From the NCBI GenBank assembly GCA_965235115.1, contig OZ249436.1, positions 41,602,001 to 41,666,000 on the forward strand: a stretch of 64,000 nt of DNA. The letters are read 5' to 3'. The stretch comes from Laetmonice hystrix (Eukaryota). Shown here one piece after another: positions 1 to 64,000 of the stretch. Below the pieces are notes generated by a model. The model did not search any database and was not told where the DNA came from. It worked only from the letters and a program-made list of their open reading frames with translations. Numbering within the stretch: the first letter of the stretch is position 1; each line of letters begins with the position of its first letter. The position numbers and the translations under genes were made by a program.

Positions 1-209
1 TTTGACATTGAGCTTAAGAAAAAAGTTTGATTAATTCACCGAGGTCCCTTCAATGTGTTGCTGTCATTATTCAATTGAATTAAGTGGGCTTTTAGTGTTC
101 AATTTAAGAAAACCAAAAACCAAAACAAGGAAATGAAAAAAAAAAATCCCCCGAACAAAAACTGAGTTGTAGAAAATGTTTTGAGGTGTGTGATATATTC
201 TTTGATCAG

Positions 210-3200
210 GACACATCAATGCGGGCCACTTGTAAGCAGTGTGAGAAAGGCTATCAATGTCCATTGTCAGCAATGACTGCCGGAGACCCATGTATAAATG
301 GAACACATGCTTCAAGTAAACAACAAATATCATGCACATTATGTCCTGCAGGTATGTCTTTTGTATTTTGGAAAAAGATAATACTGGCATAATACTTGGT
401 AAGTGTGGGTAAAAATAATGAGAACAGTAATCAACAAGGAGATATGTGAGAAACTAGACAGAAAACAAGTTTAAGATTCAAGACATTACGCGATAAGATA
501 ACATAAAACTAGTTTAAAAACTTGATAATATACCGTATTAACCTGTGTATAATTAGGTTGACATTTTAAACAGGTAAAAAGTGCCCTGATGTAACGTCGG
601 CTCCCATCAACTGTGTCTCTGGTGAGTATAGTCCAGAGGGTGTAGCGATATGCCTGCCATGTAACGACGGTGAATACTCAACATCCCCAAATGGTACCTG
701 CACAGTTTGTCCAGCGGGCAGTTACTGTGCTGACAAGACAGTGAACCCAGTGGCATGTGGCCCAGGAGAAGTGAGGTGAGTTACAGACGTACTTGTGTTA
801 CCTAGTGACAGAATGGCAGGGCGAGGAGAAAGCCAGAGGTTCTGGAAACCTTCTTACGATTCTCGGTTAGGAAAAAGAAAGTTATCGTTTAGAAATGTTC
901 CTTTGAGAAACAGTTTTGAATTTTTCATTGCAGTTTGGGTGGAGCCAAGGTGTGCACAGGGTGTGCCTTGGGGACATACAAGGAGGGTTCAGGAAATGGC
1001 ACCTGTGACTCTTGCCCAGCTGGGTACGAGTGCCCAACTACTAGTGCCAGTAGGTTCTTTTTCATCACTACACAGTCCTTTGAGCGGATTTCTCTTAAAG
1101 CTAAACTCGTTTGAATTCGGTTTCCGCGTCGGACTGCAGCGATGGCCCAGTCGCTCGCTCTGGTGTGGTCTGTGCTTGCTCGGGGAGCAGAGCGTTCAAT
1201 TTTTGGAACGGGTGCGTGGCGATTGGGCCATCGCTGCGGTCCGACGCGGAAACCGAATTCAATAGAGTTTACCTATCAAGTCTAGTTACCTATCTTTAAA
1301 GTCTAGTTCAACAAAATCATTTAATGATTGTTGAACTTTTATTTCAGAGTCGCCTTGTACAGATGGGTATTTCTCACTGGGTGGTGTTGCGGCCTGCATT
1401 CCTTGCCCCGGAGGTTATCAGTGCTCCGATAAGTCTTCATCTCCTGTGGAGTGTGCTGCAGGAACTTATGCAGCAAACACCAGTAATACCTGTACACCAT
1501 GTGCTCCGGGTTACTACTGTCCCACCAGTGGAATGTCGGAACCGTTAACGTGCCCTGCTGGCAGCGTCCAAACCTCAAATAATGGCCAGTCGTGTACAGA
1601 GTGCCAGCCAGGTCAGTGAGCGAGTTCTGTAAAGTATTGGATTGTCAGCATCACTATTGCAGAGGCTTCTTGCTTTGAATATTGTTATCTGTCCTATTAT
1701 CGTGCATTTAGTGACAAAATCTTGGTAATGTTGAGATACAGTTGAACCTGGATGATCGGACCATGTTGATTTTCTTAAATAAAGTGCCAGATCTTCAACA
1801 TGTCGGACTGTTCAATCTAGGTCAGGTGGGCAAGATGGGGGGTGGGGGGGGGTGAGCTTTAGTTGGGGTGACTAAAGTTGTACCCGAACAGTATAATAAG
1901 TCATCAGGTAAGACAAGGTTTAGGTACGTTGGCTTAGGAAGTCAGTGATACAGAATTTGTGGGTCTTGTTTGCCATGGTTTCATTGACTGGCATTATGAA
2001 ACAGGACAGGATCTGGGATGAATGGGCAGCATTTTGTTTGATAAAAAAATAATAGATAATTGTGGATGTGACATAGGGTACAAATGTGAGAACCGGTCAG
2101 TGGCTGCCGTGGCGTGTCCTGCAGGAACATATCAGAAATTTGGAGGGATGGAATCGTGTATAACAGTAAGTAAAGTGTTGGTCTTCATACTTTGATGACA
2201 ACAAAAGTGTTGTATGTATGTCCTGTTGACATTTGTTTTCTGTGTTGATATTGGGATCAAGCAGTTCAACATTATCAATCCATTGGTGATGATGAATTTC
2301 TGGTTTGCATGAGTGATACTCGGGGATGACTCCCGTATTCTCTATGAATTAGGGAAGGATTTTTAGCCTGTTTCAGATGACTTGAAGCAGCCATTCTGAG
2401 AAACCATGTTAGAAGTCAGACTTGTGAAAATGAAAGAAAAGATGCTAACAAATTGTGATCATATATTGTCTTTTATGTAGTGTCCGAGTGGTTACTACAC
2501 AACCAGTCCGGGAGAGTCGTCCTGTTCAGAGTGTCCTGCAAACAGCAAGTGTCCCCACCCTGCATCTCTGCCAGTCCCCTGCAGTCAGGGAGAGGTTTGT
2601 GTAGATTTGAGCTCCAAATCAGAACCAAATTGTGAGGACAGAAACTAATTTATCTCTACTTGTTTAATCTTTTTCAATTTAGAAAAAAACGGGTCTGTAA
2701 ATCTAATGCGATATTCGTAAACTTGAAAGGTGATGAAGCCTAAATGTGACTGTTTCAGTTTTCTGAGGCTGGGTCAGTTATCTGTACAACGTGTCCCGCA
2801 GGCAAGATTTGCACCAGCTCAGGGTCACCAACAACCTGCAATGTGAGTACAGGTTTCTTTAGTAGATAACGATACTTCATGATTTGGAAAAAGGAATTTG
2901 TTATCGAATATTTTGTTTTCAGGTATGCCTTTCCTACATATAAAATTGATGTGTATCATACATGTGTCTGCTTCCAGAGTGGGGAGTATTCGAATGGGAC
3001 AGCCTGTTTGCCCTGCCCACGTGGATTCAAGTGCCCGTCTCCTGACCAGCCACCACAGACGTGTCCCGATGGCTACTTCCAACCAAATGAAGGTCAAACT
3101 ACGTGTGATGCATGTCCTGCTGGAAAAAGTTGCTTGGACAAAGCTGGGGCAGCGGTTGACTGTGTGGCAGGGTGGTACAGTAGTTTGGGCGAAATGATCT

Positions 3201-6200
3201 GTGTGGTTTGTACAAAAAGAATTTCTGTTATTAGTATTTGAATTATTAAACCTGGTTTCAAAATTGTCATCACATAAAATAAAAAAAATTTGATTGAGCT
3301 ATACAGGTTAACACGTACAACTCAAAAATCGGTTGGCTAAACAAAATGTTTGTGAATCCCTTTTTAACATTTTTTCTGAATTTATATAGGGCCACAATGG
3401 TGAGGCCTGGTTTGGCTTGGCATTTTACAAAAAAAGTTCACTCCCGTGTTTTTTGGTTACAATTCCAGCGCTGCCCTGATGGATTTTACAGTGCAGCCGT
3501 TGCGTCATCCTGCTCACGGTGTGGTGGTGGAAAGATGTGTTTTAATGGCAGTGACTATACCACACCAACTGACTGTGACCCTGGGTATTATAGTCAGCTG
3601 GGCCAGTCTACTTGCTACCCTTGCCCTGCTGGTAAATTAATACTCTCTACTTCAGGAAGCGGTTAATAGAAAAACTCAAATTCTGACATAACTTAAACAT
3701 GGAGACAGAGAAAAAAATACTCGGCAAGTGAGAAAAGCCTGATCATAAATAATTTAACACAATGACACTTGAAATAATATATATTGTACAAATGGACATG
3801 TGTAAAGCAAAATAGGTTTTATTTTTCCCCAAAGTATTGATACCAGTAGTGCCGGTAATTTACTTAAATCTTACTCATTGAAATCATTATCAACATGAGA
3901 AAATCATATTAATTTCTTTGGATTTCAGGTACATATAGTCCCAGTGGATCGTCAAGCTGTCTCTCTTGCCCAGCAGGAAAACAGTGCAATGATTCCTCAC
4001 TGTCACCCATAGATTGTAATGTAGGCTACTACAGCTTAGGAGGAATTGTAAGTGCTTTCAGTTTGCCCCGCTTTGTATAAAAAGCCGGGCTATATTCACC
4101 TTCTCAGTTTCTGTCTGTGTGCACCCCTTGATGGCTAGGAGATTTCCTTATTTGATTAACAGTGTATTAATGCTCAAGTATGCTGTAGATCTATCTACCT
4201 CAAAATGTGAGGTCGTGTCCTTGTAGAATTTGTAGGGATAAAATAAAGCAATATAGTAATGTATGGTCCTTTTGCCGCAAGAAGCTGAGATTGTGTTTTG
4301 TAACCATCGCATTGTAACTTTGACTTCAGGTGACGTCATGTACACCGTGTCCTGCTGGGCACGCATGCAGTGGCGCCCTCCCGCCAGCTGTCTGTTCACC
4401 GGGTACGTTCGCTACCCAGGCATCAGACTCCTGCACACAGTGTCCTGTCAACCAGTCATGTGCTGACCCTGCTGCAGCGCCCTCTGCTTGCCCAGATGGG
4501 TACTACAGTGCACAGGTGAGATGTGGGCAATATTTTAGTGGGTAATAGAAATGTTTCAGAATGAAGATATTTTCTCGTGATGTCAAAGATGCCCCCTCAC
4601 AATTTTATTGCGATTCCTGTTTTTTTGAAACATTCATAATTTCCACATGGGGAAACCCCCATGCTGTTTATAATTTTCATCTTTCATACTCTGCATGGGT
4701 TTGACGACTGATGAAGTGACTTATTTCCCCCCCAGGGTGAGGCAAACTGCCACATTTGCCAGGCTGGTTACGGCTGTGAGAGTGGAGCTGCAGTGATTTG
4801 TTCCAGCGGTAACTATAGCTATGAGGGCAACAGTTCATGTTTGCTGTGTCCAGCAGGATATTGTTGTCCTATTCCAAGCATCCCACCAGTCGCCTGTAGC
4901 CCAGGCCAGCACACTAATGGGGCGGAGGGTGGCGTGACCTGTTCTGACTGCCCTGCTGGCAGTGAATGCCTACACCCAGCGTGAGTCACATATTCTGCTT
5001 CATAAATTATAGTTTATTCATGGATGGACATATATGATATTCATATTTGCCACATTTGGCGACATTATCCATTGGTAACTCCTTTAGTGGAAAGATTCCT
5101 GGTATTGATGTGCAATGTAGTGTGGACCTTATTTATTTTCTGATCGCTAGCCTTTCCTTGATTTTGTAGTATGGCTCCCTCTCCTTGCCAAAGTGGGTTC
5201 TACAGTGGTGCCAAATCCACCACCTGTGTACCATGCCCTAAGGGGTTTGCATGTCCCGACACGGCCACAAAAACATCCTGCGATCCTGGGTCGTATTCTG
5301 AGGATGGCGACACGACATGCACTCCTTGTGATCCCGGATACATCTGTCCAGTAGCTACATCAGCTACCAGCAAAACCATCTGTCCTACAGGTGAGTTTGA
5401 CTTCAATGTGGGTGGTTTTCTGTGCTGGCAGTTACTTGATTTGGAGCTAGAATAAAGTGTTTCTAACTTAAACCATTTTTGGTGGGATGTATTGTTTCCG
5501 CAAGCACATATTTTAAGGATGACTGTGATGAGGATGTGAGAAAAGAAAGAAGAGAAAGGTGAAAGAAAGTAAAGTACAAACGCTCTTACACAGCATAAAT
5601 CTTCGATTCCACAGAGTAGTACTTGGCAGTGAAGGAATTTATGAACTAGCAGGTTTGCTTCAAACAGGACCTATAAACACTGAAGATTTGAAGACCCTGA
5701 GAGGATATTTTTTCTCTGGCGATTGTATTTGTGATCTCAACACGACCTGATGGGGTTCTATCATTTTTTAGGTAGCTACGCACCAGCTGGATCAGTCGTG
5801 TGTACCAAGTGCCCAGCAGGGTACTACTGTCCAAACATCACCATTTCCAACCCTCTAAGGTGTCCAGATGGTTCGTACTGCATGGAGGCAAGGTATGATA
5901 TGCACTAAACTTTATTAAAAAAAACCTTTATTTTAAATGATTAGGAATTTGACTGGTCCCAAAGAAGTGTTAAGTGAAGACTTTTCACTTATTTCTATGT
6001 ATTTTTCAGCTATGCCTACAAATACTGCCCAGCTGGATGGCGGTGTCCAAGTGTTACTGGGGCTGAGAATTCCATGTGTCCGCCAGGTACATACTCCATA
6101 GGCAATGCTACGTTTTGTACGGACTGCCCACCTGGCTCCGCCTGTCCTAACACCAACACAGACGACCTGGTGACTTGCCTACCTGGGACGTACGCCCTGG

Positions 6201-6640
6201 CCAAGCAGGTTGAGTGCACGGTCTGCCCAACAGGAAATGAATGCCCGTCCACAACGGCCGCTACAATGACTGAGTGTACACCCGGTTCGTACAGCGCAGG
6301 GGGACAGGCTTCGTGCACGACATGTGGAGCGGGCTATGCTTGCCCAACAAAATATGCTGAAGTCCGAATGGCATGCCCGGCTGGGACCTACTCTGAAGCA
6401 GGCGCCACCATGTGCACAGATTGTGAAGTGGGTAAGGAATGTCCTCTCACCAACCAGACAGGGGTGGCATGCCCCTCTGGACACTACAGCCTGGGACGGC
6501 AGACAGTCTGTAGGCCTTGCCCAGTGGGATTCTCCTGTTCCGATCCAACCCAAGAACCAACACCCTGTGCTGAGGGCTTATACACCAACATGACTGGCCA
6601 GGCTTCTTGTCTGCCCTGTGACAAAGGTTACGTCTGCAAG
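210..6640 (+). CDS. Ectodomain block 1: tandem ~32-34-aa four-cysteine units (CxxGxYSxxGxxxCxxCPxGxxCP)
   Basis: Examples: CPPGTYSIGNATFCTDCPPGSACPNTNTDDLVT / CLPGTYALAKQVECTVCPTGNECPSTTAATMTE / CTPGSYSAGGQASCTTCGAGYACPTKYAEVRMA. Exons 1-15; exon 15 (6010-7649) is covered by the 559-aa ORF. Confidence 0.85.
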
Positions 6641-9600
6641 GAGGGGAGCAAGAGTGCAACGAGCATGAAGTGCCCACAGGGTTACTACTGTCCCGATGGA
6701 AACACCCAGACTGCCTGCCCCAAGGGGACATATGGGAACATGACTGGAGCTTCCAGTCAAACTGAAGGGTGTGGAGAATGTCCTCAGGGGTACTACTGTC
6801 CAGAAGCTACTGAAGGCCTCCCGAGGTCCAACCTCCTCTGTGCCCGAGGACATTTCTGTCCAAAGGGGACTGGTGATTACAAGGAGAACCCTTGCCCGGC
6901 AGGAAAGTACTACCCAAGCCTTGGTGCAGTGGCGGAGAGCGAGTGCCTACCATGCCATGCTGGTCGGTACTGTGCTGCAGGAACTGCCGATACCAACAAA
7001 GTTGCCTGTGCAAGGGGCCACTACTGTCCAGGGGGTACCCCTACCATGCAGGCTTGTCCTGGTGGAATGTTCACCGAGGAGGAAGGAGCAACGGGATTTG
7101 AATACTGCAAGACCTGCCCTGCTGGTCATTACTGCACTGAAGGTTGTGACTCTCCCATTAAATGTGGGCCGGGAACCTTCAATGGTATGACTGGGCAGAG
7201 TAACCTAAGTGCCTGTGCCCCTTGTACCTCGGGTGAATCATGTACTAGACATGGCCTGGTCAAACCAGACTACCCGTGCTCGCCGGGATATTACTGCCCT
7301 GGTGGCAACTACAAGCCTAATCAAACCGAGTATGCCTGCCCAGCTGGAAAGTACACTGACTACAACAACCTGACGGCCGTGGAACAGTGTGACGACTGTC
7401 CGGAGACCGTGGCCTGTTTGCTCGGTACTGGCGGTGTACAGAAACCTCCGGTGGCCTGTGCTGCGGGCCACTTCTGTCCCAAGGGGACAAAGGCACCGGA
7501 CCAGTTCCCATGTCCGGCTGGATCGTACAGTAATCAGACCAACTTGAAGATCGTAGATGAGTGTGAGGTCTGCCCTCGGGGATGGTTCTGTCAGCAAGGT
7601 TCATCGACACCCACTGGCCTTTGTTTCACTGGCCACTGGTGCCCTGAAGGTAAAATATTAAAAGTATTATTTGATTTATTGTTGAAATTAGTAATTATTC
7701 CAAGTACCATAGAAGATATCCCTCCTCTCCCACATGGAACTGGTTACATGTGAAGTACCTAAATTAAACAAGTTGTCACTTGATTCTTACTTTACCAGGC
7801 ACTCAGAGAGGAGATCAACATCCGTGCCATGCAGGTTCCTATAGCAATAAGACAGGTAACAATGCTTGGGAAAAATGTGATGATTGTATTCCTGGATCGT
7901 ATTGCCCTACTGGGTCTTCCCTTCCTTCTCCATGCCCAGCGTAAGTATTAATACTGAGGATATTGGAAATTTATCATTTTTGTTGGATTCATTTTTACTA
8001 TAGTTTTATATTCTTATTCCAGCTATGAATGGAAGCTTGGTAGTATAGAATTTGGTGCCATTTTGAGTCCAAAACCAGATTGAACAAAGAAGCCTTTTGT
8101 TCTAAAGCATTGCAGTTTGTAACAGCCTTCTTGTGCTAGCTTTCACCTTATGTTTAATGTTCAGTCAGTTGAACCTTTACTTTCCATGTTCTAGTGGTAC
8201 CTTCAATAGAGACACGAAGGGTGAGAATATCACAGCCTGTCTTGCCTGTACGGCTGGCTCCTACTGTCCCAGTGAGGAGACTGTGGAGCCATTGCCATGC
8301 TACAAGGGAAGATACTCAGCCAGCGGTGCTGTCAACTGCTCACTCTGTAAACCAGGACGATACTGTGACCAGAACTCGACCAGTTACGATGACATGTGGA
8401 CGAACAGGATTTGCCCGGCAGGAACAGAGTGCCCCGAAGGTATGGAAAGAGTTCCTGATTTGGTCAGTGATCGCTGTCGTAAAGGCCACTACTGTCCACG
8501 AGGTGACATTAACCCGTTCCCGGTTCCTTGTCCGAATGGTACTTTTAATGCGGAGTATGGGCTGAAGCAGGTATCAGAGTGTCAGGCCTGTACACCAGGA
8601 TACTACTGTGTCCCAGAGGGCCTGGAGTCTCCAGCTGGGATGTGTCCCGGTGGACACTACTGTCCCAGAGGCACCGACCAACCCATGTCCTATCCCTGCC
8701 CTGTCGGCTTCTACAGGAACCAGTCTGCTGCCAACTCCTTCCAGGACTGTACCGAATGTTTCAGTGGGTACTACTGTGACGAACCGGGACTGGCCATCCC
8801 TAAAGGATGCCCTGCGGGATATTTCTGTGTCAGTGGAAGCACATATCCGCAGCCGTGCGGCCTGGGGACCTTCAGCAATGAGACGCTGCTGCGGACCAGT
8901 TCAAGCTGCATACCCTGCACAGCGGGACGGTACTGTGATGGTTTTGGACTGACGGAACCCACAGGTATATGCGATGCGGGTTTCTACTGTCGAGAGGGAG
9001 CATACTCCTCAGCTCCACCAGAGGGCCTCATGGGTGGTCTCTGCACGAAGGGAGGATACTGCCCAGCTGGGGCTAAAACAGTTGAGGCTTGTCCGCTTGG
9101 ATTCTATAGCCCCCGACAGGGTGCGAAAAGTGTGCTTGACTGCGTCCCGTGTGACCCGGGCAACTTCTGTCCAGGTACGGGCAGTGCAGCCAGTGACAAC
9201 CCGTGTAGCGCCGGGTATTACTGCACAGGGGGAGCCTCCAAACCGACCCAGTTTGAAGTCCAGCCGGGACACTATTCAAAAGCAGGGGCTTTCAAGCAGG
9301 AACCGTGTCCACGGGGCGAGTACCAGCCTTCACCCAGGTCTTCGTCCTGCTTGGATTGTCCTCAGGGATACTACTGTAACTCGACAGGGACTGTGAATGA
9401 AGTCATCTGCCCGACGGGTCACTACTGCATGCTTCGCAGCACCATCCCAACGCCATGTCCCCGGGGGACCTACCTCGAGGACGTGGGTCGGTTTGAGGAA
9501 GGCCACTGTAACCCATGCAAACCTGGCTATGCTTGCGATGTTGTAGGGATATCAACACCAGTGTCTAAGTGTGCAGCAGGACACTACTGTACAGGGGGAT

Positions 9601-12600
9601 CCAACACAACCAACCCAGTGGATCAAGTGTTCGGGGACATATGTCCTGCGGGATACTATTGTATGGAAGGGACTGCAGAATACAGGTTGACGCCTTGTGA
9701 TAACGGGACATACAGCAACAGTACTGGTAACCAAGCTGCAGACGATTGTACCCTTTGTGACCCTGGAAAGGTATGCAATGGGGATGCACTGCTTGAACCG
9801 AATGGCATCTGTTCTGCTGGATATTTCTGCCGTGGGGGTGCAAAAACCGACAAGCCTGCCGATGCAGGCAGGACTGGAGCACCATGTGTGGTCGGCCACT
9901 ACTGCCCACCGGGCACAGGTGAGAGAACTGGTATTGATAATCCATCGTTAATTATATCTTCAACATGACTTTTTGAAATAGGCCAGAATAATATGTCAAA
10001 TGAAGAAAGACACGGTGGGATCTCACTCTTGGGAACCTTTCATAATTATTTTGAATTTACATGATAGACTAAGATTACTTGTCATCCATGCAACATCTAG
10101 TGATTTTTATTTTTTATTTTTTATAAAATTTCCTTTATTTATCCTGGCTTGACGTCAGCGTTACTGCTGGTTTACATCATATGCCAGCTTACACAATGGT
10201 CGATCATCTAGAGATATTATTAATTAACTAAGGTGATGTTAAAGACATCACCTGGTAAATGATTATGATGGTCACTGGAGCCATATTTATCAACTGTAAA
10301 CTCTATTAAAAGTTAGTTGCTCGTAAGACTAATTTGAGTCGGTTACCTATAAAAGCCCTGTGATTGATGTTGATCTCAGGCGAGCCGTTGCAGTGTCCAC
10401 CAGGCACATTCCAGAACCAGACGGGGAAGGATTACTGCATGGACTGTCCCGAGGGACACTATTGTGTGGATGGGGAGACTCCCCTCAGGTGTCCCCGGGG
10501 ATACTACTGTCCCGGTAACACCACAGCGGCGATCCCACCGTGTCCTCGAGGGACATACAACCCAGACCTGGGTATGATCAGCTGTTTACTTATTTAGTAT
10601 ATTCTAGGGACAATTTTGGATTATACTGCCTGTTTTCTGGCGAATCTTTGTGGGGTCCGTCTTCCTAAGGTATCTTTAATAAACATAATGGTAACTTTGT
10701 ATAGAGGTGAATAGTAGTAGGCCTACTTGTTAATAATAATTTCATAATAAGCAGTCCACCATTCACTGCCAGGTAAGCATAAGGATATTATTATTAACAA
10801 TACCTTAGAAAGATGGACTCCAGACTTTAAATATGAATTCCAGTAGCCCTATGGTGGAAGAGTAGCCTAATCTTGACTTATATTGAATGAAGTAGTTCAG
10901 TGGTAATCATGTACCTGTTTACCATCTACTGGAGCACAGGACTGAAGTGTTATTTTGTCCGCCAGGTATGGCCTACGAGAGTGACTGCAAGCTCTGTGAT
11001 GGAGGTTACTACTGTGACAAGCTGGGTGCGACAGTGTTTGACGAGTCTCGCAATGACACTGGAGTGGCACCATGCTCTGCAGGCTATTACTGTAAACTGG
11101 GTGAGCTAACTACCGGTAGACTACAGTCAGACCTCGCTTATCCGGACAGCTTGGTGCCCATTAAAATGTGTTCGGATTGTGAAAAATAGGGATTACTGAA
11201 TTATTTTAAATAGAAAATAGAATAAGTTACCAGAAAGTGTATTCGGATTATGAAGTACCGGTACATGTATACGGATTAAAGAAGCACTGATTAATGAGGT
11301 CTGACTCTACTTCTGATGTTTTGTCATGCCCAAAGTAATTTTTAGCTGAAAATGTATATTTAATAGAAGGAATGGAGGAATGTTAATATGGGAATTACCT
11401 GTATTTACGCGAAGTTTCCTATAGGAAGCCGTTCTTGCCATCTTTATATCTGATCTCATTTAAAATTGTTCTGGGTCATGCAGGTGTCAATGTGAGCACA
11501 CCGACTCCAGAAACAACAAGTGGTATTGGAGGCCCCTGCCCAGCCGGTTTCTTCTGCCCACAACAGACGGAGGACCCGTTTCCTTGTCCAATCAGCACAT
11601 ACCGTGACACTACCATGGGGACCACATCCACAGACTGCCACGACTGTAAACTTGGCCATTACTGCGGCACAACCAACCTGACTGACTCTGAGGGACCCTG
11701 TGACCCGGGTTTCTACTGTCTCAGGGGAAGTGACACACCCACTCCAACAGGTGGGGATGTTCAGCAGTGGACTTCAAATATATTTGGCTCTTTTATCTTG
11801 CATCAGTCATAGTCAAGGAAAGACAAATCAGTATGCGGGGCGATTCATACTATTGTGATACCACAAAGCAGCAGTTAAAGTAATCATTCAAGTATCGAAT
11901 AAAAACGATTTGATGACTTCATAACTGTTTTGTTAGTTGTAAAAAATTCTAACAAGCATTTACCTTATATGATTAAAATTTTAACAAAATACAGGATCGG
12001 CTCCCACGAAAGGTGCTCCATGTCCTGTGTCCCACTACTGTCCCAGTGGGACATCCTCGCCACTGGCCTGTCAGGCAGGATCCTACAGCAACGTGACAGG
12101 AGCAGCCAACTGTACTCAGTGCCAGTCGGGCTACTACTGCCCAGAGAACTCTACCACCTACGAGATATTCCCATGTCCAGAGGGTCATTACTGCCCTGAA
12201 GGCACCAAGTATTTCAACCAGTACCCTTGCCCCAAGGGCTACTACCGGAACTCGTCCCTTGGTATGGCTTTGTCTGATTGTTTCCCATGCCCTGGTGGCC
12301 AGTACTGTGGAGCTGAAGGACTTCCAATGCCGTCCAACTTGTGCAGCCCAGGTAAAGAAATCTCAGGTCTCATCTAGGGGATAAAGAAAGTAGGCAACTA
12401 TGTACTTTCAGCATGCATTACTATTTAGATTCTAACTTGAGTATCGAATTGGAGGTTTGTATGCTTGAATTAAGTTAGTTTATGTTCTGCAGCCTTTATG
12501 TTTAATTGAGTTATAGAAATGAACGGGATCAGTTGAATAGATTCGGATTGACAGCTGGGTCACCTGCCTTGATGTCGGCCGTATGGCATGACTATGATCT

Positions 12601-15600
12601 CATCACTATTATTCTTTGCAAACAGGTTACTTCTGCGTTCGAGCAGCCTGGCTTCCAAACCCTCAGGACTTTCTGAACTACACGGGAGATTCATGTCTGT
12701 GTCCAAGTAATGTGACAGGCGGGGAGTGTCAGCCGGGATACTACTGTCCCGCCGGGTCCCAGGATCCCACTGCCTGCGAGGAGGGACAGTACTGTTCCAC
12801 CCCAGGTAGGTCCACCACTTACCATCATTGTAGCGGAGGGGGGAGGAATGGCAGTTCTTCGTGTCAATCAAGCAAATTATGACAACGATCAGAGGTAGAT
12901 TTAGAGCCTGATTTGTTTAGTCAGCAGGAGCCGGTTTTACTAAAGAGTCGAAAATAATGACGTCAAAAATTTAACATAGAAGTGAATGGGATGCTAGTCA
13001 AAAATAACGACCTAGCAACCATTCACTTCTATGTTAAATTTTCGACGTCGTTATTTTCGACCTTTAGTAAAACCGGCCCCAGAATTCCCACATTAGAAAA
13101 TTCCTAGGATATAGATGTAATATACAATTTATTAGTTTGGTTAATTTTGGTGGAATTGACTTTGATCATAATTATATTCCAAATATTGGTACAAAAGTTA
13201 GGAATATACATTGTGATATTGTTTTGTTGCAGGTCTGCATACTGTGACAGGACCTTGTGATGCTGGGTTTTATTGTAACCGTGGGTCCAGCAGGTCGAAT
13301 CCAACAGATGGTACCACAGGAAACATCTGCCCACCAGGACGTTACTGTGGTACGTCAAGTTGTGATGTTTATACATGTATATGCTTACGGTGTCTTCCTA
13401 CTCAGATCTCTCTCTCCATGGTCATCTTAATCTTAACCTCGATTCATCAGCTTTTTTCTCAAGCCCAAGACGTTTTTATTGCTGATTCGTTCATCGATTA
13501 AACTGATGTATTGCTGTACAATTACAAAATGTATGTTTATCTATAACACATGTATATATGTGTAACGTTACTTCTGTACGTCTTTCAAAATTGTGAGAAT
13601 GAATCTTTGTATACTAGTTAGCTTAGGGATATAGAAGTTTGTTATAGCAATGTCTCACTCTATAGTATGAAGTTCTGATGTTCTTCAGTGATAGGCACAG
13701 GTAGTGACCCAGCCCGCTGTCCTCCGGGCACCTACTCCAACCGAACACAGCTGACCAGTGGGACTCAGTGTCAGGAATGTAAGGAAGGCTTCTATTGTGC
13801 ACAGCCGGGGCTGACTGAACCTACCGGCCCATGCGATGCTGGTAAGTGGCGGGTATTAGTGTAAAATAGGGCACCCGTTAGTTCAGGAAGATATATGTTT
13901 GAATTGAAACGTTGCGTTATTCAGAAATTGTTCTTACTGTAGGGTTGCACTCTGCCATTGAGACATTTTGACCCATAGTTAAATCCGGCAAATAACCAGT
14001 TGGAATGGAATATCATCCAACCTTTAAGGTGGTAAAGCTATGAGAGAAATAGTTTTGGTAAACTATAAAAGTTGACCTTTCTTGAGTGACGCTGGTAATG
14101 TCTGCTCTCGACCTCAGGATACTTCTGTCCAGCCGGTCAGAACTCCAGCAACCCGTTCCCCTGTCAGCCAGGGTTTTACTGTGAAATTGGTAGTCTCAAC
14201 ATGACTGCTTGTGACTCGGGAACCTATCAAAATGAAAACGCTCAGGGTGCATGCAAGGAATGCGTTGCAGGTAAGGGATCTGTTGGTTTCAGGACATTCA
14301 AGCCATGACAATGTAAAACATGTTTTACAATCCATTGCCTCAAATACAAATAATCTCAAACATTCATTGAAATCAATGATATTGATGCTAAAACTGTTTT
14401 AAACTTGAATCTTTGAATAAAACATGACATTAATTTCAGGACACTATTGCAACATTGCCAATGCGCCAGTGTCAGATTATACACCGTACCCATGCCCTGT
14501 TGGTTACTACTGCCCCAACGGTACCAAGTGGGCCCAACAGTACGGGTGCCCAGCGGGGACATACAACCCTGACACTAAGCTGGAGCGTGAGGACCAGTGT
14601 ACGGCCTGTGATGCTGGCAGATACTGTAGCGGAATCGGAAAACACACAACAACAGGTAGTGATGCGTACATTCTGTAGATGTCATGGTGTAGAAATCATG
14701 GTGTACAATACTACATAGTTAGGGGGAGAAAAGGTTGTATCAGTTAGATATCACATAAGTCTATATTCTCAGATTTCTTTTTTGCTCTTCAATGTTTTTT
14801 AAACTTAGTTATTTTGACCACTGAAGTCCTGTGAGCTCAGAATATTTTAGTACAGCAGGAACTTTAGTTGGATGAATAAAAAAAATCGATCTATAATAAA
14901 TGATGTAGGACTTAATGTTGTGTTGGTTGTGTTACAGCTGACTGTAGTGCAGGATTCTGGTGTAAACAAGGGGCAGCGAGCTCCACCCCTACGGACGGGA
15001 TCACAGGCATGGCCTGCCCTGAGGGCAGTTATTGTCCCCAGGGGGTAACTGTCCCTACCCCGTGTCCCCTTGGATCATGGTCCAACAGCACTGGACTGAG
15101 GGTCGAGGGTGAATGCATGCCGTGTTCAGGTGGATACTACTGTAACGGCACTGGTCTTACCGAGCCGTCGGGTCCGTGCGACCCAGGATATTATTGTAGT
15201 CGCAACTCCTCAACAGCTACGCCTGATGATGGGGGAGTTACTGGGGCCCCGTGTACGGCAGGCCACTACTGTCCATCAGGTACGGCCGACCCGCTACCCT
15301 GCCCACACGGCACATACATGGAGAACACCCACGCTGAGGCCTGCTGGACATGTACCCCAGGGTACTACTGCTTGACTGGGCTTGTTCCACAGACCTGTCC
15401 CCCAGGGTATTACTGCCCCCCGGGTACTGGCCTAGTGTGGCAGTCGTGTCCCACGGGGACATACAGCATTCAGACAGGACTAGCCAATGACACACAGTGC
15501 ACCCCCTGCCCTGGAGGATACTACTGCTCGGAGCTTAACTCAACAGTCGTCTCCGGTGAGTGTTCACCTGGGTATTATTGTACGGAGGGAGCAGACACGC

Positions 15601-18600
15601 CGACACCAGACGCCAACTTCAAGGGTACTGCGGGCCCGTGTACAACGGGACACTACTGTGGAGTCCGGACTGCACTCCCAGAACCCTGCCCCCTTGGAAC
15701 TTACAGCAACACCACACACAACCAGAATGTGACTGAATGCAAACCCTGCCTGTTTGGGAAGTATTGTGGGGAGACAGGACTCACAGAGCCCTCTGGTGAA
15801 TGCTGGCCTGGATTCTTCTGTTTGGAAGGAGCAAAGTACCCAAACAACCCAGTAGAGGACACTTCTGGAGGGCCCTGCCCCGTTGGACACTACTGCCCTA
15901 ATGGAACGTCCTACCCACTTGGCTGTCCCAGGGGTTCTTACAGTGTAAGCACCGGATCAGCCCTGTGTACACCATGTCCAGCTGGGTATTACTGCCTGGA
16001 GAATTCCACGACATATGCCTCAACACCCTGTCCAACTGGTCACTACTGTCCAGTCTCAACAGGAGCACCCTATGATTACCCCTGTGACAAAGGATACTAC
16101 AACAATTATACTGGTGCGTGTCTTTCTTCAAAATGTCAACTTATAAAATTCTATGTCCAGGTTGTCCTCTTTGGTCGGACATAAGTCTGGAGCCTCAGTA
16201 AAAATAGAAATCAAAGATCCTGTTCTGATTTATTTATTTAAAAGATTGTCTTAATTTCAGCCTGGTTTTAAAATATTTTATTCAGGTAAAGGCAGTAATT
16301 CAGACTGCCAGCCGTGCGAGCCTGGTGAGTACTGTGGTACCCCAGGGTTGACTGTCCCGACCGACCTCTGTGCTGAAGGTTGGTACTGTAGTCGGGCGGC
16401 ATGGTCAAGCAAACCTGCTGAGATCGGTAACAGTACGGTCAATGACACTTGCTTCTGTAGTGATCAGGACACAGGTGGAAGGTGCCTGCCTGGTCAGTAC
16501 TGTCCGCGAGGGTCAAGCATGCCACTTTCCTGCCGGAAAGGTAGGTCAATTCTGTTTCAAGTTTTTGGATTTATCATATTGTGAGACCTACATTGCCAAC
16601 TGTTTTTAGGGTCTCTGAGCAAAACGAATCACTGGAAAAGGTTTTTTTTAGATTTTTTTCTGCAAACATCTATTATGGTTTGAATTCAACTAGATTTTCT
16701 ACAGGTAAAATAAGGATAGTGTAGCAACAATACCTCTGGATCATGGAGCCATCTCTTATGTCCAGTCCAGTCAGGATTATCAATTGAGTTTTGCTGTTGG
16801 CAGGGTACTTCTGTGATGCACCTGAATTGTCCAATGTAACTGGGCCATGTTCTGCTGGCTACTACTGTGTGTTGGGTGCGAGGCGCCCTGACCCACAGAA
16901 CGACGCCACTGGAGGCGAGTGTCCCGTCGGCTCATTCTGCCCAGAGGGAACAGGAGATCCCATCCCTTGTCCCCGAGGGTATTTCTCCAACTTAACAAAG
17001 AACACTAACTTATCTGGCTGCCAGCCCTGTACAGCAGGTAGGTTCAAAGACCATCCAAGGTGGTAAATTCTGTCATAAACATTGATTGAGTAAACAATGT
17101 GAGAAATGCTTCTAGAGATGTGTTATGGGTAGTAACATTTGCTTTGAACTTGCTCGAAGATCACAAAAGGTAAGATTTTTAGTTGCTCTCATTGTTTCAA
17201 ATTGATGTTTAAAAAAGAAGTGTTGTTGGACATGTCTAGGCTACTACTGCGACAGCACTGGTCAAGGAAGTCCCCACCACCAGTGTGATCCGGGCTACTA
17301 CTGTCCTGCTGGTCAGATTGTTGGCGCCCCGCCCCTCTATGCATGCACCCCAGGTCACTACTGCCCCGCGGGGAGTCCAACTCAGCTGACCTGTCAACCA
17401 GGTACCTACCAGGATGAATTCACACAGGTTAGTGGTATACATGTGGAAGAAGATCATAGAACTTTACAATGTATCATCATTATAATCATAGTTTTAGGTC
17501 ACATCATGGGTTTTTTATGGAATGAAACAGTCTTTAGGTGAGATGCTTGCAGAAAAATGTTGAAGATGATTGAAGCCTCATGTGTCTTTGTATTAGATGA
17601 TCTAAGAAATGTTGGAAATCTTCTTTCTTCTTTATTGAGAGTAACCAAGGAAGTGTTCTCTATTTACAGTGGTCGTGCAAGCAGTGTCCGCAGGGTTACT
17701 ACTGTGATTCGAGCATCCAGAACGACACCTTCTGTTCCCACGGTGTACAGAACCCTCAGCCTTGCCCCACGGGTCACTACTGCCCCGCTGGAACAGGGTT
17801 TGCCACCGAGTATGGCTGTCCTAACGGAACTTACAGGTTGGAGCAGACCTTGCATAACATTCAATTAATAAAACAAAGGAACCCATCATGGAAAAATATA
17901 GATATTGATGAAACAGTGGCTTTTTAAATGGTCTGGAAAATTAATTTGGTGCGGCAATCTGTATGGGTCAAAATAACAATTTCTTACCAGGATAATGTAT
18001 GCACAGACTTTTATTTGCTCTATCACTACTAAAATTCTAAAATTATACCACTGCTGTCAATGGGGTGTTCTCTTTCAGTGACCGCCTCCTGCTGACCAAT
18101 GACACTGAGTGCACACTGTGTCCCGGTGGTCAGTACTGTGGTCAAGAAGGTCTGTCCTCACCATCAGGGTCGTGTCATGGCGGCTACTACTGTCTCCAGG
18201 GGGCATCCACTCCCAGTCCGACCGACAACACGACGGGCAACATCTGTCCCCCTGGCGCTTACTGCCCGCTTGGGTCCAACTTCACCACACTCTGCCCACC
18301 GGGGACGTACAACCCAACCCAAGGTAGTTGATACAAACTTAAGAGAAGGCATGTAATTGGATCAAGACTTTAGCACTAAAAATTTTGCAATGATTTTACC
18401 CTTTCTCTATATACAGGATGATCATAAAGTGAGGTAAACCAATAAATTTCTTGTGTATATTGTACACTGTAAATATTGCTTTTGGCACGTATTGGTAAAG
18501 AAAAATTGTCTTCAGGTCTTCAGTCAGTGAGTGAGTGCACCTACTGTGAACCTGGCCAGTACTGTCCTGGCTATGGTAACGTGAACCCAGCAGGTAACTG

Positions 18601-21600
18601 TTCGACGAGATACTACTGCTCCGGGAATGCCTCGGTGGCAACCCCAACTGACAACACTAGTGGCAACAAGTGTCCGGTGGGTCATTACTGCCCGGAGGGT
18701 TCGGCTCAGCCCATCCTGTGTCCTCCAGGGACCTACACAGACACTGAACTGAACTTGGCCTGCTTGGACTGCACCCCTGGCCACTACTGTATCACAGGCT
18801 CCAACCCTGAGGACTGTCCGGCTGGGTACTTCTGTCCCAAGGGTACGGGACACGTGTGGGAGTCCTGTCCACCCGGGACATTTAGCTCTGTGTCAGGCCT
18901 CTCCAACGTATCTCAGTGTACCGAGTGTACGGGAGGCTTCTACTGTGATTCCCCCAACATGACAACTGTGTCCGGTCCCTGCGATTCCAGATACTTCTGC
19001 CTCTCTGGATCAGACTCGAGAGCACCATCAGGATTGACCAGAGGAGATGCTGGAGTTTGCCCTCTGGGTCACTACTGCCCCCAGCAGACTGACTTCCCGA
19101 GGGCATGCCCAGCGGGAACGTTTAACAACCAGACAGGTATTGGCAGCGAGAGTCAGTGTCAGCAGTGTCCGCAAGGTTATTACTGTGAGCAGAGTGGTCT
19201 GACCTGGCCTAGCGGTCAGTGCCAGGCTGGTTTCTACTGCTCCGGTGGGTCAAATACCTCACGACCTGACACAGCGTCCAGCTCAGGAGGACCATGTCCA
19301 GCGGGGTCCTACTGCCCAGAGGGTTCCAGTTTACCTGCCCTTTGTGAGGCAGGGACTTATACATCCATCCCTCTTCAGGCTAACTGTACTGATTGCCCCG
19401 AGGGCTACTACTGCTCGTCTGGTGCCACAAATATCACAGACTGCCCGACAGGTACGTAGTCACAGCTCGTGCCCATATACAGACTTTCTTGGCTGAAAAA
19501 AGAGAAATATTAGCGTGAATATAGTTATCATGCTTCAGAGGTGACATTTATATAGTAAAAATCTACTTTGATTCCCATTAACATCTTTGCCTTAAAATCT
19601 AAATTAAAAATCAAAGGCTACCTACATATCCATCAGATCCAAAGTGTGCCGTATTTCTGTTTGTTTATTCTTTGTACATGTTTCTCCCACAGGATATTAC
19701 TGCCCCCAGAAGACCGAGTTTGCCACTCAGTACCCCTGTAACAACGGTAGCTTTAACAACATGACCAATGGCCAGGACCCGAGTGTCTGCCAACTTTGTC
19801 TGCCAGGGTACTACTGTCCAAGCAGTGGCATGTCTGTCCCACAGGCACCCTGTGCCCCTGGCTGGTACTGTACTCTAGGCTCATGGTCGGATAAACCTAC
19901 GGTCCTGGGTAATGACACGACTGCTACCTGTGTTTGCCCGGTAAATATGATGGGTGGGATGTGCAGAGCGGGTACCTATTGCCCCTCTGGATCCCATGCT
20001 CCGGTACCCTGTGACCCCGGGAAGTACTGCCTGGAGGACGAGCTAAGCACCGTCAGTGGTGACTGCATGGCGGGGTACTATTGTAACGGCAGTACCATCC
20101 TACCCAACCCAACCAATGACACTGCAGGGGACATATGTCCCAAAGGACATTACTGCCCAGTGGGAAGTGCATACCCTACACCTTGTGTTCCGGGAACGTA
20201 TGCGAACCGCCTACAGAATCAGAACGAGAGTAACTGCCTGCCATGTACGGCTGGGTACTACTGCTCTGGGTATGGACGAGACTTACCGAATGCGAAGTGT
20301 GATGTCGGATGGTACTGTCCAGAAGGGATGACCGTCCCACAGCCACCAGGTCAGCGGTGTCTTGCCGGACATGAGTGCCCACTTGGAAGTCCTGAGATGA
20401 CCTCATGTCCGTCCGGAGAGTATCAATCACTCCCTGGGCAAGGAGCATGTTTGTATTGTCCGCCAGGTATGTACTGCGACCAAAACGAAGCCATTGCTGA
20501 GCTGCAGAGTGGCACGAATGCTTCATCCCATGGCGTCGTAACACCAAAGATTTGCCCTGCTGGATTTTACTGCCCGAACGGCACCATGACAGCACGGGAA
20601 AACCCATGCCCAGTTGGGACGTATAGTAACACCACAGGACTTGAGAACGGGACGGAGTGTCGACTCTGTCCTGAAGGATTTTACTGTGAGGCTGAGAACA
20701 TCACAGAGCCGACAGGGCAGTGTGCCCCAGGGTTTTACTGTGTGCTGGGAGCACGGACCCCAACCCCGTCCCCAGGTGCAGAGTGGGGACCATGCCCCCA
20801 GGGGACATTCTGTGAACAGGGCTCCACCTGGCCTACCCCATGCCCCAAGGGGACATTCGGAGACCGGGACCGTCTGCCCTCTGAGCAAGACTGTACCATC
20901 TGTCCACCAGGAGAATTCTGTTCTCACTCGGGTCTCACTGCGTCAAATTCGTCTTGTCTGGCAGGATTCTACTGTACAAATGGGTTGGTGTTTACAGAAG
21001 TTTTATCTGATTTACATAATTATACTGACAGCTTTGTGTTACTGTTTATTACGTGACCAGTTCTGGAAAGTGGAGGTGACCAGCAATAGCTTTATCTTTC
21101 TGAAATCATCAGATCTAAATAAGATTTTGACAAGTTTGACTGTATGTACATTTTACTAGTTATGGTGTATAGATCAATTTTAAAAATAGCATTTTGATTT
21201 TCTTTAATGCTTCAATTGTTGAAACAAATGGAGAACATTTTGTGATGCAGGTCAGAGGAAGCCAACCCTGTTGGAAAGAGCTATGGTGATGAATGCCCAG
21301 TTGGCAGTTACTGCCCGGACCACAGTTACCAGCCGACCCCGTGCTCAGCAGGACACTTTCAGCCTCACCCCCGCATGACGAACATCACTGCGTGCCTGCC
21401 ATGTGATCCAGGAAAATACTGCAATGACTCGGGACTAGCTGCTGTTTCAGGCGACTGCTCTCCTGGCTTCTTCTGTGAGGGAGGTGCGTCGTCTCCGTCT
21501 CCACGAGATGGCGTGACGGGTAATATTTGCCCCGCTGGTTCGTACTGTCCCAGAGGTTCACATACACACCTGTTTTGCCCCACTGGGACATACACAAACC

Positions 21601-24600
21601 ACACAGGGGCCTCACAGTGTTATGACTGCCCTGAAGGGTATTACTGTATCGGACGGGATCGGGCTGAGCTCTGCCCAACCGGATACTACTGCCCACTGAA
21701 CACTGGGGCTGACTTGGAGCCGTGCCCGGCTGGGACATTCAACCCAACCCCAGGAATACGTAACTTGACGGAGTGTACACCCTGTAGTGGTGGACATTTC
21801 TGTTTGACACCAGGTCTGAGTTATCCATCCGGCACCTGTTCTGAGGGATACTACTGTATTACAGGTCAGACATATTCAACTTTACATTTGTTGAAGCAAC
21901 TTAATTCTTTACTGTTAGAGGTGTAGTATAGGTTTATGATATACTGTTACAGTATTTTGAATAATATACTAAGTATGGCCTTTTTGAAATTTCCTGATGC
22001 CCACAAACATAAACACCAATTTTATGGGGCATTTTGTTGTATTTGTGATGTAGGTGTTGACACCCAGACGCCAGGGGGCGCTCACCTAGGTGAGGGTGGG
22101 GACTGTCCTGTGGGATACTACTGTCCTGTGGGAACCACTGAGCCAATGCCCTGCCAGCCGGGTACGTACAGTGACAACCCGCGCCAGGCAATGTGTGACG
22201 AGTGTCCATCAGGCTACTACTGTCTGGCCAACTCAACAACGTACACACACCAGGTATGCCCGGCAGGGTACTACTGCACCAATGCAACACGGCATGCGTA
22301 CGAGTATCCATGTCCCAAGGGAACTTACAGTGCCTTCTCAGGACGTACCAATCTTGATGACTGCCAGCTTTGTCCTCCAGGAGAATACTGTGAAAGTATG
22401 TCATGGTTTTGTTTTATTCAATTCAATTCTTCCAATATATATTATCTCCAAATAAAATCATGCAGAGGAAATCCCATACTAACAGGGGATTTGGTCTTTT
22501 AGTTATGTTAGTTTGCAACATTTTTGTGATTCTGTAGATTTTATTTGGGTATTTATTGAATTATTTTGAATACTTCAAATAATTTACATTAATAGGACAT
22601 CAAAAATATCAACAACAGCGTAAATTTATAAGTGTTTCAATGTTTGCAGATGAAGGATTGTCTGCAACGAGTGGCAACTGTAGCGCTGGGTGGTTCTGCA
22701 CCGGTGGTTCATACATGTCAATGCCTGTAACCAATGGCAACAAGACGTCCCTCTCGGAATGCTCCTGTCCCGCTGTCAACTACACGGGAGGGAAATGTTG
22801 GCCTGGGACGTACTGTCCCAGTGGGTCTGCATATCCTGTGCCTTGTGAAGGGGGTTTCTACTGTAGGGATTACGGCCTGGCACAACCTAACGGACCCTGT
22901 GATGCCGGCTACTACTGTGACGGTAATGCCACACAACCTGACCCTCCGCACCGTGTGTGTCCTCATGGACATTACTGTGAGCAGGGGTCCAAGACTGCCA
23001 CCCCCTGCCCGGCGGGTACCCTCTCCAACACCTACGGGAACCCCAACGTCACCCTCTGTGGGGCCTGTCCGGCAGGTTACTACTGTGAAGCTACAGGAAA
23101 CACTAACTGGACGGGACCGTGTGCTCACAAGTACTACTGTCCCGCTGGTCAGTCGGTGGCCACACCTGCAGGTTTGTCAATCCACACAGAGTTTTGTGCA
23201 GGGAAAAAAAGCATATGCTAGAATGAACAAACAGATTTTTAGACCATAACAGGACTCCAGGGGTGCGTTCCACAAAGCCCGAAAGATGTCTTTGAAATGG
23301 TCGCTGAGGGCAAAGAGGTCTTTGCGGCGACGGGTGTTCCACTAACCACCTATTCTTTAACATTGGCCCTGCAGAGACGTCTTTCCAAACGCGTCTTTGC
23401 TAAAGACGTCTTTCGTTAGTGGAACACACCCCAGGCTCGGTGTTCCCTGTAGGTGACTGCAGTGCTAGCTTCTACTGCTCCTTATCTGTTTTAGATGTCA
23501 TAAAAAGATTAGTTTCGGAGCAATTTGTGGTGCCTTTTCTGATAACATGATGACTTATTTGCATGTTAGCCTATGGGTGCACAATTGGTCACTACTGTCC
23601 CGGAGAGACGGGTGAACCCAAGCCATGTGAGGCTGGAACGTATGAGGACGAGACCTTGCAGAGTGAGTGCAGTGGCTGCCCAGCTGGAAGGTTAGTGTGT
23701 TCACCGGAAAGGACTTTGTAAGAAATTTAACAAACATTGACCAGTGCAAATAATATTAATGAAATTGGAAGATGCGAAAATTTGATCTGAATTAAGAATT
23801 TTCAATTTACCTTGAATTCACATCAGGTATTGCGACCCAGTTGAAGCAGCAGTGGTCTACAACGTATCCACCCATGGTACAGTGGTGCCATCGGACTGTC
23901 CCCAAGGGTATTACTGCCCAGAGAACACCACCTCCAGTCGACAATATCCTTGTGCGCCAGGAACCTTCAGCAATGTCACTAACCTCTATATGCAGACACA
24001 ATGTCGTGACTGCACTGCTGGCTTCTACTGCAACAATGAAGGTTTGTGACTCATAAATTGTCAAAAGAGGAATATTTTTGAAGGGTAAATACCATATATG
24101 CTCTTAGGGTCTGAAGAAGTGCGGATGGATTGGCAGTTGGAACCTTCATCAGCCAATACAAATATTTGTAGATCTAAATGGATATTTATCTTATTGATGA
24201 TGTCAATATTTTCCATTGTCAGGAATGACTTCTCCAAGAGACCTCTGCGATGCCGGCTATGTTTGCGTGGGGCGGTCAAACACGTCACGTCCAACAGATG
24301 GCACTACAGGTTATGTGTGTCCACCGGGGTCATACTGCCCGCGAGGCTCAGGCCAGGAGACCAGTTGTCCTCGCGGAACATTCAGTAATACCTATAGACT
24401 GGAGAATGTGACCCAGTGTGAGGACTGTACTCCTGGAATGTACTGCCAGACTGACGGTATGCTTATACTGCTATAGATCAACATGTTAAAAAATGAAGTT
24501 TAACAAGTTCAAATTTACTGGAACATTAACCTGTCATTACATACATTGCATACGTTGCTCAAGTTTTGTACAGGCTTTAACTTTGTTGACAGTACTTAAG

Positions 24601-27600
24601 TTGAGGCTCAGCTTTTAAACTTTTCCAGACAACTGTATAATGAACATAGCTGCATTCCAATGGGAATTTTCTGATTACATTATGAAGACTGGGAGGTGCT
24701 GTATAAACTGAGTATATTGATCATCGATCTGCATACAATGAAAAGCTTAAGCATAGCTAGCAGAGGTCAACAAAAGCTGCATTTGCATGAATTGTGATGT
24801 AGTACCTTATAGGGTCTTAGAACACAGTGGAGTTGATATCGTATTTAATTAGGTTAATGGTTTTACCGTGTGCTACTTCAGGTCTCACATCACCAACTGG
24901 TAACTGCACAGAAGGACACTACTGCCACCTAGGGGCCATTGACCCTAATCCTGTGGGTCAGTCCTATGGTGACACATGTACGGCTGGTCACTACTGTCCA
25001 GTGGGCAGTGGGGTACCTGTACCATGTCCAGTTGGAACGTTCCTACCAGACACTGGACGAGCTGCATACAATGACTGTCTACCCTGCACTGGTGGAAAGT
25101 ACTGCGAGTCGGAGGGACAGACTAATGTCACAGGTATAGTTAACTTGTCAGGGGAAAACTTTAACTGAAGGGAAACCACTACCGTAATCTTCCGTGTACA
25201 AGCCGCGGCCATGTATAAGCCGCACCCCCGTTTTTAGAGCAAAAGTCAGAGAAAAAAAAATTCACGTTTCTGACGCCAGTCGTAGCAAAGTTGGGCCCCA
25301 ACCATCAACCCTACAGGCTGAGACGTGTATCAGCTAGGTGTTTCACCAGCTTGGCCATAGTGTGAAAAGTCGTTGGCCAGACGCCGGTGCCACCATCACC
25401 TCCCATTGTTAAACGGGCCGTTGCTTTCACGGGGCATTGAAAACAATAGGACCCACTTTTATTTTGGGAATCCATCTCACTGTCTTAGTCAGCAAAGAGT
25501 CACACATAAAACAATGGGTATTAACGGGTTGTGGGTATAAAGCAGGCCAGTTCCCATCAGAAATGCCTGCCCTTTGTCCCATTCAAATGATGATCTTGCC
25601 CAGAATCTTTCTCTGTCTATATCTCTCTCTATATGTTTCTTTAATCTATAACTCTCTATTTAACATTAATACTTTATTTGCAATACCGGTACCACCACTA
25701 GGGGTGTAATAATAGCGTTGGTGGCGCCACCTAGGGATGACTTGGTCTCCACATAGACGTAGAAGTCTCCAGACGCTTGTGGCCATGTATAAGCCGCACC
25801 CCTGATTTATGATTAATTTGAGGAGGAAAAAAGTGCAGCTTATACACGGAAGAGTACTTCTTTTATGTGTTTTCAGCTGGAATTCTGTTTGCCAGTAACC
25901 TGTGGTTAAATCGAAAATGGAAAATGAGGCATATTGCAAATATTGTGGGAGAGGGTATTTATTATATCACATTACTAAACAAAAGAAAAGGCATTCCACT
26001 TTTGTGAGCTTTATACATCATTGTTTTAGTTATCTTTTCATTCCGTCATGTACATATCCAAGATGCAGTGACAGTGATATGTGATTAAATGTCCTTTGTA
26101 TTTTAACATTGACTCTGTGTTCCCTGTAGGTGACTGCAGTGCTGGCTTCTACTGCTACTTGGCAGCCAATAGCAGCAGTCCCATCGATGGTGTAACAGGG
26201 GATATATGCCCTGAAGGAAATTACTGCCCAGTCGGTATTAGTTGGCCCGTGCCTTGCAATGATGGTGAGCGTTCGGCTAATGTTATGTAGAACTGGTTGA
26301 TAGCTAAATTATATATTGTGAAAACAGACGCAGATATTGCAAGAGCATTGCTATGTGTTAAGATAGTAACCAGATTTGTTTTTGTCAGTAGGGGGTTAAT
26401 TGTAACCAGTTCTGGAAGTGAGCTTGGTGTCACAAGCCTGTTGTATAGGACTTGTCTTTGACATATCTTCAGAGCAACTGTAGTTTTTATATATTCTCTG
26501 CACTCTTTAATACACCACAAATACAAAACATGTTTTATACATCAGGTTGGTACATGAACCACACCCAGGCGGCGCTGTGTGACGTCTGTCCTCCGAGGTA
26601 TTACTGTGTCAACAAGAACCGTGCAGACCCTTGCCCGCCAGGACGTTGGTGCCCTGGTAACACCGGTTACAACCATGAGCTATGTCCACAGGGGACATAT
26701 GGACCAACAACAATGCTGGCCAGTGCTGACGAGTGCACTCAGTGTAACGGAGGCGCCTACTGCTCCCAGCCAGGGGCGTCGAATGTAACGGGACCTTGTG
26801 CCCCTGGATATTACTGCCAGAGTGGCGTTAACACAGCCGCACCCAGCAACAACAACACTGGATTTGGTGGTGAGTGGTTTGGTTTGTGTCAATGCGACAC
26901 TTTCAAAGATATTTTCACAAGAATAAGTACAGCAAAGTACATTTAAAATTAGTAAATCGGTAATAAGGGTACCAAGGAGTCTTAGACCCCTTTTATAAAT
27001 TAGACATTTCCATTTCCATCATGAAATCTGGTAGATCATATCATGGAAAATGGGAACAAAAGAAAAGAAAGGCATCCCAAAATCTCATTATTAGTTTGGG
27101 TTTTCCTAACCAGATGGCTGTCCTGTTGGTCACTACTGTCCTGAGGGTACAGCTGAACCGATTGGCTGTCCAGCCGGGACTTACAGTGCACTGACCCACC
27201 AGGCTGTGTGTACACCATGCCAGGCAGGATACTACTGCTTGACCAACTTCACTACTTACCTCAACACACCCTGTCCTACTGGTAAGCAGTGTTTTATCCG
27301 TACTGCCAGGATCCTGCTTTTAATCGTGGTGATGGAAGTTCTGTGCCGAGACTTTACTCTGTTTTGTGTGGTGTATTAGAGGTTTTACTGAGAATGTGTG
27401 TTGTTACAGGTGCCTACTGCCCAGAGGGTACCAAGGAACCTTTCCAATACCCATGTCCTGCAGGAACTTACAATAATCGGACACTAGGGGATGACCCCTT
27501 CGACTGTCTCCCATGCCCAGGTCAGTACAACTAGCGTTAATGTTTTGTCAAAAATATTATCCATAAATATTATATAGAGTATTTTGTCTAGCCCTCAGCT

Positions 27601-30600
27601 GCAAGTTGTCTTTTTAACTGTTTGGGAGAATATTTTGCAGTAGCTTTCATAAAATTGAGCAGCGCAATTGAAGGTAAGTTTTTTGTTGCCAATATCATTA
27701 ATTTTTACTCCATAGGTGGGAAGTACTGTGGTGGTGATGGGCTCTCTGAACCAACCAACGACTGTGCTGCAGGCTGGTATTGTAGTGGCGGAGCATGGTC
27801 CAACAAACCATGGCCATTTGTCAACACCAGTGACAGTTACAGTGTAGATGCACAGTGTCCAATATATTCTCTAAACGACACTGGTGGCATTTGTACTCCA
27901 GGTTTGTTAATTACATTGTTATTACATTTATCGTTAAATTTCATTCAAGTTTCCAGGAATGGAATACATTATGTACAAGTTGTATACACTTGATGATATT
28001 TAGGTATTTCCTTTTTAGATGCAATAATGATGAAACAGTTTAATCAGTTTTCCTTTCCTTTCCTCCATGTTCAGTAAATTTTATATCCGAGATGGTAACT
28101 TGTTCTCAGGTACGTATTGCCCTCAAGGTTCGGAGAGACCGACCCCTTGCCCAGCAGGTAAGTTCTGCAGCCAGCACGCACTGGCTCAGCCTACTGGAGA
28201 TTGTGCTGCGGGATTCTTCTGTAACGGAAGCGCTGTCATCAGAGATCCAAACCCCTGCAGCCTTGGGCGGTACTGCCCCGAGGGAACACCCATCGAGGAA
28301 CCTTGTCCCCCAGGAACTTTCACAAGTATGTACAAAGTCTTTGTTTTAACGGTGAATTATTTCTGTTAACTGAAGATCACCACTTCTGCAGTCAAGGTCT
28401 TTAGTCTGTATGGTGAGAATGTTGATTGTTAAAAACAGGCAGGATTTCCAGAGAATGTACATTTCAATATCAGAGCTAGAAAATTTCCATACGTATTGAG
28501 CAAGACCTGGTATTTTTATAGATCGCACAGGCAATGCCAACCTGACGGACTGTGAGGCCTGCACCGCCGGCCACTTCTGTGATGGGAACGGTCTGAGTGA
28601 ACCATCGGGACACTGTGACCTAGGCTACTATTGTCCAGGGGGTCAGGACTCCCAGAGGCCATCTGATCTCCCCTGCAGCCCCGGTCACTTCTGTCTGGTG
28701 GGTAGCTCAAACCAGACGGGCTGTCCATCTGGGACGTACCAGCCACACTGGAACCAGTGGAGCTGTGATCCGTGCCCTGCCGGTTCCTACTGCAAGGCCT
28801 TCGGTGAGTCTCTTGGGATTATAGTGGGGAACAGGGTGCTGGTTCACCGAACTTTTTGAAAGTCGTTTGAAAGATAATTGTCTGCATTCATGTAGTGTAA
28901 ACACATGAATTGGTCTGTGGGGTAAAGTCACGTGAAGTTGTGTAAATCAAAACAAGGCCAACAAGTATGGCCGGTAAGCCAGCAAAACCTGCTACATGTT
29001 CTACAGTGGCACTAACAGTGAAAATTAAGACAGGACTCCATGAAAATTTTAATGATACACCCAAACCTTTGTTTTATTTAGGTGATTATGAGGTTCTGGA
29101 CCAGTACAATGCCAGTTACCGTGGGGTGTCCGTTCCGACAGCATGTCCCCCTGGTTCCTGGTGTCCCGAGGGGACACGGGACAGCCATGAGTTCCTCTGT
29201 CCCGCTGGTTCATTCAGCAACCTGACCAGCCTCGACAATTCTACCAAGTGTGTGCCCTGTGTACCAGGATGGTACTGCAATGGCCAAGGTGAGAGACCTG
29301 CTTCAGTCAGAGGAAGATTTATCCATTGTTATGACATGGAATAGGGGACAGTGGCATGTGGATTAGCTACCTACTGCCTGGGCCTCGGATCCACCGCAGG
29401 TATAAAATTGTCCCGTTTATATTGGCAGGTAACACAGAACCTTCTGAGAAGTGTTCCCCCGGACATTTCTGTACGCTGGGAGCAGCGACCTCGACGCCAC
29501 TAGATGGCGTGACAGGTAACATCTGCCCGGCAGGACTTTACTGTGAGCTGGGTTCAGTGACGGGTGAAGGATGTCCTAAGGGTACGTTTAATGACGTCAC
29601 AGGGCTGGTGAATGCCACACAGTGTCAGTCGTGTACACCAGGGTACTACTGCAGTCGGACAGGGCTCACACAGGTGTCGGGAACATGCTGGGCAGGTAAG
29701 TAAACTATCTATGATGGGTCCCCATATCTGGGGTTCATTTCACTAAGATTGTTACAGCTCGTAAACAAGATAAAAACTCATATTTTACTATTGTGATCTA
29801 CAGAAAATATAAACTTGTAAAATATGAGTGTTTAGTGAAACAGCCCCTGATCCACTAGAGGCTTTTACTTGGACCATTCAGCATTTGAAATATACATGAG
29901 TCGCATGCATGAATAACTGACAGAACCCACAACATATTTAACTGCGGTAAATTAAGAATATACATCAATTTTATTGGGTTTTCAGGTCACTACTGCAGTG
30001 GTGGTTCAGACGAACCAGCCCCTGTCGGCCAATCATATGGTGATCTTTGTCTGCCGGGTCACTACTGTCCAAATGGTACAGCTGTCTCCAGACCATGTCT
30101 GCCAGGAACCTTCCAAGATAGAGCGGGTCAGGGATCCATTGATGATTGCATTGCTTGCAGTGCGGGATCATATTGCGAACACTGGGGTAAAACTAACGTG
30201 ACCGGCCCCTGTGCAGCTGGGTTCTACTGTACCCTGGGCGCCAACACGTCCTCGCCGCAGGATGGCATGACAGGTCAGTCAATATTCCTGTACCAAACTG
30301 ATCAATATACCGGAACCAAGCTGATCACTTCCTGCTAGAGGAGTCTCAACGTGGGCAAACTTTGAGTGGTAATCGTGAAATCTTACCTGTTCATTGTTAT
30401 CTTACCTGTGCAGGTAACGTGTGCCCAGCGGGATCCTACTGTCCCGAGGGATCCTACCAATCTTTGCCCTGCACCAACGGTACCTACACCAACTTCACTG
30501 GGGCTGTGGTATGTCTGACCTGTCCTGAGGGACACTACTGTGTCAACAGGGACCGGGCCGATGACTGCAGACAGGGGTACTACTGTCCTCTCGGCACTGG

Positions 30601-33600
30601 CGCTGATCTACAACCCTGCCCCCTGGGAACGTTTGGCAATACTACTGGACTTGGGAAGGAATCTCAGTGTAGCCAATGTACAGGTATTGCGACTGTTAAT
30701 GATATAGGATATATTGAAAAATGGATAAAAATTCAGGGCCTTACAGGCCCCAGTTAGATCAGTGTTTACATTCGTGTTTTAGAGGTTCAAGTTATATACA
30801 TTCTGTTTTAAAAGATTGTATTTGTTGATGTGGCCAAGTTGACATATTCAAAGTTTGACTCTGTGTTATAGGAGGGTACTTCTGTGGAACGCCAGGATCA
30901 AGTGAGCCTGATGGGGAGTGTGACCCAGGTCACTACTGTGAGTATGGGGTGGACACCCTGCGCCCCACTGACAATTCACCCCACACCGGGGTTGGAGGCG
31001 AGTGTCCGGCAGGAAGTTACTGCCCTTGTGGTACAACCAATCCGTTACCATGCCAACCTGGCTCTTATAATGATGCCACTGGTGAGTAGTTGATGCATCG
31101 ATGGGACACATTATTTACTAAACTATAATGTGACAAAGAGTCGTTATCCAGTCTGGGTAACCAGTGGCGTACCCAGAGGGGGGTGCTTGGGGTGCTCAAG
31201 CACCCCCCTCAATTTGCCCATTTTTTTGGGGTGTGCGCCCACACTGCCACAGGCACAGCCCCCTCCCAATTTGCAGCGCCTACGACGTTGGTTATTTCCA
31301 GCACCCTCCAGGGTCCAGTTTCTGGGTACACCACTGGTAACTTGGTTATAATTAAGAAATAGTAGTGGGACTTTGTTCATTTCATTTTAAGAGATGTCTC
31401 CTCAGATCATTCGTTTCAGATGTTATTATATATTTTATTTATCATCACAGTTTGAGTTTGGAAGGCTAACAGTTGAGATGCTAGAGAATGTAGCATTCAA
31501 CCCTCTATGAGTGGGCCTCAGCTATTCTACTGTTGGAACTGATTTTTATCCAAGTCGCTCTATGCTCCTGTGGAAGGTTTAATGTTTGTTATTCTGTCCA
31601 CTAGGTCGTGCCTCATGTCAGACATGTCCTGGTGGCTACTACTGTGTGCTCAACACGACCAACCCGACAGGTGCTCCATGCCCTGTCGGTCACTACTGTC
31701 CCGCCGGTACAGGCTATGACAAACAGTTCCCCTGTCCTGCTGGAACGTATAACAGCGACACAGCAATGTCCAATTCTTCCGCCTGTCGACTGTGTACAGC
31801 AGGCCAGTACTGTGACGGGGAAGGTCTTAATGCTCCGACAGGCAACTGTAGTGAAGGTTGGTTCTGTACAGGGGGTGCATCGGTCTCCAAGCCCACTGCT
31901 CTTGGTGAGTATGTCCCAGCGGCATGCAACTTTAAACCCCCATTTGGCAGACGTTTGTCACAACTGTCACATGTGTTAGAATTTTACAAATTTGATAGTT
32001 TTTTTTACTGTTACTATCCAGATATGGTCATTCTGTATTTGGCACAGATAATAACAATTACTTCTGCCACTTTTGTTTAAAAATTCAAATTTGTCCCCAC
32101 TGGCTCGCCATAATTATAGGAAACTACAGCTCTATCGACATGTGCAGCTGCCTTGAGTTTAACTACACTGGTGGGAAGTGTCAGCCAGGGTCCTACTGCC
32201 CGTCTGGATCGTCGGCACCTGTGTCCTGTACACCTGGTTACTACTGCGCTGATTACACTCTCCCGTCACCCTCAGGTAAGAAAACACCTGTAATCTGTAG
32301 TCTCTCTAGTGGGTACATTGAAATACATACATGTATACTCTCATCTCCAACTATTTTAAACATTATCGGTATTCTGATGTGTCGTCATATAGCTCAGTGC
32401 CAGGCTGGGTTCTACTGTCCTGGTGGCCAAATGGTTGCCAGCCCACCTCAGTTTGAATGCCTGATTGGACACTACTGTCCGATTGGCTCTGGGTCACCGA
32501 TCCAGTGTCCGAATGGAACTTTCTCCAATACAACAGGCAACACAGAACTTGCCAACTGCTTACCGTGTACCCCTGGTAAGTCGTAACATTCTCAGCAACA
32601 TTCTGCAAGTCGTGATTGCCACATAATTAGATATAATTCAAGTGTGGACAGATTCTTGCTACATCAAGCAAAACTGAAGAACATACTTGTTCTATGCTGT
32701 TTTCTGTATTTATTACATTAGTGGCATGAAAAGATCAAATGTGATGTTATTCACCAAAACAGACGAAAAACACCCTTCATAGAAGGGTGGAAACAAGCTA
32801 GAGGATTGATTCTAAAGTGAATTTGTATAGATTTAGCAGTTGTGATTCTTCTTTCGTAGAAATAACCTGTTTTCAGCTGTCATGATTTGACTTTATGTTG
32901 TGGTCATCAGGATCATACTGCAGTGGCGTGGCCTTGGTGAGCGTATCTGCAGACTGTGCTGCAGGCTTCTACTGTCCGGGTGGCCAAAGCACCGGGTCAC
33001 CTGCTGAGTACTTGTGTACTAAGGGTTCTCACTGCCCCACTGGTAGCCCCATCCCTGTCATCTGTCCAAGAGGTAAGAAAAGAATTTGGAAGAAAATGTA
33101 TGAAATAATGAGTTTAGACTATGATATGCCATATATTTTATATTTTAATAAGCTGCCTTGAATACAGCACAAGATCATAGTGATTTAAATGTACATAGTC
33201 GATGTGACGGAGAAATAATATCGGAGGAGAGTGCTTGTAAAGGTGGACAAGACTAAACCAGCCAATGAATGCATTGTTTTTGTCATCAGGCGAGTACCAG
33301 GACGACGAGGGAGAGGCGACTTGCAAGCCCTGTCCTACAGGAAAGTACTGCGACCCTCATGAGCTGGGCAATGCTACGGGCATTATCAACCCAGTGAGCT
33401 GTCCCATGGGGTACGTGTGTCCACTGCGCACCAAGTTCGCCACCCAGAACCCATGTCTGCCTGGGAGATTCGGCAACGTCACCGAGCTGACAAAACTGAG
33501 TAAGTACTGGTCACAGTTGGTTAGACATTTCATGACCTTCCCTGAGTAAACTCAACATGGAAGTCCCAGTGCCACAGCCATGTTATGGTAATTGGGGTTT

Positions 33601-36600
33601 TGATAGCTCTGTCTTCTCCCAAAGTGAAGCCAGCAAAAACCAGCATGGTTTTTGGTTTACCAAGGCACTGGAAAGTTTATCCACAGCTTTATGTATGGTC
33701 CATGTCGACTTCCCCTGGTCAGATTGTATTCTGTGCCCAGGATAATGTCTGCCATGTACACTTTCTGGGTCAGATAATTTGTCACTTGTATTCTGTGCCC
33801 AGGATAATGTCTGCCATGTACACTTTCTGAGTCAGATAGTTTGTCACTTTGTATTCTGTGCCCAGGATAATGTCTGCCATGTACACTTTCTGGGTCAGAT
33901 AATTTGTCACTTGTATTCTGTGCCCAGGATAATGTCTGCCATGTACACTTTCTGAGTCAGATAGTTTGTCACTTTGTATTCTGTGCCCAGGATAATGTCT
34001 GCCATGTACACTTTCTGGGTCAGATAGTTTGTCACTTTGTATTCTGTGCCCAGGATAATGTCTGCCATGTACACTTTCTGGGTCAGATAGTTTATCACCT
34101 TGTATTCTGTGCCCAGGATAATGTCTGCCATGTACACTTTCTGGGTCAGATAGTTTATCACCTTGTATTCTGTGCCCAGGATAATGTCTGCCATGTACAC
34201 TTTCTGGGTCAGATAGTTTGTCACTTTATATTCTGTGCCCAGGTGAATGTCTGCCATGTACATCCGGGTCATACTGTGAGACGCCAGGCCTCACACAACC
34301 AACAGCCATGTGTACTGCTGGATACTACTGTACACTGGGCTCCAATTCGTCAACACCAACAGATGGCAGCACTGGTGATATCTGCCCCATGGGGAGCTAT
34401 TGCCCAACAGGCTCCATGATTGGTGAGTTATTCACGTAACACTTCATGCTTTTTTATACTTTGTTTCAAAAATATTTCACAGAATGCATATCACTAAAAT
34501 TGTACCGGTAACTATATCCGACTTATTACAGGGCTCTTATTACAATTTTGTTGATCAGTTATTCACTGATCATTCTATTCTTGATATTTGTTTCCAGGCA
34601 TTCCCTGTCCACCTGGTCGCTATGGCAACACGACAGGCCTGCGTACACCCACCGACTGTCCGCCCTGCGACCCCGGATGGTACTGTCCCACCACCAGGCT
34701 GACCACACCCTATGAGCAGTGTGAGGCAGGCCACTACTGTGAATCAGGAGCCACACAGCCGAACCCAATAAATGAAACCTCGGGCTACCTGTGCCCACAG
34801 GGACACTACTGTCCCATGGGTACACCCACACCGACTCCGTGTGGGCGGGGCACCTACCAACCTGATGCAGGTCAGTGGGTCACACGGGTTACCGGTACTT
34901 ACCCCGGTACATTCAGTTAATGAATGAAATCGATCTCTCATTAGTTTACATATCAAACGGAGGTTGTGCAGTTCATTATGGCCGGTTCATTAGGAGATAC
35001 CCGTCACAGATCCTTAACGTTTTTAAAGTGTACTCAAACGACTCATATAGTTGGGTTGGATCCTTTTCAATCAAGGAATTGTTTAGTCACAAAGTAAGAG
35101 GTTCCTTCAAAATATGGTGTAGATATTTTTCATAATTATTTTGGAAGCCGTTTTTAGATTGCAGAGGTACTAATTAAAATCGATAGTTCCGTTCCATGTG
35201 TTCAATGAAATAAAAGGGAAGTTTGGGTAAAATTTGTATATTTATTGGTGTAATTGTTTTTATTGAATGCGGCAGACAGTGAAATCTCAGGTTGTTTTTA
35301 CATGAGATGTGCCATGTAATCCGCATCCATGCATGTTTAGCAAGAAATCAGCACATCCCTTGTGAATGTCATCAACTTTCCCAGGGTGAATTGAAGTGCT
35401 CGAAGTGGCCACTTTTCTAGCTCGTACACATACTTCCTTCTGCTTCTTATAGCTGAAAGTTTGGAAAGTATTTTAGGTAATAGGTGGCAAAGTTCTGTTA
35501 ATTATTCACTGAACTTGTAGAGTTTTTTAAATTAACGCATGGCATTTATCAGCTTTTCGTTCTTTCAAACACATCTGCACATTCGTGGTTTAACCAGCAC
35601 ATAAAACACATCATGTTTGAAGCTGTCACAATATGTCATATTTTCTTTTTTTACCATACAATGTACTTAAAGTGCAACTGACATCACATAGGTAACTTTA
35701 CTGATCTAGATAGATCACTTTGAGTTGTAGCCGTATCCCTGATAGGTTTTCTGAGAAGTCCTCTCAATTTAGAAAAATATTGAAAATTCGAATCTCGCGC
35801 CTCATTACAGTTTCACTCCTGCCTATTCTTTACCATTGCCCCTGATGACGTCACTAGGGGAATTGGTCTTTAAAATGGCTTACACACAGTTCATATTCTT
35901 GTACAATAACCGCTCCTTTAAGTTAAACAACAACAAATTACATGTATCATCAGGATCTGGCACTAAATTTCATGTAAATTTTGATGTCTGTTGGACTTTA
36001 AAAATAGTTACCAATGTCTGACTGAGACTTTGTGGTTTTAGTAATATTCTAATAGACGAGTCTGGTATACGAATGGTTGTACACGTATATGAATGTCCTA
36101 GTTGTGGTCAGAATTGACATAAGGTAATAAACAAGAATGACAAGGAATACTACATTAAAGGCATAATATAAAATTCTAAGTTTTAACTAATCTACGGAAA
36201 ACAAAACAGTGCATTTCCATGGTGTTAAAAGATTAGAAAAGTAGAATTTTTGAAATTTAATTTCAGGAAAGCGTTCCATTGATGACTGTGTACCGTGTGA
36301 GCCAGGCCACTATTGTCTAGTTTCTGGGCAACCAAACGTCACTGGACCATGTGTGGAGGGCTACTATTGCAGCGGAGGGGCCATGGACCCCAACCCTAGA
36401 GGTCGGTATTAGCTAACACAGCGACATGCAAATTGTTTAGGTTTTTATTGAAATAATTTTGTTTTGTTTTTCCCCTTACATTTTTTTTTGTGGTCCTTTT
36501 TGGGGGAAGGGAGGATGTTGTCAGGAATAATCATAGAAATAAAGACGTTAATGTTAATTTGAGAGGAAAAGGACTGCAAGGAGTTATTACTCAAATGTAA

Positions 36601-39600
36601 AGTAAATTCAAACCAATTAAATTTTTTCTGTATTGGTAACCCACCTTTGTCTTGTAGACAACCAAACTGGAAACATCTGCCCTGTCGGTAACTATTGTTC
36701 AGAGGGGAGTCTGATGCCAACACCATGCGCTAACGCCACCTACATGAACCACACTGGAGCAGCTCAGTGCTATGAGTGCCCAGCGGGTTACTATTGCACC
36801 AATCGGGACCGCGCAGACCCGTGCCCACACGGCTACTACTGCCCCAGGGGTACGGGAGCTGGGCAGCTGCCCTGCCCTGTGGGTGAGTTCATGAGGATTC
36901 ACTGGGTCTCTACTTAATTAACACCAATTAACACCAATTAACGTGGGTTTTAAGTTGTACTGGATATAGCTTTACCATAGTAGGCTCATGGAGGACGGAT
37001 AACGTTCTATGTAACTGAGACATTTTACTATTGCCTTACTGATTTTACTCGTATATCCTGACTAATACCGACGGATTGCAAAGAAATTGCTATGGGCCAT
37101 GCCAATGATCTTTCATGCTCCTTTTCTGCCAGGATCCTACGGAGCGACGACCCATCTGATGGCAGAAGGGGACTGTAGTTTGTGTACTGGTGGATCTTAC
37201 TGTGATGTCCCTGGTCTGGCTACACCTGCTGGGTCATGTGATCCAGGTTACTACTGCACTACTGGATCCAATATCTCAAACCCACAGGCTGGGGTCCCAT
37301 ACACTGGTCAGGGTGGTCGGTGCACGGCCGGCTCAGAATGTCCCCAGAACTCTACCTACCCGAAGGCATGTGAACCAGGCTGGTACGCCGCGGTGGAAGG
37401 CTTGGCGGCCTGCAACCCATGTCCTTCTGGTGAGTCTGATGAAAGTCCTTAATTATTACATCAATTGTATTTAATTCTCCATGTCAGAAAGGCCTGACAG
37501 TTTTACCCACAGATTTAAACATTTAAATTGGAAGCCAGGGTCCATCATGTCAGACCATCTGCTCTCTTCCATTGGGAGAAACCTGATGATGTATGGGCTA
37601 TTGACCATTATTAGAGGGGAGAAAAATAAGATAATTTTTTATTGATTTGTTATTGATACTACCGACTACTCCAGTGTTTTTCAATTCCAGGGTTCTACTG
37701 CCTGAATGAGACGGTAGTTCCTGTGGAGTGTCCATCTGGCCACTTCTGTCCAGAGAAGACCAGGTTTGCTACAGAGTTCCCTTGTCCCGAGGGTACTTAC
37801 AACAACGATACAGGTCAGTCCAGTGGATGGCATCTCTTATTAATCTGTAAAGTTTATGCTTAGAATCTGCCCTAGCAGGTCGAAAAGATTTAAGTTGGAG
37901 ACATTCAGGACTATTCAAGATATATGAACAAAATGCGTTGCTGTCATTGCAGGAGCTAGCAATGACTCGAGTTGTCAGGCCTGCCCACCTGGGTCATACT
38001 GTAGCGGGGTGGCGAATAGCGCAGTGGATGGCCAGTGTGACGCGGGTTTCTACTGCAGTGGAGGGTCCTTCCAGAGAAGACCATACAGTATCGGGCAGCT
38101 AGTCAACACCACTGGAGGGTACGTTCAGGGTATGGAGGGGTGCCTGTGGAGCATCAGTATGTATGGGTGTAAGTTTTCTCTGGGGCTAGTTTCAGTAATT
38201 CTGATCATTTGGATCTTGTCACAGTTCTAGGGCTGATAGTCTCAACGGTTGCTCTCTGGAGCTTCAGTAGTTTATTTTTTATCTTTAATGATTGGTTACG
38301 TGTTTCAGTGATCTTACGTCCAACAACACCTGCTACCCGACATGGGACTGCGTGTGTCCAGCGTTCCACCTGTCCACAGGAGGAATGTGTCCTCCCGGGT
38401 CGTACTGCCCCCAGGGCTCAGTAAAACCACTTCCGTGCGACTCCGGCAAGTACTGTGCTGACCCTGGCTTGGCACTGCCATCTGGTGAGTGATGCTTGTA
38501 CCATTGAGCACCTCCAAAAAACTGACTGCTCCACCTACATAGATACTGAGATACAGTTTGAGGCTAAATTCAGGAGTTTAACAGAAAAATCAATCCTTTC
38601 ATAAAGAAAGCTATAAACCTCATAATCTTTCCCTAAAATATACCAGTATAAGTTCTATAATATAATAAACCCAATTATTTCTCCATCGGCCTATATTGAT
38701 CTGCACTTCTTTTCCCGTTCCGATAGATGACTGCTCTGCTGGGTACTACTGCAATCACTCTAGCTCAACCCCGACCCAGTACATCTGTCCTGTTGGTCGG
38801 TACTGTCCGACAGGTACTGGCGTTCCGTTCGCCTGCCCAGCTGGTACATTCTCCAACACGACCCACAACACCGACCTCATTCACTGCCGTAATTGTACGG
38901 GTGGATACTACTGTGCAGGTCAGTGTGTTATTGGTCTATCACATGTGAATATGATGTTGTTATCTTCTATCTTGACGGTGTTGTCATGAAGTTGTTTTGG
39001 TGGTAAATTTGACATGAGATTGCTGTGATATTCAGGAGAGGGTAACGAGTACCCGACTGCTGAGTGCAGCGCAGGGTTCTACTGTCCAGGGGGTCAGGAC
39101 ACTGCCACGCCCCAGTCCCTGCCTTGTCCGGCGGGTCATTTCTGTGATGTGGGAACAACGTTCCCTGAACTGTGCACCAATGGTACTTACCAACAGGAGA
39201 CTGGTCAGGACCACTGCGACGTCTGTCCACCGGGATACTACTGCAACGCTCTCGATGGTAGGTGTGCAGGGCTATGTGGGTGCATGGTGCTACCATCTAG
39301 TGGTTCGGCACTCTAGTAATTAGGGTATTTAGCATATAGTGCTGCAGATATGTGAAAGAATTGTGCCTTTAATGAAAGAAGCATGAAATTTGGCACACAG
39401 TTAGGGAATGCCCTAAGGAAGATATTTGGCCATAGGGACATCGTAGACTTGCTCTGTGACAAAAATTGCAGCCATTTTTCAAATCTTATTTATTACCGTA
39501 CACATCACACATCAATGGTTCTTCTGACCACATATCGGTTGAAGATTGCAAAGAATGACAGACTGGGTTTAAAAAAATCAAGATCAGTGAAGTTTATATA

Positions 39601-42600
39601 TGGTGGATTTAGAAAAATAGCGGACTTTGGTGCAGTTGGCCTAAAACACTGTGTTGTTAAAAATATGGAGACGATTTTTGAAACTTTAAAGATCGTTGAT
39701 ATTGTAGAGACGTTGATTATTTAGAATATCGTTCATGTAGTCTTAAGCAGTAGGGACTTAGTTCATGACTTTTAAGCTAACTAGATTGATGAAATATCAC
39801 TTTTCAGGCAACATCACAGTTATACAGGGTAACAAGTATAAATTTAATAATCTCAAATGAAATCACAGAAATTTATTTGTCCCTCACCTAGGATAAGAAT
39901 GGCTCAGAATCTAAACCAAGTTTGATGCAAAATCTTGCACCAAAAATACTGGTAATTACATTTAATGTCAGTCTTTGATGTTTATTTGTTTAGTTACAAT
40001 TTACATTTTTAAACATGTGGGTAAAAGTGTCAGACTTGTGGTAAGAACCTGAGCTATTGTTGTGATTTCTTTTTCACAATTCATCACAAATAATTACACA
40101 ATTGGTAATGTGCCTGAATTGAATGTTGCCCTTTTTGTTACGATCCATCAACACTAACGATCACAGTTACCATATGTGTGTTAGATGTATGTTTCCATAA
40201 TAATAACAGTTTACAAGGAAACTTTTTGTGTGTCTTCTTACAAGTTTAGTATTCTTAAAGTAACATAAATGGTAAGAAATTTTCACTAGTTCTTTTGTCA
40301 TTCGTTGTATTCCACCAATTGCATTTATTGAATTAGCTTTGGAACTTAACATTTTACTAAGTATAATTACTGCATCTTATTTCATTAGTTTCTATCTTTT
40401 CCCATACTTTTTGTGACTTTACTGATAACTGGTCATAGCAACTAATGCTTTAAGTAATGGTCCTGAAGAGTCACCAATTCTGTCTTGTCTGAACGTATTG
40501 AATAGTGCCCAGTGACTTGACATCAGAAACTAATTTTTGTCGTCTGGGTTTCCTTCTCAATCGTAAAGTTGTAACATTTGTATTTTCTTGAGATTTCATT
40601 CCTCATGCAGTTTTGAAGGGCACAAAGAATTCTGTTTATGGAGAGAAAAGGACAAGTAAAATTTGATGCATGAGGACAACATCAGATTGCAGGTGTTGTT
40701 ATATCGTTTTGTTTCCATGGTAACAGGAGTAACAGTAGTGATGCCTGCAGCCTGTCCAGTTGGCCATTATTGTCCAGAGGGAACTGCCATGGCAACATCA
40801 TTTCCTTGTCCAGCGGGAACGTTTGCCCCAACGACACACTACACCAGCCTGGACAATTGTACCAGCTGTACTGCAGGAATGTACTGCGAAAGTGCAGGAC
40901 TGGAGCTGCCGTCTGGTGGCTGCTGGGCAGGTTACTACTGCACTGAGGGAGCGTCATCTCCAACACCTCACAATCATATGGCAAGTACTATATCCTGGGC
41001 TTCTAAATAGATCTTGAAATGTTTTCTTTATTTTGATAACATTCTATCCAAGACTTGTGACCGCAATGAAGAGGAAATCAAAAAGAGGAAAAGTTGCAAC
41101 ATATGTTCTGTAAGTGACTGTTTCGATTTAGTGTCCTTCATTTGCAGTCACTTGATACTATAATTATATTATATTTATATTTATAACAGGTTGACCTAGC
41201 GAATAACGAGACATTTACTGGGAATGATGTGTGTCCGATAGGCTACTACTGCCCCAATGGTACAGTCTACCCAGTACCATGCCCAATTGGCTCATTCTCC
41301 ATTGTTGAGGAGGTGCGCAATGTCAACGGCTGTGAGCCCTGCCCTCCAGGCCATTATTGCAATGCCAAGGCCTTCACAAAGGTCACCCAGGCCCCTCTTT
41401 GTGACCCTGGGTAGGTACCTTGTGATGAATGAAGATTTTAAGGTCATGCAAGGTTACATCTTGAAAATTTTGATACATTTAAACTTTAGGCTGTATGTAG
41501 ACCTACTATATCTCAGAGGTTGTAGGGATACCTTAAAGCTAAAGAAAGTATTAAATATGTGGTCTATTGATCACATAAATTAAATCCTTTTCCATGTACA
41601 TGTAATGATACGTCCTGCTGTTAGTCCACATCAGATGAAACTAGTGTATTTTGCATGGTTGGCTGATAAATCTAAAAATAGTAGTCTACATAACTTTGTA
41701 CCGTGTAACATCAGTTAAGGCAATTTTCAGTTTGGTTTCAGTACAGCCAAGACTCAAATGTCTGCTCGGAATTTTCCCCGGGTTTCTCTTTCAGCTATGT
41801 GTGTACAGGTGGTGCCAAGCAGCCTCAGCCTATCGACTACGTGGAGGGATATCCATGTCCACGTGGTTACTACTGCCCGGCCGGATCGACCGTACCCCTT
41901 GGTTGTGACATTGGCACATACAACGACAAACTGGCCCAAGCCAACTGTACAATCTGTTATGCTGGATCCATGTGTCATGAAACCAACATGACAACTCCCA
42001 TTGATTGCAAAGAAGGTACAATGGATGGGTGTTACAGACAAACCCGACCACTTCAAAAACTAGATAACTGCATTGATATATTTGTAGATGCAGTCTTCTT
42101 TTCTCTTTATTTAGGTAGTACATGAATATTTTTGTTCAAATGTATAATGCTATTCAAAGGTTATCTGTATTATCTAGTTGCTGTCAGATTTTCGTGAAAG
42201 ATATTCATCTCCTAAGTTCGTTGCAATTTGAAAGGCGTTTTGGAGAGGGTTGATTGACGAGCAAACATTAGACGAGAGACATCATGACTTATTCCGGTTG
42301 CTTTAACCTGTTATTCTGTGTGTGACCAAGGTTACTACTGTCCTGCCGGAGTGGCCCCACAACCTTGCCGAGAAGGGACGTTCAACAATCGCACTGGACT
42401 CAAGGTCCCAGAAGAATGTACCTACTGCTCCGTCGGACGTTTCTGTCAGGGCGTCGGCAACACCCAGCCCTCTGGTGAGCATCGACAATATCAGGTCATG
42501 TCTGAGTAAAGCAATGGGAGATCTGTGGTATTTGTGGCACAATCTTCAGAATTTTTGGTTATAAATACCTGTCAACCTGTTATAGAGCCCAGCATGGAGT

Positions 42601-45600
42601 ACAGTGTGTTTTGTTGCTAGGTTTCTGTACAGCAGGCCAGTATTGTCAGGGTGGAGCCAAGGATAGCGTACCGCGAGTACCCAATGTCATTTTCCCAGAG
42701 AATGGACCATGTAAGGTTGGTCATTACTGCCCAGAGGGTACAGCATCTCCCGAGCCATGTCCAGCGGGCATGCTGCGTAACACCACAGGTTAGTACTCTT
42801 GGTTCCAAAAGCCAATTATAGTCTTGTTTTTTTTCCTTCTTCTTTTTTTCATATTTTTTTATCGAACTTATTCATGTTATTAGATTTATTGTACTAATTT
42901 GTTTTAATTTTTCTCGGAGAAAATACAAGAGAAACCTAGCATGAAATCTTTTCTCTCCAGGTGGTGCTGCATTAGGAGATTGCTCTCCGTGCGATGGTGG
43001 GTACTATTGCTCGTCACCAGGACTGAATGCTCCGACAGGTAAATGTAGTCCAGGTTACTACTGCCCGGGTCTTGAAAACATCACTGTCTCTGACCCACCA
43101 AACCGCCGCTGCCTGGCTGGTCACTACTGCCCTGAGGGGTCACCCCAGCCAATCGGATGTCCAGCAGGCACCAGTCAGCCAGACGAAGGTCAAGCGTTGT
43201 GTACCAACTGTCCAGCTGGATATTTCTGTAAGAGTTCCCTAGTTCCTGACCCCATGGACTGCCCACCGTACCACTACTGCCCCGAGGGTAAGTCTGAATT
43301 TACGGAGACTTCTGCTATACTGGATACTGGAATTAATGCAGCTAGAAATGTTTATACTTTACCAGACTACGTCACACTACCAGACTAACATATAGATGTG
43401 TTGGCCATTTGGCGGCCTCCTCAGCGATCCCACGGTATGTACATTGCTGTGATTGAATAATGTTTTAGCCACCGTCAACCCATTGCCTTGTCCAAATGGA
43501 ACCTTCACAACCAATGAAACGACACGTCTCAAAGCTCCAGAAGAGTGTCTACCTTGCCCAGCAGGCCTGTTTTGCAGGTAAAAGCTAGTCAGAAATATCA
43601 TGTTTGTCTAACTACATTAATAAGACTGAAATCTTAAGTATCATAATGTCCAAAATGAGATCATTTGCTACTTTATCCTGCAGTTTGGTTTCCAAACAGC
43701 CACTACTAACGTTGACGTAATCGTGATAAAATTATTCCCTTTTGTTTTTTCCTCAGGGGTGGATACATTTCGGGTGAGTGTTCTGCTGGATACTTTTGTC
43801 TGTCTGGATCTGATGAGTACACCCCAGACACTGACCCGCCCACGGCAGACCCGGTCACCTACCCATGTGTAGCCAACACAAAGTGTGCCGGACCATGTCC
43901 ATCCGGCTCGTACTGCCCGTTCGGTACCAAGGACCCGATACCATGCCCCGAACACACGCTGCAGAACTTGACTGGGGCCCGCATGTTCAATGACTGTATG
44001 CCTTGCCCTGCTGGTAGCTGGTGTCATGAAGGTAGGCCCACATGTTACATATCACACTTTTTAATAAAAATCGAAGTAAAAGAACATGACATAAAGTATT
44101 CATACTCTAACTGAGCTCAGCTTTGATATGGAATGCCTTAGTTGAAATGTTTTTCACAAAAAAACTATAATGTACTGCCCAGGTCTATGAACAAGTTGGC
44201 CAGTGAGTAACTCTAAAGTGGCTGCTGTTTTTTCAAGGTGACCCCGTGGCCATCCCGTGTCCGATGGGTCACTACTGTCCCACAGGGGTCGGCCCTATCC
44301 AGTGTCCCCGCCTTCACTACCGTGATGAATTCAGCGGGTCTAATGTCACAGACTGTAAGGCATGCAAGGCTGGATTCTGGTGCAACGTCACAGGTGAATC
44401 TTCTTGAAATTGTATGTCCTCGGTTGTGAATACTGGTCTGATGAATTCCAACGTATTCTGGCTGGGGTTTCAATAAAAGTCTTAGGGAGCAGTTGAGGCT
44501 GAACTCTTACAAAGTCAGCTGTGAAGCATAGAAGAGACTTTTAAAAGTTTTCAAGTTTTGAAATATTTACCTTTATTCTTTCAACAGCCTTATTTTTTCC
44601 CATATCCCATATCTCAGATGAAAAAAAGGTGACTTCTGCAATTGAGACTTCGTGTTTTGTTCCGACACTCCAGGTATTGCTGACTATCGGGTCAACCCTT
44701 GCCCAGTCGGTCACTACTGTACGGTAGCGAATGAGCCATATTTCTGCCCTGCTGGTCGCATGAGACCTACACCAGGTGCGACTGGGCCCAATGACTGTCC
44801 ACTGTGTCGAGCTGGTTACTACTGTCCAAACGATACCGCAAATACTGAAGGAATCCCCTGTGATGAATCGTTCGCATGTCCAGCTGGGTCACCTGTTCCC
44901 ACTGAGTGTCCAGCAGGTCGTTACTGTCCCCCAGTGACTGGGGAAGGTTTGATCTGCCCAGCTGGCTATTACTGTCCAAATGCAACTGGTACGATGCCAC
45001 ATGAATGCCACTATCCCACTTACTGTGAAGAGGGCAGCAACAGGACATATGTGTGTCCATTAGGATACCTGGCTCTCCCACATGCTGGACTGAGGAAACA
45101 AGTTAATATTTCCTGTCAGGTCTGTCCCGCCGGAACATACGGAAACCACACTGAGCGCCTCTGGTGTGACATTTGCCCACCAGGCTATTATTGCCCCAAG
45201 GGCACTGGAATGGGAGACTCCAACCCGTGTCCTGTCGGCTTCTACTGCCCCAACGCCAGTGCCATGGCCATCCCCTGCCCTGCTGGCATGTATGGGAAGA
45301 ACGAACGCGCTCAAGCTGTGGACCAATGCCACCGGTGCCCAGAGGATACATTCAACAATGCCGCGGGCCAGCGGGCGTGTAAGCCATGTGGATCGTCTGC
45401 CAAGGCTGGGTTTGGTCAGGCCCGCTGTGAGTGTATCGGAAAGTACCGCGCCTTCCAGACATCAGATGGAGCCTGTAGGTGTCTCTCAGGGTATCTGTAT
45501 TACGATGAAGCAGATCGGAATCAGACAGATACTAACAGTGACAAGGACTGTCAGCCGATTGTCCGACCTCGCTGCGAGCCCCCGACTATCCGACAGGCCA

Positions 45601-48600
45601 GCACAGGGGCATGTCAGAACCCAGACACGTATGACTGCACCAGTGCCTGCGACGGGCCAGCTAGGGAACTACAGGAGGATGGAAGGTATAGACTCTCTAT
45701 TCATCAATATCACATGGCATCAGTAGTTGTGTTCACACAAAATCTGTTAACCAAATTAAAAGTTTTTTCAGTATTCCTCGATGGGAGCACCGTTTTTCTC
45801 ACTTGCATATCTCAGGACAATTTAACAGATTGTGAATCTTATTAAGATACATTGATGCGTATTATATTTAAATCTGAAGAGTATGGAGAAACATTACTTG
45901 ATGTTTTCCAGATGTGGCTGTGCATCATATAAAGACCCAGAGGAAACCTGTAATGCCACCTGTAGGCGGACTCTACCTGAGCCAAGCATTTCGTATGACC
46001 CTGCTGACGGTTCCCTATCAATGTCAGTGTATGACCCAAAGACTGGCTCAACTGTTACGAAGGTGATAGCCACATTCTCATGGACTCACGCCATCCTTGT
46101 GTACTTGTTCTAATTTGTTTCTCAGTCCGATAAATTCCCTGACCAAACACAGAGAGCTATCTCTAATGATCCAAACACCATGCAGTTATTGGTAATGATG
46201 AAGTCTTGCCCAGGATGGTAGGAAGCTGTGGTACACCGTGCTGACCATGCTATTAACATGAACAAGGTTGTTGGTGGTCATTGTTATTGTCTTGTCAAGG
46301 CACATTGTAGGTTGTTTTTTTTATCACTAAATATTTTTGTCATTTCAAATGGAAATTAATGATCGCTTTGTTAGATTGAGCTCTAGTAACTGTGTGAATA
46401 TATTGTCATACACAGTGGTCATACAATGGTATCAGTTAAACATCAATAACATTGTTTTCTCTCACTGACCTGTGTTTTCCCATTGAGCAGAAGATGACGG
46501 AGGTGCTCATGCCCCAGGGAGCGTCAGTGAGTGGCCCTCCTCATTCTGTTCAGTTGGTCACCTTCCGTGATGAGGCTGTCAAAGGTGTGGTCATGACTGA
46601 TCCAAACGACGTCTGGAACTATATTAGTGGTAAGTCAAACAATTACACATAACCCAGTTATTATCAGCGGAGGTGACAGAGTTCAATTGCAGAGTTCATA
46701 TCAAGACAACTTTATAGATTTTTCGTTCATTTTGCCAGACGTTTCTTGCTATAAGAAACATATGACGTCATATTCTGATGTCCTCACGTTATGTGTTCTT
46801 GGATGCAAGATTGTATTGGTACCAAATGTTGTGTCTTGCAGTAGAGGATGCTACATTTGCAATTGTTAATGGAAAGAGCCATTCACTACCAGGTACCAGT
46901 GTATAGCATGTAACCCTGAATAGGAAATGTTACTTGTTGGTGAAAGATTAAGTCAGTGAGATTGAACTTCCAGATTGCTGTACCTCTAAAGGACCCCTTT
47001 TCAGCGTATATGTTATAGCTTGTCTTATTAGAGCTGTAAGTACCATCAATTATCGTGTATAGTATGCACTCGTGTATAATAAGCAGGCAATTTTTTTGGC
47101 CAAGACCCAGGAGGAAAAACACCATTGCATACACGTAGCAGCATATATTGAGCCTTAACGTTTGGACCTATACGCTTCAATGATAATTGTGTGATACATG
47201 TACTCGGAGTCTCCGACCTACACCTTAGACATAAATCTCCTAGAACTTTTCTGGGATGATGGCCCAGCATTCCCAGTGGTCATTGAACGTTGCTTTACAT
47301 ATTATTTTATGCTGTAGGCCTACAATCACTTTCACTTTTCATGCCTATTCCTGCTATCCCATACCTGAATTCATTTAGCTCAGACGTCCTGCTCTGGTTT
47401 GCTATCAATATTTTTTTGCCTTAGGGTAAGATTAAGACAAGGAATAAGAAAAACTAAATTAAGTGAAGTAAAGGTAAGGTTCTTTGAAATATGATGTTTT
47501 TGCAGACTTATTATTACTATCCATTATGACCAAGTTCATCGAATAACTTCTTAGAAATGAACCAAGGCATTGCCAAGACGTTGACATGACAGCATTATCA
47601 TGTACATGTATATAAGTGAGGTTTTTGTTTTGTAAATATGCCGAGAGCAGCTGTGCTGACTCGTATACCATAAGTGTTTTTTACAACTGCATCAGTTTGT
47701 TAACATGACTATTCCAGACTCGGGCGGGAGTTCATCCGTAGTAACACAGACTGGACGTCGACGACTGTTGGCGACAACAGTGTCTCCACCACCACCACCA
47801 ACCGCTACAGAGATTCCAAACCCAATCATCTGCCTGGAGATTGGTGAAGTCATGGTGTTCCAGCTTACCGTCGACACATCAGATCGATCCAAGAGTCACT
47901 ACCCGAAATACATCAAGGTATTCACAGCTTCACATATATACATGTCTATTTTCTCAAGTAAATGACGTTAAACCCTCTCCCAGATAGCACACAGCCGATG
48001 GCCCACTGTCGGCAGCCGCTGGTGGCCCGCTGGTGGCGTGACCAGCTGGTAGCCGTTGGCCCACCGGTGTAGATAGCCCAACGGCTACCAGCTGGTCACG
48101 CCACTGGCGGGCCACCAGCGGCTGCCGACAGCGGGCCGCTGGTGCTTTGATGGGTGGCCCAACAGTGGGCCATCAGTTGTGTGCTATCTTGTCTTCAGCG
48201 GGCTAATGGCCCATCGGTGGCTAGATCTACACCGGTGGGCTAACGGCTACCAGCTTGTCACGCCACCAGTGGACCACCAACGGCTGCCGCTGCTTTGATG
48301 GGTGGCCCAACAGTGGGCCATCGGCTGTGCCAGCCTGTGTGCTATCTGGACTGTGGACAAGAACCATTTCATATTTGTAAAGTGGACCAAATTTGAACAA
48401 ATGCAGCATCAGTATTTAAAGTTTGTTTATAAAGGGTGGTATTGGTTAATTTGTAGGACCACCTATATAACACCAACCCATCGTTTGACTATGGAGACTT
48501 CAGCCAGCTCGCCTACTACATCACAGAAACCAACGTCACATACAACAGCTTTGCCTACGTCTTCAATCAGGCAGGAACCTATGTCCTGGCAGATGCTCAG

Positions 48601-51600
48601 GATGCATCCAGGTATGTCCCTTCTTACCCTGCTGGTCATATTCATATTGATGTCTGGATGCTTTGTCTGAAAGGAAAGAGTTGCACAATCTCATAACACC
48701 AGAGCTGTGATTTTTAAGATATTGTATTAATGTATAGTGTTCTGACATTTTCAGAGAGGTGATTGTGACGGTCATGGCAGCGGGATCGTCCTGTGCCGCT
48801 GACAAACATCGTATCCTGCCGTCCTCACCCAACAATATCGTTACATCTGGAGTAAAGAAAAGTAAAGAGGTGAACGAGGCTCCAGACTGGGGTCTTATCG
48901 TCGGTAAGTGAACGCCACCTATAGGTGGTAGTGAGCACTGATATTAATGAGGATAGTTACATAGATTTCAGAAGGGGGTGGGAAGGGGCTAGTTTTTCTC
49001 AAGCTAAATGAGTTTTACTTCACATGGCTTGCATTATGAGTCAGAGTTGAGATACATGTACTGCTAGACTCATATATTTCTGTGATTTTGCGAGTGAGTT
49101 TCACAATCATTGATGCATCAAAAAGTCATCAAAATGCTCATGACGTCTAAATAGGTTCATCAGGACAGAAGATGGGCAGATAGCATGGGAAATACTTGAC
49201 CATGGTCTCCACAGTAGGTTCCCACTGGTCACTGATATAGGTGTGTTTCTATGACCTTTGTTCTGACTGACAGGTATGCTGGCGTCCCTGGCAGCCTGTG
49301 TCGTCATGCTGGTGGTGGCTGTCATTGTATGGAGACCACGGGATGCGGGTATTTACCCCATGAAACATTGGAAACCCAAGTACCGGAGTCTGGGGGCACC
49401 CCCGCCGGTACCCAGCTACATGCTACATGACGAGGATCACTGGCCCACCAAGTGAGTCATGGATCAGTCATTGATTAGTCACGGTCAAGGTTAAATAATA
49501 TAGAAGTAATATAGAAAAGAGCGAAAGAGTAAAACTAAAACCCCATGTAGTACTGGTTTTGTGGTGTGTTCTAGGGATGGAGAAGGTCTTGGGCCGAGAC
49601 TGTTGGGTGATGGTGCAGAGTCTGAGACTGGAATACTGGCAGTGAATGCAGAGGGTAACCTGGAAGATTTCAACGTGCGCGTACTGTTTGATAAACTGGA
49701 GGACCAGAACCTCCATCTGGCCTCGCAGCTGGCTCGCCATAACGAAGACCTCCAGGTGAGTTTGTGGGTGATAACCAAATGTTGAATTCCGAAAGGATCT
49801 TTATTATTGTACTGTGATAAATGATTGCGTTACTCATCATGACTGTACCTAATACATGTAGTCAGTTTACGATGACATCTTAATTCACAGGCCTTCTATG
49901 ATCGCATCAACGGCCAAAACGACGAGCTCAAGAAGATGCTGAATGATCTTGACCTTTCGAAGCTCGAGGAGATCGAGCGGCAACGGCATGAGGGAGGTGC
50001 CGGTCACGAGCAGGGTCATGTAGAGGGCGCTGCAGGTGGTGATGGCGTCAACATCGTTAACACAACAGTTAACATTGGCAGTGACGTCAATAGACAGTTT
50101 AAGTTCACAGGTGTGACACTTCCTTCGTTCGGCATCAATGTCGTACATCTTTTCTATCGGTTGAGTTCCGTTACCGAGTTTTAAATGTTGTGGCAGTAGA
50201 AACTTGTTTACCTTGGACTTATTTTGTGGGAATGGATGGTGATATATTTCAGTTCAGCAACAATAATCAATCTGGCTGTCATAGCTGGTTACTTTAATGC
50301 AGGAGCTTATCTTGACTTGACTGTGTTCTTTTAATCGTGGCAGGAGGAAATGGTCGTGAGGCAGAACTGATGCTAGCAGTTCAACAGTTGCTTGACAAAC
50401 TGAACTCTGGTCACATCCCAATATCTCCAGACATGCTCAGTGGTGACATGAAGAACATGTCGAGACCTGCCGAAGGCATACGTGTAGGTAACATTAGTTT
50501 GTCTAGGCAGCAGGAAAAGCCAGATGGGTAGAATATCAGCAAGTGAGAAATATGAATCAATGAGTTTTTTGTTCAAGGTAGAACCCCGTCGGAAGTTCAG
50601 TACGTGTACATAGAAAAATGTGTCCGACATGCCGTTTATAATTGTATCTATGCACCCCTAACCTTCAGATACAAGGCAAGGGCCTGGGGCGGAACCAGAA
50701 TTCAGAGCGACTTGCAACAGAACGAGAACTCGCAGCAGGCGAAAGAAATGCTTTAGATTCCCTATTGGCAGAAGATGAACTAAAACGAAACGAAATTATC
50801 CAGGATATGAGTGACAAACTAGCTGCAAAACTCCAGGGTGAGTGAGATGGTGAAAAAAGTAGCAAGTAACAAGTACGACCTGAATAATTGATCAAGGAGA
50901 TTTTCATGTAAATGTTTAACAGACCAAATGAAATAGAAAACACATGCAAGAGGAGCTTAGACCTCTGAAGATGTGTCTCTTGCAGGTGACCTTAGTGCAG
51001 AAGAGGTAGCCAGGATCATGGATGCCCACAGCAAGGATCTTCAGGAAGCCTTGGAACGTCATGACAAAGGTCGCAGCCGTCAAGCCGAAGCCCTGAGACA
51101 GAAACTGGCCGAGAGGCGGCGTAAGAAAGAGCAGGAACTTCTTGACAAGCACACAGAGGAGGTAAAGACTCCTTTTGGTTTATTTTTTATGAAAGGATTA
51201 AAATTCACATTCAGAATCAGCTAAAGTTTTCCCGTTAAAAGAAACAAGGGTTACCATTTCATTCAAGCGTCATGCTTTCAAAAACACTTCAAACTTGTTT
51301 TGTGAAACACAGGCCAAGAAGAAAGGACTTCCACCACCACCTGTCCCAGTTGACAACTCTGATGATCGAGTTGAGTCTGAGGAACACCTTCTCAAGTTAA
51401 TCCGCAGTCAAGAGAATGCGGGAGCAATCAAAGCTGATACGGACACTTCTCGCAAGATGGCAGAGGAAGAGATCAATCAGATCTCTGATCAACTCAAAGA
51501 ACAAATAGTAAGGATAATGACATTCTGTAGTAGTAGAATATTATGAACGAATTCTGCAAGTTTTGTTATATATTTTTGACCACCTTCATTTGCTATTTAA

Positions 51601-54600
51601 ACATGCTTGTTTGAGCACCAAGATTTTATTGTATTTTAGGAGAGTCTGCACCAGCAAGGCCTTCTGTCTGAGGAGGAGAGAGATCGTCTCATTAAGGAAC
51701 AGATGGACAGGCAGGTGGAGCTTGAGCAGGCCATGGAAGCTCGTCGCAATGCACAGTTGGCCTCATTCAAACAGCGCATGGCTGACAGAAAGAAGCGGCG
51801 CATAGACACGCTGAATCGGCAGCACGAACAAGACAAGATGGAGGTTTGTAAAAGATCTCTTTTCTATACGAAATGTGTAAAAAGCTGGATGAACGAATAT
51901 TTCATTTTGGATGAATCCTAGCATCAATTGGTAGAAAACGATGACGAGAACGGCTTTCTGTTCTGACAGCTGTCTACGAAGCTCCTACAGGAAGGTCACC
52001 ACGAGGACCTTGACCGAGTCATCGGTGACCTTGAGAGGAAACAGAAGCGGCAGGTTGAGGCAGTGGAGGCTGAGTTGGATGGTGAAGAGGCAGGTCACGT
52101 GAGGAGCATCACACAGGCTGTCGATGAGGAACACGTCAAGGATGTCAAGGAGGCTCACAAGGACATTATCAGCAAGGTCAGGGTTTTCACAATCAGGACT
52201 AGAACAGTAGGGGATTAATTTATAAAATGTGGAAGATATCATCGACATTATAGATACAATGTACAAATATATGGCAGAATTATGATTTGAAAGACATACT
52301 AAGAAAGATTATCCAGACACACTAGAGGAAGTGTTAACAGACCGATGATTTTACTGACAAAAACGTGGGCACTAACTTTTTCATCTCTCACAGATGTCGG
52401 AGGTTAACTCCGGAATTGATGGAGTTCTGCAACAGCGAATCATGGACCAGTATCGTCGTGACTGTGAGGCTGTCAATGAACAACTTGAATCAAGTCGCTT
52501 GAGACAGTTCAACGACCTGCATGTGAGTTAGACATGTTTATAATCGTGGGTCGCTCAAGGTATTGTATCCAACATCCAACATCTGAATATACCAGTACTG
52601 ATGAATGGTTTACATATACTGATGCAACTACTGTTAGTAATCTTTGGTACTCTGTGGCATCCACAGGCCAAGTTGTCAGCCCGTAAGGCTCGCCGGCTTG
52701 CTGACAGCCAGCGGCAATCTGAGGAAGAGGCAGCAGCACGCTTCCTTGCAGAACAAGAACAACAGATGAAGACGGTCATCGCTCAGAAAGACATCGGTGA
52801 TGATCTCTTCAAGGCACCACTGGTCACATACGGCGAGTCGGTAGAGGAGCAGGCCCTTAAAAAAGAACAGGTATATGGAAATTTTACTGGGGGTTGTCAT
52901 AAAGCAGTGCATCTTTCACATGGCAGGAAAAAAAAACAATATAAAGTAACATCTAAGTTGTCGCAGCAATGTAAATAATAACTAATTGGTTTTCCAGGAG
53001 CGTGCTAAGGAAGAGATCCGTAAGCGTCACAAGGTGGAGCACAAGTCTGTGGCCCAGAAGTTGGAAAGTGATGCCCATAAGGAAGAGGAGGTGCTGATTG
53101 CCAGCTCAGACCAGCAGAGAGAGCAGGCTCTGAGGGAGAAGAAAAATAAACAGGCGGCAGAGCTTGCAGCTCGCAAAGATCTCAGCCAAGAGGAGCTTGC
53201 AGCAGTGAGTCAATTGGAGTAGTTTACGTTAGAGAAGGTTGTACTAGATATGCAAACATGCACCTCATTCTGAAAATGTTAGAACTTATTGTGTCGATCA
53301 ACTAGAAATATGTGCTAATGATGTCGGCATTTTCTAAAAGGATGCCAGAGGCTGACTGTAATATGTACCCCGGTAATGGCCAACATTGTGGATTTGATCG
53401 TCTGTTTAAACCAATGATTGATTTTGTTTGCAGCTAATGGCTGCCCATGAACATGAGCTTCAATTGATGGCTGAAAAGATGGATGCTGACCGACAGCGAC
53501 AAATGGTGACACTCCGTGATAGAATGGCGCAGCGTCGCCGCCGTCGCATGGAAGCTTTGCGACGCAAGCAGGACGTTGAGTTAACTAAGGAGAGTCTGAC
53601 TCAGAAGAAGGAACTGGATGAAATCAAAACTGTTAAGGTGAGTGTGGTCACTACTGCAGAGGTCAATCACATTTTGGAATGCCGTCTGTGCAGTATTAAT
53701 GAGGTTAACGGATTTTCATCCACAGGCACGGGAGGTGGAGCAGCAGGCCATGGAGGAAGGAGTGAAGGAGAATGGTCTGGAGGAGAGTGACAAGGTCATC
53801 AGGGCTGTACAGGCTGAGCGACATGCCCAGGAGCTGAGGGACCTTGACAAACAGTTTACGGCCGAGAAGAAGATTGTGGTGGATGATGCTCTCAGTCAGT
53901 TGGCAGAGCGTTATGAAAGTCTTCATAACGATGCTGTCAAACGCCACGAGGCCGAACTGATAGCGCTACAGGTCAGAGAGGTTTTTTCTGTAGACTGTGA
54001 TCGTTCTTAATTTTTTTTGGTCAAATGGAACTTTTTTTTGGCTCCCGAAGGACTAGGAACAGAGAATTTTTATGGGAACTTGTAAAAAAATAGCAAACCT
54101 TATGTGGTGGATACTCCTTTTTGCTAGCCATCAAAATGAAATAAATAATATGCAGTCGATGATCGTTCTTACATCCCACCAACTTATGTAGATGGCTTAT
54201 GTAGATGACTTTTCTACAACCTTAATTGACCTTTCAGAAGAAGAACTTACCAGATGACGAGTACCAGCTGCGTCGATCTCAGCTCCTCAATAAGCAGCAG
54301 CTAGAGCTCGCTGAGCTTGACCAGCGACACAGCACAGAACAGAAGGAGATAGAACGCGGTGCCCTCACTGACTGGGAGATGCGCTATGCCCAGGCTAAAC
54401 TGAACCTCAAGGAAAAACACTACAAGGTCAGTTTTTCTCTTCTTTCACTTCGATTGTTCAGTTCCTGCCTTCAAACATTAAAACTGTTGATGATCAGCAG
54501 TCAATACATCAACATTTATTCAAGGGGACTTGTTTCGAGGTTGTTAGAATTTTGTAGCAGTTTCCCCCTTTTCTTCAGCTCAATACCTTTATTTCTTTGA

Positions 54601-57600
54601 CATTCAGGAGTTTGCCGAGGCCCTGCGAGGGTTCAACCCCCAGCACCAGAGCGTGGCACAGGCAGAGACAGCAGCCATAGAGTTAGAAGGAGTCCGAAAC
54701 AAGCTCGACCAACAGCGCAAGGAACACGTTGAACTTATCCAGAAGGAACAACAGTGTAAGTATTTGACACAAGAATAAATACATTACAATATAAATATTC
54801 ATATGTCCAAACAAGGTTTCAGTGGCTAGATTTTGAAAATTTGTTCTTCCAGCTTTTTACCAGTATTAGAAAATGGAGACGCTGTCAGACATGTTCACAG
54901 TCTTAAAAAGTGATACATGAATCATCTCTGCATTCTGTAAACTGTTTTTTATTTTCATTTTCAGCATTTGAGTCGGAGGAGGCTCGTCGTGCTCAGGCAG
55001 AGATTGAGGCATATAACCTCTCGCTGGAGAAGGAGACTGAGCGAGAACAGGAGCGCCATGCACGCAACATTGAAGCTCTCAACCAGCGCAAGGAGCAGCT
55101 GGTGCAAGACAAGAAAGACAAACTCAAGGTAGGATTCTCACTTTAATATGGTTACAGTTAGTTAGAGATCATCAGGTGGACGACAACGCTTCTGACAGTA
55201 CAAGAGGAACTATAAGTAAGAGGGCTTTGACAACCTTATAAAATACAACTTTGAAATTTTCATTGAATCATGGATTCCCCAGGCAAGACTTAAATCACTT
55301 TCCTCAAACTGCCTTATGAATTGGTTATTTTGGTGCTGAAATCTTTGTCACCTTGTCCCATACCGCGTGGTAAAGTTAGTGAGTTTGTGGCCAGGTGGAG
55401 CTGCAGAAAATGCAGCAGGCAGGGTCCTCCAAGGAAGAACAGGACCAGATCATGGCTGCCCACCAGCGTGACCTCCAAAACCTTGTCAACAAGATGGACG
55501 CCGACAAACTGCGCATGCAGAGCTCTCTCCAGGAGCGGCTGCGCAGACGGCGCCAGGAGAAACTCAAACAAAAGGAGGACTCGTTGAGTAAGGTCACGGA
55601 GGAGGGCAAGAGAGAGCTGGCTGAGAAACAACGCAGTGAGACAGATCGACTCATGGCTAACCAGGTAGGGTGACAAATTCAGGCAGCAGGTTGATGCAAG
55701 ATCTTTTTTCCACCCAATGAACACATTGATCACTGTTGAAGAAGGCTTAATTGAAGCTATAAGGATCATTAATATTTAGCATAATTTTGTACAATTCAAC
55801 CATTGCTTTCAGCAGTCGCCACCCATTTCCTGTTGCAGAAGTTGTTGCATTATTGAACCAAACTAAAGTGGCGTTTCCATGTGTACGTTTCCATAATTTG
55901 TTTCCATTATCTGTTTCCGTTTCATGGTTCCATTTTGAGGAATCGTCCACTGGGCTCATTTCCATGTCAGCTTCCGTTTCTCCTCAAACAGTGATAATTT
56001 CCCATTAGCATACCGTTTCCAGCATATGTTTAAGCAAATTCTATGGCATTTATAAGCCTATGTTTTGTAGCTTTTTGTCTCGTATCCAAATTTAAATAAA
56101 AGTATTAAAACATCAAGGTGCATCTTTACCGATGCTGTTGGTCTCTCAGTCTCACAAGGATAATGAGAATATTTACTTTCTGATGGTCTAATTATTGGCC
56201 GGTTTGGCGTAAGTCTGTTCCGGTCATGTCCCCACCTCCCTGACAGCATTCATGAGGCCAGTTCATAATAAAATTAACATCACAAGGCCTCTTGCACATC
56301 AAATGTGTTCCCTTTTCACCTAGCGGACATCTGTGGTACTACATTTTGCTCTCCGGGTTGCCATCCGTCTTCGTTTTGATCACTCCCCATTAAGATCGAG
56401 AAACAGAAAACGGAAAGTGAAAACGGAGTCGGACTGCGAAACGTACACATAGAAATGCGCCCGAGCCATGGGAAATAGGCATAAATGATCAAATTGGAAA
56501 CAGATAACAGAAATGGATAATGGAAACGGATAACGGAAATATGCACACGGAAAGGCCACTTAATTTACTTAATTTACTGTGTCAGGTACTGGCGTTAAGA
56601 GAGAGCATCAACATTGACCACATGGTGGCTCCACCGGTTCCGCCAAAAGTAACGCCACAGGTCGCAGAGCAAAGCTCGGCAGTTCCTGGCTCAGCCACTA
56701 CTGCGCCACCTGGTGGGACTGGCCAGGAAGGAGCCATGCCGACGTCATACCAGATGGCAGCACCACTCAATGATGCCGAGTTAACGGCGTTACTGATGGC
56801 GTCTCCACTGTACCAGAAACTGGAAAAAATCAAGAAGTCTGTGAGTGGAGCTGGCAAGTTGAGGCGCAAGGCTGCCCCGGGTAAGAACAGCTCAGAGATC
56901 ATAGTCGGATTACATAAAAATGTTTCTATCAGACAATAACATAGAGAGGAACTCCTGGTGAAACGACTATCCAGAATTAAGCACATGATATATGATTGAT
57001 GTTAGTATTAGTTTATCTGTGATTTATAATGTGATGTAGTGTTAGTTCTCTGTGATCTCAATACGCCTAAAATTAATCCATGAATTATTTTCACTTTTGA
57101 CTTTCTACCTCAACCTGTAATATAAAACATGGTGTACATATGTTGGATGATGTCATCACAGGACCCCGCTTTCATGACGGCTCCCAGCCGAGTAGGTAAT
57201 CCTGTATAAAGATGCTCAATAAAAAATTAAAAAAAAGAAGATGTGTTTAGGAGGAAAGCATAGGATAGCATCTGTATTGTTATGAAACAGGTCAGCTATA
57301 CTATAACAGGGTGAGTAAAAAAAAACGATACACTCACCCTTTTTTGACTCACCCTGTAGTATATCTAAACCGTCACTCATTTCATAAAAGGAAGAATTAG
57401 GGGACCCATAATGGTGTTTCAAGAAATAAAGCAAACCACACTGAAAGCCTGTTCTTGTTTCCTTGTACTATACAGGGGATAGTTACATAGACCTACAAGA
57501 TGCAGAATGGACCATTGATGACGAACTGGAACCAGTGGATTTGAACAAGTTACCTGGACGCACATTTGTCGTTTACAAGTTTGGCTGTTTCGTTGTGGAC

Positions 57601-59674
57601 CTTCTTGCTGCACACTGCCAGCATAAACCAGTCACATTGCTCCTTGCGGAAAAGATTCCAGCCAATAAGCAGCTCTCTAACAATGCTTATCGTAACTCGT
57701 TTTACTATGACGCAAACAATTCTATTCTGTACCTGCGTGTTGCTCGACTGGACTGTGTGGGTCAGTTTGTACTGGTTCTTGTGCACACATTGGCCCACAT
57801 CAAGGCTGGTAAGTGAACACAAAATGTTCACCCATTTTAAACCATTTAAGCCAAGAATCTTGGATTACTCTCAATCAGTGAAGTTTGATGTAGGTTTGAA
57901 ATCTTGGATTACTCTCTATCAGTGAAGTCTGATGTAGGTTTGAAAGAAATTGTAACTAAGTCAATGAGTCGATCATTACATGAATCCAATCAAACAATAT
58001 AACATTCTGTCCCAACTCAATAGGTGATCTCGAAGACGACCACAGCCCTGAGTTTGCACTACAGTTCTACCGTGCCCTATCAGTCGTTTGTGACGATCTG
58101 TTCTTCGCCCGCTACCGCCAAGAGTCGTCCCCAGCTGAGACTCTGTCCAAATCGTCTGGAGTTGATGTGAAGGAGGCAGCCTCTGGCCTGCTGGCCGCCA
58201 TGTTTGGCAACACGTACAATGAGGAGGAAAGGTCGCAGGTGGTGGATGACCTCCTGGAGACGCGCATTCTTCCCGGCACAGATGGGAACGGTGTCTCCTT
58301 TAGCAAAGACAAGATAAAAGAGAGGTACATTGTCTATCATATGACATTATGTTAGAATTTGAAAGAATTTATTTTTTCTGTTTTTATATTTTAAGTTCTC
58401 ATTTACTTTGATTAGTTTAAACATGGATGTAAACGTGTGTTCTAGGTTGGACAAGTACACACGTTATTCGGTGAGTCACAAGCTACAGAACTGTCTTGGT
58501 GATGTGGAGGAGAAAATCAGGGTGGCCAAGGGAACAGGATCAAAGATGTTGGCCTCACAACGACTCAAAGAGTTGCTGCCGGAATCAACTCTAGGTATGA
58601 GCCAACTCGATTCTTATCGTATATCTAAATTCTAAAGAGCCTGGTCCATTAAGGCGATTTTCATTGTGACGTCCATGCGATTTTGACATCACTGTTTTAT
58701 TTTTACTTTTTGGATTAAAGAACCCATTTCCTGAAACGGGGAAGGCCAGCCAGGAAAGATTTCAGATTGAAATTCCACCATTAAATCAAAAATCGCATTT
58801 CTTGAGAGTTGAACTATTCCTAGATTAAACCCACTGTGGGTCTGTGGTACTAGGAGACATGAGAGTTTTCTGCAGATCTAGGCTACATATTTCAAAGGAT
58901 TTCCAACAGAAGTATCAATCATGGTATTGGTTATTTTCCTACAGGTAGCTCACTGGCGACTCAGCCTGCTCAGGTTCTTCCGGAAAGCCGCATTCTAGCT
59001 AACATGACTGGTCATGCTCTCTGGCAAACATTCACTAACCAAGAATCTGGGACAAAAGCTGATACGGATTCGGCCAAGACACCAAGAAAGCGAGGACCAC
59101 CTCATGAGGAACTGCTAAAGGTGAGTGTGTTCTTCTCCAACGTCCATGTTTCAAAAGCAAATATTTTCTGAAGATCTTGAATGGTAGTGCGTCGGACTAC
59201 CTCAATTAATTATGCAGGAGTTTCTTTTATGAAACATCGTAAAAAAACATGTCACTGATACTCAAATTCCTCTATCTTCTTTTCCAGTCAAAGGTCGAGG
59301 ATCTTGAAAATCGCCTGGACGAACTTTACGCTGACTTCTCAGAACAGAGCCGGAGTATCATAGATGTCACCGAACAGATTGATGGTACAGCAGAAGAGGT
59401 TGCCATGGAAACAGAGCTCGCCAACAATACGCCAGGTGTGGAAGCTGGGAAACACGTGACCAGCCTGAAGGAATCGACGGCACGTCTCAGAGAGCTCCGG
59501 TCAAAACTAGCCAGACTGGAGTGTCAGAAATCTACGACCTCAGACAAATTAGAGAAGTGCCAACAAGAACTGGAGACTACACGACAACAGAAATATGAAG
59601 TGTTGGAAGAGGGGGTTCGCCAACCTAAAGAAAAGGTCACCCCCACTAAATCTGTTAAAGGAAAGAAGAAGTGA
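210..59674 (+). CDS. Giant multi-exon gene (5' end outside window): >=9,592-aa type I membrane protein with Cys-rich ephrin-receptor-like (GCC2/GCC3) repeats, single TM helix and long coiled-coil cytoplasmic tail
   Basis: Exons traced by AG/GT (one GC) boundaries that keep the Cys-repeat frame: 210-351,574-775,934-1049,1348-1611,2077-2165,2481-2594,2759-2842,2978-3205,3469-3631,3929-4047,4330-4515,4736-4980,5170-5390,5772-5892,6010-7649,7799-7940,8195-9918,10380-10571,10966-11100,11484-11750,11995-12351,12626-12805,13233-13349,13689-13841,14118-14270,14440-14655,14938-16113,16286-16540,16804-17037,17240-17427,17670-17836,18079-18323,18516-19451,19693-20983,21251-21864,22054-22395,22650-23171,23570-23690,23827-24041,24223-24456,24882-25133,26130-26264,26546-26869,27114-27281,27410-27520,27716-27901,28110-28325,28522-28803,29082-29288,29429-29695,29986-30273,30414-30683,30872-31081,31605-31904,32120-32275,32393-32575,32911-33072,33290-33499,34243-34422,34598-34870,36267-36401,36658-36882,37133-37429,37691-37813,37953-38118,38309-38484,38727-38918,39036-39257,40727-40980,41190-41410,41795-42015,42331-42474,42621-42788,42961-43287,43469-43577,43757-44031,44238-44393,44674-45685,45912-46062,46491-46629,47718-47917,48457-48611,48755-48903,49274-49451,49575-49755,49891-50110,50344-50483,50669-50837,50986-51161,51313-51507,51640-51843,51970-52176,52394-52522,52667-52870,52998-53204,53434-53637,53726-53971,54238-54426,54608-54755,54965-55128,55395-55664,56586-56880,57476-57808,58024-58324,58446-58594,58945-59120,59288-59674 (TGA). 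Sum 28,779 nt = 9,593 codons including the stop, starting in phase 0. A possible extra 51-nt exon at 46842-46892 is not counted. Confidence 0.9.
1099..1274. mobile_element. MITE-like foldback element with ~55-bp inverted arms (intron 3)
   Basis: taaactcgtttgaattcggtttccgcgtcggactgcagcgatggcccagtcgc ... gcgattgggccatcgctgcggtccgacgcggaaaccgaattcaatagagttta. Left flank is TTAA|AG; a CT|TTAA lies ~20 bp past the right arm, so the TSD is ambiguous. Confidence 0.75.
6010..7649 (+). CDS. Large internal exon 15 of the giant gene (Cys-rich repeats)
   Basis: Acceptor tttttcag|c at 6008-6009, donor gaag|gtaaaa at 7650; matches ORF 6074..7753. Confidence 0.92.
8195..9918 (+). CDS. Large internal exon 17 of the giant gene (Cys-rich repeats)
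   Basis: Acceptor ttctag|t, donor acag|gtgaga; matches ORF 8133..9968. Confidence 0.92.
11124..11307. mobile_element. Tc1/mariner (pogo/Tigger-like) MITE
   Basis: TA|CAGTCAGACCTCGCTTATCCGGA ... TAATGAGGTCTGACTC|TA; TA TSD on both sides. Confidence 0.75.
12626..40980 (+). CDS. Ectodomain block 2: ~700-aa super-repeat region of GCC2/GCC3-like Cys repeats (6 full periods, 7 marker copies)
   Basis: Three independent rare sub-motifs recur every ~2.1 kb of spliced CDS (see findings). N-x-S/T sequons are abundant (NQTG, NYTG, NVTG, NSTG). Confidence 0.85.
12928..13079. mobile_element. Palindromic MITE with CAG target-site duplication (PIF/Harbinger-like)
   Basis: ~70-bp inverted arms (gagccggttttactaaag...agtgaatgg / ccattcact...ctttagtaaaaccggccc) around a ~10-nt loop; CAG at 12925-12927 and 13080-13082. 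Confidence 0.8.
14938..16113 (+). CDS. Large internal exon 27 of the giant gene
   Basis: Acceptor gttacag|ct, donor actg|gtgcgt; matches ORF 15009..16184. Confidence 0.9.
18516..19451 (+). CDS. Large internal exon 33 of the giant gene
   Basis: Acceptor cttcag|gt, donor acag|gtacgt; matches ORF 18476..19459. Confidence 0.9.
19693..20983 (+). CDS. Large internal exon 34 of the giant gene
   Basis: Acceptor cccacag|ga, donor aatgg|gttggt; matches ORF 19644..21056. Confidence 0.9.
23261..23431. mobile_element. MITE with CAG TSD (PIF/Harbinger-like)
   Basis: CAG|GGGTGCGTTCCAC ... GTGGAACACACCC|CAG; repeated aaagacgtcttt subterminal motifs. Confidence 0.8.
23440..23479 (+). repeat. 40-nt copy (39/40 identical) of the intron41/exon42 junction at 26117-26156
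   Basis: gtgttccctgtaggtgactgcagtgctagcttctactgct vs gtgttccctgtaggtgactgcagtgctggcttctactgct. Confidence 0.9.
25182..25859. mobile_element. Non-autonomous Tc2-like (TcMar) DNA transposon
   Basis: TA|CCGTAATCTTCCGTGTACAAGCCGC left end; GCAGCTTATACACGGAAGAGTAC right end (last bases diverged); internal direct repeat ggccatgtataagccgcaccc near both ends. Confidence 0.7.
31162..31336. mobile_element. MITE with CAGTGGCGTACCCAGA TIR (hAT-like ends) and 5-bp GTAAC duplication
   Basis: GTAAC|CAGTGGCGTACCCAGA ... TCTGGGTACACCACTG|GTAAC. Confidence 0.8.
33727..34262 (+). repeat. 62-63-bp minisatellite, 8 copies plus the real intron58/exon59 junction
   Basis: Unit tattctgtgcccaggataatgtctgccatgtacactttctgggtcagata(a/g)tttgtcact(t)tg. 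AG ends at 33740, 33802, 33865, 33927, 33990, 34053, 34116, 34179; the functional AG ends at 34242. Confidence 0.97.
39350..39660. repeat. Possible interspersed repeat fragment in intron 68
   Basis: Contains atgaaatttggcaca and gcagccatttt motifs typical of invertebrate non-autonomous elements; no TIR or TSD resolved. Confidence 0.3.
40981..41189 (+). other. Non-canonical GC-AG intron
   Basis: Exon 69 ends CAT ATG|GCAAGT and exon 70 starts in phase 0 (GTT GAC CTA). The nearby GT alternatives are phase 1 and break the frame. Confidence 0.75.
44674..45685 (+). CDS. Exon 78: last Cys repeats, then a distinct Cys-rich linker (CECIGKYRAFQTSDGACRCLSGY...)
   Basis: Acceptor ctccag|gt, donor gaag|gtatag; matches ORF 44652..45845. 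Confidence 0.9.
46842..46892 (+). CDS. Candidate 51-nt symmetric (phase 1-1) extra exon, VEDATFAIVNGKSHSLP
   Basis: Acceptor gtgtcttgcag, open frame in phase with exon 80, donor ccag|gtacca (weak). Confidence 0.5.
47979..48350. mobile_element. CMC/EnSpm-like non-autonomous element with 2-bp CT TSD and duplicated right half
   Basis: CT|CCCAGATAGCACACAG ... CTGTGTGCTATCTGGA|CT; internal ~50-bp inverted arms; a second right end (TGTGTGCTATCTTG) finishes at 48191. Confidence 0.75.
48888..49332 (+). CDS. Single transmembrane helix (split over exons 83/84): WGLIVGMLASLAACVVMLVVAVIVW
   Basis: 25 uncharged, mostly hydrophobic residues followed directly by basic RPRDAGIYPMKHWKPKYR (positive-inside rule). 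Confidence 0.85.
49575..55664 (+). CDS. Cytoplasmic coiled-coil region (exons 85-101), E/K/R/Q-rich with repeated MxAHxxxL...MDAD...LxxRxxxRRR modules
   Basis: [27 protein letters not shown], then charged helical exons; ten consecutive phase-0 introns. Confidence 0.85.
55867..56560. mobile_element. Non-autonomous DNA transposon with TAA TSD (PIF/Harbinger-like) and TTTCC/GGAAA subterminal arrays
   Basis: TAA|AGTGGCGTTTCCATGTG ... CACACGGAAAGGCCACT|TAA; tttcc(a/g)t repeats at the left end and (c/t)ggaaa repeats at the right end. Confidence 0.75.
57307..57356. mobile_element. Tiny internally deleted Tc1/mariner remnant
   Basis: CAGGGTGAGTAAAAAA ... TTTTTGACTCACCCTG|TA; only the right TA is intact. 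Confidence 0.5.
57476..58324 (+). CDS. Cytoplasmic globular alpha/beta domain with zincin-like HTLAH...DHSPEF motif (exons 103-104)
   Basis: Translation ...NSFYYDANNSILYLRVARLDCVGQFVLVLVHTLAHIKAG|DLEDDHSPEFALQFY...; the exon calls are firm, the fold call is inference. Confidence 0.7.
57856..57943 (+). repeat. Two-copy 44-bp tandem duplication in intron 103
   Basis: aatcttggattactctc(a/t)atcagtgaagt(t/c)tgatgtaggtttga x2. Confidence 0.9.
59288..59674 (+). CDS. Terminal coding exon of the giant gene (coiled coil, ends ...KSVKGKKK*)
   Basis: Acceptor tttccag|tca; open to TGA at 59672-59674 (ORF 59249..59674). Confidence 0.9.
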   Translation, partial: SKVEDLENRLDELYADFSEQSRSIIDVTEQIDGTAEEVAMETELANNTPGVEAGKHVTSLKESTARLRELRSKLARLECQKSTTSDKLEKCQQELETTRQQKYEVLEEGVRQPKEKVTPTKSVKGKKK

Positions 59675-61439
59675 AGGAATGAAATGTACTCTAACTGAAT
59701 TGTTTTCGTTACATGTAGTTTCCGGAAGGAATCTACAGAAGGGGGGGGGGGGGCTTAGTGTGTGTTACAATGTTTATTTGATATTGATAATATATATTTT
59801 CTCTTTTTGGTCACAAACAAGGTTTAAAGAATCCGTCCATTAAGATTAATGCCTGTCATTCATGTAGGTTTTCCGACGTACCTATCTCCAGTAACTGTTC
59901 ACAAGGAGATGTTGTCTGTACAGCATGTGCCTTATGTTGTATATATCCGTCCAGAGTTGAATATCATACGTTATTACCGATAATATAATGTTGCTTCGAT
60001 ATAGAAACTTATTACCGGTACTAAAGAACAACTGCATTATCAATGTAGTATATCCACATGAAGATATGATAATAACCGGTAAACATGTAGTAGAAATGAA
60101 ATTATGCAAGTATTCAGAGTGGAGGTTTTACATATTTATTAACAAGTGGAGCAAAGTCCTCCCGAGTCCAAGTGATATTCTGCGGTTTTTTGAAAAGCGA
60201 TTTTTTCAACCAGTCTGCTCCATTTACAAGCAATTTTGTGATAGCATCTAAAATCTAAGTTGTGTGATAATAGTTAAATATTTGTGATATGCTGTGATCG
60301 TATTAAAACAGAGGTTGACATGGTAATCGTGATGGTTGCTAGATGTATAAATGACATCGCCACCGTGAAATAATGCGCTGGTAGCATTGTTTATTGGTAG
60401 GTTAATGGTCACAGGGATGCATCCCTACTCCCACATCTGCCTTTGTTGCCTCATTACAACTTTACGGGACTGCTCTATGTTTCAGTATTCCATGCTTTCA
60501 TATACTTTATATACCAAGGCAGCTGCCTATAATATTACCTCGAGTTGTTGGGGAAGTCTTTTGCTATGCGTAATGATCAGTCCACAACATGAATGCACTG
60601 ACAATTCTTACTTAATACATGTACAGTCTGTCAGCATCTTTTCTTCGTCTGTCCTAGCTATGATTACAATAATGGTAATAAAGAACTTGTTAAAAAATAT
60701 GTTCTGTTGGGCTTTCCTTATTTTACAATATTTAGCAAAGTTTAGTTCAAGATTTCAAAGACCTACAGATCTTCCTAAAAGGGATTTAAAGAGGAGTTGT
60801 TTCATTTTTAGCTAGTTTGACGGGTAGTTAACGTTTAGGCCTTTTGGCAACGAAAATTCCCATCAAAAAGTATGACTTTATTTTACTTATTTTAAACAAA
60901 GTAAATTCCAAAATGGAAACTTTACGTGAATCACACCCGAGAGTAACAAATCCAAGCCAGAATCTGATACTATTGTATGAGAATGAAACCGAACTGACTT
61001 TGTTACAAATTCTACAAAACACCAAAACTTCAGATATAACTTCCTATCTGTCCATAACAGTAAATACATGTACATACCTGCTAACATTTGGTCGACGCAA
61101 TCCATAATCATCCCAAATTGACTTTTGATATTCTCTCTAAATAACTTATATGGGCTCCCTTTCTTTTATCCATCTCTCTCTTCCTCTCCATTACTGACAG
61201 AAAGCAGAACCATAAACGATCTTTTTGCCACTGAAACTCTGCCATGAGATACTTATTCTGTAAATTTTATGATTCCGTAATATGTGGAGAGGAATGCAGA
61301 ATACCTCATTCAAATGTGGAAAGATTCCACAGAATGCGGAAGGGTCAGAATGCGGAAGGGTTGGCAGGTATGTAATTATTATATGGATCGTGCAGAATTG
61401 AGCTGCACGGCATTCAAAACAGTGCAATACATTGGCATA

Positions 61440-61780
61440 TATACATTGCCCCTCATATGCAGCTTCTTTGTACCAAATTTGAAAGAAATCAGGATTATTT
61501 CACGAATTACTGCTTGAAATGTGTTTACATCCAAGATGGCTGCCAAACGGCCATTTTGAACGTTACCAAAAATCCTTCGACGTGCATCATGCCAATTAGG
61601 CACATGATCTTGTGTTAAAATATGAAAAGAACTGGACAAAATGTTTTTCAGACATCGCCGTCTACAGGACGGATGGTGTTGGGGCTTAAAAGTACGGTAC
61701 CATTTACTACCCTGAATAATAAAAACACAACCGAGCATCATGTGATTGTGACGAAAACATGACTATTTCTAATATTATTT
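61440..61780. mobile_element. Probable non-autonomous Helentron/DINE-like interspersed repeat fragment
   Basis: Motifs gtaccaaatttg, caagatggctgcc, gccattttgaa and ggacggatgg, which I recall from such invertebrate repeats; boundaries not defined. Confidence 0.35.
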
Positions 61781-62057
61781 ACGACTTGGTTTACTATTTG
61801 GATATGGGAGGAGTTATGTTGCGCATTATGCCTGGTTCTACACAATTAACCGAGGTTTAAAATAGTGTGGACTCGTTCTTAAACTAGAGGACATGGAAGA
61901 CACCTGGGAGTCCTGCAGAATGGTGGGTCCTGACCTACATTTAACATAATCGTTGGCAGAATCATGCACCATCACGTAAGGTGAACCCACTAAAATCCTT
62001 GAATATTCCCTTTAATAATTCACAAGACAAAAGTACTTGAGTTGACTAAAAATGCAT

Positions 62058-62063
62058 TTTATT
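62058..62063 (-). promoter_or_regulatory. Candidate polyadenylation signal (AATAAA) of the hnRNP F/H gene
   Basis: TTTATT on the + strand, ~580 nt downstream of the stop codon. Confidence 0.45.
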
Positions 62064-62645
62064 CGTGCTGTAATGACAGAACCAACTCGCCACCAAATAT
62101 GTTCCAATACTCGATTATAGCAAGACATCTTTGAGCACTGGAACCTTCTGTGAAGCAGTACAAAATAATATACTTTACAATTCTTGAACTGAACGGATAC
62201 GATAACAAAGAGCCGAAACCAACTCCTTTTTCTGCATGATTTAAAGACCTGATACCAGTCAGCTGAATGACATGAACACGTGACACTGGATGGTGGGTAA
62301 ACGCCATGAGACACACACAAAATGAAGTGTACAGGGAGGGGATGGTATGTACCATGACTGATGGCATAACTGCCAACTACATTATCATAATCAGTATACA
62401 AACGAATCTACTTGTGAGAATTATGTATACAAGTAAAATCTGAACTCTGCTTTTGTTCCAACCAATTGCTGGACCCACGGTAGCAGTCCTACATGGGCAC
62501 AGTTCCTTCTACAACATCCATTGAGACAATGTCGGCTGTTAGAAAACCTGCTTGTACTGAGTGACCACTCATCTGTTTTAAGTGCTGGCAACATGAGCCA
62601 GGTAAGCTGGCATTCGAGAAGCTGACAAAGGCATTCTATGTACAT

Positions 62646-64000
62646 TTAGAATGCTGTGTAGTTGGGGTTGCCCATGTTGCCTGCTCCGCCCATCCCACTG
62701 CCACCGAAGTTACCGCCGCCCATGCCACCGCCCATGTTGTTGCCAGATCCATAACCACCGCCAAAGTTGCCTGTTGAAAAAAAAGGACATTTGTCATCAG
62801 GAGTTTGACATGCACATAATTATGTTCCCTTCGTCCTTCCCTGTTTATAAGAACTTTCCAAGTAGAACGTAAATATTATGCTCTCACTCTTCCATGGCCT
62901 AAGTTCACTACTGTTATTTTCTTTATTTCGGAAATTTCTTGCAATTCTTATACATTACATGTTATTGGTACTCAATTTTGTTAAAATCTAACTTTACTTG
63001 CAAAGATTCAAACAAATATTCTAAAATTGAAAGAAAAAAAGAAAACTAGGAACAACCTATGAAATTTAAAGAGGAAATAAACATTTGCTTACACTCATCG
63101 AATCCACCTCCGCCACTTCCAAAGCCACCACTGTTCATGTTGCCATTACCAAACCCACTGTTTCCACCGCCAAAACTGGAATTGAAACCATCCCCACCCT
63201 GGTTGCGGGCCATGCCCCCACCAAAGCTTCCCGTTCCCCCACTGCGCCCTGCTGGTGTTGACCTCAGGAAGAGCTCAATGTACCGGTGCTCTGTAAAAAC
63301 AAGAATGCATTTAATAAGTTACAATATTAAATCTGTCGGGTAATTCTAAGCATCCAGTTGTAATATTATGTGATATAAATGTATTATTAGGCCGGCCATT
63401 AAAATCCGCCTTGTTCTAGATTATTTTTAGACGAGTGCATCATAATAACGTGATAACTTACTCATGCTTGCTCTGTCTTTTGTCATTGCAGATTGTGCCT
63501 CATCATGTGTTGTGAAGTCTACATCTGCTTCACCGGAAGCTCGGCCGTCGTTGTTGTAATGGATAACCACATTCACTGGGTTCAGAGGTTTGAAGAACTG
63601 TTGACAAACACATGAACATATTATTTGAAGAGTTCTACCAAACAATGCAAAGCATATTTCTCACACAACAGCACATTTACAAACATGATCCAGAAGATTA
63701 TTTTTAATCTCTTCAGTCTTCAGACTCACTTTCATCAGGATATTTAAGTTCATACCCTGTCCAATTGTTATGGGGCCGATGTTGCCTACAAAAAAATTCC
63801 ATCTTTTACAAAAACAACTTACATCAAGGATATCTTGTTCTGTTGCTGCAAAGGGTAATCCTCGCATGTGGATGCAGTGTCCAGTTTGGCTGTCATAATT
63901 AGTCATGGCCTCATTGCCTCGTCCCATGCCACCACCGTACCGGTTGCGGCTACCATCTCCCATGCCTCCACCAAATCCACCGCCCATGTTGCTACCTCCA
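62646..64000 (-). CDS. HNRNPH: hnRNP F/H family gene (GRSF1/glorund-like), 3' part: Gly-rich linker, qRRM3 and Gly/Asn-rich tail
   Basis: Exons 64000-63823, 63597-63462, 63290-63093, 62770-62646 (TAA), all GT-AG and frame-consistent. Protein [76 protein letters not shown] closely matches the third qRRM of hnRNP H/F. Ends [14 protein letters not shown]. Confidence 0.93.

What the first reader, a model, noticed from the sequence alone, without database searches (positions are those of the whole stretch)
210..59674. A ~1-MDa single-pass receptor-like protein: >=7,900-aa Cys-repeat stalk, RRLL site, TM helix, 1,670-aa coiled-coil and pseudo-zincin tail
Seen: 107 frame-consistent exons give >=9,592 aa, and the N-terminus is still outside the window. 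Domain order is Cys repeats, Cys linker, RRLL/Pro-rich hinge, beta-rich domain, TM, coiled coil, globular domain, coiled coil. Established: CxxCPxGxY repeats match the ephrin-receptor-like/GCC2-GCC3 family. From memory (unverified), giant uncharacterised proteins of this type occur in ciliated protists and animals, including vertebrate predicted genes. Inference: this is a very long, heavily N-glycosylated surface filament tied to an intracellular scaffold, such as a ciliary, sperm or glycocalyx tether or mechanosensor.
Basis: partly seen in the sequence, partly recalled or inferred. Interest (0 to 1): 0.85.

Follow-up and report, generated by a model that had tools for sequence, protein, structure and literature searches.

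The report
Megadalton cleavable surface-filament membrane protein
The window holds almost all of one real gene of about 117 exons for a roughly 10,000-residue single-pass membrane protein. It belongs to an ancient, still unnamed eukaryotic family whose giant sugar-coated stalk appears built to be cut from, yet stay clipped to, its membrane anchor.

Summary
My own splice model gives 108 frame-consistent + strand exons in the window (210-59674), 9,655 aa and no stops. Nine more exons lie within 5.7 kb upstream and add a signal peptide, for 117 exons, 10,075 aa and 1.06 MDa.

The domain order is conserved in independently predicted or transcript-derived proteins. These come from a crinoid (collinear across the membrane junction), a frog, Chromosphaera, Fabomonas and Percolomonas. 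It is therefore one gene of a very old family in which every member is annotated "uncharacterized".

- **Beta-rich domain.** It has a cupredoxin fold without copper ligands.
- **RRLL.** It is the optimal SKI-1/S1P convertase motif. It sits in a disordered loop inside that fold, and other members carry S1P-like or furin-like sites there (15 of 26, against 1.25 in shuffles). No cysteine is placed to bridge the cut. Cleavage would therefore leave an ~854-kDa stalk held non-covalently to a ~208-kDa anchor, as in Notch S1 or mucin SEA.
- **Cytosolic tail.** The "coiled coil" is a highly charged helical region with no detectable heptads. The tail domain is zincin-like, with H-x-x-x-H...D conserved and the catalytic Glu absent.

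No function has been tested. A ciliary role is only hinted at, and no RNA data exist for this organism.

The parts
210..45685 (+). 79 exons, mostly phase 1-1, that encode the Cys-repeat stalk. The repeating unit is CxxCxxGxYC...CPxG(T)Y. With the upstream exons the ectodomain has about 8,360 aa, 888 Cys and 184 N-glycosylation sequons.
   Evidence: Splice model. Cys content per exon. PF07699 Ephrin_rec_like at 27.9, 24.0 and 35.2 bits against a cut-off of 23.1. Repeat anatomy. Sequon enrichment.
45912..46629 (+). Two exons (45912-46062 and 46488-46629). They encode the last Cys knot and the strands that precede the loop in the membrane-proximal module.
   Evidence: Family alignment. AF2 model mcaadb05c69c6 shows strands 37-93 before the loop.
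47718..47917 (+). Exon that carries the disordered multibasic loop and the first strands of the cupredoxin-like core after the loop. The sequence reads ...TQTGRRRLL|ATTVSPPPPP...
   Evidence: Translation. Collinear with Anneissia residues 2210-2263. Loop pLDDT below 50.
47756..47770 (+). Codons for R-R-R-L-L, a predicted SKI-1/S1P-type convertase site (RRLL then Ala).
   Evidence: RRLL is described as the optimal S1P motif in PMC8310232. A motif of S1P or furin type occurs in the same loop in 15 of 26 members, against 1.25 +/- 1.0 in shuffles.
48457..48903 (+). Two exons (48457-48611 and 48755-48903) for the rest of the cupredoxin-like juxtamembrane domain. Conserved motifs are HYPxY.KD.L.NTNP.FDYG.F, G.YV..D and PDW.
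   Evidence: Alignments. Fold search: pseudoazurin Z 7.1, rmsd 2.7 A over 97 residues. Plastocyanin and amicyanin, probability 0.94-0.99.
49274..49451 (+). Exon with the single TM helix (...GLIVG|MLASLAACVVMLVVAVIVW), followed by the conserved cytosolic motif RPRDAGIYPMKHWKPKYRSL.
   Evidence: Hydropathy scan and the homologous TM position in 16 relatives. Alignment.
49575..55664 (+). 18 exons, nine of them phase 0-0 (eight of 189-246 nt, one of 129 nt). They encode about 1,100 aa of E/K/R/Q-rich helical region, 40-54% EKRQ over most of its length. It is coiled coil or single-alpha-helix-like.
   Evidence: Translation. Collinear with Anneissia 2363-3388. Composition, heptad and charge-pair tests. 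No Pfam match.
56586..56880 (+). Exon for a Pro-rich linker and a conserved helix (SPLYQKLEKIKK) that leads into the tail domain.
57476..58324 (+). Two exons (57476-57808 and 58024-58324) for the conserved zincin-like tail domain. HTLAH lies at 57784-57798 and the conserved Asp at 58038-58040.
   Evidence: 366 homologues, 21 of them below 1e-30. Near-invariant H, H and D with A/C/T/S in place of Glu. AF2 core pLDDT above 90. Foldseek to minigluzincins, MPN_634 and HtpX/OMA1.
58446..59674 (+). Three terminal exons (58446-58594, 58945-59120, 59288-59674), ending at the stop codon 59672-59674. They encode a helical tail that ends in an antiparallel helical hairpin.
   Evidence: AF2 helices 427-481 and 487-544. 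Generic helical-hairpin matches.

Best explanation
This is one protein-coding gene of about 117 exons. Nine of them lie just upstream of the window. It encodes a type I membrane glycoprotein of about 10,075 aa (1.06 MDa before sugars).

Shown:
- The exon chain is stop-free.
- The candidate N-terminus looks like a signal peptide.
- The ectodomain holds about 8,000 aa of disulfide-rich Ephrin_rec_like repeats, with sequons selectively enriched.
- The membrane-proximal domain has a cupredoxin fold and lacks copper ligands.
- That fold carries a disordered loop with the optimal S1P motif RRLL.
- There is one TM helix.
- The cytosolic part has about 1,100 aa of highly charged helical region, a zincin-like domain with H-x-x-x-H...D and no catalytic Glu, and a helical hairpin.
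- The same order of parts occurs in relatives from Discoba, Ancyromonadida, Ichthyosporea and animals.

Inferred mechanism:
- In the Golgi a subtilisin-type convertase cuts the loop. The motif points to S1P here, and to furin in lineages that carry RxxR.
- The first two strands of the cupredoxin sandwich stay with the stalk, and the other strands stay with the anchor. No cysteine is positioned to bridge the cut.
- The ~854-kDa glycosylated stalk would therefore remain clipped non-covalently to the ~208-kDa transmembrane subunit.
- The protein would act as a surface filament some hundreds of nanometres long. Its attachment could be released or sensed under tension. Its charged helical tail and catalytically inert zincin-like domain would dock to an intracellular partner, probably cytoskeletal.
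For: **Gene model.**

**Single-gene architecture.**
- Anneissia XP_033122761.1 aligns collinearly from the last repeat exons through the loop, cupredoxin, TM, charged-helix and tail-domain exons (window 44231-58340).
- The full-length Fabomonas Trinity ORF (7,499 aa) and the Chromosphaera models (7,076 and 6,410 aa) show signal peptide, 10-12% Cys, one TM, an EKRQ-rich region and the tail domain. A Percolomonas transcriptome ORF (4,727 aa, no signal peptide detected) has the same later parts.

**Topology.** Sequon enrichment is confined to the ectodomain.

**Cupredoxin fold.**. Asp occupies the position of the copper-ligand Cys.

**Cleavage site.**
- The loop has pLDDT below 50 in a model with pTM 0.81.
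- RRLL is described as the optimal S1P motif (PMC8310232).
- S1P-like or furin-like motifs occur in 15 of 26 members against 1.25 +/- 1.0 in shuffles.
- Only two Cys follow the site, and none lies between model residue 31 and the site.
- The pseudoazurin alignment spans model residues 79-263, that is both sides of the loop.

**Tail domain.**
Against: - No RNA or protein data exist for this organism. Exon borders in the repeat region are ab initio.
- Cleavage is predicted, not shown. Eleven of 26 members lack a strict motif, among them the short-ectodomain vertebrate group.
- The disulfide pattern and the strand complementation are read from an AF2 model of the crinoid homologue and from alignment ranges, not from coordinates of this protein.
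- The zincin-like assignment rests on weak Foldseek E-values (0.07-0.2 against the PDB, 2e-4 against MPN_634). The tail domain was never folded alone.
- Heptads were not detected, so a dimeric coiled-coil rod is unproven.
- Protist transcriptomes can be contaminated.
Confidence: 0.55

Rival explanations
1. Same single gene and architecture, but the protein is a constitutive structural component of the cell coat or of an adhesion site. The basic loop is not cleaved, or cleavage has no mechanical role. The stalk simply spaces or shields the membrane and binds matrix or partners along its length.
For: The stalk is huge, repetitive and heavily glycosylated. Stalk length varies from 0 to more than 8,000 aa among relatives, which suggests a spacer rather than a specific ligand site. 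Eleven of 26 members lack a strict convertase motif.
Against: Convertase-type motifs in the loop are far above the shuffle expectation. They switch between S1P and furin types across lineages, which suggests selection for being cut. A conserved cytosolic tail of more than 1,600 aa with two undescribed conserved modules suggests transmembrane coupling.
Confidence: 0.2
2. Same gene, and the protein is specifically a ciliary or flagellar surface or sperm protein (a hair, a tether or a gliding adhesin).
For: All named holders are flagellated organisms or animals: Percolomonas, Fabomonas, Chromosphaera, echinoderm, hemichordate, fishes, amphibians and reptiles. si:ch211-286b4.4 is the gene name that NCBI gives to a Pristis homologue. 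That name appears among genes up-regulated in zebrafish testis relative to ovary (10.1101/650218).
Against: No localisation data exist and no ciliary targeting feature was identified. Most eukaryotes are flagellated, so the distribution has little discriminating power, and I could not run absence tests in non-ciliated lineages. The zebrafish link rests on an automatic gene name. The helical matches to axonemal proteins are generic.
Confidence: 0.2
3. The chain is an artefact. Either two or more adjacent genes (a secreted Cys-repeat protein and a separate TM and helical-tail protein) have been read as one, or the locus is an unexpressed pseudogene.
For: There is no RNA evidence for this organism. 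Short family members exist that start near the cupredoxin domain, so a separate downstream gene is conceivable. The Anneissia protein is itself a computational prediction.
Against: The chain has 117 phase-compatible exons and no stop in 30 kb of coding sequence. Transcript-derived ORFs from Fabomonas and Percolomonas carry repeats, TM and tail in one ORF. The exons after the stalk have no start codon or signal peptide of their own, and the stalk has no other anchor. Selection signatures are intact: sequons, Cys spacing and conserved motifs.
Confidence: 0.05

Closest known systems
Unnamed family annotated only as 'uncharacterized protein'. Examples: Anneissia japonica LOC117121631 (XP_033122761.1), Saccoglossus LOC100369241, Discoglossus KAM4652057.1, teleost 'si:dkey-103g5.4', elasmobranch 'si:ch211-286b4.4', and Chromosphaera, Fabomonas and Percolomonas ORFs.
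   Same: True homologues. The tail domain is 42-74% identical. The juxtamembrane, TM and cytosolic motifs are conserved. The crinoid protein is collinear with the window's exons. The order of parts is the same.
   Different: The window's stalk (about 8,360 aa) is the longest seen here. Protist and frog forms have 3,000-4,700 aa. Several vertebrate forms have little or no stalk and no convertase motif. No member has a described function, and the two conserved non-repeat domains have no Pfam model.
Notch S1 (furin) cleavage in the heterodimerisation domain, SEA domains of membrane mucins, and GAIN domains of adhesion GPCRs and polycystin-1 (from established knowledge).
   Same: A cut inside a folded membrane-proximal domain leaves a very large extracellular subunit bound non-covalently to a membrane subunit. 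This gives a force-sensitive or sheddable link. Here the site is a convertase motif in a loop within one beta-sandwich, with no bridging cysteine.
   Different: The fold is different: cupredoxin-like rather than SEA, GAIN or Notch HD. There is no sequence relationship. Cleavage here is predicted and would be enzymatic (S1P or furin), not autoproteolytic. Works-like only, not membership.
Cupredoxins (plastocyanin, pseudoazurin, amicyanin) and the cupredoxin-like ephrin ectodomain.
   Same: Greek-key beta-sandwich. Pseudoazurin gives Z 7.1 and rmsd 2.7 A over 97 of 123 residues. Plastocyanin gives Z 5.8. The motif G-x-Y-V-F-x-D parallels G-x-Y-x-F-Y-C. Like ephrin-B, the domain sits next to a TM helix and has no copper site.
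   Different: The Cys ligand position holds Asp, and no conserved His or Met follows it. Ephrin structures score lower (Z 3.5) than true cupredoxins. The fold carries a long disordered insertion.
Ephrin_rec_like / GCC2_GCC3 repeat proteins (PF07699), for example the Cys-rich regions of SCUBE, SVEP1 and ELAPOR, and protist Cys-rich surface proteins.
   Same: CxxCxxGxY-type disulfide repeats. PF07699 scores above threshold on several exons.
   Different: The scores are low for arrays of this size (24-35 bits), so the repeats are divergent. No characterised PF07699 protein that I know of has about 150 modules or this TM and tail architecture (from memory).
Zincin metallopeptidases of the minigluzincin/M48/M56 type (selecase, jannalysin, HtpX, OMA1, BlaR1) and the uncharacterised Mycoplasma MPN_634/635 proteins.
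   Same: The predicted topology is helix, three-stranded sheet, then a helix carrying H-x-x-x-H, followed by a helix after a conserved Asp. Foldseek probability is 0.93-0.98 to minigluzincins and E is 1.9e-4 to MPN_634.
   Different: The residue after the first His is A, C, T or S, never Glu, so the general base is absent. No sequence-level match to any peptidase family was found. The domain is cytosolic and embedded in a structural tail.

Membership tests
Uncharacterised 'LOC117121631 / si:dkey-103g5.4-like' family | Conserved C-terminal domain (NAFRNSF...H-x-L-A-H-I...D..P.F) | tested here: met
   phmmer of exon 57478-57807 found 366 proteins at E<=1e-3 and 21 at E<=1e-30. Conserved columns.
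Uncharacterised 'LOC117121631 / si:dkey-103g5.4-like' family | Conserved juxtamembrane domain, then a single TM, then the cytosolic W(K)PKYR.L motif, in the same protein as the tail domain | tested here: met
   26 retrieved proteins carry both modules. The window's exons align throughout. Collinear tblastn with the crinoid protein.
Ephrin_rec_like (PF07699, formerly GCC2_GCC3) | Pfam HMM score above the gathering threshold (23.1 bits) | tested here: met
   27.9 bits (8133-9965) and 24.0 bits (44652-45842). 35.2 bits (45120-45683). Three other long ORFs score below the threshold and two have no match, so the repeats are divergent.
Cupredoxin superfamily | Greek-key beta-sandwich fold | tested here: met
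   AF2 model of the crinoid homologue with family alignment A2: pLDDT 82.5, pTM 0.81. Nearly all top matches are cupredoxins: Z 7.1-4.5 and Foldseek probability 0.94-0.99. Atlas rows 4-7. Z values are below 8, so the support is moderate.
Cupredoxin superfamily (blue copper proteins) | Type-1 copper ligands (His, Cys, His, Met) | tested here: not met
   Asp is conserved where the Cys ligand would sit (G.YVF.D), and no conserved His or Met follows it. None of the near-invariant residues is His or Met, and the one near-invariant Cys (C244) lies outside the ligand position.
Zincin metallopeptidases | HExxH with a catalytic Glu | tested here: not met
   H213 is conserved in 73 of 75 sequences and H217 in 72 of 75. 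Position 214 is mainly A (27), C (25), T (8), S (7) or I (4), and Glu is not among the five commonest residues. The window has HTLAH.
Zincin metallopeptidases | Zincin fold: mixed sheet followed by an active-site helix and a third metal ligand | tested here: inconclusive
   The secondary-structure order fits, and the core has pLDDT above 90. Foldseek gives selecase, jannalysin and abylysin at probability 0.93-0.98 but E 0.07-0.2, MPN_634 at E 1.9e-4, and HtpX and OMA1 at E 0.01-0.07. Asp is conserved nine residues after the second His. The domain was not folded alone, and the VIA searches were swamped by the helical hairpin.
Substrates of SKI-1/S1P or furin-type proprotein convertases | Consensus motif (RRLL, or R-x-K/R-R) in an exposed lumenal segment | tested here: met
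   RRRLL lies at 47756-47770. The loop has pLDDT below 50. RRLL is called the optimal S1P motif in PMC8310232. Motif enrichment across the family.
Substrates of SKI-1/S1P or furin-type proprotein convertases | Actual cleavage in cells | not testable with these tools
   This needs immunoblots or N-terminomics, with and without convertase inhibition.
Coiled-coil proteins | Heptad (a/d) hydrophobic periodicity | tested here: inconclusive
   The 3.5-residue power and the best-register a/d contrast do not exceed shuffles over cytosolic residues 250-1100. Opposite charges at i/i+4 are enriched, 102 against 71 +/- 7. My tests were not calibrated on known coiled coils. The homodimer prediction gave no verdict.
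SEA / GAIN / Notch-HD cleavage modules | Homologous fold or sequence | tested here: not met
   The fold matches are to cupredoxins, and none of these modules appears in the lists. There are no Pfam hits. The resemblance is functional only.

The most novel reading that the evidence does not exclude
A family as old as the last eukaryotic common ancestor encodes convertase-cleaved, force-releasable megadalton surface filaments. On this reading it is a previously unrecognised class of eukaryotic mechano-adhesive receptor.

A split, copper-less cupredoxin domain would act as the mechanical fuse. A metal-binding but catalytically dead zincin domain would act as the intracellular adaptor.

A further speculative extension: this architecture joins an Ephrin_rec_like stalk to an ephrin-like cupredoxin and TM module in one chain. 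It could therefore be related to the pool from which Eph and ephrin parts were drawn. The 'ephrin-like' cupredoxin plus TM protein F2TW21 reported in Salpingoeca rosetta (PMC6993872) may belong to this family. I could not check that.
Probability: 0.2. Interest if true: 0.85.

Novelty: new variant of a known kind. Interest (0 to 1): 0.66.

Why it matters
- **Size.** At about 10,000 residues this would be among the largest animal proteins, and probably one of the largest single-pass membrane proteins.
- **Age and neglect.** The family reaches from Discoba and ancyromonads to vertebrates. It keeps a fixed order of parts, and no member has a name, a Pfam model for its two signature domains, or a paper in the library I searched.
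- **Testable design.** The predicted convertase cut lies inside a folded domain with no bridging disulfide. That design resembles Notch, mucins and adhesion GPCRs, but it is built from a different fold.
- **If confirmed.** It would add an independent and much older solution to the problem of coupling a long extracellular tether to the cell interior.
- **Reagents.** The analysis supplies the cleavage motif, the H/H/D triad and the conserved cytosolic juxtamembrane motif for experiments in sea urchin, zebrafish or Chromosphaera.

Tried and rejected
- **Earlier findings.** The search of earlier findings for this place returned nothing.
- **RNA evidence.** Two run searches found only three DNA-type runs from one study. 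I did not use read laying, because DNA contigs cannot show splicing.
- **Pfam.** Scans of the tail, juxtamembrane and charged-helix parts, on window exons and on homologues, found no family.
- **Solved structures.** A profile search gave only coiled-coil noise.
- **Word-index protein searches.**
  - With alignment A1 I got 12 hits, all unnamed apart from one Lytechinus 'uncharacterized protein'.
  - With lungfish P0049 I got two elasmobranch relatives.
  - With Chromosphaera P0067 I got only the query itself.
  - So I could not tabulate taxa or find a named mammalian member. AlphaFold DB cluster hits with hidden organisms may include mammals, judging only by accession style.
- **VIA-align on the 545-residue tail model.** The terminal helical hairpin dominated the results, which say nothing about the zincin-like core.
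- **Homodimer prediction.** The job on the crinoid charged-helix region (residues 2950-3350, two copies) scored 0.00. That is no verdict, and I do not use it as evidence either way.
- **Protein Atlas feature searches.** They gave only weak leads: viral hypotheticals, MPN635_N, SprT-like and YgjP-like.
- **Literature.** Searches for the fish gene names and for combinations of GCC2/GCC3, Ephrin_rec_like, giant, flagell* and cupredoxin found no description of the family.
- **My first splice models.** They contained spurious 6-30 nt exons and ran past the true stop. They also skipped the conserved exon 57476-57808. I curated the 3' third by homology instead.
- **Active metalloprotease tail.** I considered this and rejected it, because the Glu is absent across 75 sequences.
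Full report
**What the window is.** The window is G000:C1:41602001-41666000 of a 627-Mb, 35-contig eukaryotic assembly. It has 37-53% G+C by 2-kb bin, contains no N, and has the intron-rich look of an animal genome. The closest named relatives of its protein are from a hemichordate and a crinoid. The species is not disclosed.

**Checking the observation.** I listed + strand open frames. I then wrote a dynamic-programming exon chainer with codon log-odds and splice PWMs trained on the window itself.

- I removed spurious micro-exons and curated the last third with homologue alignments.
- The resulting in-window model has 108 exons from 210 to 59674, 9,655 codons, no stop and GT-AG at every intron.
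- Of the 117 exons in the full model, 75 start in phase 1. That is typical of shuffled extracellular modules.
- The TM helix begins at in-window residue 7,967 and 1,667 aa follow it.

**The missing N-terminus.** I fetched 80 kb upstream.

- Cys-repeat exons continue for only about 5.2 kb.
- An ATG at window coordinate -5702 opens MTAGQSSCGRLILSTCLLWLSVGIG. It is followed by TAG|GTACGT in phase 1, which matches the phase-1 acceptor of the next exon.
- The full model then has 117 exons, 10,075 aa and 1,065 kDa.
- Further upstream there are transposon-like ORFs on the other strand.

**Is it one gene?** No RNA run exists for this organism, so the test is comparative. A phmmer search with the 110-aa exon 57478-57807 against 1.84 billion proteins gave 366 hits. 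In all the long hits the domain lies about 100-470 aa from the C-terminus. Named members are:

- Anneissia japonica XP_033122761.1, 3,985 aa.
- Saccoglossus LOC100369241.
- Discoglossus KAM4652057.1, 4,605 aa.
- Chromosphaera perkinsii models of 7,076 and 6,410 aa.
- A Fabomonas tropica Trinity ORF of 7,499 aa.
- A Percolomonas cosmopolitus MMETSP ORF of 4,727 aa.
- Shorter vertebrate forms: teleost 'si:dkey-103g5.4', lungfish, turtles, lizards, Ascaphus, and elasmobranch 'si:ch211-286b4.4'.

The crinoid protein aligns collinearly to the window. The alignment runs from the last repeat exons (44231) through the loop exon, both cupredoxin exons, the TM exon, 11 charged-helix exons and the tail-domain exons, to 58340.

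The full-length protist proteins show a signal peptide, 3,000-4,700 aa at 10-12% Cys, one TM, an EKRQ-rich region, the tail domain and a short tail; the Percolomonas ORF shows all but the signal peptide. Two of these come from transcriptomes. I therefore put a single gene at about 0.9-0.95.

**The stalk.**

- The ectodomain has 888 Cys at 10.5%.
- Its units of 52-78 aa are built from CxxCxxGxYC, CxxGxYC and CPxGTY sub-repeats.
- PF07699 (Ephrin_rec_like, formerly GCC2_GCC3) scores above threshold on three ORF or exon pieces, but only at 24-35 bits. The repeats are divergent members.
- N-x-S/T sequons number 184 against 58 +/- 7 expected from composition. In the cytosolic part they number 6 against 5.8. 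This independently supports the topology and heavy glycosylation.
- By analogy with EGF- and TNFR-like arrays (my knowledge), about 150 modules would span some hundreds of nanometres. This is inference.

**The membrane-proximal module.** Aligning the 330 aa before the TM helix from 17 members showed strong conservation from protists to animals. The pattern is NPxxCL..G...F, HYPVY.KD.L.NTNP.FDYG.FR.L, F..PG.YVF.D, a Cys, PDW, the TM helix, then W(K)PKYR.L.

- An AF2 model of the crinoid segment with the 29-sequence family alignment reached pLDDT 82.5 and pTM 0.81.
- Foldseek and an exhaustive VIA-align search both return almost only cupredoxins. Pseudoazurin gives Z 7.1 and rmsd 2.7 A over 97 of 123 residues. 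Plastocyanin gives Z 5.8. Foldseek probabilities are 0.94-0.99.
- The copper site is gone. Asp is conserved where the Cys ligand would sit, and no conserved His or Met follows it.
- No Pfam model covers the module.

**The RRLL site.** The only low-confidence stretch of that model (residues 111-134) is the loop that carries RRRLL.

- The pseudoazurin alignment spans model residues 79-263. Strands on both sides of the loop therefore belong to the same sandwich.
- A review of proprotein convertases calls RRLL the optimal SKI-1/S1P cleavage motif. It is identical to site C of the enzyme's own prodomain and to the Lassa GP-C site (PMC8310232).
- At the same loop other members carry:
  - RRLL (crinoid, Fabomonas).
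  - RKLL (both Chromosphaera proteins).
  - RRII (Percolomonas).
  - RSIV.
  - Furin-type RNKR (lungfish), RVRR (turtle), RGRR and RSRR.
- Fifteen of 26 members have a strict S1P-like or furin-like motif in the last 45 loop residues. Composition-preserving shuffles give 1.25 +/- 1.0, with a maximum of 5 in 500.
- The short-stalk vertebrate group lacks the motif.
- After the site the ectodomain has exactly two Cys, both conserved. No Cys lies in the 99 residues before the site. A bridging disulfide is therefore unlikely.
- I infer that a Golgi convertase cuts the protein into an ~854-kDa stalk subunit and a ~208-kDa membrane subunit. The two would be held together only by strand complementation.
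- This is the logic of Notch S1, mucin SEA and GAIN domains, reached with an unrelated fold. Cleavage itself is not shown.

**The cytosolic part.**

- Residues 250-1100 after the TM helix are 44% E/K/R/Q and 22% L/I/V/M/F, with almost no Pro or Gly.
- Neither the 3.5-residue Fourier power nor the best-register a/d contrast exceeds shuffles.
- Opposite charges at i/i+4 are enriched, 102 against 71 +/- 7.
- No internal repeat reached BLAST significance. Nine consecutive phase 0-0 exons, eight of 189-246 nt and one of 129 nt, do hint at a modular origin.
- 'Coiled coil' is therefore unproven. A charged single-helix-like rod or a coiled coil both fit. A homodimer prediction gave no verdict.

**The tail domain.**

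- A 75-sequence alignment shows near-invariant H213 and H217 (H-[AC]-L-[AS]-H-I) and D226, with no Glu after the first His.
- The window has HTLAH at 57784-57798 and the Asp at 58038-58040.
- The AF2 model has a core with pLDDT above 90. Its order is helix, three strands, the H-x-x-x-H helix, then another helix.
- Foldseek's best solved matches to that core are the minigluzincins selecase, jannalysin and abylysin, at probability 0.93-0.98 and E 0.07-0.2.
- Among Swiss-Prot models it finds Mycoplasma MPN_634 and MPN_635 (E 2e-4 to 3e-4), then OMA1, HtpX and MecR1.
- 'Pseudo-zincin' is thus a fair but only moderately supported label. Metal binding may persist, and peptidase activity probably does not.
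- The protein ends in a generic antiparallel helical hairpin.

**Function.** Nothing here tests function.

- The named holders are all flagellated organisms or animals.
- The gene name that NCBI gives a Pristis homologue (si:ch211-286b4.4) is on a list of genes up-regulated in zebrafish testis relative to ovary (10.1101/650218).
- One family fragment is fused to a MAP65/ASE1 microtubule-binding domain.
- These are hints, not evidence. I rate a specifically ciliary or sperm role at about 0.2.
- I commit to the cleaved, non-covalently tethered surface filament coupled to an intracellular scaffold as the most likely mechanism. I rate the gene and its architecture at about 0.9 and the cleavage-tether mechanism at about 0.45.

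**Novelty.**

- The parts are known folds, and giant cleaved surface receptors are a known kind.
- This family, its split cupredoxin module and its tail domain are not described in Pfam or in any paper I could find.
- A paper on Eph/ephrin origins reports an 'ephrin-like' cupredoxin plus TM protein in Salpingoeca rosetta (PMC6993872). It might be a family member. I could not check this.
- I class the finding as a new variant of a known kind.

Noticed in passing
window 1095-1284: A short element of about 190 bp with internal inverted repeats (MITE-like) sits in an intron. The search reported 138 matches across the genome at 72-97% identity, on both strands. My second splice model wrongly took part of it (1140-1279) as an exon.
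   Followed up: partly
window 33724-34262: A 63-bp tandem repeat of 8.6 copies at 96% match lies in an intron. Its 3' end overlaps the first 20 nt of my predicted exon 34243-34422, so that acceptor is uncertain.
   Followed up: no
L013 (G000:C29:14711450-14711767, + strand): The genome has one paralogue of the tail domain (42% identity, E 1.2e-23). The 51-aa juxtamembrane exon found no second copy, so the paralogue may be a divergent or short-stalk form.
   Followed up: no
L010, window coordinates -1431..-1291, -1076..-936 and -605..-465: Three consecutive 141-nt phase 1-1 exons encode nearly the same peptide (...GAGxSNCTxCPxGYNCNNPASITECLAGThSAEG...). This looks like recent tandem exon duplication that is still lengthening the stalk.
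   Followed up: partly
L007-L008 (upstream 80-kb coordinates 44546-51216, - strand; G000:C1:41566546-41573216): A cluster of long minus-strand ORFs (358, 515, 373 and 809 aa) lies about 30 kb upstream of the gene. It looks like a large transposable element or another gene. I did not analyse it.
   Followed up: no
protein P0139 (564 aa, unnamed source): One family fragment has the tail domain at about residues 91-205, followed by a MAP65_ASE1 microtubule-associated domain (PF03999, E 3.5e-21, residues 319-542). It is either a merged gene prediction or a real fusion that hints at a microtubule link.
   Followed up: partly
window 48042-48400 (intron between exons 47917 and 48457): Open frames here repeat similar peptides (PNGYQLVTP..., GGPTVGHRLC...). 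This suggests a duplicated low-copy element inside the intron. An early model wrongly used two pieces of it as exons.
   Followed up: no
literature: PMC6993872: Salpingoeca rosetta F2TW21 (PTSG_11572) is reported there as an 'ephrin-like' copper-less cupredoxin domain next to a TM helix. That is the same arrangement as this family's juxtamembrane module. I could not fetch the sequence to test membership.
   Followed up: no

What the first reader, a model, noticed from the sequence alone, without database searches (positions are those of the whole stretch)
12626..40980. Hidden ~700-aa super-repeat (titin/nebulin-style higher-order periodicity) in the ectodomain
A rare insert ending C-x-C...GG-x-C recurs seven times: AAWLPNP..CLCPSNVTGGEC (12718), AAWSSKP..CFCSDQDTGGRC (16474), GSWSDKP..CVCPVNMMGGMC (19953), CSCPAVNYTGGKC (22787), GAWSNKP..NDTGGIC (27883), CSCLEFNYTGGKC (32170) and CVCPAFHLSTGGMC (38379). 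My hand-counted spacings in the spliced CDS are 697, 699, 708, 704, 703 and 710 aa. Two other markers keep the same ~2.1-kb period: the (H)GVxxPxxCPxG loop (exons 26, 31, 34, 39, 48/49, 58, 68/69) and the RDRA/KNRA motif (exons 35, 43, 52, 62). The nearly constant length despite sequence divergence suggests a molecular ruler or periodic binding sites.
Basis: seen in the sequence. Interest (0 to 1): 0.8.

Follow-up and report, generated by a model that had tools for sequence, protein, structure and literature searches.

The report
Conserved 700-residue super-repeat, giant receptor
The outer part of a roughly 10,000-residue, uncharacterised membrane protein is built from eight ~700-residue units that have kept their length and order since before animals diverged, so the reported super-repeat is real, but nothing yet shows it acts as a ruler.

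Summary
I built a splice model of the + strand gene: 80 exons and 7,677 aa within the window, mostly phase-1 introns. A self dot-plot of that protein shows strongly enriched diagonals at about 700, 1,405, 2,110, 2,810 and 3,515 aa. There are eight units of 681-710 aa (window 8874-43841), not six periods. All seven GGxC markers sit at the stated coordinates, on the seven internal unit boundaries.

Each unit is a ~74-aa cap carrying the marker loop plus three homologous ~208-aa blocks. All are made of Ephrin_rec_like / growth-factor-receptor cysteine-rich modules, with about 74 Cys per unit.

The same 668-712-aa period dominates orthologues from hemichordates, echinoderms, amphioxus, a tunicate, a ray, molluscs, a brachiopod, cnidarians, Trichoplax and the protist Chromosphaera. 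In a tree, units group by position rather than by species. The architecture is therefore ancient, and later change came by whole-unit duplication.

AlphaFold gives a high-confidence structure (pLDDT 92-93). The closest solved structure is the cysteine-rich rod of Chlamydomonas mastigoneme MST1.

The ruler or periodic-binding idea is untested. Segment lengths show no compensation, so a rigid scaffold explains the constant length equally well.

The parts
210..59674 (+). Giant gene, cut at the window's 5' end (at least 5 more exons lie upstream). About 80 exons reach 46062, and further exons run to a stop near 59672. It encodes a type I membrane protein of roughly 9,500-10,000 aa.
   Evidence: Splice model. 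Collinear tblastn of the crinoid orthologue P0042 from 45111 to 59590. Upstream exons.
210..8873 (+). N-terminal cysteine-rich region before the super-repeat (aa 1-1585 of the model). It uses the same module type but has no 700-aa register.
   Evidence: only partial unit-HMM matches.
8874..12717 (+). Super-repeat unit 1 (aa 1586-2281, 696 aa). Its 3' end carries the first marker loop.
   Evidence: Unit HMM match h6-698, 882 bits. Coordinates.
12718..16473 (+). Super-repeat unit 2 (695 aa).
16474..19952 (+). Super-repeat unit 3 (695 aa).
19953..22786 (+). Super-repeat unit 4 (708 aa), first of the four 'RDRA-type' middle units. It is encoded by only 4 exons.
22787..27882 (+). Super-repeat unit 5 (704 aa).
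27883..32169 (+). Super-repeat unit 6 (700 aa).
32170..38378 (+). Super-repeat unit 7 (710 aa).
38379..43841 (+). Super-repeat unit 8 (681 aa), the last unit. Its end carries only a degenerate marker.
43842..48905 (+). Terminal cysteine-rich modules and a non-repeat juxtamembrane region, including the conserved exon 48457-48618.
49273..49332 (+). Single transmembrane helix followed by a basic stop-transfer motif.
   Evidence: ORF translation, aligned to the crinoid orthologue.
49333..56903 (+). Cytoplasmic tail rich in charged residues and coiled coil, spread over many exons.
   Evidence: Collinear tblastn hits to P0042. Purine-rich skew.
57484..58340 (+). Conserved cytoplasmic globular domain (65% identity to the crinoid over 109 aa). 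No Pfam family matches it.
59267..59674 (+). C-terminal coiled-coil exon and stop codon.

Best explanation
What it is. The window holds most of a giant type I membrane protein. Its ectodomain is a long chain of Ephrin_rec_like / growth-factor-receptor-type cysteine-rich modules.

Hierarchy (shown). Modules of about 45-50 aa form ~208-aa blocks. Three homologous blocks plus a ~74-aa cap make one ~700-aa unit. Eight such units follow each other head to tail.

History (shown). The units arose by tandem duplication before animals diverged. At least five unit types have one-to-one orthologues in Trichoplax, cnidarians, a tunicate and a ray. A single middle unit then became four in the lineage shared with hemichordates and amphioxus, and six in another species. 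These changes were always by whole units.

Mechanism (inferred). Each unit folds as a disulfide-ladder rod, by analogy with the 678-aa, 26-nm cysteine-rich rod of mastigoneme MST1. One unit would then span about 25-40 nm. The eight units would form a stiff, glycosylated stalk of about 0.2-0.3 micrometres, punctuated every unit by a flexible loop. Unit length stays constant because each locked module tolerates few insertions or deletions, and because every unit is individually under purifying selection.
For: - Periodicity: dot-plot harmonics and shuffle control.
- Eight full-length unit matches to the unit HMM.
- Nearly gap-free alignment of the units.
- Three blocks homologous over 199-201 columns, hhalign E 1e-54 to 1e-62.
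- Conservation: a 668-712-aa period is the top self-similarity peak in about 30 metazoan orthologues and in both Chromosphaera proteins. The 169 full units from 88 proteins average 688 +/- 19 aa.
- Age: units cluster by position with 97-100% local support, and the window's 8 units need 8 label changes on the tree. BLAST is collinear with Glandiceps, Ptychodera, Lytechinus, Branchiostoma and Trichoplax at 46-68% identity. Intron positions are hardly shared between units: 8 of 51 positions are shared by two units and none by three or more.
- Structure: AF2 pLDDT 93.5 / pTM 0.72 for 429 aa, and 92.2 / 0.50 for a whole 709-aa unit. The only low-confidence stretches are the HGV loop and the boundary insert.
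- Closest solved structure is MST1: Foldseek E 1e-16 and profile E 1.2e-19. Rod dimensions are taken from PMC11015965 and PMC10602792.
Against: - No expression data exist for this species: no RNA runs were found. The splice model rests on homology and coding statistics.
- No model coordinates were available, so rod shape and length per unit are inferred from MST1 and not measured. A pTM of 0.50 for the whole unit leaves long-range geometry uncertain.
- Orthologue gene models are automatic predictions, some partial or flagged low quality. Unit counts per species may be underestimates.
- The tree is FastTree with local supports only.
- In bony vertebrates and most protists the ~205-220-aa block period is stronger than the 700-aa one, so the unit is not universal in the family.
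Confidence: 0.85

Rival explanations
1. Molecular ruler or periodic binding sites. The ~700-aa period is selected because it matches the spacing of a partner, or because it sets the length of a cell-surface structure, as in titin and nebulin.
For: - The period is held at 668-712 aa across phyla at about 40% unit identity.
- Unit number changes only in whole units: 5, 6, 8 and 10.
- A flexible loop with at least one N-x-S/T sequon marks every one of the 7 internal boundaries.
Against: - No partner is known.
- There is no compensation between segment lengths: var(total) 207 against a summed 191.
- Units have diverged into distinct orthologue groups and are not kept alike.
- Unit number differs between lineages.
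- The rigid disulfide scaffold explains constant length by itself.
Confidence: 0.2
2. Mastigoneme-like self-assembly. The units are lateral association surfaces, and molecules pair or polymerise in register with a one-unit stagger to form surface fibres, as MST1 cysteine-rich rods do.
For: - MST1 is the only solved protein found by sequence profile, and it is the top fold match.
- Its 678-aa cysteine-rich domain drives antiparallel dimerisation and filament formation (PMC11015965).
- The family occurs in many flagellated protists.
- The zebrafish orthologue is testis-enriched (bioRxiv 10.1101/650218).
Against: - The match to MST1 is partial (profile positions 348-652) and the TM-score is low (0.34). 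This is shared module type, not shared architecture.
- This protein is membrane-anchored with a large cytoplasmic coiled coil.
- No MST1-type Ig array or polyproline helix was seen where checked: Pfam on four exons and on the orthologue's C-terminal third found only Ephrin_rec_like, and the tail is a TM helix plus coiled coil.
- No self-association was tested.
Confidence: 0.15
3. The 700-aa signal is only a by-product of the ~208-aa block repeat or of the ~50-aa modules, with no distinct higher unit.
For: - Blocks are strongly homologous.
- Sub-peaks appear at offsets of about 210, 290, 410 and 490 aa.
- The block period dominates in protist and bony-vertebrate relatives.
Against: - Shuffling 208-aa chunks cuts the best offset bin from 3,305 to 774 on average, with a maximum of 1,039.
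- The cap with its marker occurs once per three blocks.
- The unit HMM matches end to end, h1-700, in many species.
Confidence: 0.03
4. Recent segmental duplication, concerted evolution or an assembly artefact produced the similar units.
For: The units are tandem and of equal size.
Against: - Units are only 36-49% identical to each other but 55-68% identical to their orthologues in other phyla.
- The tree groups units by position.
- Intron positions differ between units.
Confidence: 0.02

Closest known systems
Chlamydomonas mastigoneme protein MST1, cysteine-rich domain (PDB 8wa2, 9b4h, 8tx1)
   Same: - Same module family; the depositors' molecule names for MST1 include an Ephrin type A/B receptor-like domain-containing protein.
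- It is the only PDB sequence hit (E 1.2e-19) and the top Foldseek hit (E 1e-16).
- Its cysteine-rich part is a single 678-aa, 26-nm disulfide-ladder rod, close in size to one unit here.
   Different: - MST1 has one such rod with 26 disulfides, nine Ig-like domains, a polyproline II helix and no membrane anchor.
- Here there are eight consecutive ~700-aa units with about 37 potential disulfides each, a transmembrane helix and a ~1,900-aa cytoplasmic tail.
- The alignment covers only part of a unit, and the TM-score is 0.34.
Titin and nebulin super-repeats
   Same: The logic is the same: short modules are arranged in a fixed order that itself repeats, and equivalent positions in different super-repeats are more alike than neighbouring modules.
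   Different: - The fold is different: cysteine-rich modules instead of Ig/Fn3 or nebulin repeats.
- The location is extracellular instead of sarcomeric.
- No known partner filament has a matching period.
- The units here are anciently diverged orthologue groups.
ELAPOR1 and TNF-receptor cysteine-rich domains
   Same: There are weak Pfam (PF23091) and Foldseek matches. The general type is the same: small disulfide-bonded, beta-hairpin modules.
   Different: Those proteins have a handful of modules and no higher-order period. The matches are far weaker than to MST1 (E about 0.01-1).
Uncharacterised orthologues: Ptychodera, Glandiceps, Saccoglossus, Lytechinus, Branchiostoma, Trichoplax TRIADDRAFT_55968, zebrafish-type si:ch211-286b4.4
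   Same: They are collinear at 46-68% identity, with the same ~700-aa units and the same C-terminal tail.
   Different: None has a described function. Several fish and reptile copies are labelled 'SCO-spondin' or 'zonadhesin-like', but their precomputed Pfam content is only PF07699. Unit number differs between species.

Membership tests
[quoted passage not shown] | Pfam model match above the gathering score | tested here: met
   The long exon at 8195-9918 (queried as window 8106-9965) scores 27.9 bits against a cut-off of 23.1. The C-terminal third of orthologue P0042 scores 28.3 bits. Most listed homologues carry precomputed PF07699.
[quoted passage not shown] | Regular invariant cysteine framework and a fold like solved members | tested here: met
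   There are 50 invariant columns, mostly Cys, in alignment A1 and 73 in A2. AF2 pLDDT is 92-93. The fold matches MST1, ELAPOR1, TNFR and the Eph ectodomain.
Titin/nebulin-type super-repeat | A fixed order of several modules that repeats, with position-specific conservation | tested here: met
   Dot-plot harmonics, shuffle control and unit alignment.
Titin/nebulin-type super-repeat | A period that matches the structural repeat of a bound filament (ruler function) | not testable with these tools
   No partner is known. The length-compensation test gave no support.
Titin/nebulin-type super-repeat | Ig/Fn3 or nebulin modules in an intracellular sarcomeric protein | tested here: not met
   The modules are cysteine-rich and extracellular, upstream of a transmembrane helix.
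Mastigoneme MST1-like proteins | N-terminal Ig-like domain array and C-terminal polyproline II helix | tested here: not met
   Pfam found only Ephrin_rec_like and TNFR-like matches in the parts scanned (four exons and the orthologue's C-terminal third). The C-terminus is a TM helix plus coiled coil. The most N-terminal exons outside the window were not scanned by Pfam.
Mastigoneme MST1-like proteins | Polymerisation through the cysteine-rich rod | not tested
   No complex prediction was run.
SCO-spondin / zonadhesin (names carried by some homologues) | TSR, LDLa, VWD, TIL or MAM domains | tested here: not met
   None appeared in the exons scanned or in the orthologue's C-terminal third. The homologues so named list only PF07699.

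The most novel reading that the evidence does not exclude
The ~700-aa unit is a conserved assembly or spacing module of an unrecognised, pan-eukaryotic cell-surface fibre. Molecules would associate in register through their cysteine-rich rods, mastigoneme-fashion. The sequon-bearing boundary loops would then give a periodic surface pattern of about 25-40 nm. Unit number (5 to 10) would set the height of the structure, and the cytoplasmic coiled coil would tie it to the cortex or to cilia.
Probability: 0.15. Interest if true: 0.8.

Novelty: new member of a known kind. Interest (0 to 1): 0.55.

Why it matters
This is one of the largest membrane proteins encoded by animal genomes. It is present from protists to reptiles, yet it has no described function and is often mislabelled as SCO-spondin or zonadhesin-like.

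An eight-unit, three-level repeat hierarchy with one-to-one orthology of units across phyla gives a reliable frame for annotating these genes. It dates the duplications to before the animal radiation. It also gives concrete handles for experiments: express single units, or delete one unit.

If the period proves to have a structural counterpart, it would be an extracellular analogue of the titin ruler. If not, it is a clear example of length conservation imposed by a disulfide scaffold.

Tried and rejected
- A blastp self-search returned only the identity hit, so I replaced it with my own dot-plot.
- The DP model added a spurious 60-bp exon (31277-31336) and false exons beyond 46 kb, because its codon table was trained on the repeats. 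I removed the first and replaced the rest with homology to P0042.
- RNA evidence: no RNA runs hold this locus.
- Earlier scan notes: none near this place.
- Literature: searches for the domain names and for giant ephrin-receptor-like proteins gave no paper on this family. The only mention was the zebrafish orthologue in a testis-enriched gene list.
- Protein-atlas search of the conserved cytoplasmic domain gave only unnamed, mostly viral clusters at 0.93. I judged this uninformative.
- Pfam found nothing in the cytoplasmic or juxtamembrane domains.
- Own-genome search found no second locus at E <= 1e-20. Only the best candidates are scored, so this is a lower bound.
- No complex prediction was run, because I do not claim binding.
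Full report
**Gene and model**

The window is eukaryotic DNA. It carries a very large + strand gene made of short exons, each encoding cysteine-, glycine- and proline-rich repeats.

I built a splice model by dynamic programming. It used a codon table trained on the long open exons plus generic GT-AG site scores. The result was a chain of 80 exons between 210 and 46062, nearly all separated by phase-1 introns, encoding 7,677 aa without a stop. I removed one 60-bp exon (31277-31336) because it broke the repeat register.

The model is supported by collinear, almost gap-free matches of 46-68% identity to predicted proteins of hemichordates, a sea urchin, amphioxus and Trichoplax. No RNA runs exist for the locus.

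The gene runs off the 5' end of the window, with at least five further exons upstream. It continues 3' to about 59674. The crinoid orthologue XP_033122761.1 (P0042) matches collinearly from 45111 to 59590. That stretch covers:
- a juxtamembrane region;
- a transmembrane helix near 49273-49332;
- a tail of about 1,100 aa rich in coiled coil;
- a conserved globular domain (57484-58340, 65% identity over its first 109 aa) with no Pfam match;
- a last coiled-coil exon.

The whole protein is about 9,500-10,000 aa.

**The observation**

Their spacings in my model are 695, 695, 708, 704, 700 and 710 aa.

- Offsets 676-725 contain 3,252 high-scoring windows.
- Almost every other 25-aa offset bin holds fewer than 900; the 1,852 in bin 1401-1425 is the second harmonic.
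- Harmonics follow near 1,405, 2,110, 2,810 and 3,515.
- Shuffling the region in chunks of 208, 104 or 52 aa lowers the best offset bin from 3,305 to 774, 495 and 169 on average.

The long period is therefore not a by-product of the short ones.

Along the protein, the 700-aa self-similarity starts near aa 1,440 and ends near 6,880. A profile built from the aligned units finds eight end-to-end matches at aa 1586-7174, which is window 8874-43841. The region is thus wider than 12626-40980.

Units are 681-710 aa long. They are 36-49% identical pairwise, with 2-12% gap columns. The (H)GVxxPxxCPxG loop sits in one column of all units. RDRA/KNRA occurs in units 4-7 only.

**Anatomy of a unit**

Partial matches of the unit profile in other species break at profile positions of about 58, 268, 476 and 683. 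Cutting the alignment there gives three ~208-aa blocks. These are homologous over 199-201 columns, with hhalign E-values of 1e-54 to 1e-62.

What remains is a ~74-aa cap that straddles the unit boundary and holds the marker insert. This explains the sub-peaks at offsets of about 210, 290, 410 and 490 aa.

Each unit has 71-76 cysteines and 14-20 N-x-S/T sequons. Each of the seven boundary inserts contains at least one sequon. With about one sequon per 39 aa as background and a post hoc choice of window, this is only suggestive.

Pfam assigns the modules to Ephrin_rec_like (PF07699) just above threshold, with a weak TNFR_ELAPOR1 match.

**Structure**

AlphaFold2 was run on the 429-aa exon 19695-20981 with 80 aligned homologous segments. 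It gave mean pLDDT 93.5 and pTM 0.72. A whole unit, the Glandiceps orthologue of unit 4 (709 aa, 77 aligned units), gave pLDDT 92.2 and pTM 0.50.

In both models the structure is a succession of short beta-hairpins.

Foldseek against the PDB puts the Chlamydomonas mastigoneme protein MST1 first (E 1e-16, TM 0.34). ELAPOR1, TNF receptors and Eph ectodomains follow far behind. A profile of 77 units finds MST1 as the only PDB sequence match (E 1.2e-19), and that match is partial.

According to the cryo-EM papers:
- a second cryo-EM study measured ~11-Å spacing in the MST1 disulfide ladder;
- this domain mediates antiparallel dimerisation and filament formation (PMC11015965 and PMC10602792).

By analogy, one unit here would span roughly 25-40 nm. 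This is an inference.

**Relatives and age**

An exhaustive profile search found 9,419 proteins at E <= 0.001, many of them 4,000-8,000 aa long. Named members come from the following groups:
- hemichordates, echinoderms, amphioxus, tunicates and a ray;
- bony fishes (si:ch211-286b4.4, often labelled SCO-spondin or zonadhesin-like), frogs, lizards and an alligator;
- molluscs, a brachiopod, a nemertean, an orthonectid, cnidarians and Trichoplax;
- protists: Chromosphaera, Salpingoeca, Bodo, Aphanomyces, ciliates, metamonads, Fabomonas and Bigelowiella.

No mammal, bird, insect or nematode appears among the 120 listed hits. This does not prove absence.

I repeated the dot-plot on the long proteins.
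- A 668-712-aa period is the strongest peak in almost all invertebrate and cartilaginous-fish orthologues and in both Chromosphaera proteins.
- In bony vertebrates and most protists, the ~205-220-aa block period dominates.

Over all retrieved proteins, 169 full units in 88 proteins average 688 +/- 19 aa.

A tree of 55 full units from 11 proteins groups units by position, not by species.
- The window's eight units need eight label changes.
- The position clades have 97-100% local support.
- Units 1, 2, 3 and 8 and one middle unit each have orthologues in several early-branching or distant taxa (all five in Trichoplax, Hydra and Clavelina; some also in the ray and Nematostella).
- The middle RDRA-type unit is single in Trichoplax, Hydra and Clavelina.
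- It is fourfold in the window's protein. Each of these four copies groups with a unit from Glandiceps, and three of the four also with units from Ptychodera and Branchiostoma.
- It is sixfold in an unnamed ENA protein.

Full-length unit matches per protein run from 5 (Trichoplax, Clavelina) through roughly 6 (Hydra) and 8 (window) to 10.

Intron positions are barely shared between units: 8 of 51 positions are shared by two units and none by more. This fits ancient duplication followed by independent intron turnover. The exon structure does not follow the super-repeat.

**Interpretation**

The super-repeat is a real, ancient and conserved architecture. How it arose is reasonably clear: block triplication plus a cap, then tandem unit duplication before animals diverged, then a few later whole-unit duplications.

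Why the length is constant is less clear. I tested for compensation. Over 177 units, the variance of total length (207) is no smaller than the sum of the variances of the four segments (191). So there is no sign of selection on total length beyond the constancy of each locked module.

At the same time, each unit is conserved as its own orthologue group, so the units are not interchangeable spacers. The ruler or periodic-binding idea remains possible but unsupported.

The MST1 link suggests a further possibility of lateral, in-register self-association. This rests only on shared module type.

The zebrafish orthologue appears in a list of testis-enriched genes together with ift74 (bioRxiv 10.1101/650218). 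This is a weak hint at ciliated or flagellated cells.

**Verdict**

The structural interpretation is supported and the functional interpretation is open.

Higher-order repeats are well known in giant modular proteins such as titin and nebulin, so I rate this as a new member of a known kind. I found no description of this family or of its period in the searchable literature.

Noticed in passing
window 62640-64000, - strand: Pieces of an hnRNP H/F-like gene (glycine/tyrosine-rich segments and RRM-like exons), convergent with the giant gene.
   Followed up: no
window 12900-13070: A near-perfect inverted repeat of about 75 bp per arm lies inside the intron after exon 12626-12805. It looks like a MITE-type hairpin element.
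   Followed up: no
window 47950-48400: The intron holds tandem copies of a unit of roughly 190 bp. The same short peptide-like ORF pieces recur two to three times. The first gene model mistook them for exons.
   Followed up: partly
L006 (G000:C1:41592301-41602300), about 0.5-1.5 kb upstream of the window start: Three almost identical ~49-aa exons of the same gene stand in tandem. This is a recent exon-level duplication at the N-terminal end, in contrast to the ancient 700-aa units.
   Followed up: partly
window 57484-58340: A cytoplasmic globular domain, the best-conserved stretch of the tail beyond the membrane (65% identity to the crinoid). It has an H-x3-H-like motif and no Pfam family. The atlas search was uninformative.
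   Followed up: partly
homologues P0186, P0190, P0198, P0199, P0203, P0207, P0210: Fish and reptile orthologues are named SCO-spondin or zonadhesin(-like) in public records, but their listed Pfam content is only PF07699. These are probable misnomers.
   Followed up: partly
window 19693-20983 and 14938-16113, versus 32170-38378: Intron density differs about threefold between units: unit 4 touches 4 exons and unit 7 touches 12. Units 2-4 contain exons of 0.9-1.3 kb, which suggests local intron loss or unequal intron gain.
   Followed up: partly

What the first reader, a model, noticed from the sequence alone, without database searches (positions are those of the whole stretch)
57476..58324. Cytoplasmic zincin-like domain with the catalytic Glu replaced (HTLAH-x9-HSPEF)
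Seen: FVLVLVHTLAHIKAGDLEDDHSPEFALQFY, with His at 57784, 57796 and 58041, preceded by beta-strand-like NSFYYDANNSILYLRVARL. Established: minigluzincin-type metalloproteases (WLM/Wss1, SprT, YgjP/DUF45) use HExxH, then a third His a few residues later in an HxxxF motif. Inference: all three potential Zn ligands are kept but Glu is replaced by Thr. That would make a Zn-binding pseudoprotease as the intracellular effector of a giant receptor, a combination I do not recognise.
Basis: inference. Interest (0 to 1): 0.72.

Follow-up and report, generated by a model that had tools for sequence, protein, structure and literature searches.

The report
Glutamate-less zincin domain in giant receptor tail
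The inner tail of a giant membrane protein ends in a domain shaped like a zinc protease; it keeps a likely metal site but has never had the catalytic glutamate, and it marks an unstudied protein family found from protists to vertebrates.

Summary
Exons 57476-57808 and 58024-58324 splice (GT/AG) to give HTLAH-x9-H, with His codons at 57784, 57796 and 58041.

The zincin reading is supported at fold level. An AlphaFold2 model of the closest full homologue (pLDDT about 98 over the core) matches Wss1 best (Z 9.2). Minigluzincins, YbeY-type proteins and SPRTN follow, and about 25 of the top 27 solved matches are zincins. Pfam, PDB sequence and PHROG searches find nothing.

Two points need correcting.
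- The missing Glu is not a local loss. In 120 aligned relatives the residue after the first His is Cys, Ala, Thr or Ser, and never Glu.
- The third His is clade-specific. The 3 nearest orthologues have it, but most of the family and this genome's own paralogue do not. The conserved third polar residue is Asp116, nine residues after the second His. It is kept or lost together with both His (110 all kept, 9 where a His and Asp116 are both lost, 1 mixed).

The layout of ectodomain, one membrane helix, a 1,200-2,400-residue coiled-coil tail and then this domain recurs in Percolomonas, Fabomonas, Chromosphaera, a crinoid and vertebrates (fish si:dkey-103g5.4). All are uncharacterised.

I read it as a metal-binding cleft that does not cut peptides in the usual way. 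Metal binding is untested. Note s1-319918 covers this gene's ectodomain.

The parts
57476..57808 (+). Exon holding domain residues 1-110 and the first base of codon G111: the N-terminal YIDxxDAxW motif, helix A, a three-stranded sheet and the HTLAH helix.
   Evidence: The model of the homologue has pLDDT about 98 over this part.
57809..58023 (+). Intron of 215 nt (GT...AG) that splits codon G111.
   Evidence: The intron position is conserved in orthologous loci L004-L006. Five allelic differences lie in it.
58024..58324 (+). Exon holding domain residues 111-210: the DD(H) loop, the long helix after the site, and then a less conserved linker with two shorter helices.
   Evidence: The conserved core ends near residue 145.
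57484..57510 (+). N-terminal acidic motif YIDLQDAEW. D5 and D8 are nearly invariant in the family.
57682..57699 (+). NAYRNS loop (family consensus NAF-RNS) just before the second strand. It is lost together with the His/Asp triad in a divergent subgroup.
57784..57798 (+). HTLAH, the HxxxH on the site helix. H103 is kept in 116/120 and H107 in 113/120. Thr sits where zincins have the catalytic Glu.
58038..58043 (+). D116 and H117. Asp116 (110/120) is the candidate third metal ligand, 9 residues after H107. His117 is conserved only in the nearest orthologues.
49276..49332 (+). Single transmembrane helix MLASLAACVVMLVVAVIVW followed by RPRD...KHWKPKYR. It puts everything downstream in the cytoplasm.
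   Evidence: Orientation is inferred from the Cys-rich, sequon-rich N-terminal side and the basic residues after the helix.
49657..49707 (+). Conserved motif NLEDFNVRVLFDKLEDQ a little after the membrane helix. It is the second family-wide conserved element of the tail.
50640..56885 (+). Exons of the charged, coiled-coil-like tail between the membrane and the domain. No Pfam family matches.
59290..59674 (+). Approximate last coding exon (its start was not mapped), coiled-coil-like, with stop TGA at 59672-59674. The domain therefore lies within a few hundred residues of the C-terminus.

Best explanation
The two exons encode the core of a zincin-fold domain. A helix and a three-stranded sheet are followed by a helix carrying HxxxH, a short loop carrying Asp-Asp(-His), and a long closing helix. 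By comparison with the crinoid orthologue, the domain sits about 1,200 residues behind the single membrane helix. It lies near the C-terminus of a giant single-pass membrane protein with a Cys-rich ectodomain.

The domain defines an unannotated family of membrane proteins found from Discoba, ancyromonads and ichthyosporeans to vertebrates. The family keeps both His of HxxxH, an Asp nine residues later and an NAF-RNS loop next to them. It has never had the Glu that activates water in zincin proteases.

I therefore read it as a cleft that still binds a metal but cannot carry out the canonical Glu-assisted peptide hydrolysis. Most likely it holds a ligand, plausibly an extended peptide laid on the edge strand as in a substrate-trapping protease mutant, at the far end of the coiled-coil tail.

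Shown here: the splice, the fold class, the family, the absence of Glu, and the joint keeping or loss of His, His and Asp. Inferred: metal binding, ligand docking and cytoplasmic location.
For: Fold. The AlphaFold2 model of P0002:302-507 (73% identical to exon 103) has mean pLDDT 86.6 and about 98 over residues 10-140.
- VIA-align against 48,161 PDB representatives gives Wss1 5xbn Z 9.2 (rmsd 3.0 A, 108 of 128 residues), abylysin 7.8, S. pombe Wss1 7.8, the YbeY-type AQ_1354 7.3 and SPRTN 6.3. The catalytic domains of M1 aminopeptidases score about 6. About 25 of the top 27 rows are zincins.
- Foldseek's top PDB rows are selecase, jannalysin, abylysin, IrrE, BlaR1, Wss1 and ZMPSTE24, with weak E-values of 8e-3 to 0.5.
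- The ESM Atlas shape search lists YgjP, SprT, WLM and M48 clusters. The language-model search lists SprT-like, WLM and ImmA/IrrE clusters.

Site.
- H103 is kept in 116/120, H107 in 113/120 and D116 in 110/120.
- His-His and Asp are both intact in 110 sequences, both lost in 9, His-His only in 1, and Asp only in 0.
- The group that lost them also lost NAF-RNS but kept the core residues Y33, G36, A57, P61, L84, G95 and F121.
- In the model, single bridge residues at 73 (beside the NAF loop) and 120 (beside Asp116) suggest the two loops touch.
- Asp as the third zinc ligand 6 to 10 residues after HEXXH is documented for Asp-zincins (PMC3890501).
- No Glu, Asp or Gln occurs after the first His in 120 sequences.

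Selection. 5 of 6 exon variants are synonymous.

Context. The same order of ectodomain, membrane helix, long tail and domain is seen in a 3,985-aa crinoid protein collinear with the window. It also occurs in proteins of 4,700-7,500 aa from Percolomonas, Fabomonas and Chromosphaera.
Against: No sequence method links the domain to any zincin family (Pfam, PDB phmmer and profile, PHROGs), so homology rests on fold and motif position.

Foldseek E-values against the PDB are weak, and Z 9.2 is only just above the range the tool calls common.

The model is of a homologue, not of the window's own spliced protein.

A subgroup that includes a frog giant receptor (P0118, HAVAQ) has lost the site yet keeps the domain, so part of the function does not need the site.

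Four conserved Arg (R72, R87, R90, R140) would also suit a phosphate-bearing ligand rather than a peptide.

The YbeY family shows that a related fold without Glu can be an active enzyme.
Confidence: 0.5

Rival explanations
1. It is an active metal-dependent hydrolase with a non-canonical mechanism, acting for instance on a phosphodiester, an RNA or a modified peptide. Water would be activated by the metal and another residue, as in YbeY, which has a related fold and an H3xH5xH site without Glu.
For: YbeY-type proteins are among the best structural matches: AQ_1354 Z 7.3, E. coli YbeY 6.4 and S. aureus YbeY 6.4. YbeY is a metal-dependent RNase whose site is a His motif without Glu (PMC4047096). 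The family has about 12 nearly invariant polar residues, including four Arg and three Asp. That is more typical of a catalytic site than of a simple docking surface. The triad has been kept over the whole span of eukaryotes.
Against: The spacing (H-x3-H-x8-D) differs from YbeY (H-x3-H-x5-H). No sequence similarity to UPF0054 is detectable. No conserved acidic or His residue could be placed beside the metal as a general base. The residue after the first His varies among C, A, T, S, I and V, which argues against a role in chemistry. One lineage dispenses with the whole site.
Confidence: 0.2
2. It is a purely structural or scaffolding domain. The His-His-Asp site holds a structural metal, or only hydrogen bonds, that stabilise the fold. 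The function is protein-protein assembly through other surfaces, for example pairing of two tails brought together by the coiled coil.
For: The domain and its hydrophobic core persist in members that have lost the triad and the NAF-RNS loop (P0049, P0094, P0105, P0125, P0131, P0147 and frog P0118). The tail has no other globular domain. The other family-wide conserved element, after the membrane helix, is only a short motif leading into coiled coil.
Against: Joint conservation of at least 8 polar residues on adjacent loops in 110 of 120 sequences is stronger than usually seen for a structural metal site. A structural site would not need the edge-strand NAF-RNS motif to be lost together with it.
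Confidence: 0.2
3. The resemblance to zincins is convergent or an artefact of the prediction, and HxxxH is an unrelated motif on a helix.
For: There is no sequence-level link to any zincin family. Foldseek E-values are weak. The tool warns that Z under 8 is common, and only one match exceeds it.
Against: Four searches by different methods and libraries all list zincins at or near the top. In the AlphaFold DB libraries they come only after uncharacterised proteins. HxxxH lies on the helix that follows the sheet, as in zincins. An Asp follows at a distance documented for Asp-zincins. The model is very confident.
Confidence: 0.05

Closest known systems
WLM/Wss1 and SprT/SPRTN DNA-protein-crosslink proteases (compact zincins)
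   Same: They give the best structural match: S. cerevisiae Wss1 Z 9.2 over 108 of 128 residues, S. pombe Wss1 7.8 and SPRTN 6.3. They share the small size, the order of helix, three-stranded sheet and site helix, and a third ligand expected in the loop just after the site helix.
   Different: These families have HExxH with a third His a few residues later (established knowledge) and are soluble nuclear proteases. Here there is no Glu in any member, Asp comes at +9, Pfam WLM and SprT-like do not match, and the domain sits at the end of a membrane protein's coiled-coil tail.
Minigluzincins (selecase, projannalysin, proabylysin) and mini-zincins such as Acel_2062 and TTHA0227
   Same: They are the top Foldseek rows. 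VIA Z is 6.2-7.8 for the minigluzincins and 4.5-4.7 for Acel_2062 and TTHA0227. They share the minimal zincin scaffold. In TTHA0227 the ligands are His95, His99 and Asp109, an Asp 10 residues after the second His (PMC3890501). That is close to the +9 spacing seen here.
   Different: Those are prokaryotic, free-standing proteins of about 110 aa with HEXXH. This domain is eukaryotic, lacks Glu, has an extra N-terminal segment and an NAF-RNS loop, and is embedded in a protein of thousands of residues.
YbeY (UPF0054) metallo-endoribonuclease
   Same: It has a zincin-like fold with a His-based metal site and no Glu after the first His (H3xH5xH; PMC4047096). Structural Z is 6.4-7.3. It shows that a Glu-less site can be catalytic.
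   Different: The ligand spacing and third ligand differ, there is no sequence similarity, and YbeY is a small soluble protein that binds ribosomes and RNA.
C-terminal domain of Mycoplasma pneumoniae MPN_634/MPN_635 and of bacterial or phage 'ATP-binding proteins' (Pfam MPN635_N, some with HATPase_c_3)
   Same: After the family's own members, these are the closest predicted-structure matches. Swiss-Prot AFDB gives E 2.3e-5 and 1.6e-4. AFDB clusters give E 5e-7 to 1e-5. The Atlas gives TM 0.49-0.50 over about 125 residues.
   Different: They are uncharacterised, prokaryotic or viral, and attached to ATPase-type modules rather than to membrane proteins. I could not fetch their sequences to see whether they carry HExxH. 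No sequence-level link was found.

Membership tests
Zincin-fold metallopeptidases (MEROPS clan MA in the wide sense) | A mixed sheet followed by an 'active-site helix' and a C-terminal helical part, with the cleft between them. | tested here: met
   Model secondary structure. Zincins dominate the PDB, Atlas and, after two uncharacterised proteins, Swiss-Prot searches. The best match is Wss1, Z 9.2, rmsd 3.0 A over 108 residues.
Zincin-fold metallopeptidases (MEROPS clan MA in the wide sense) | An HEXXH motif whose Glu acts as the general base (definition in PMC3890501). | tested here: not met
   The window has HTLAH. In 120 relatives the position is C, A, T, S, I, V or G, and never E, D or Q.
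Zincin-fold metallopeptidases (MEROPS clan MA in the wide sense) | A third metal ligand (His, Glu or Asp) C-terminal to the motif. | tested here: inconclusive
   Asp116 at +9 is kept in 110/120 and is kept or lost together with both His. His117 occurs only in the nearest clade. An acidic residue at 135 is kept in 85 of the 110 site-intact relatives. Geometry could not be measured.
Zincin-fold metallopeptidases (MEROPS clan MA in the wide sense) | Bound zinc and peptidase activity. | not testable with these tools
   This needs purified protein.
WLM (PF08325), SprT-like (PF10263), YgjP/DUF45 (PF01863) | A match to the family profile. | tested here: not met
   No Pfam match for either exon, for six full homologues, or for 74 domain sequences even at E up to 10. 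PF01863 finds nothing in the whole genome.
   The family consensus is H-[CA]-L-[AS]-H-I-x3-[DE]-[LM]-x-[DN]-D-x-[ND]-P-x-F. His follows the Asp only in about a fifth of members.
YbeY / UPF0054 | An H-x3-H-x5-H metal site (PMC4047096). | tested here: not met
   The spacing here is H-x3-H-x8-D(-H). Only fold similarity is seen, Z 6.4-7.3.
Ephrin_rec_like / GCC2-GCC3 type Cys-rich repeats (ectodomain of the same gene) | A match to PF07699 above its cut-off. | tested here: inconclusive
   The best score is 23.0 bits against a cut-off of 23.1 in window:44652-45758. Two other weak TNFR-like and NCD3G hits were seen.

The most novel reading that the evidence does not exclude
The domain would be the signature of an ancient family, present before the main eukaryotic groups split, of giant single-pass membrane proteins. 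Their only globular cytoplasmic part would be a Glu-less zincin with a live His-His-Asp metal site. That site would be either a new kind of metal-dependent enzyme or a metal-gated docking site linking very long, ruler-like ectodomains to the cell interior through a coiled-coil tail 1,200-2,400 residues long. Vertebrates keep a site-intact version (si:dkey-103g5.4 type) that could be tested genetically.
Probability: 0.3. Interest if true: 0.8.

Novelty: new variant of a known kind. Interest (0 to 1): 0.62.

Why it matters
The family has hundreds of members (366 clusters at 50% identity). It includes proteins of 4,000-10,000 residues in protists and invertebrates, and fish, amphibian, reptile and bird genes. 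No member has a name, a Pfam domain or a paper that I could find.

A recognisable fold and a defined candidate site (H103, H107, D116 and the NAF-RNS loop) give the family its first testable handle:
- measure metal content;
- mutate the site;
- search for partners;
- knock out the zebrafish gene.

The family also offers a natural series for studying how protease folds are reused for other jobs. It runs from site-intact members, through this clade with an extra His, to a lineage in which the site has decayed.

Tried and rejected
Searches that found nothing useful:
- Sequence searches of each exon peptide and of the family profile against Pfam, the PDB and PHROGs found nothing meaningful. The only PDB rows were HORMA proteins at E 0.9, taken as chance.
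- tblastn against phage records gave one chance row at E 5.
- A word-indexed search with the family profile returned only close eukaryotic fragments and no prokaryotic link.
- I tried to reach the bacterial MPN_635-type relatives through the genome search, but PF25856 is not in that library. The control genomes give no handles. So whether those relatives carry HExxH is unknown.
- No paper mentions dkey-103g5.4. MPN635 appears once, in an unrelated genome-editing paper.

RNA evidence for the splice: no RNA run was on record. The three listed runs are contigs that span the intron without joints, so they are DNA.

Is there a second globular domain in the tail? No. The conserved block that starts at the membrane helix is that helix, a short DLExFN-type motif and then coiled coil. 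Pfam finds nothing in five tails.

Rejected reading: that Thr104 is a recent inactivation of an active protease. No relative has Glu.

Rejected claim: a conserved three-His site. His117 is clade-specific.

Not done:
- The window's own spliced protein was not folded, because it has no single reference. I folded the closest homologue instead.
- The second structure job was not used.
Full report
**1. What is in the sequence**

The stretch holds two coding exons of a + strand gene with ordinary GT/AG introns.
- Exon A is 57476-57808 and exon B is 58024-58324.
- The 215-nt intron between them splits codon G111.
- Spliced, they give 210 residues containing ...FVLVLVHTLAHIKAG|DLEDDHSPEFALQFY....

Three lines support the junction.
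- Predicted proteins from other animals run through it without a break: P0002, the Saccoglossus protein P0005 and the 3,985-aa Anneissia protein P0014.
- Three orthologous genomic loci (L004-L006, 67-72% identical over exon A) have an intron at the same codon.
- Of 6 allelic differences seen inside the two exons in public DNA contigs, 5 are synonymous. The sixth, E to K at 58137, lies in the variable linker.

No RNA run was available. The three runs that hold the stretch are DNA-like, with no joints.

**2. The gene around it**

Upstream, the window is filled with exons of Cys-rich repeats. They resemble Ephrin_rec_like only weakly: 23.0 bits against a cut-off of 23.1.

One hydrophobic helix, MLASLAACVVMLVVAVIVW (49276-49332), is followed by basic residues. 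After it come:
- a conserved motif, NLEDFNVRVLFDKLEDQ (49657-49707);
- many exons of charged, coiled-coil-like sequence with no Pfam match;
- the domain in question;
- a short coiled-coil end, with the stop at 59672-59674.

The Anneissia protein is collinear with the window through ectodomain, membrane helix, tail and domain. These are therefore parts of one gene.

The cytoplasmic location of the domain is inferred from this topology.

**3. A large family with no name**

The exon-A peptide alone finds 366 protein clusters at E<=1e-3 among 1.84 billion representatives. Those that carry a name are all 'uncharacterized' or unannotated gene or transcript models:
- Saccoglossus and Anneissia;
- fish 'si:dkey-103g5.4';
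- turtle, lizard, bird, frog and lungfish LOC genes;
- two Chromosphaera perkinsii proteins of 7,076 and 6,410 aa;
- a Fabomonas tropica protein of 7,499 aa;
- a 4,727-aa protein of Percolomonas cosmopolitus, a heterolobosean (taxid 63605).

In long members the order is the same: ectodomain, one membrane helix, 1,200-2,400 residues of tail, then the domain near the C-terminus. The ectodomain is huge and Cys-rich in protists and invertebrates, and short in the fish-type vertebrate genes.

The tail is homologous along its length. Its most widely kept parts are the block that starts at the membrane helix and the 300 residues before the domain. That first block is the helix, a short motif and then coiled coil, not a second globular domain.

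This genome has a second gene with the domain (G000 contig 29, L001). It reads HSLAH and TDSNP, and there the first ~130 residues of the domain (to about residue 126, through this motif) lie in one exon.

I found no paper on the fish gene name.

**4. The fold**

Neither exon, six full homologues, nor 74 domain sequences match any Pfam family. The PDB sequence searches, by single sequence and by profile, are also blank.

I aligned 74 domain sequences (A1) and folded the closest full homologue, P0002:302-507, which is 73% identical to exon A. Mean pLDDT is 86.6 and about 98 over residues 10-140. Model numbering is window domain numbering plus 5. The elements in order are:
- helix 32-52;
- strands 58-64, 80-83 and 88-92;
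- a short helix;
- helix 99-115, carrying the two His;
- a loop;
- helix 124-150.

An exhaustive structural comparison with 48,161 PDB representatives ranks the following:
- S. cerevisiae Wss1 first (Z 9.2, rmsd 3.0 A, 108 of 128 residues);
- abylysin (7.8) and S. pombe Wss1 (7.8);
- the YbeY-type AQ_1354 (7.3), jannalysin (6.5) and E. coli YbeY (6.4);
- SPRTN (6.3) and selecase (6.2);
- the catalytic domains of M1 aminopeptidases, BepA and HtpX.

About 25 of the first 27 rows are zincins.

Other searches agree.
- Foldseek's top PDB rows are the same minigluzincins, IrrE, BlaR1, Wss1 and ZMPSTE24, although with weak E-values.
- The ESM Atlas shape search lists YgjP, SprT, WLM and M48 clusters.
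- A language-model feature search lists SprT-like, WLM and ImmA/IrrE clusters as leads.

Outside the family itself, the nearest predicted structures are the C-terminal parts of M. pneumoniae MPN_634 and MPN_635 and of bacterial or phage 'ATP-binding proteins'. They are also uncharacterised, and I could not fetch their sequences.

No sequence method confirms common descent.

**5. The site**

In a 120-sequence alignment:
- H103 is kept in 116 and H107 in 113.
- The residue between them where zincins have Glu is C (48), A (40), T (12) or S (9), with a few I, V or G. It is never Glu, Asp or Gln.

The missing Glu is thus an old, family-wide property, not a lesion of this gene.

That position is mostly S, T, N or A.
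- It is T in the closest full homologue, in Saccoglossus and in Anneissia.
- It is S in this genome's paralogue.
- It is conserved in the three nearest orthologous loci that I fetched, which read D-H-N-P.
- About a fifth of members have a His one or two residues after the Asp.

So it is a clade feature.

The family-wide partner of the two His is Asp116, nine residues after H107, kept in 110 of 120. The three residues go together:
- all intact in 110 sequences;
- at least one His and Asp116 both lost in 9;
- His-His without Asp in 1, a broken model;
- Asp without His-His in none.

These sequences are related to one another, so the counts are not independent events.

The 9 that lost the site also lost the NAF-RNS loop (N69 to S74) but kept the hydrophobic core. 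They include a frog giant Cys-rich protein, P0118, which reads HAVAQ.

In the model, isolated bridge residues at 73 and 120 suggest that the NAF loop and the Asp loop touch.

An Asp 6 to 10 residues after the second His is a documented third zinc ligand in Asp-zincins and in TTHA0227, whose ligands are His95, His99 and Asp109 (PMC3890501). An acidic residue at 135 on the next helix, kept in 85 of the 110 site-intact sequences, is a second candidate.

I could not measure distances because coordinates are not returned.

**6. How it most likely works**

The joint conservation of His, His, Asp and the neighbouring loop over the whole span of eukaryotes points to a working site, most simply a bound metal. 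The constant absence of a general base next to the first His argues against ordinary peptide hydrolysis.

My best reading (0.5) is a metal-holding cleft used to bind a ligand at the distal end of the coiled-coil tail. The ligand could be an extended peptide laid against the edge strand. That would resemble Glu-mutant zincins, which from general knowledge still bind substrate.

The rivals are these.
- An active enzyme with another mechanism, as in YbeY, whose H3xH5xH site lacks Glu and cuts RNA (PMC4047096). The four conserved Arg would suit a phosphate-bearing substrate. Confidence 0.2.
- A purely structural domain. This is favoured by the lineage that lost the site but kept the domain. Confidence 0.2.
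- A convergent or mispredicted fold. Confidence 0.05.

**7. Novelty and verdict**

The fold class is known, and Glu-less relatives of zincins exist. Three things are new:
- the family itself, which has no Pfam model, no name and no literature that I could find;
- its fixed H-x3-H-x8-D site without Glu;
- its fixed place at the end of the tail of giant single-pass membrane proteins across eukaryotes.

I rate it a new variant of a known kind, with interest 0.62.

The 'three His kept' and 'Glu replaced' parts need the corrections above. 'Zn-binding pseudoprotease' remains a testable inference.

Noticed in passing
L001:1501-1890 (G000 contig 29, 14711444-14711833): A second gene in this genome carries the domain. 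It reads HSLAH and TDSNP, with no third His. It resembles the fish si:dkey-103g5.4 type, and the first ~130 residues of the domain, through this motif, lie in one exon there.
   Followed up: partly
window 51027, 53446 and 55461 (+ strand): Three clear copies of a ~32-residue motif occur in separate coiled-coil exons of the tail. The motif is H-x2-[DE]-L-Q-x-[LA]-x3-[MH]-D-x2-[KR]-x-R-x4-L-[RQ]-x-[RK]-[LM]-x2-R-R-R. Looser copies seem to exist.
   Followed up: partly
window 49657-49707: The motif NLEDFNVRVLFDKLEDQ, a little after the membrane helix, is conserved from Fabomonas and Percolomonas to vertebrates (alignment A2). It is also kept in members whose zincin-like site has decayed. Its role is unknown.
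   Followed up: partly
P0118 (frog, 4,605 aa), P0049, P0094, P0105, P0125, P0131, P0147: This subgroup keeps the domain's core but has lost H107 and/or H103, D116 and the NAF-RNS loop. P0118, P0049, P0131 and P0147 share the window gene's type of sequence just after the membrane helix (PMKxWKPKW/YRSLG), so these four may be its vertebrate counterparts.
   Followed up: partly
window 58640-58853 and 56928-57248: Intronic stretches where public contigs pile up to word depths of 1,000 to 180,000, against about 56 for the flanks. They are probably high-copy repeats.
   Followed up: no
window 63427-63987 (- strand): ORFs with a Gly-rich segment and ...[19 protein letters not shown]... and ...[17 protein letters not shown]... 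recall hnRNP F/H-type RRM exons of a neighbouring gene. This is from memory only.
   Followed up: no
P0119 residues about 680-1090 (turtle homologue): The vertebrate tail holds a run of short repeats of the type DPxTG...VP(I/V)xG. Pfam does not recognise them and they were not seen in the window's tail.
   Followed up: no
P0176, P0178, P0187, P0197: Some turtle and bird gene models fuse the family member to ankyrin repeats, and one is named NF-kappa-B inhibitor zeta. This suggests the two genes are neighbours in sauropsids.
   Followed up: no
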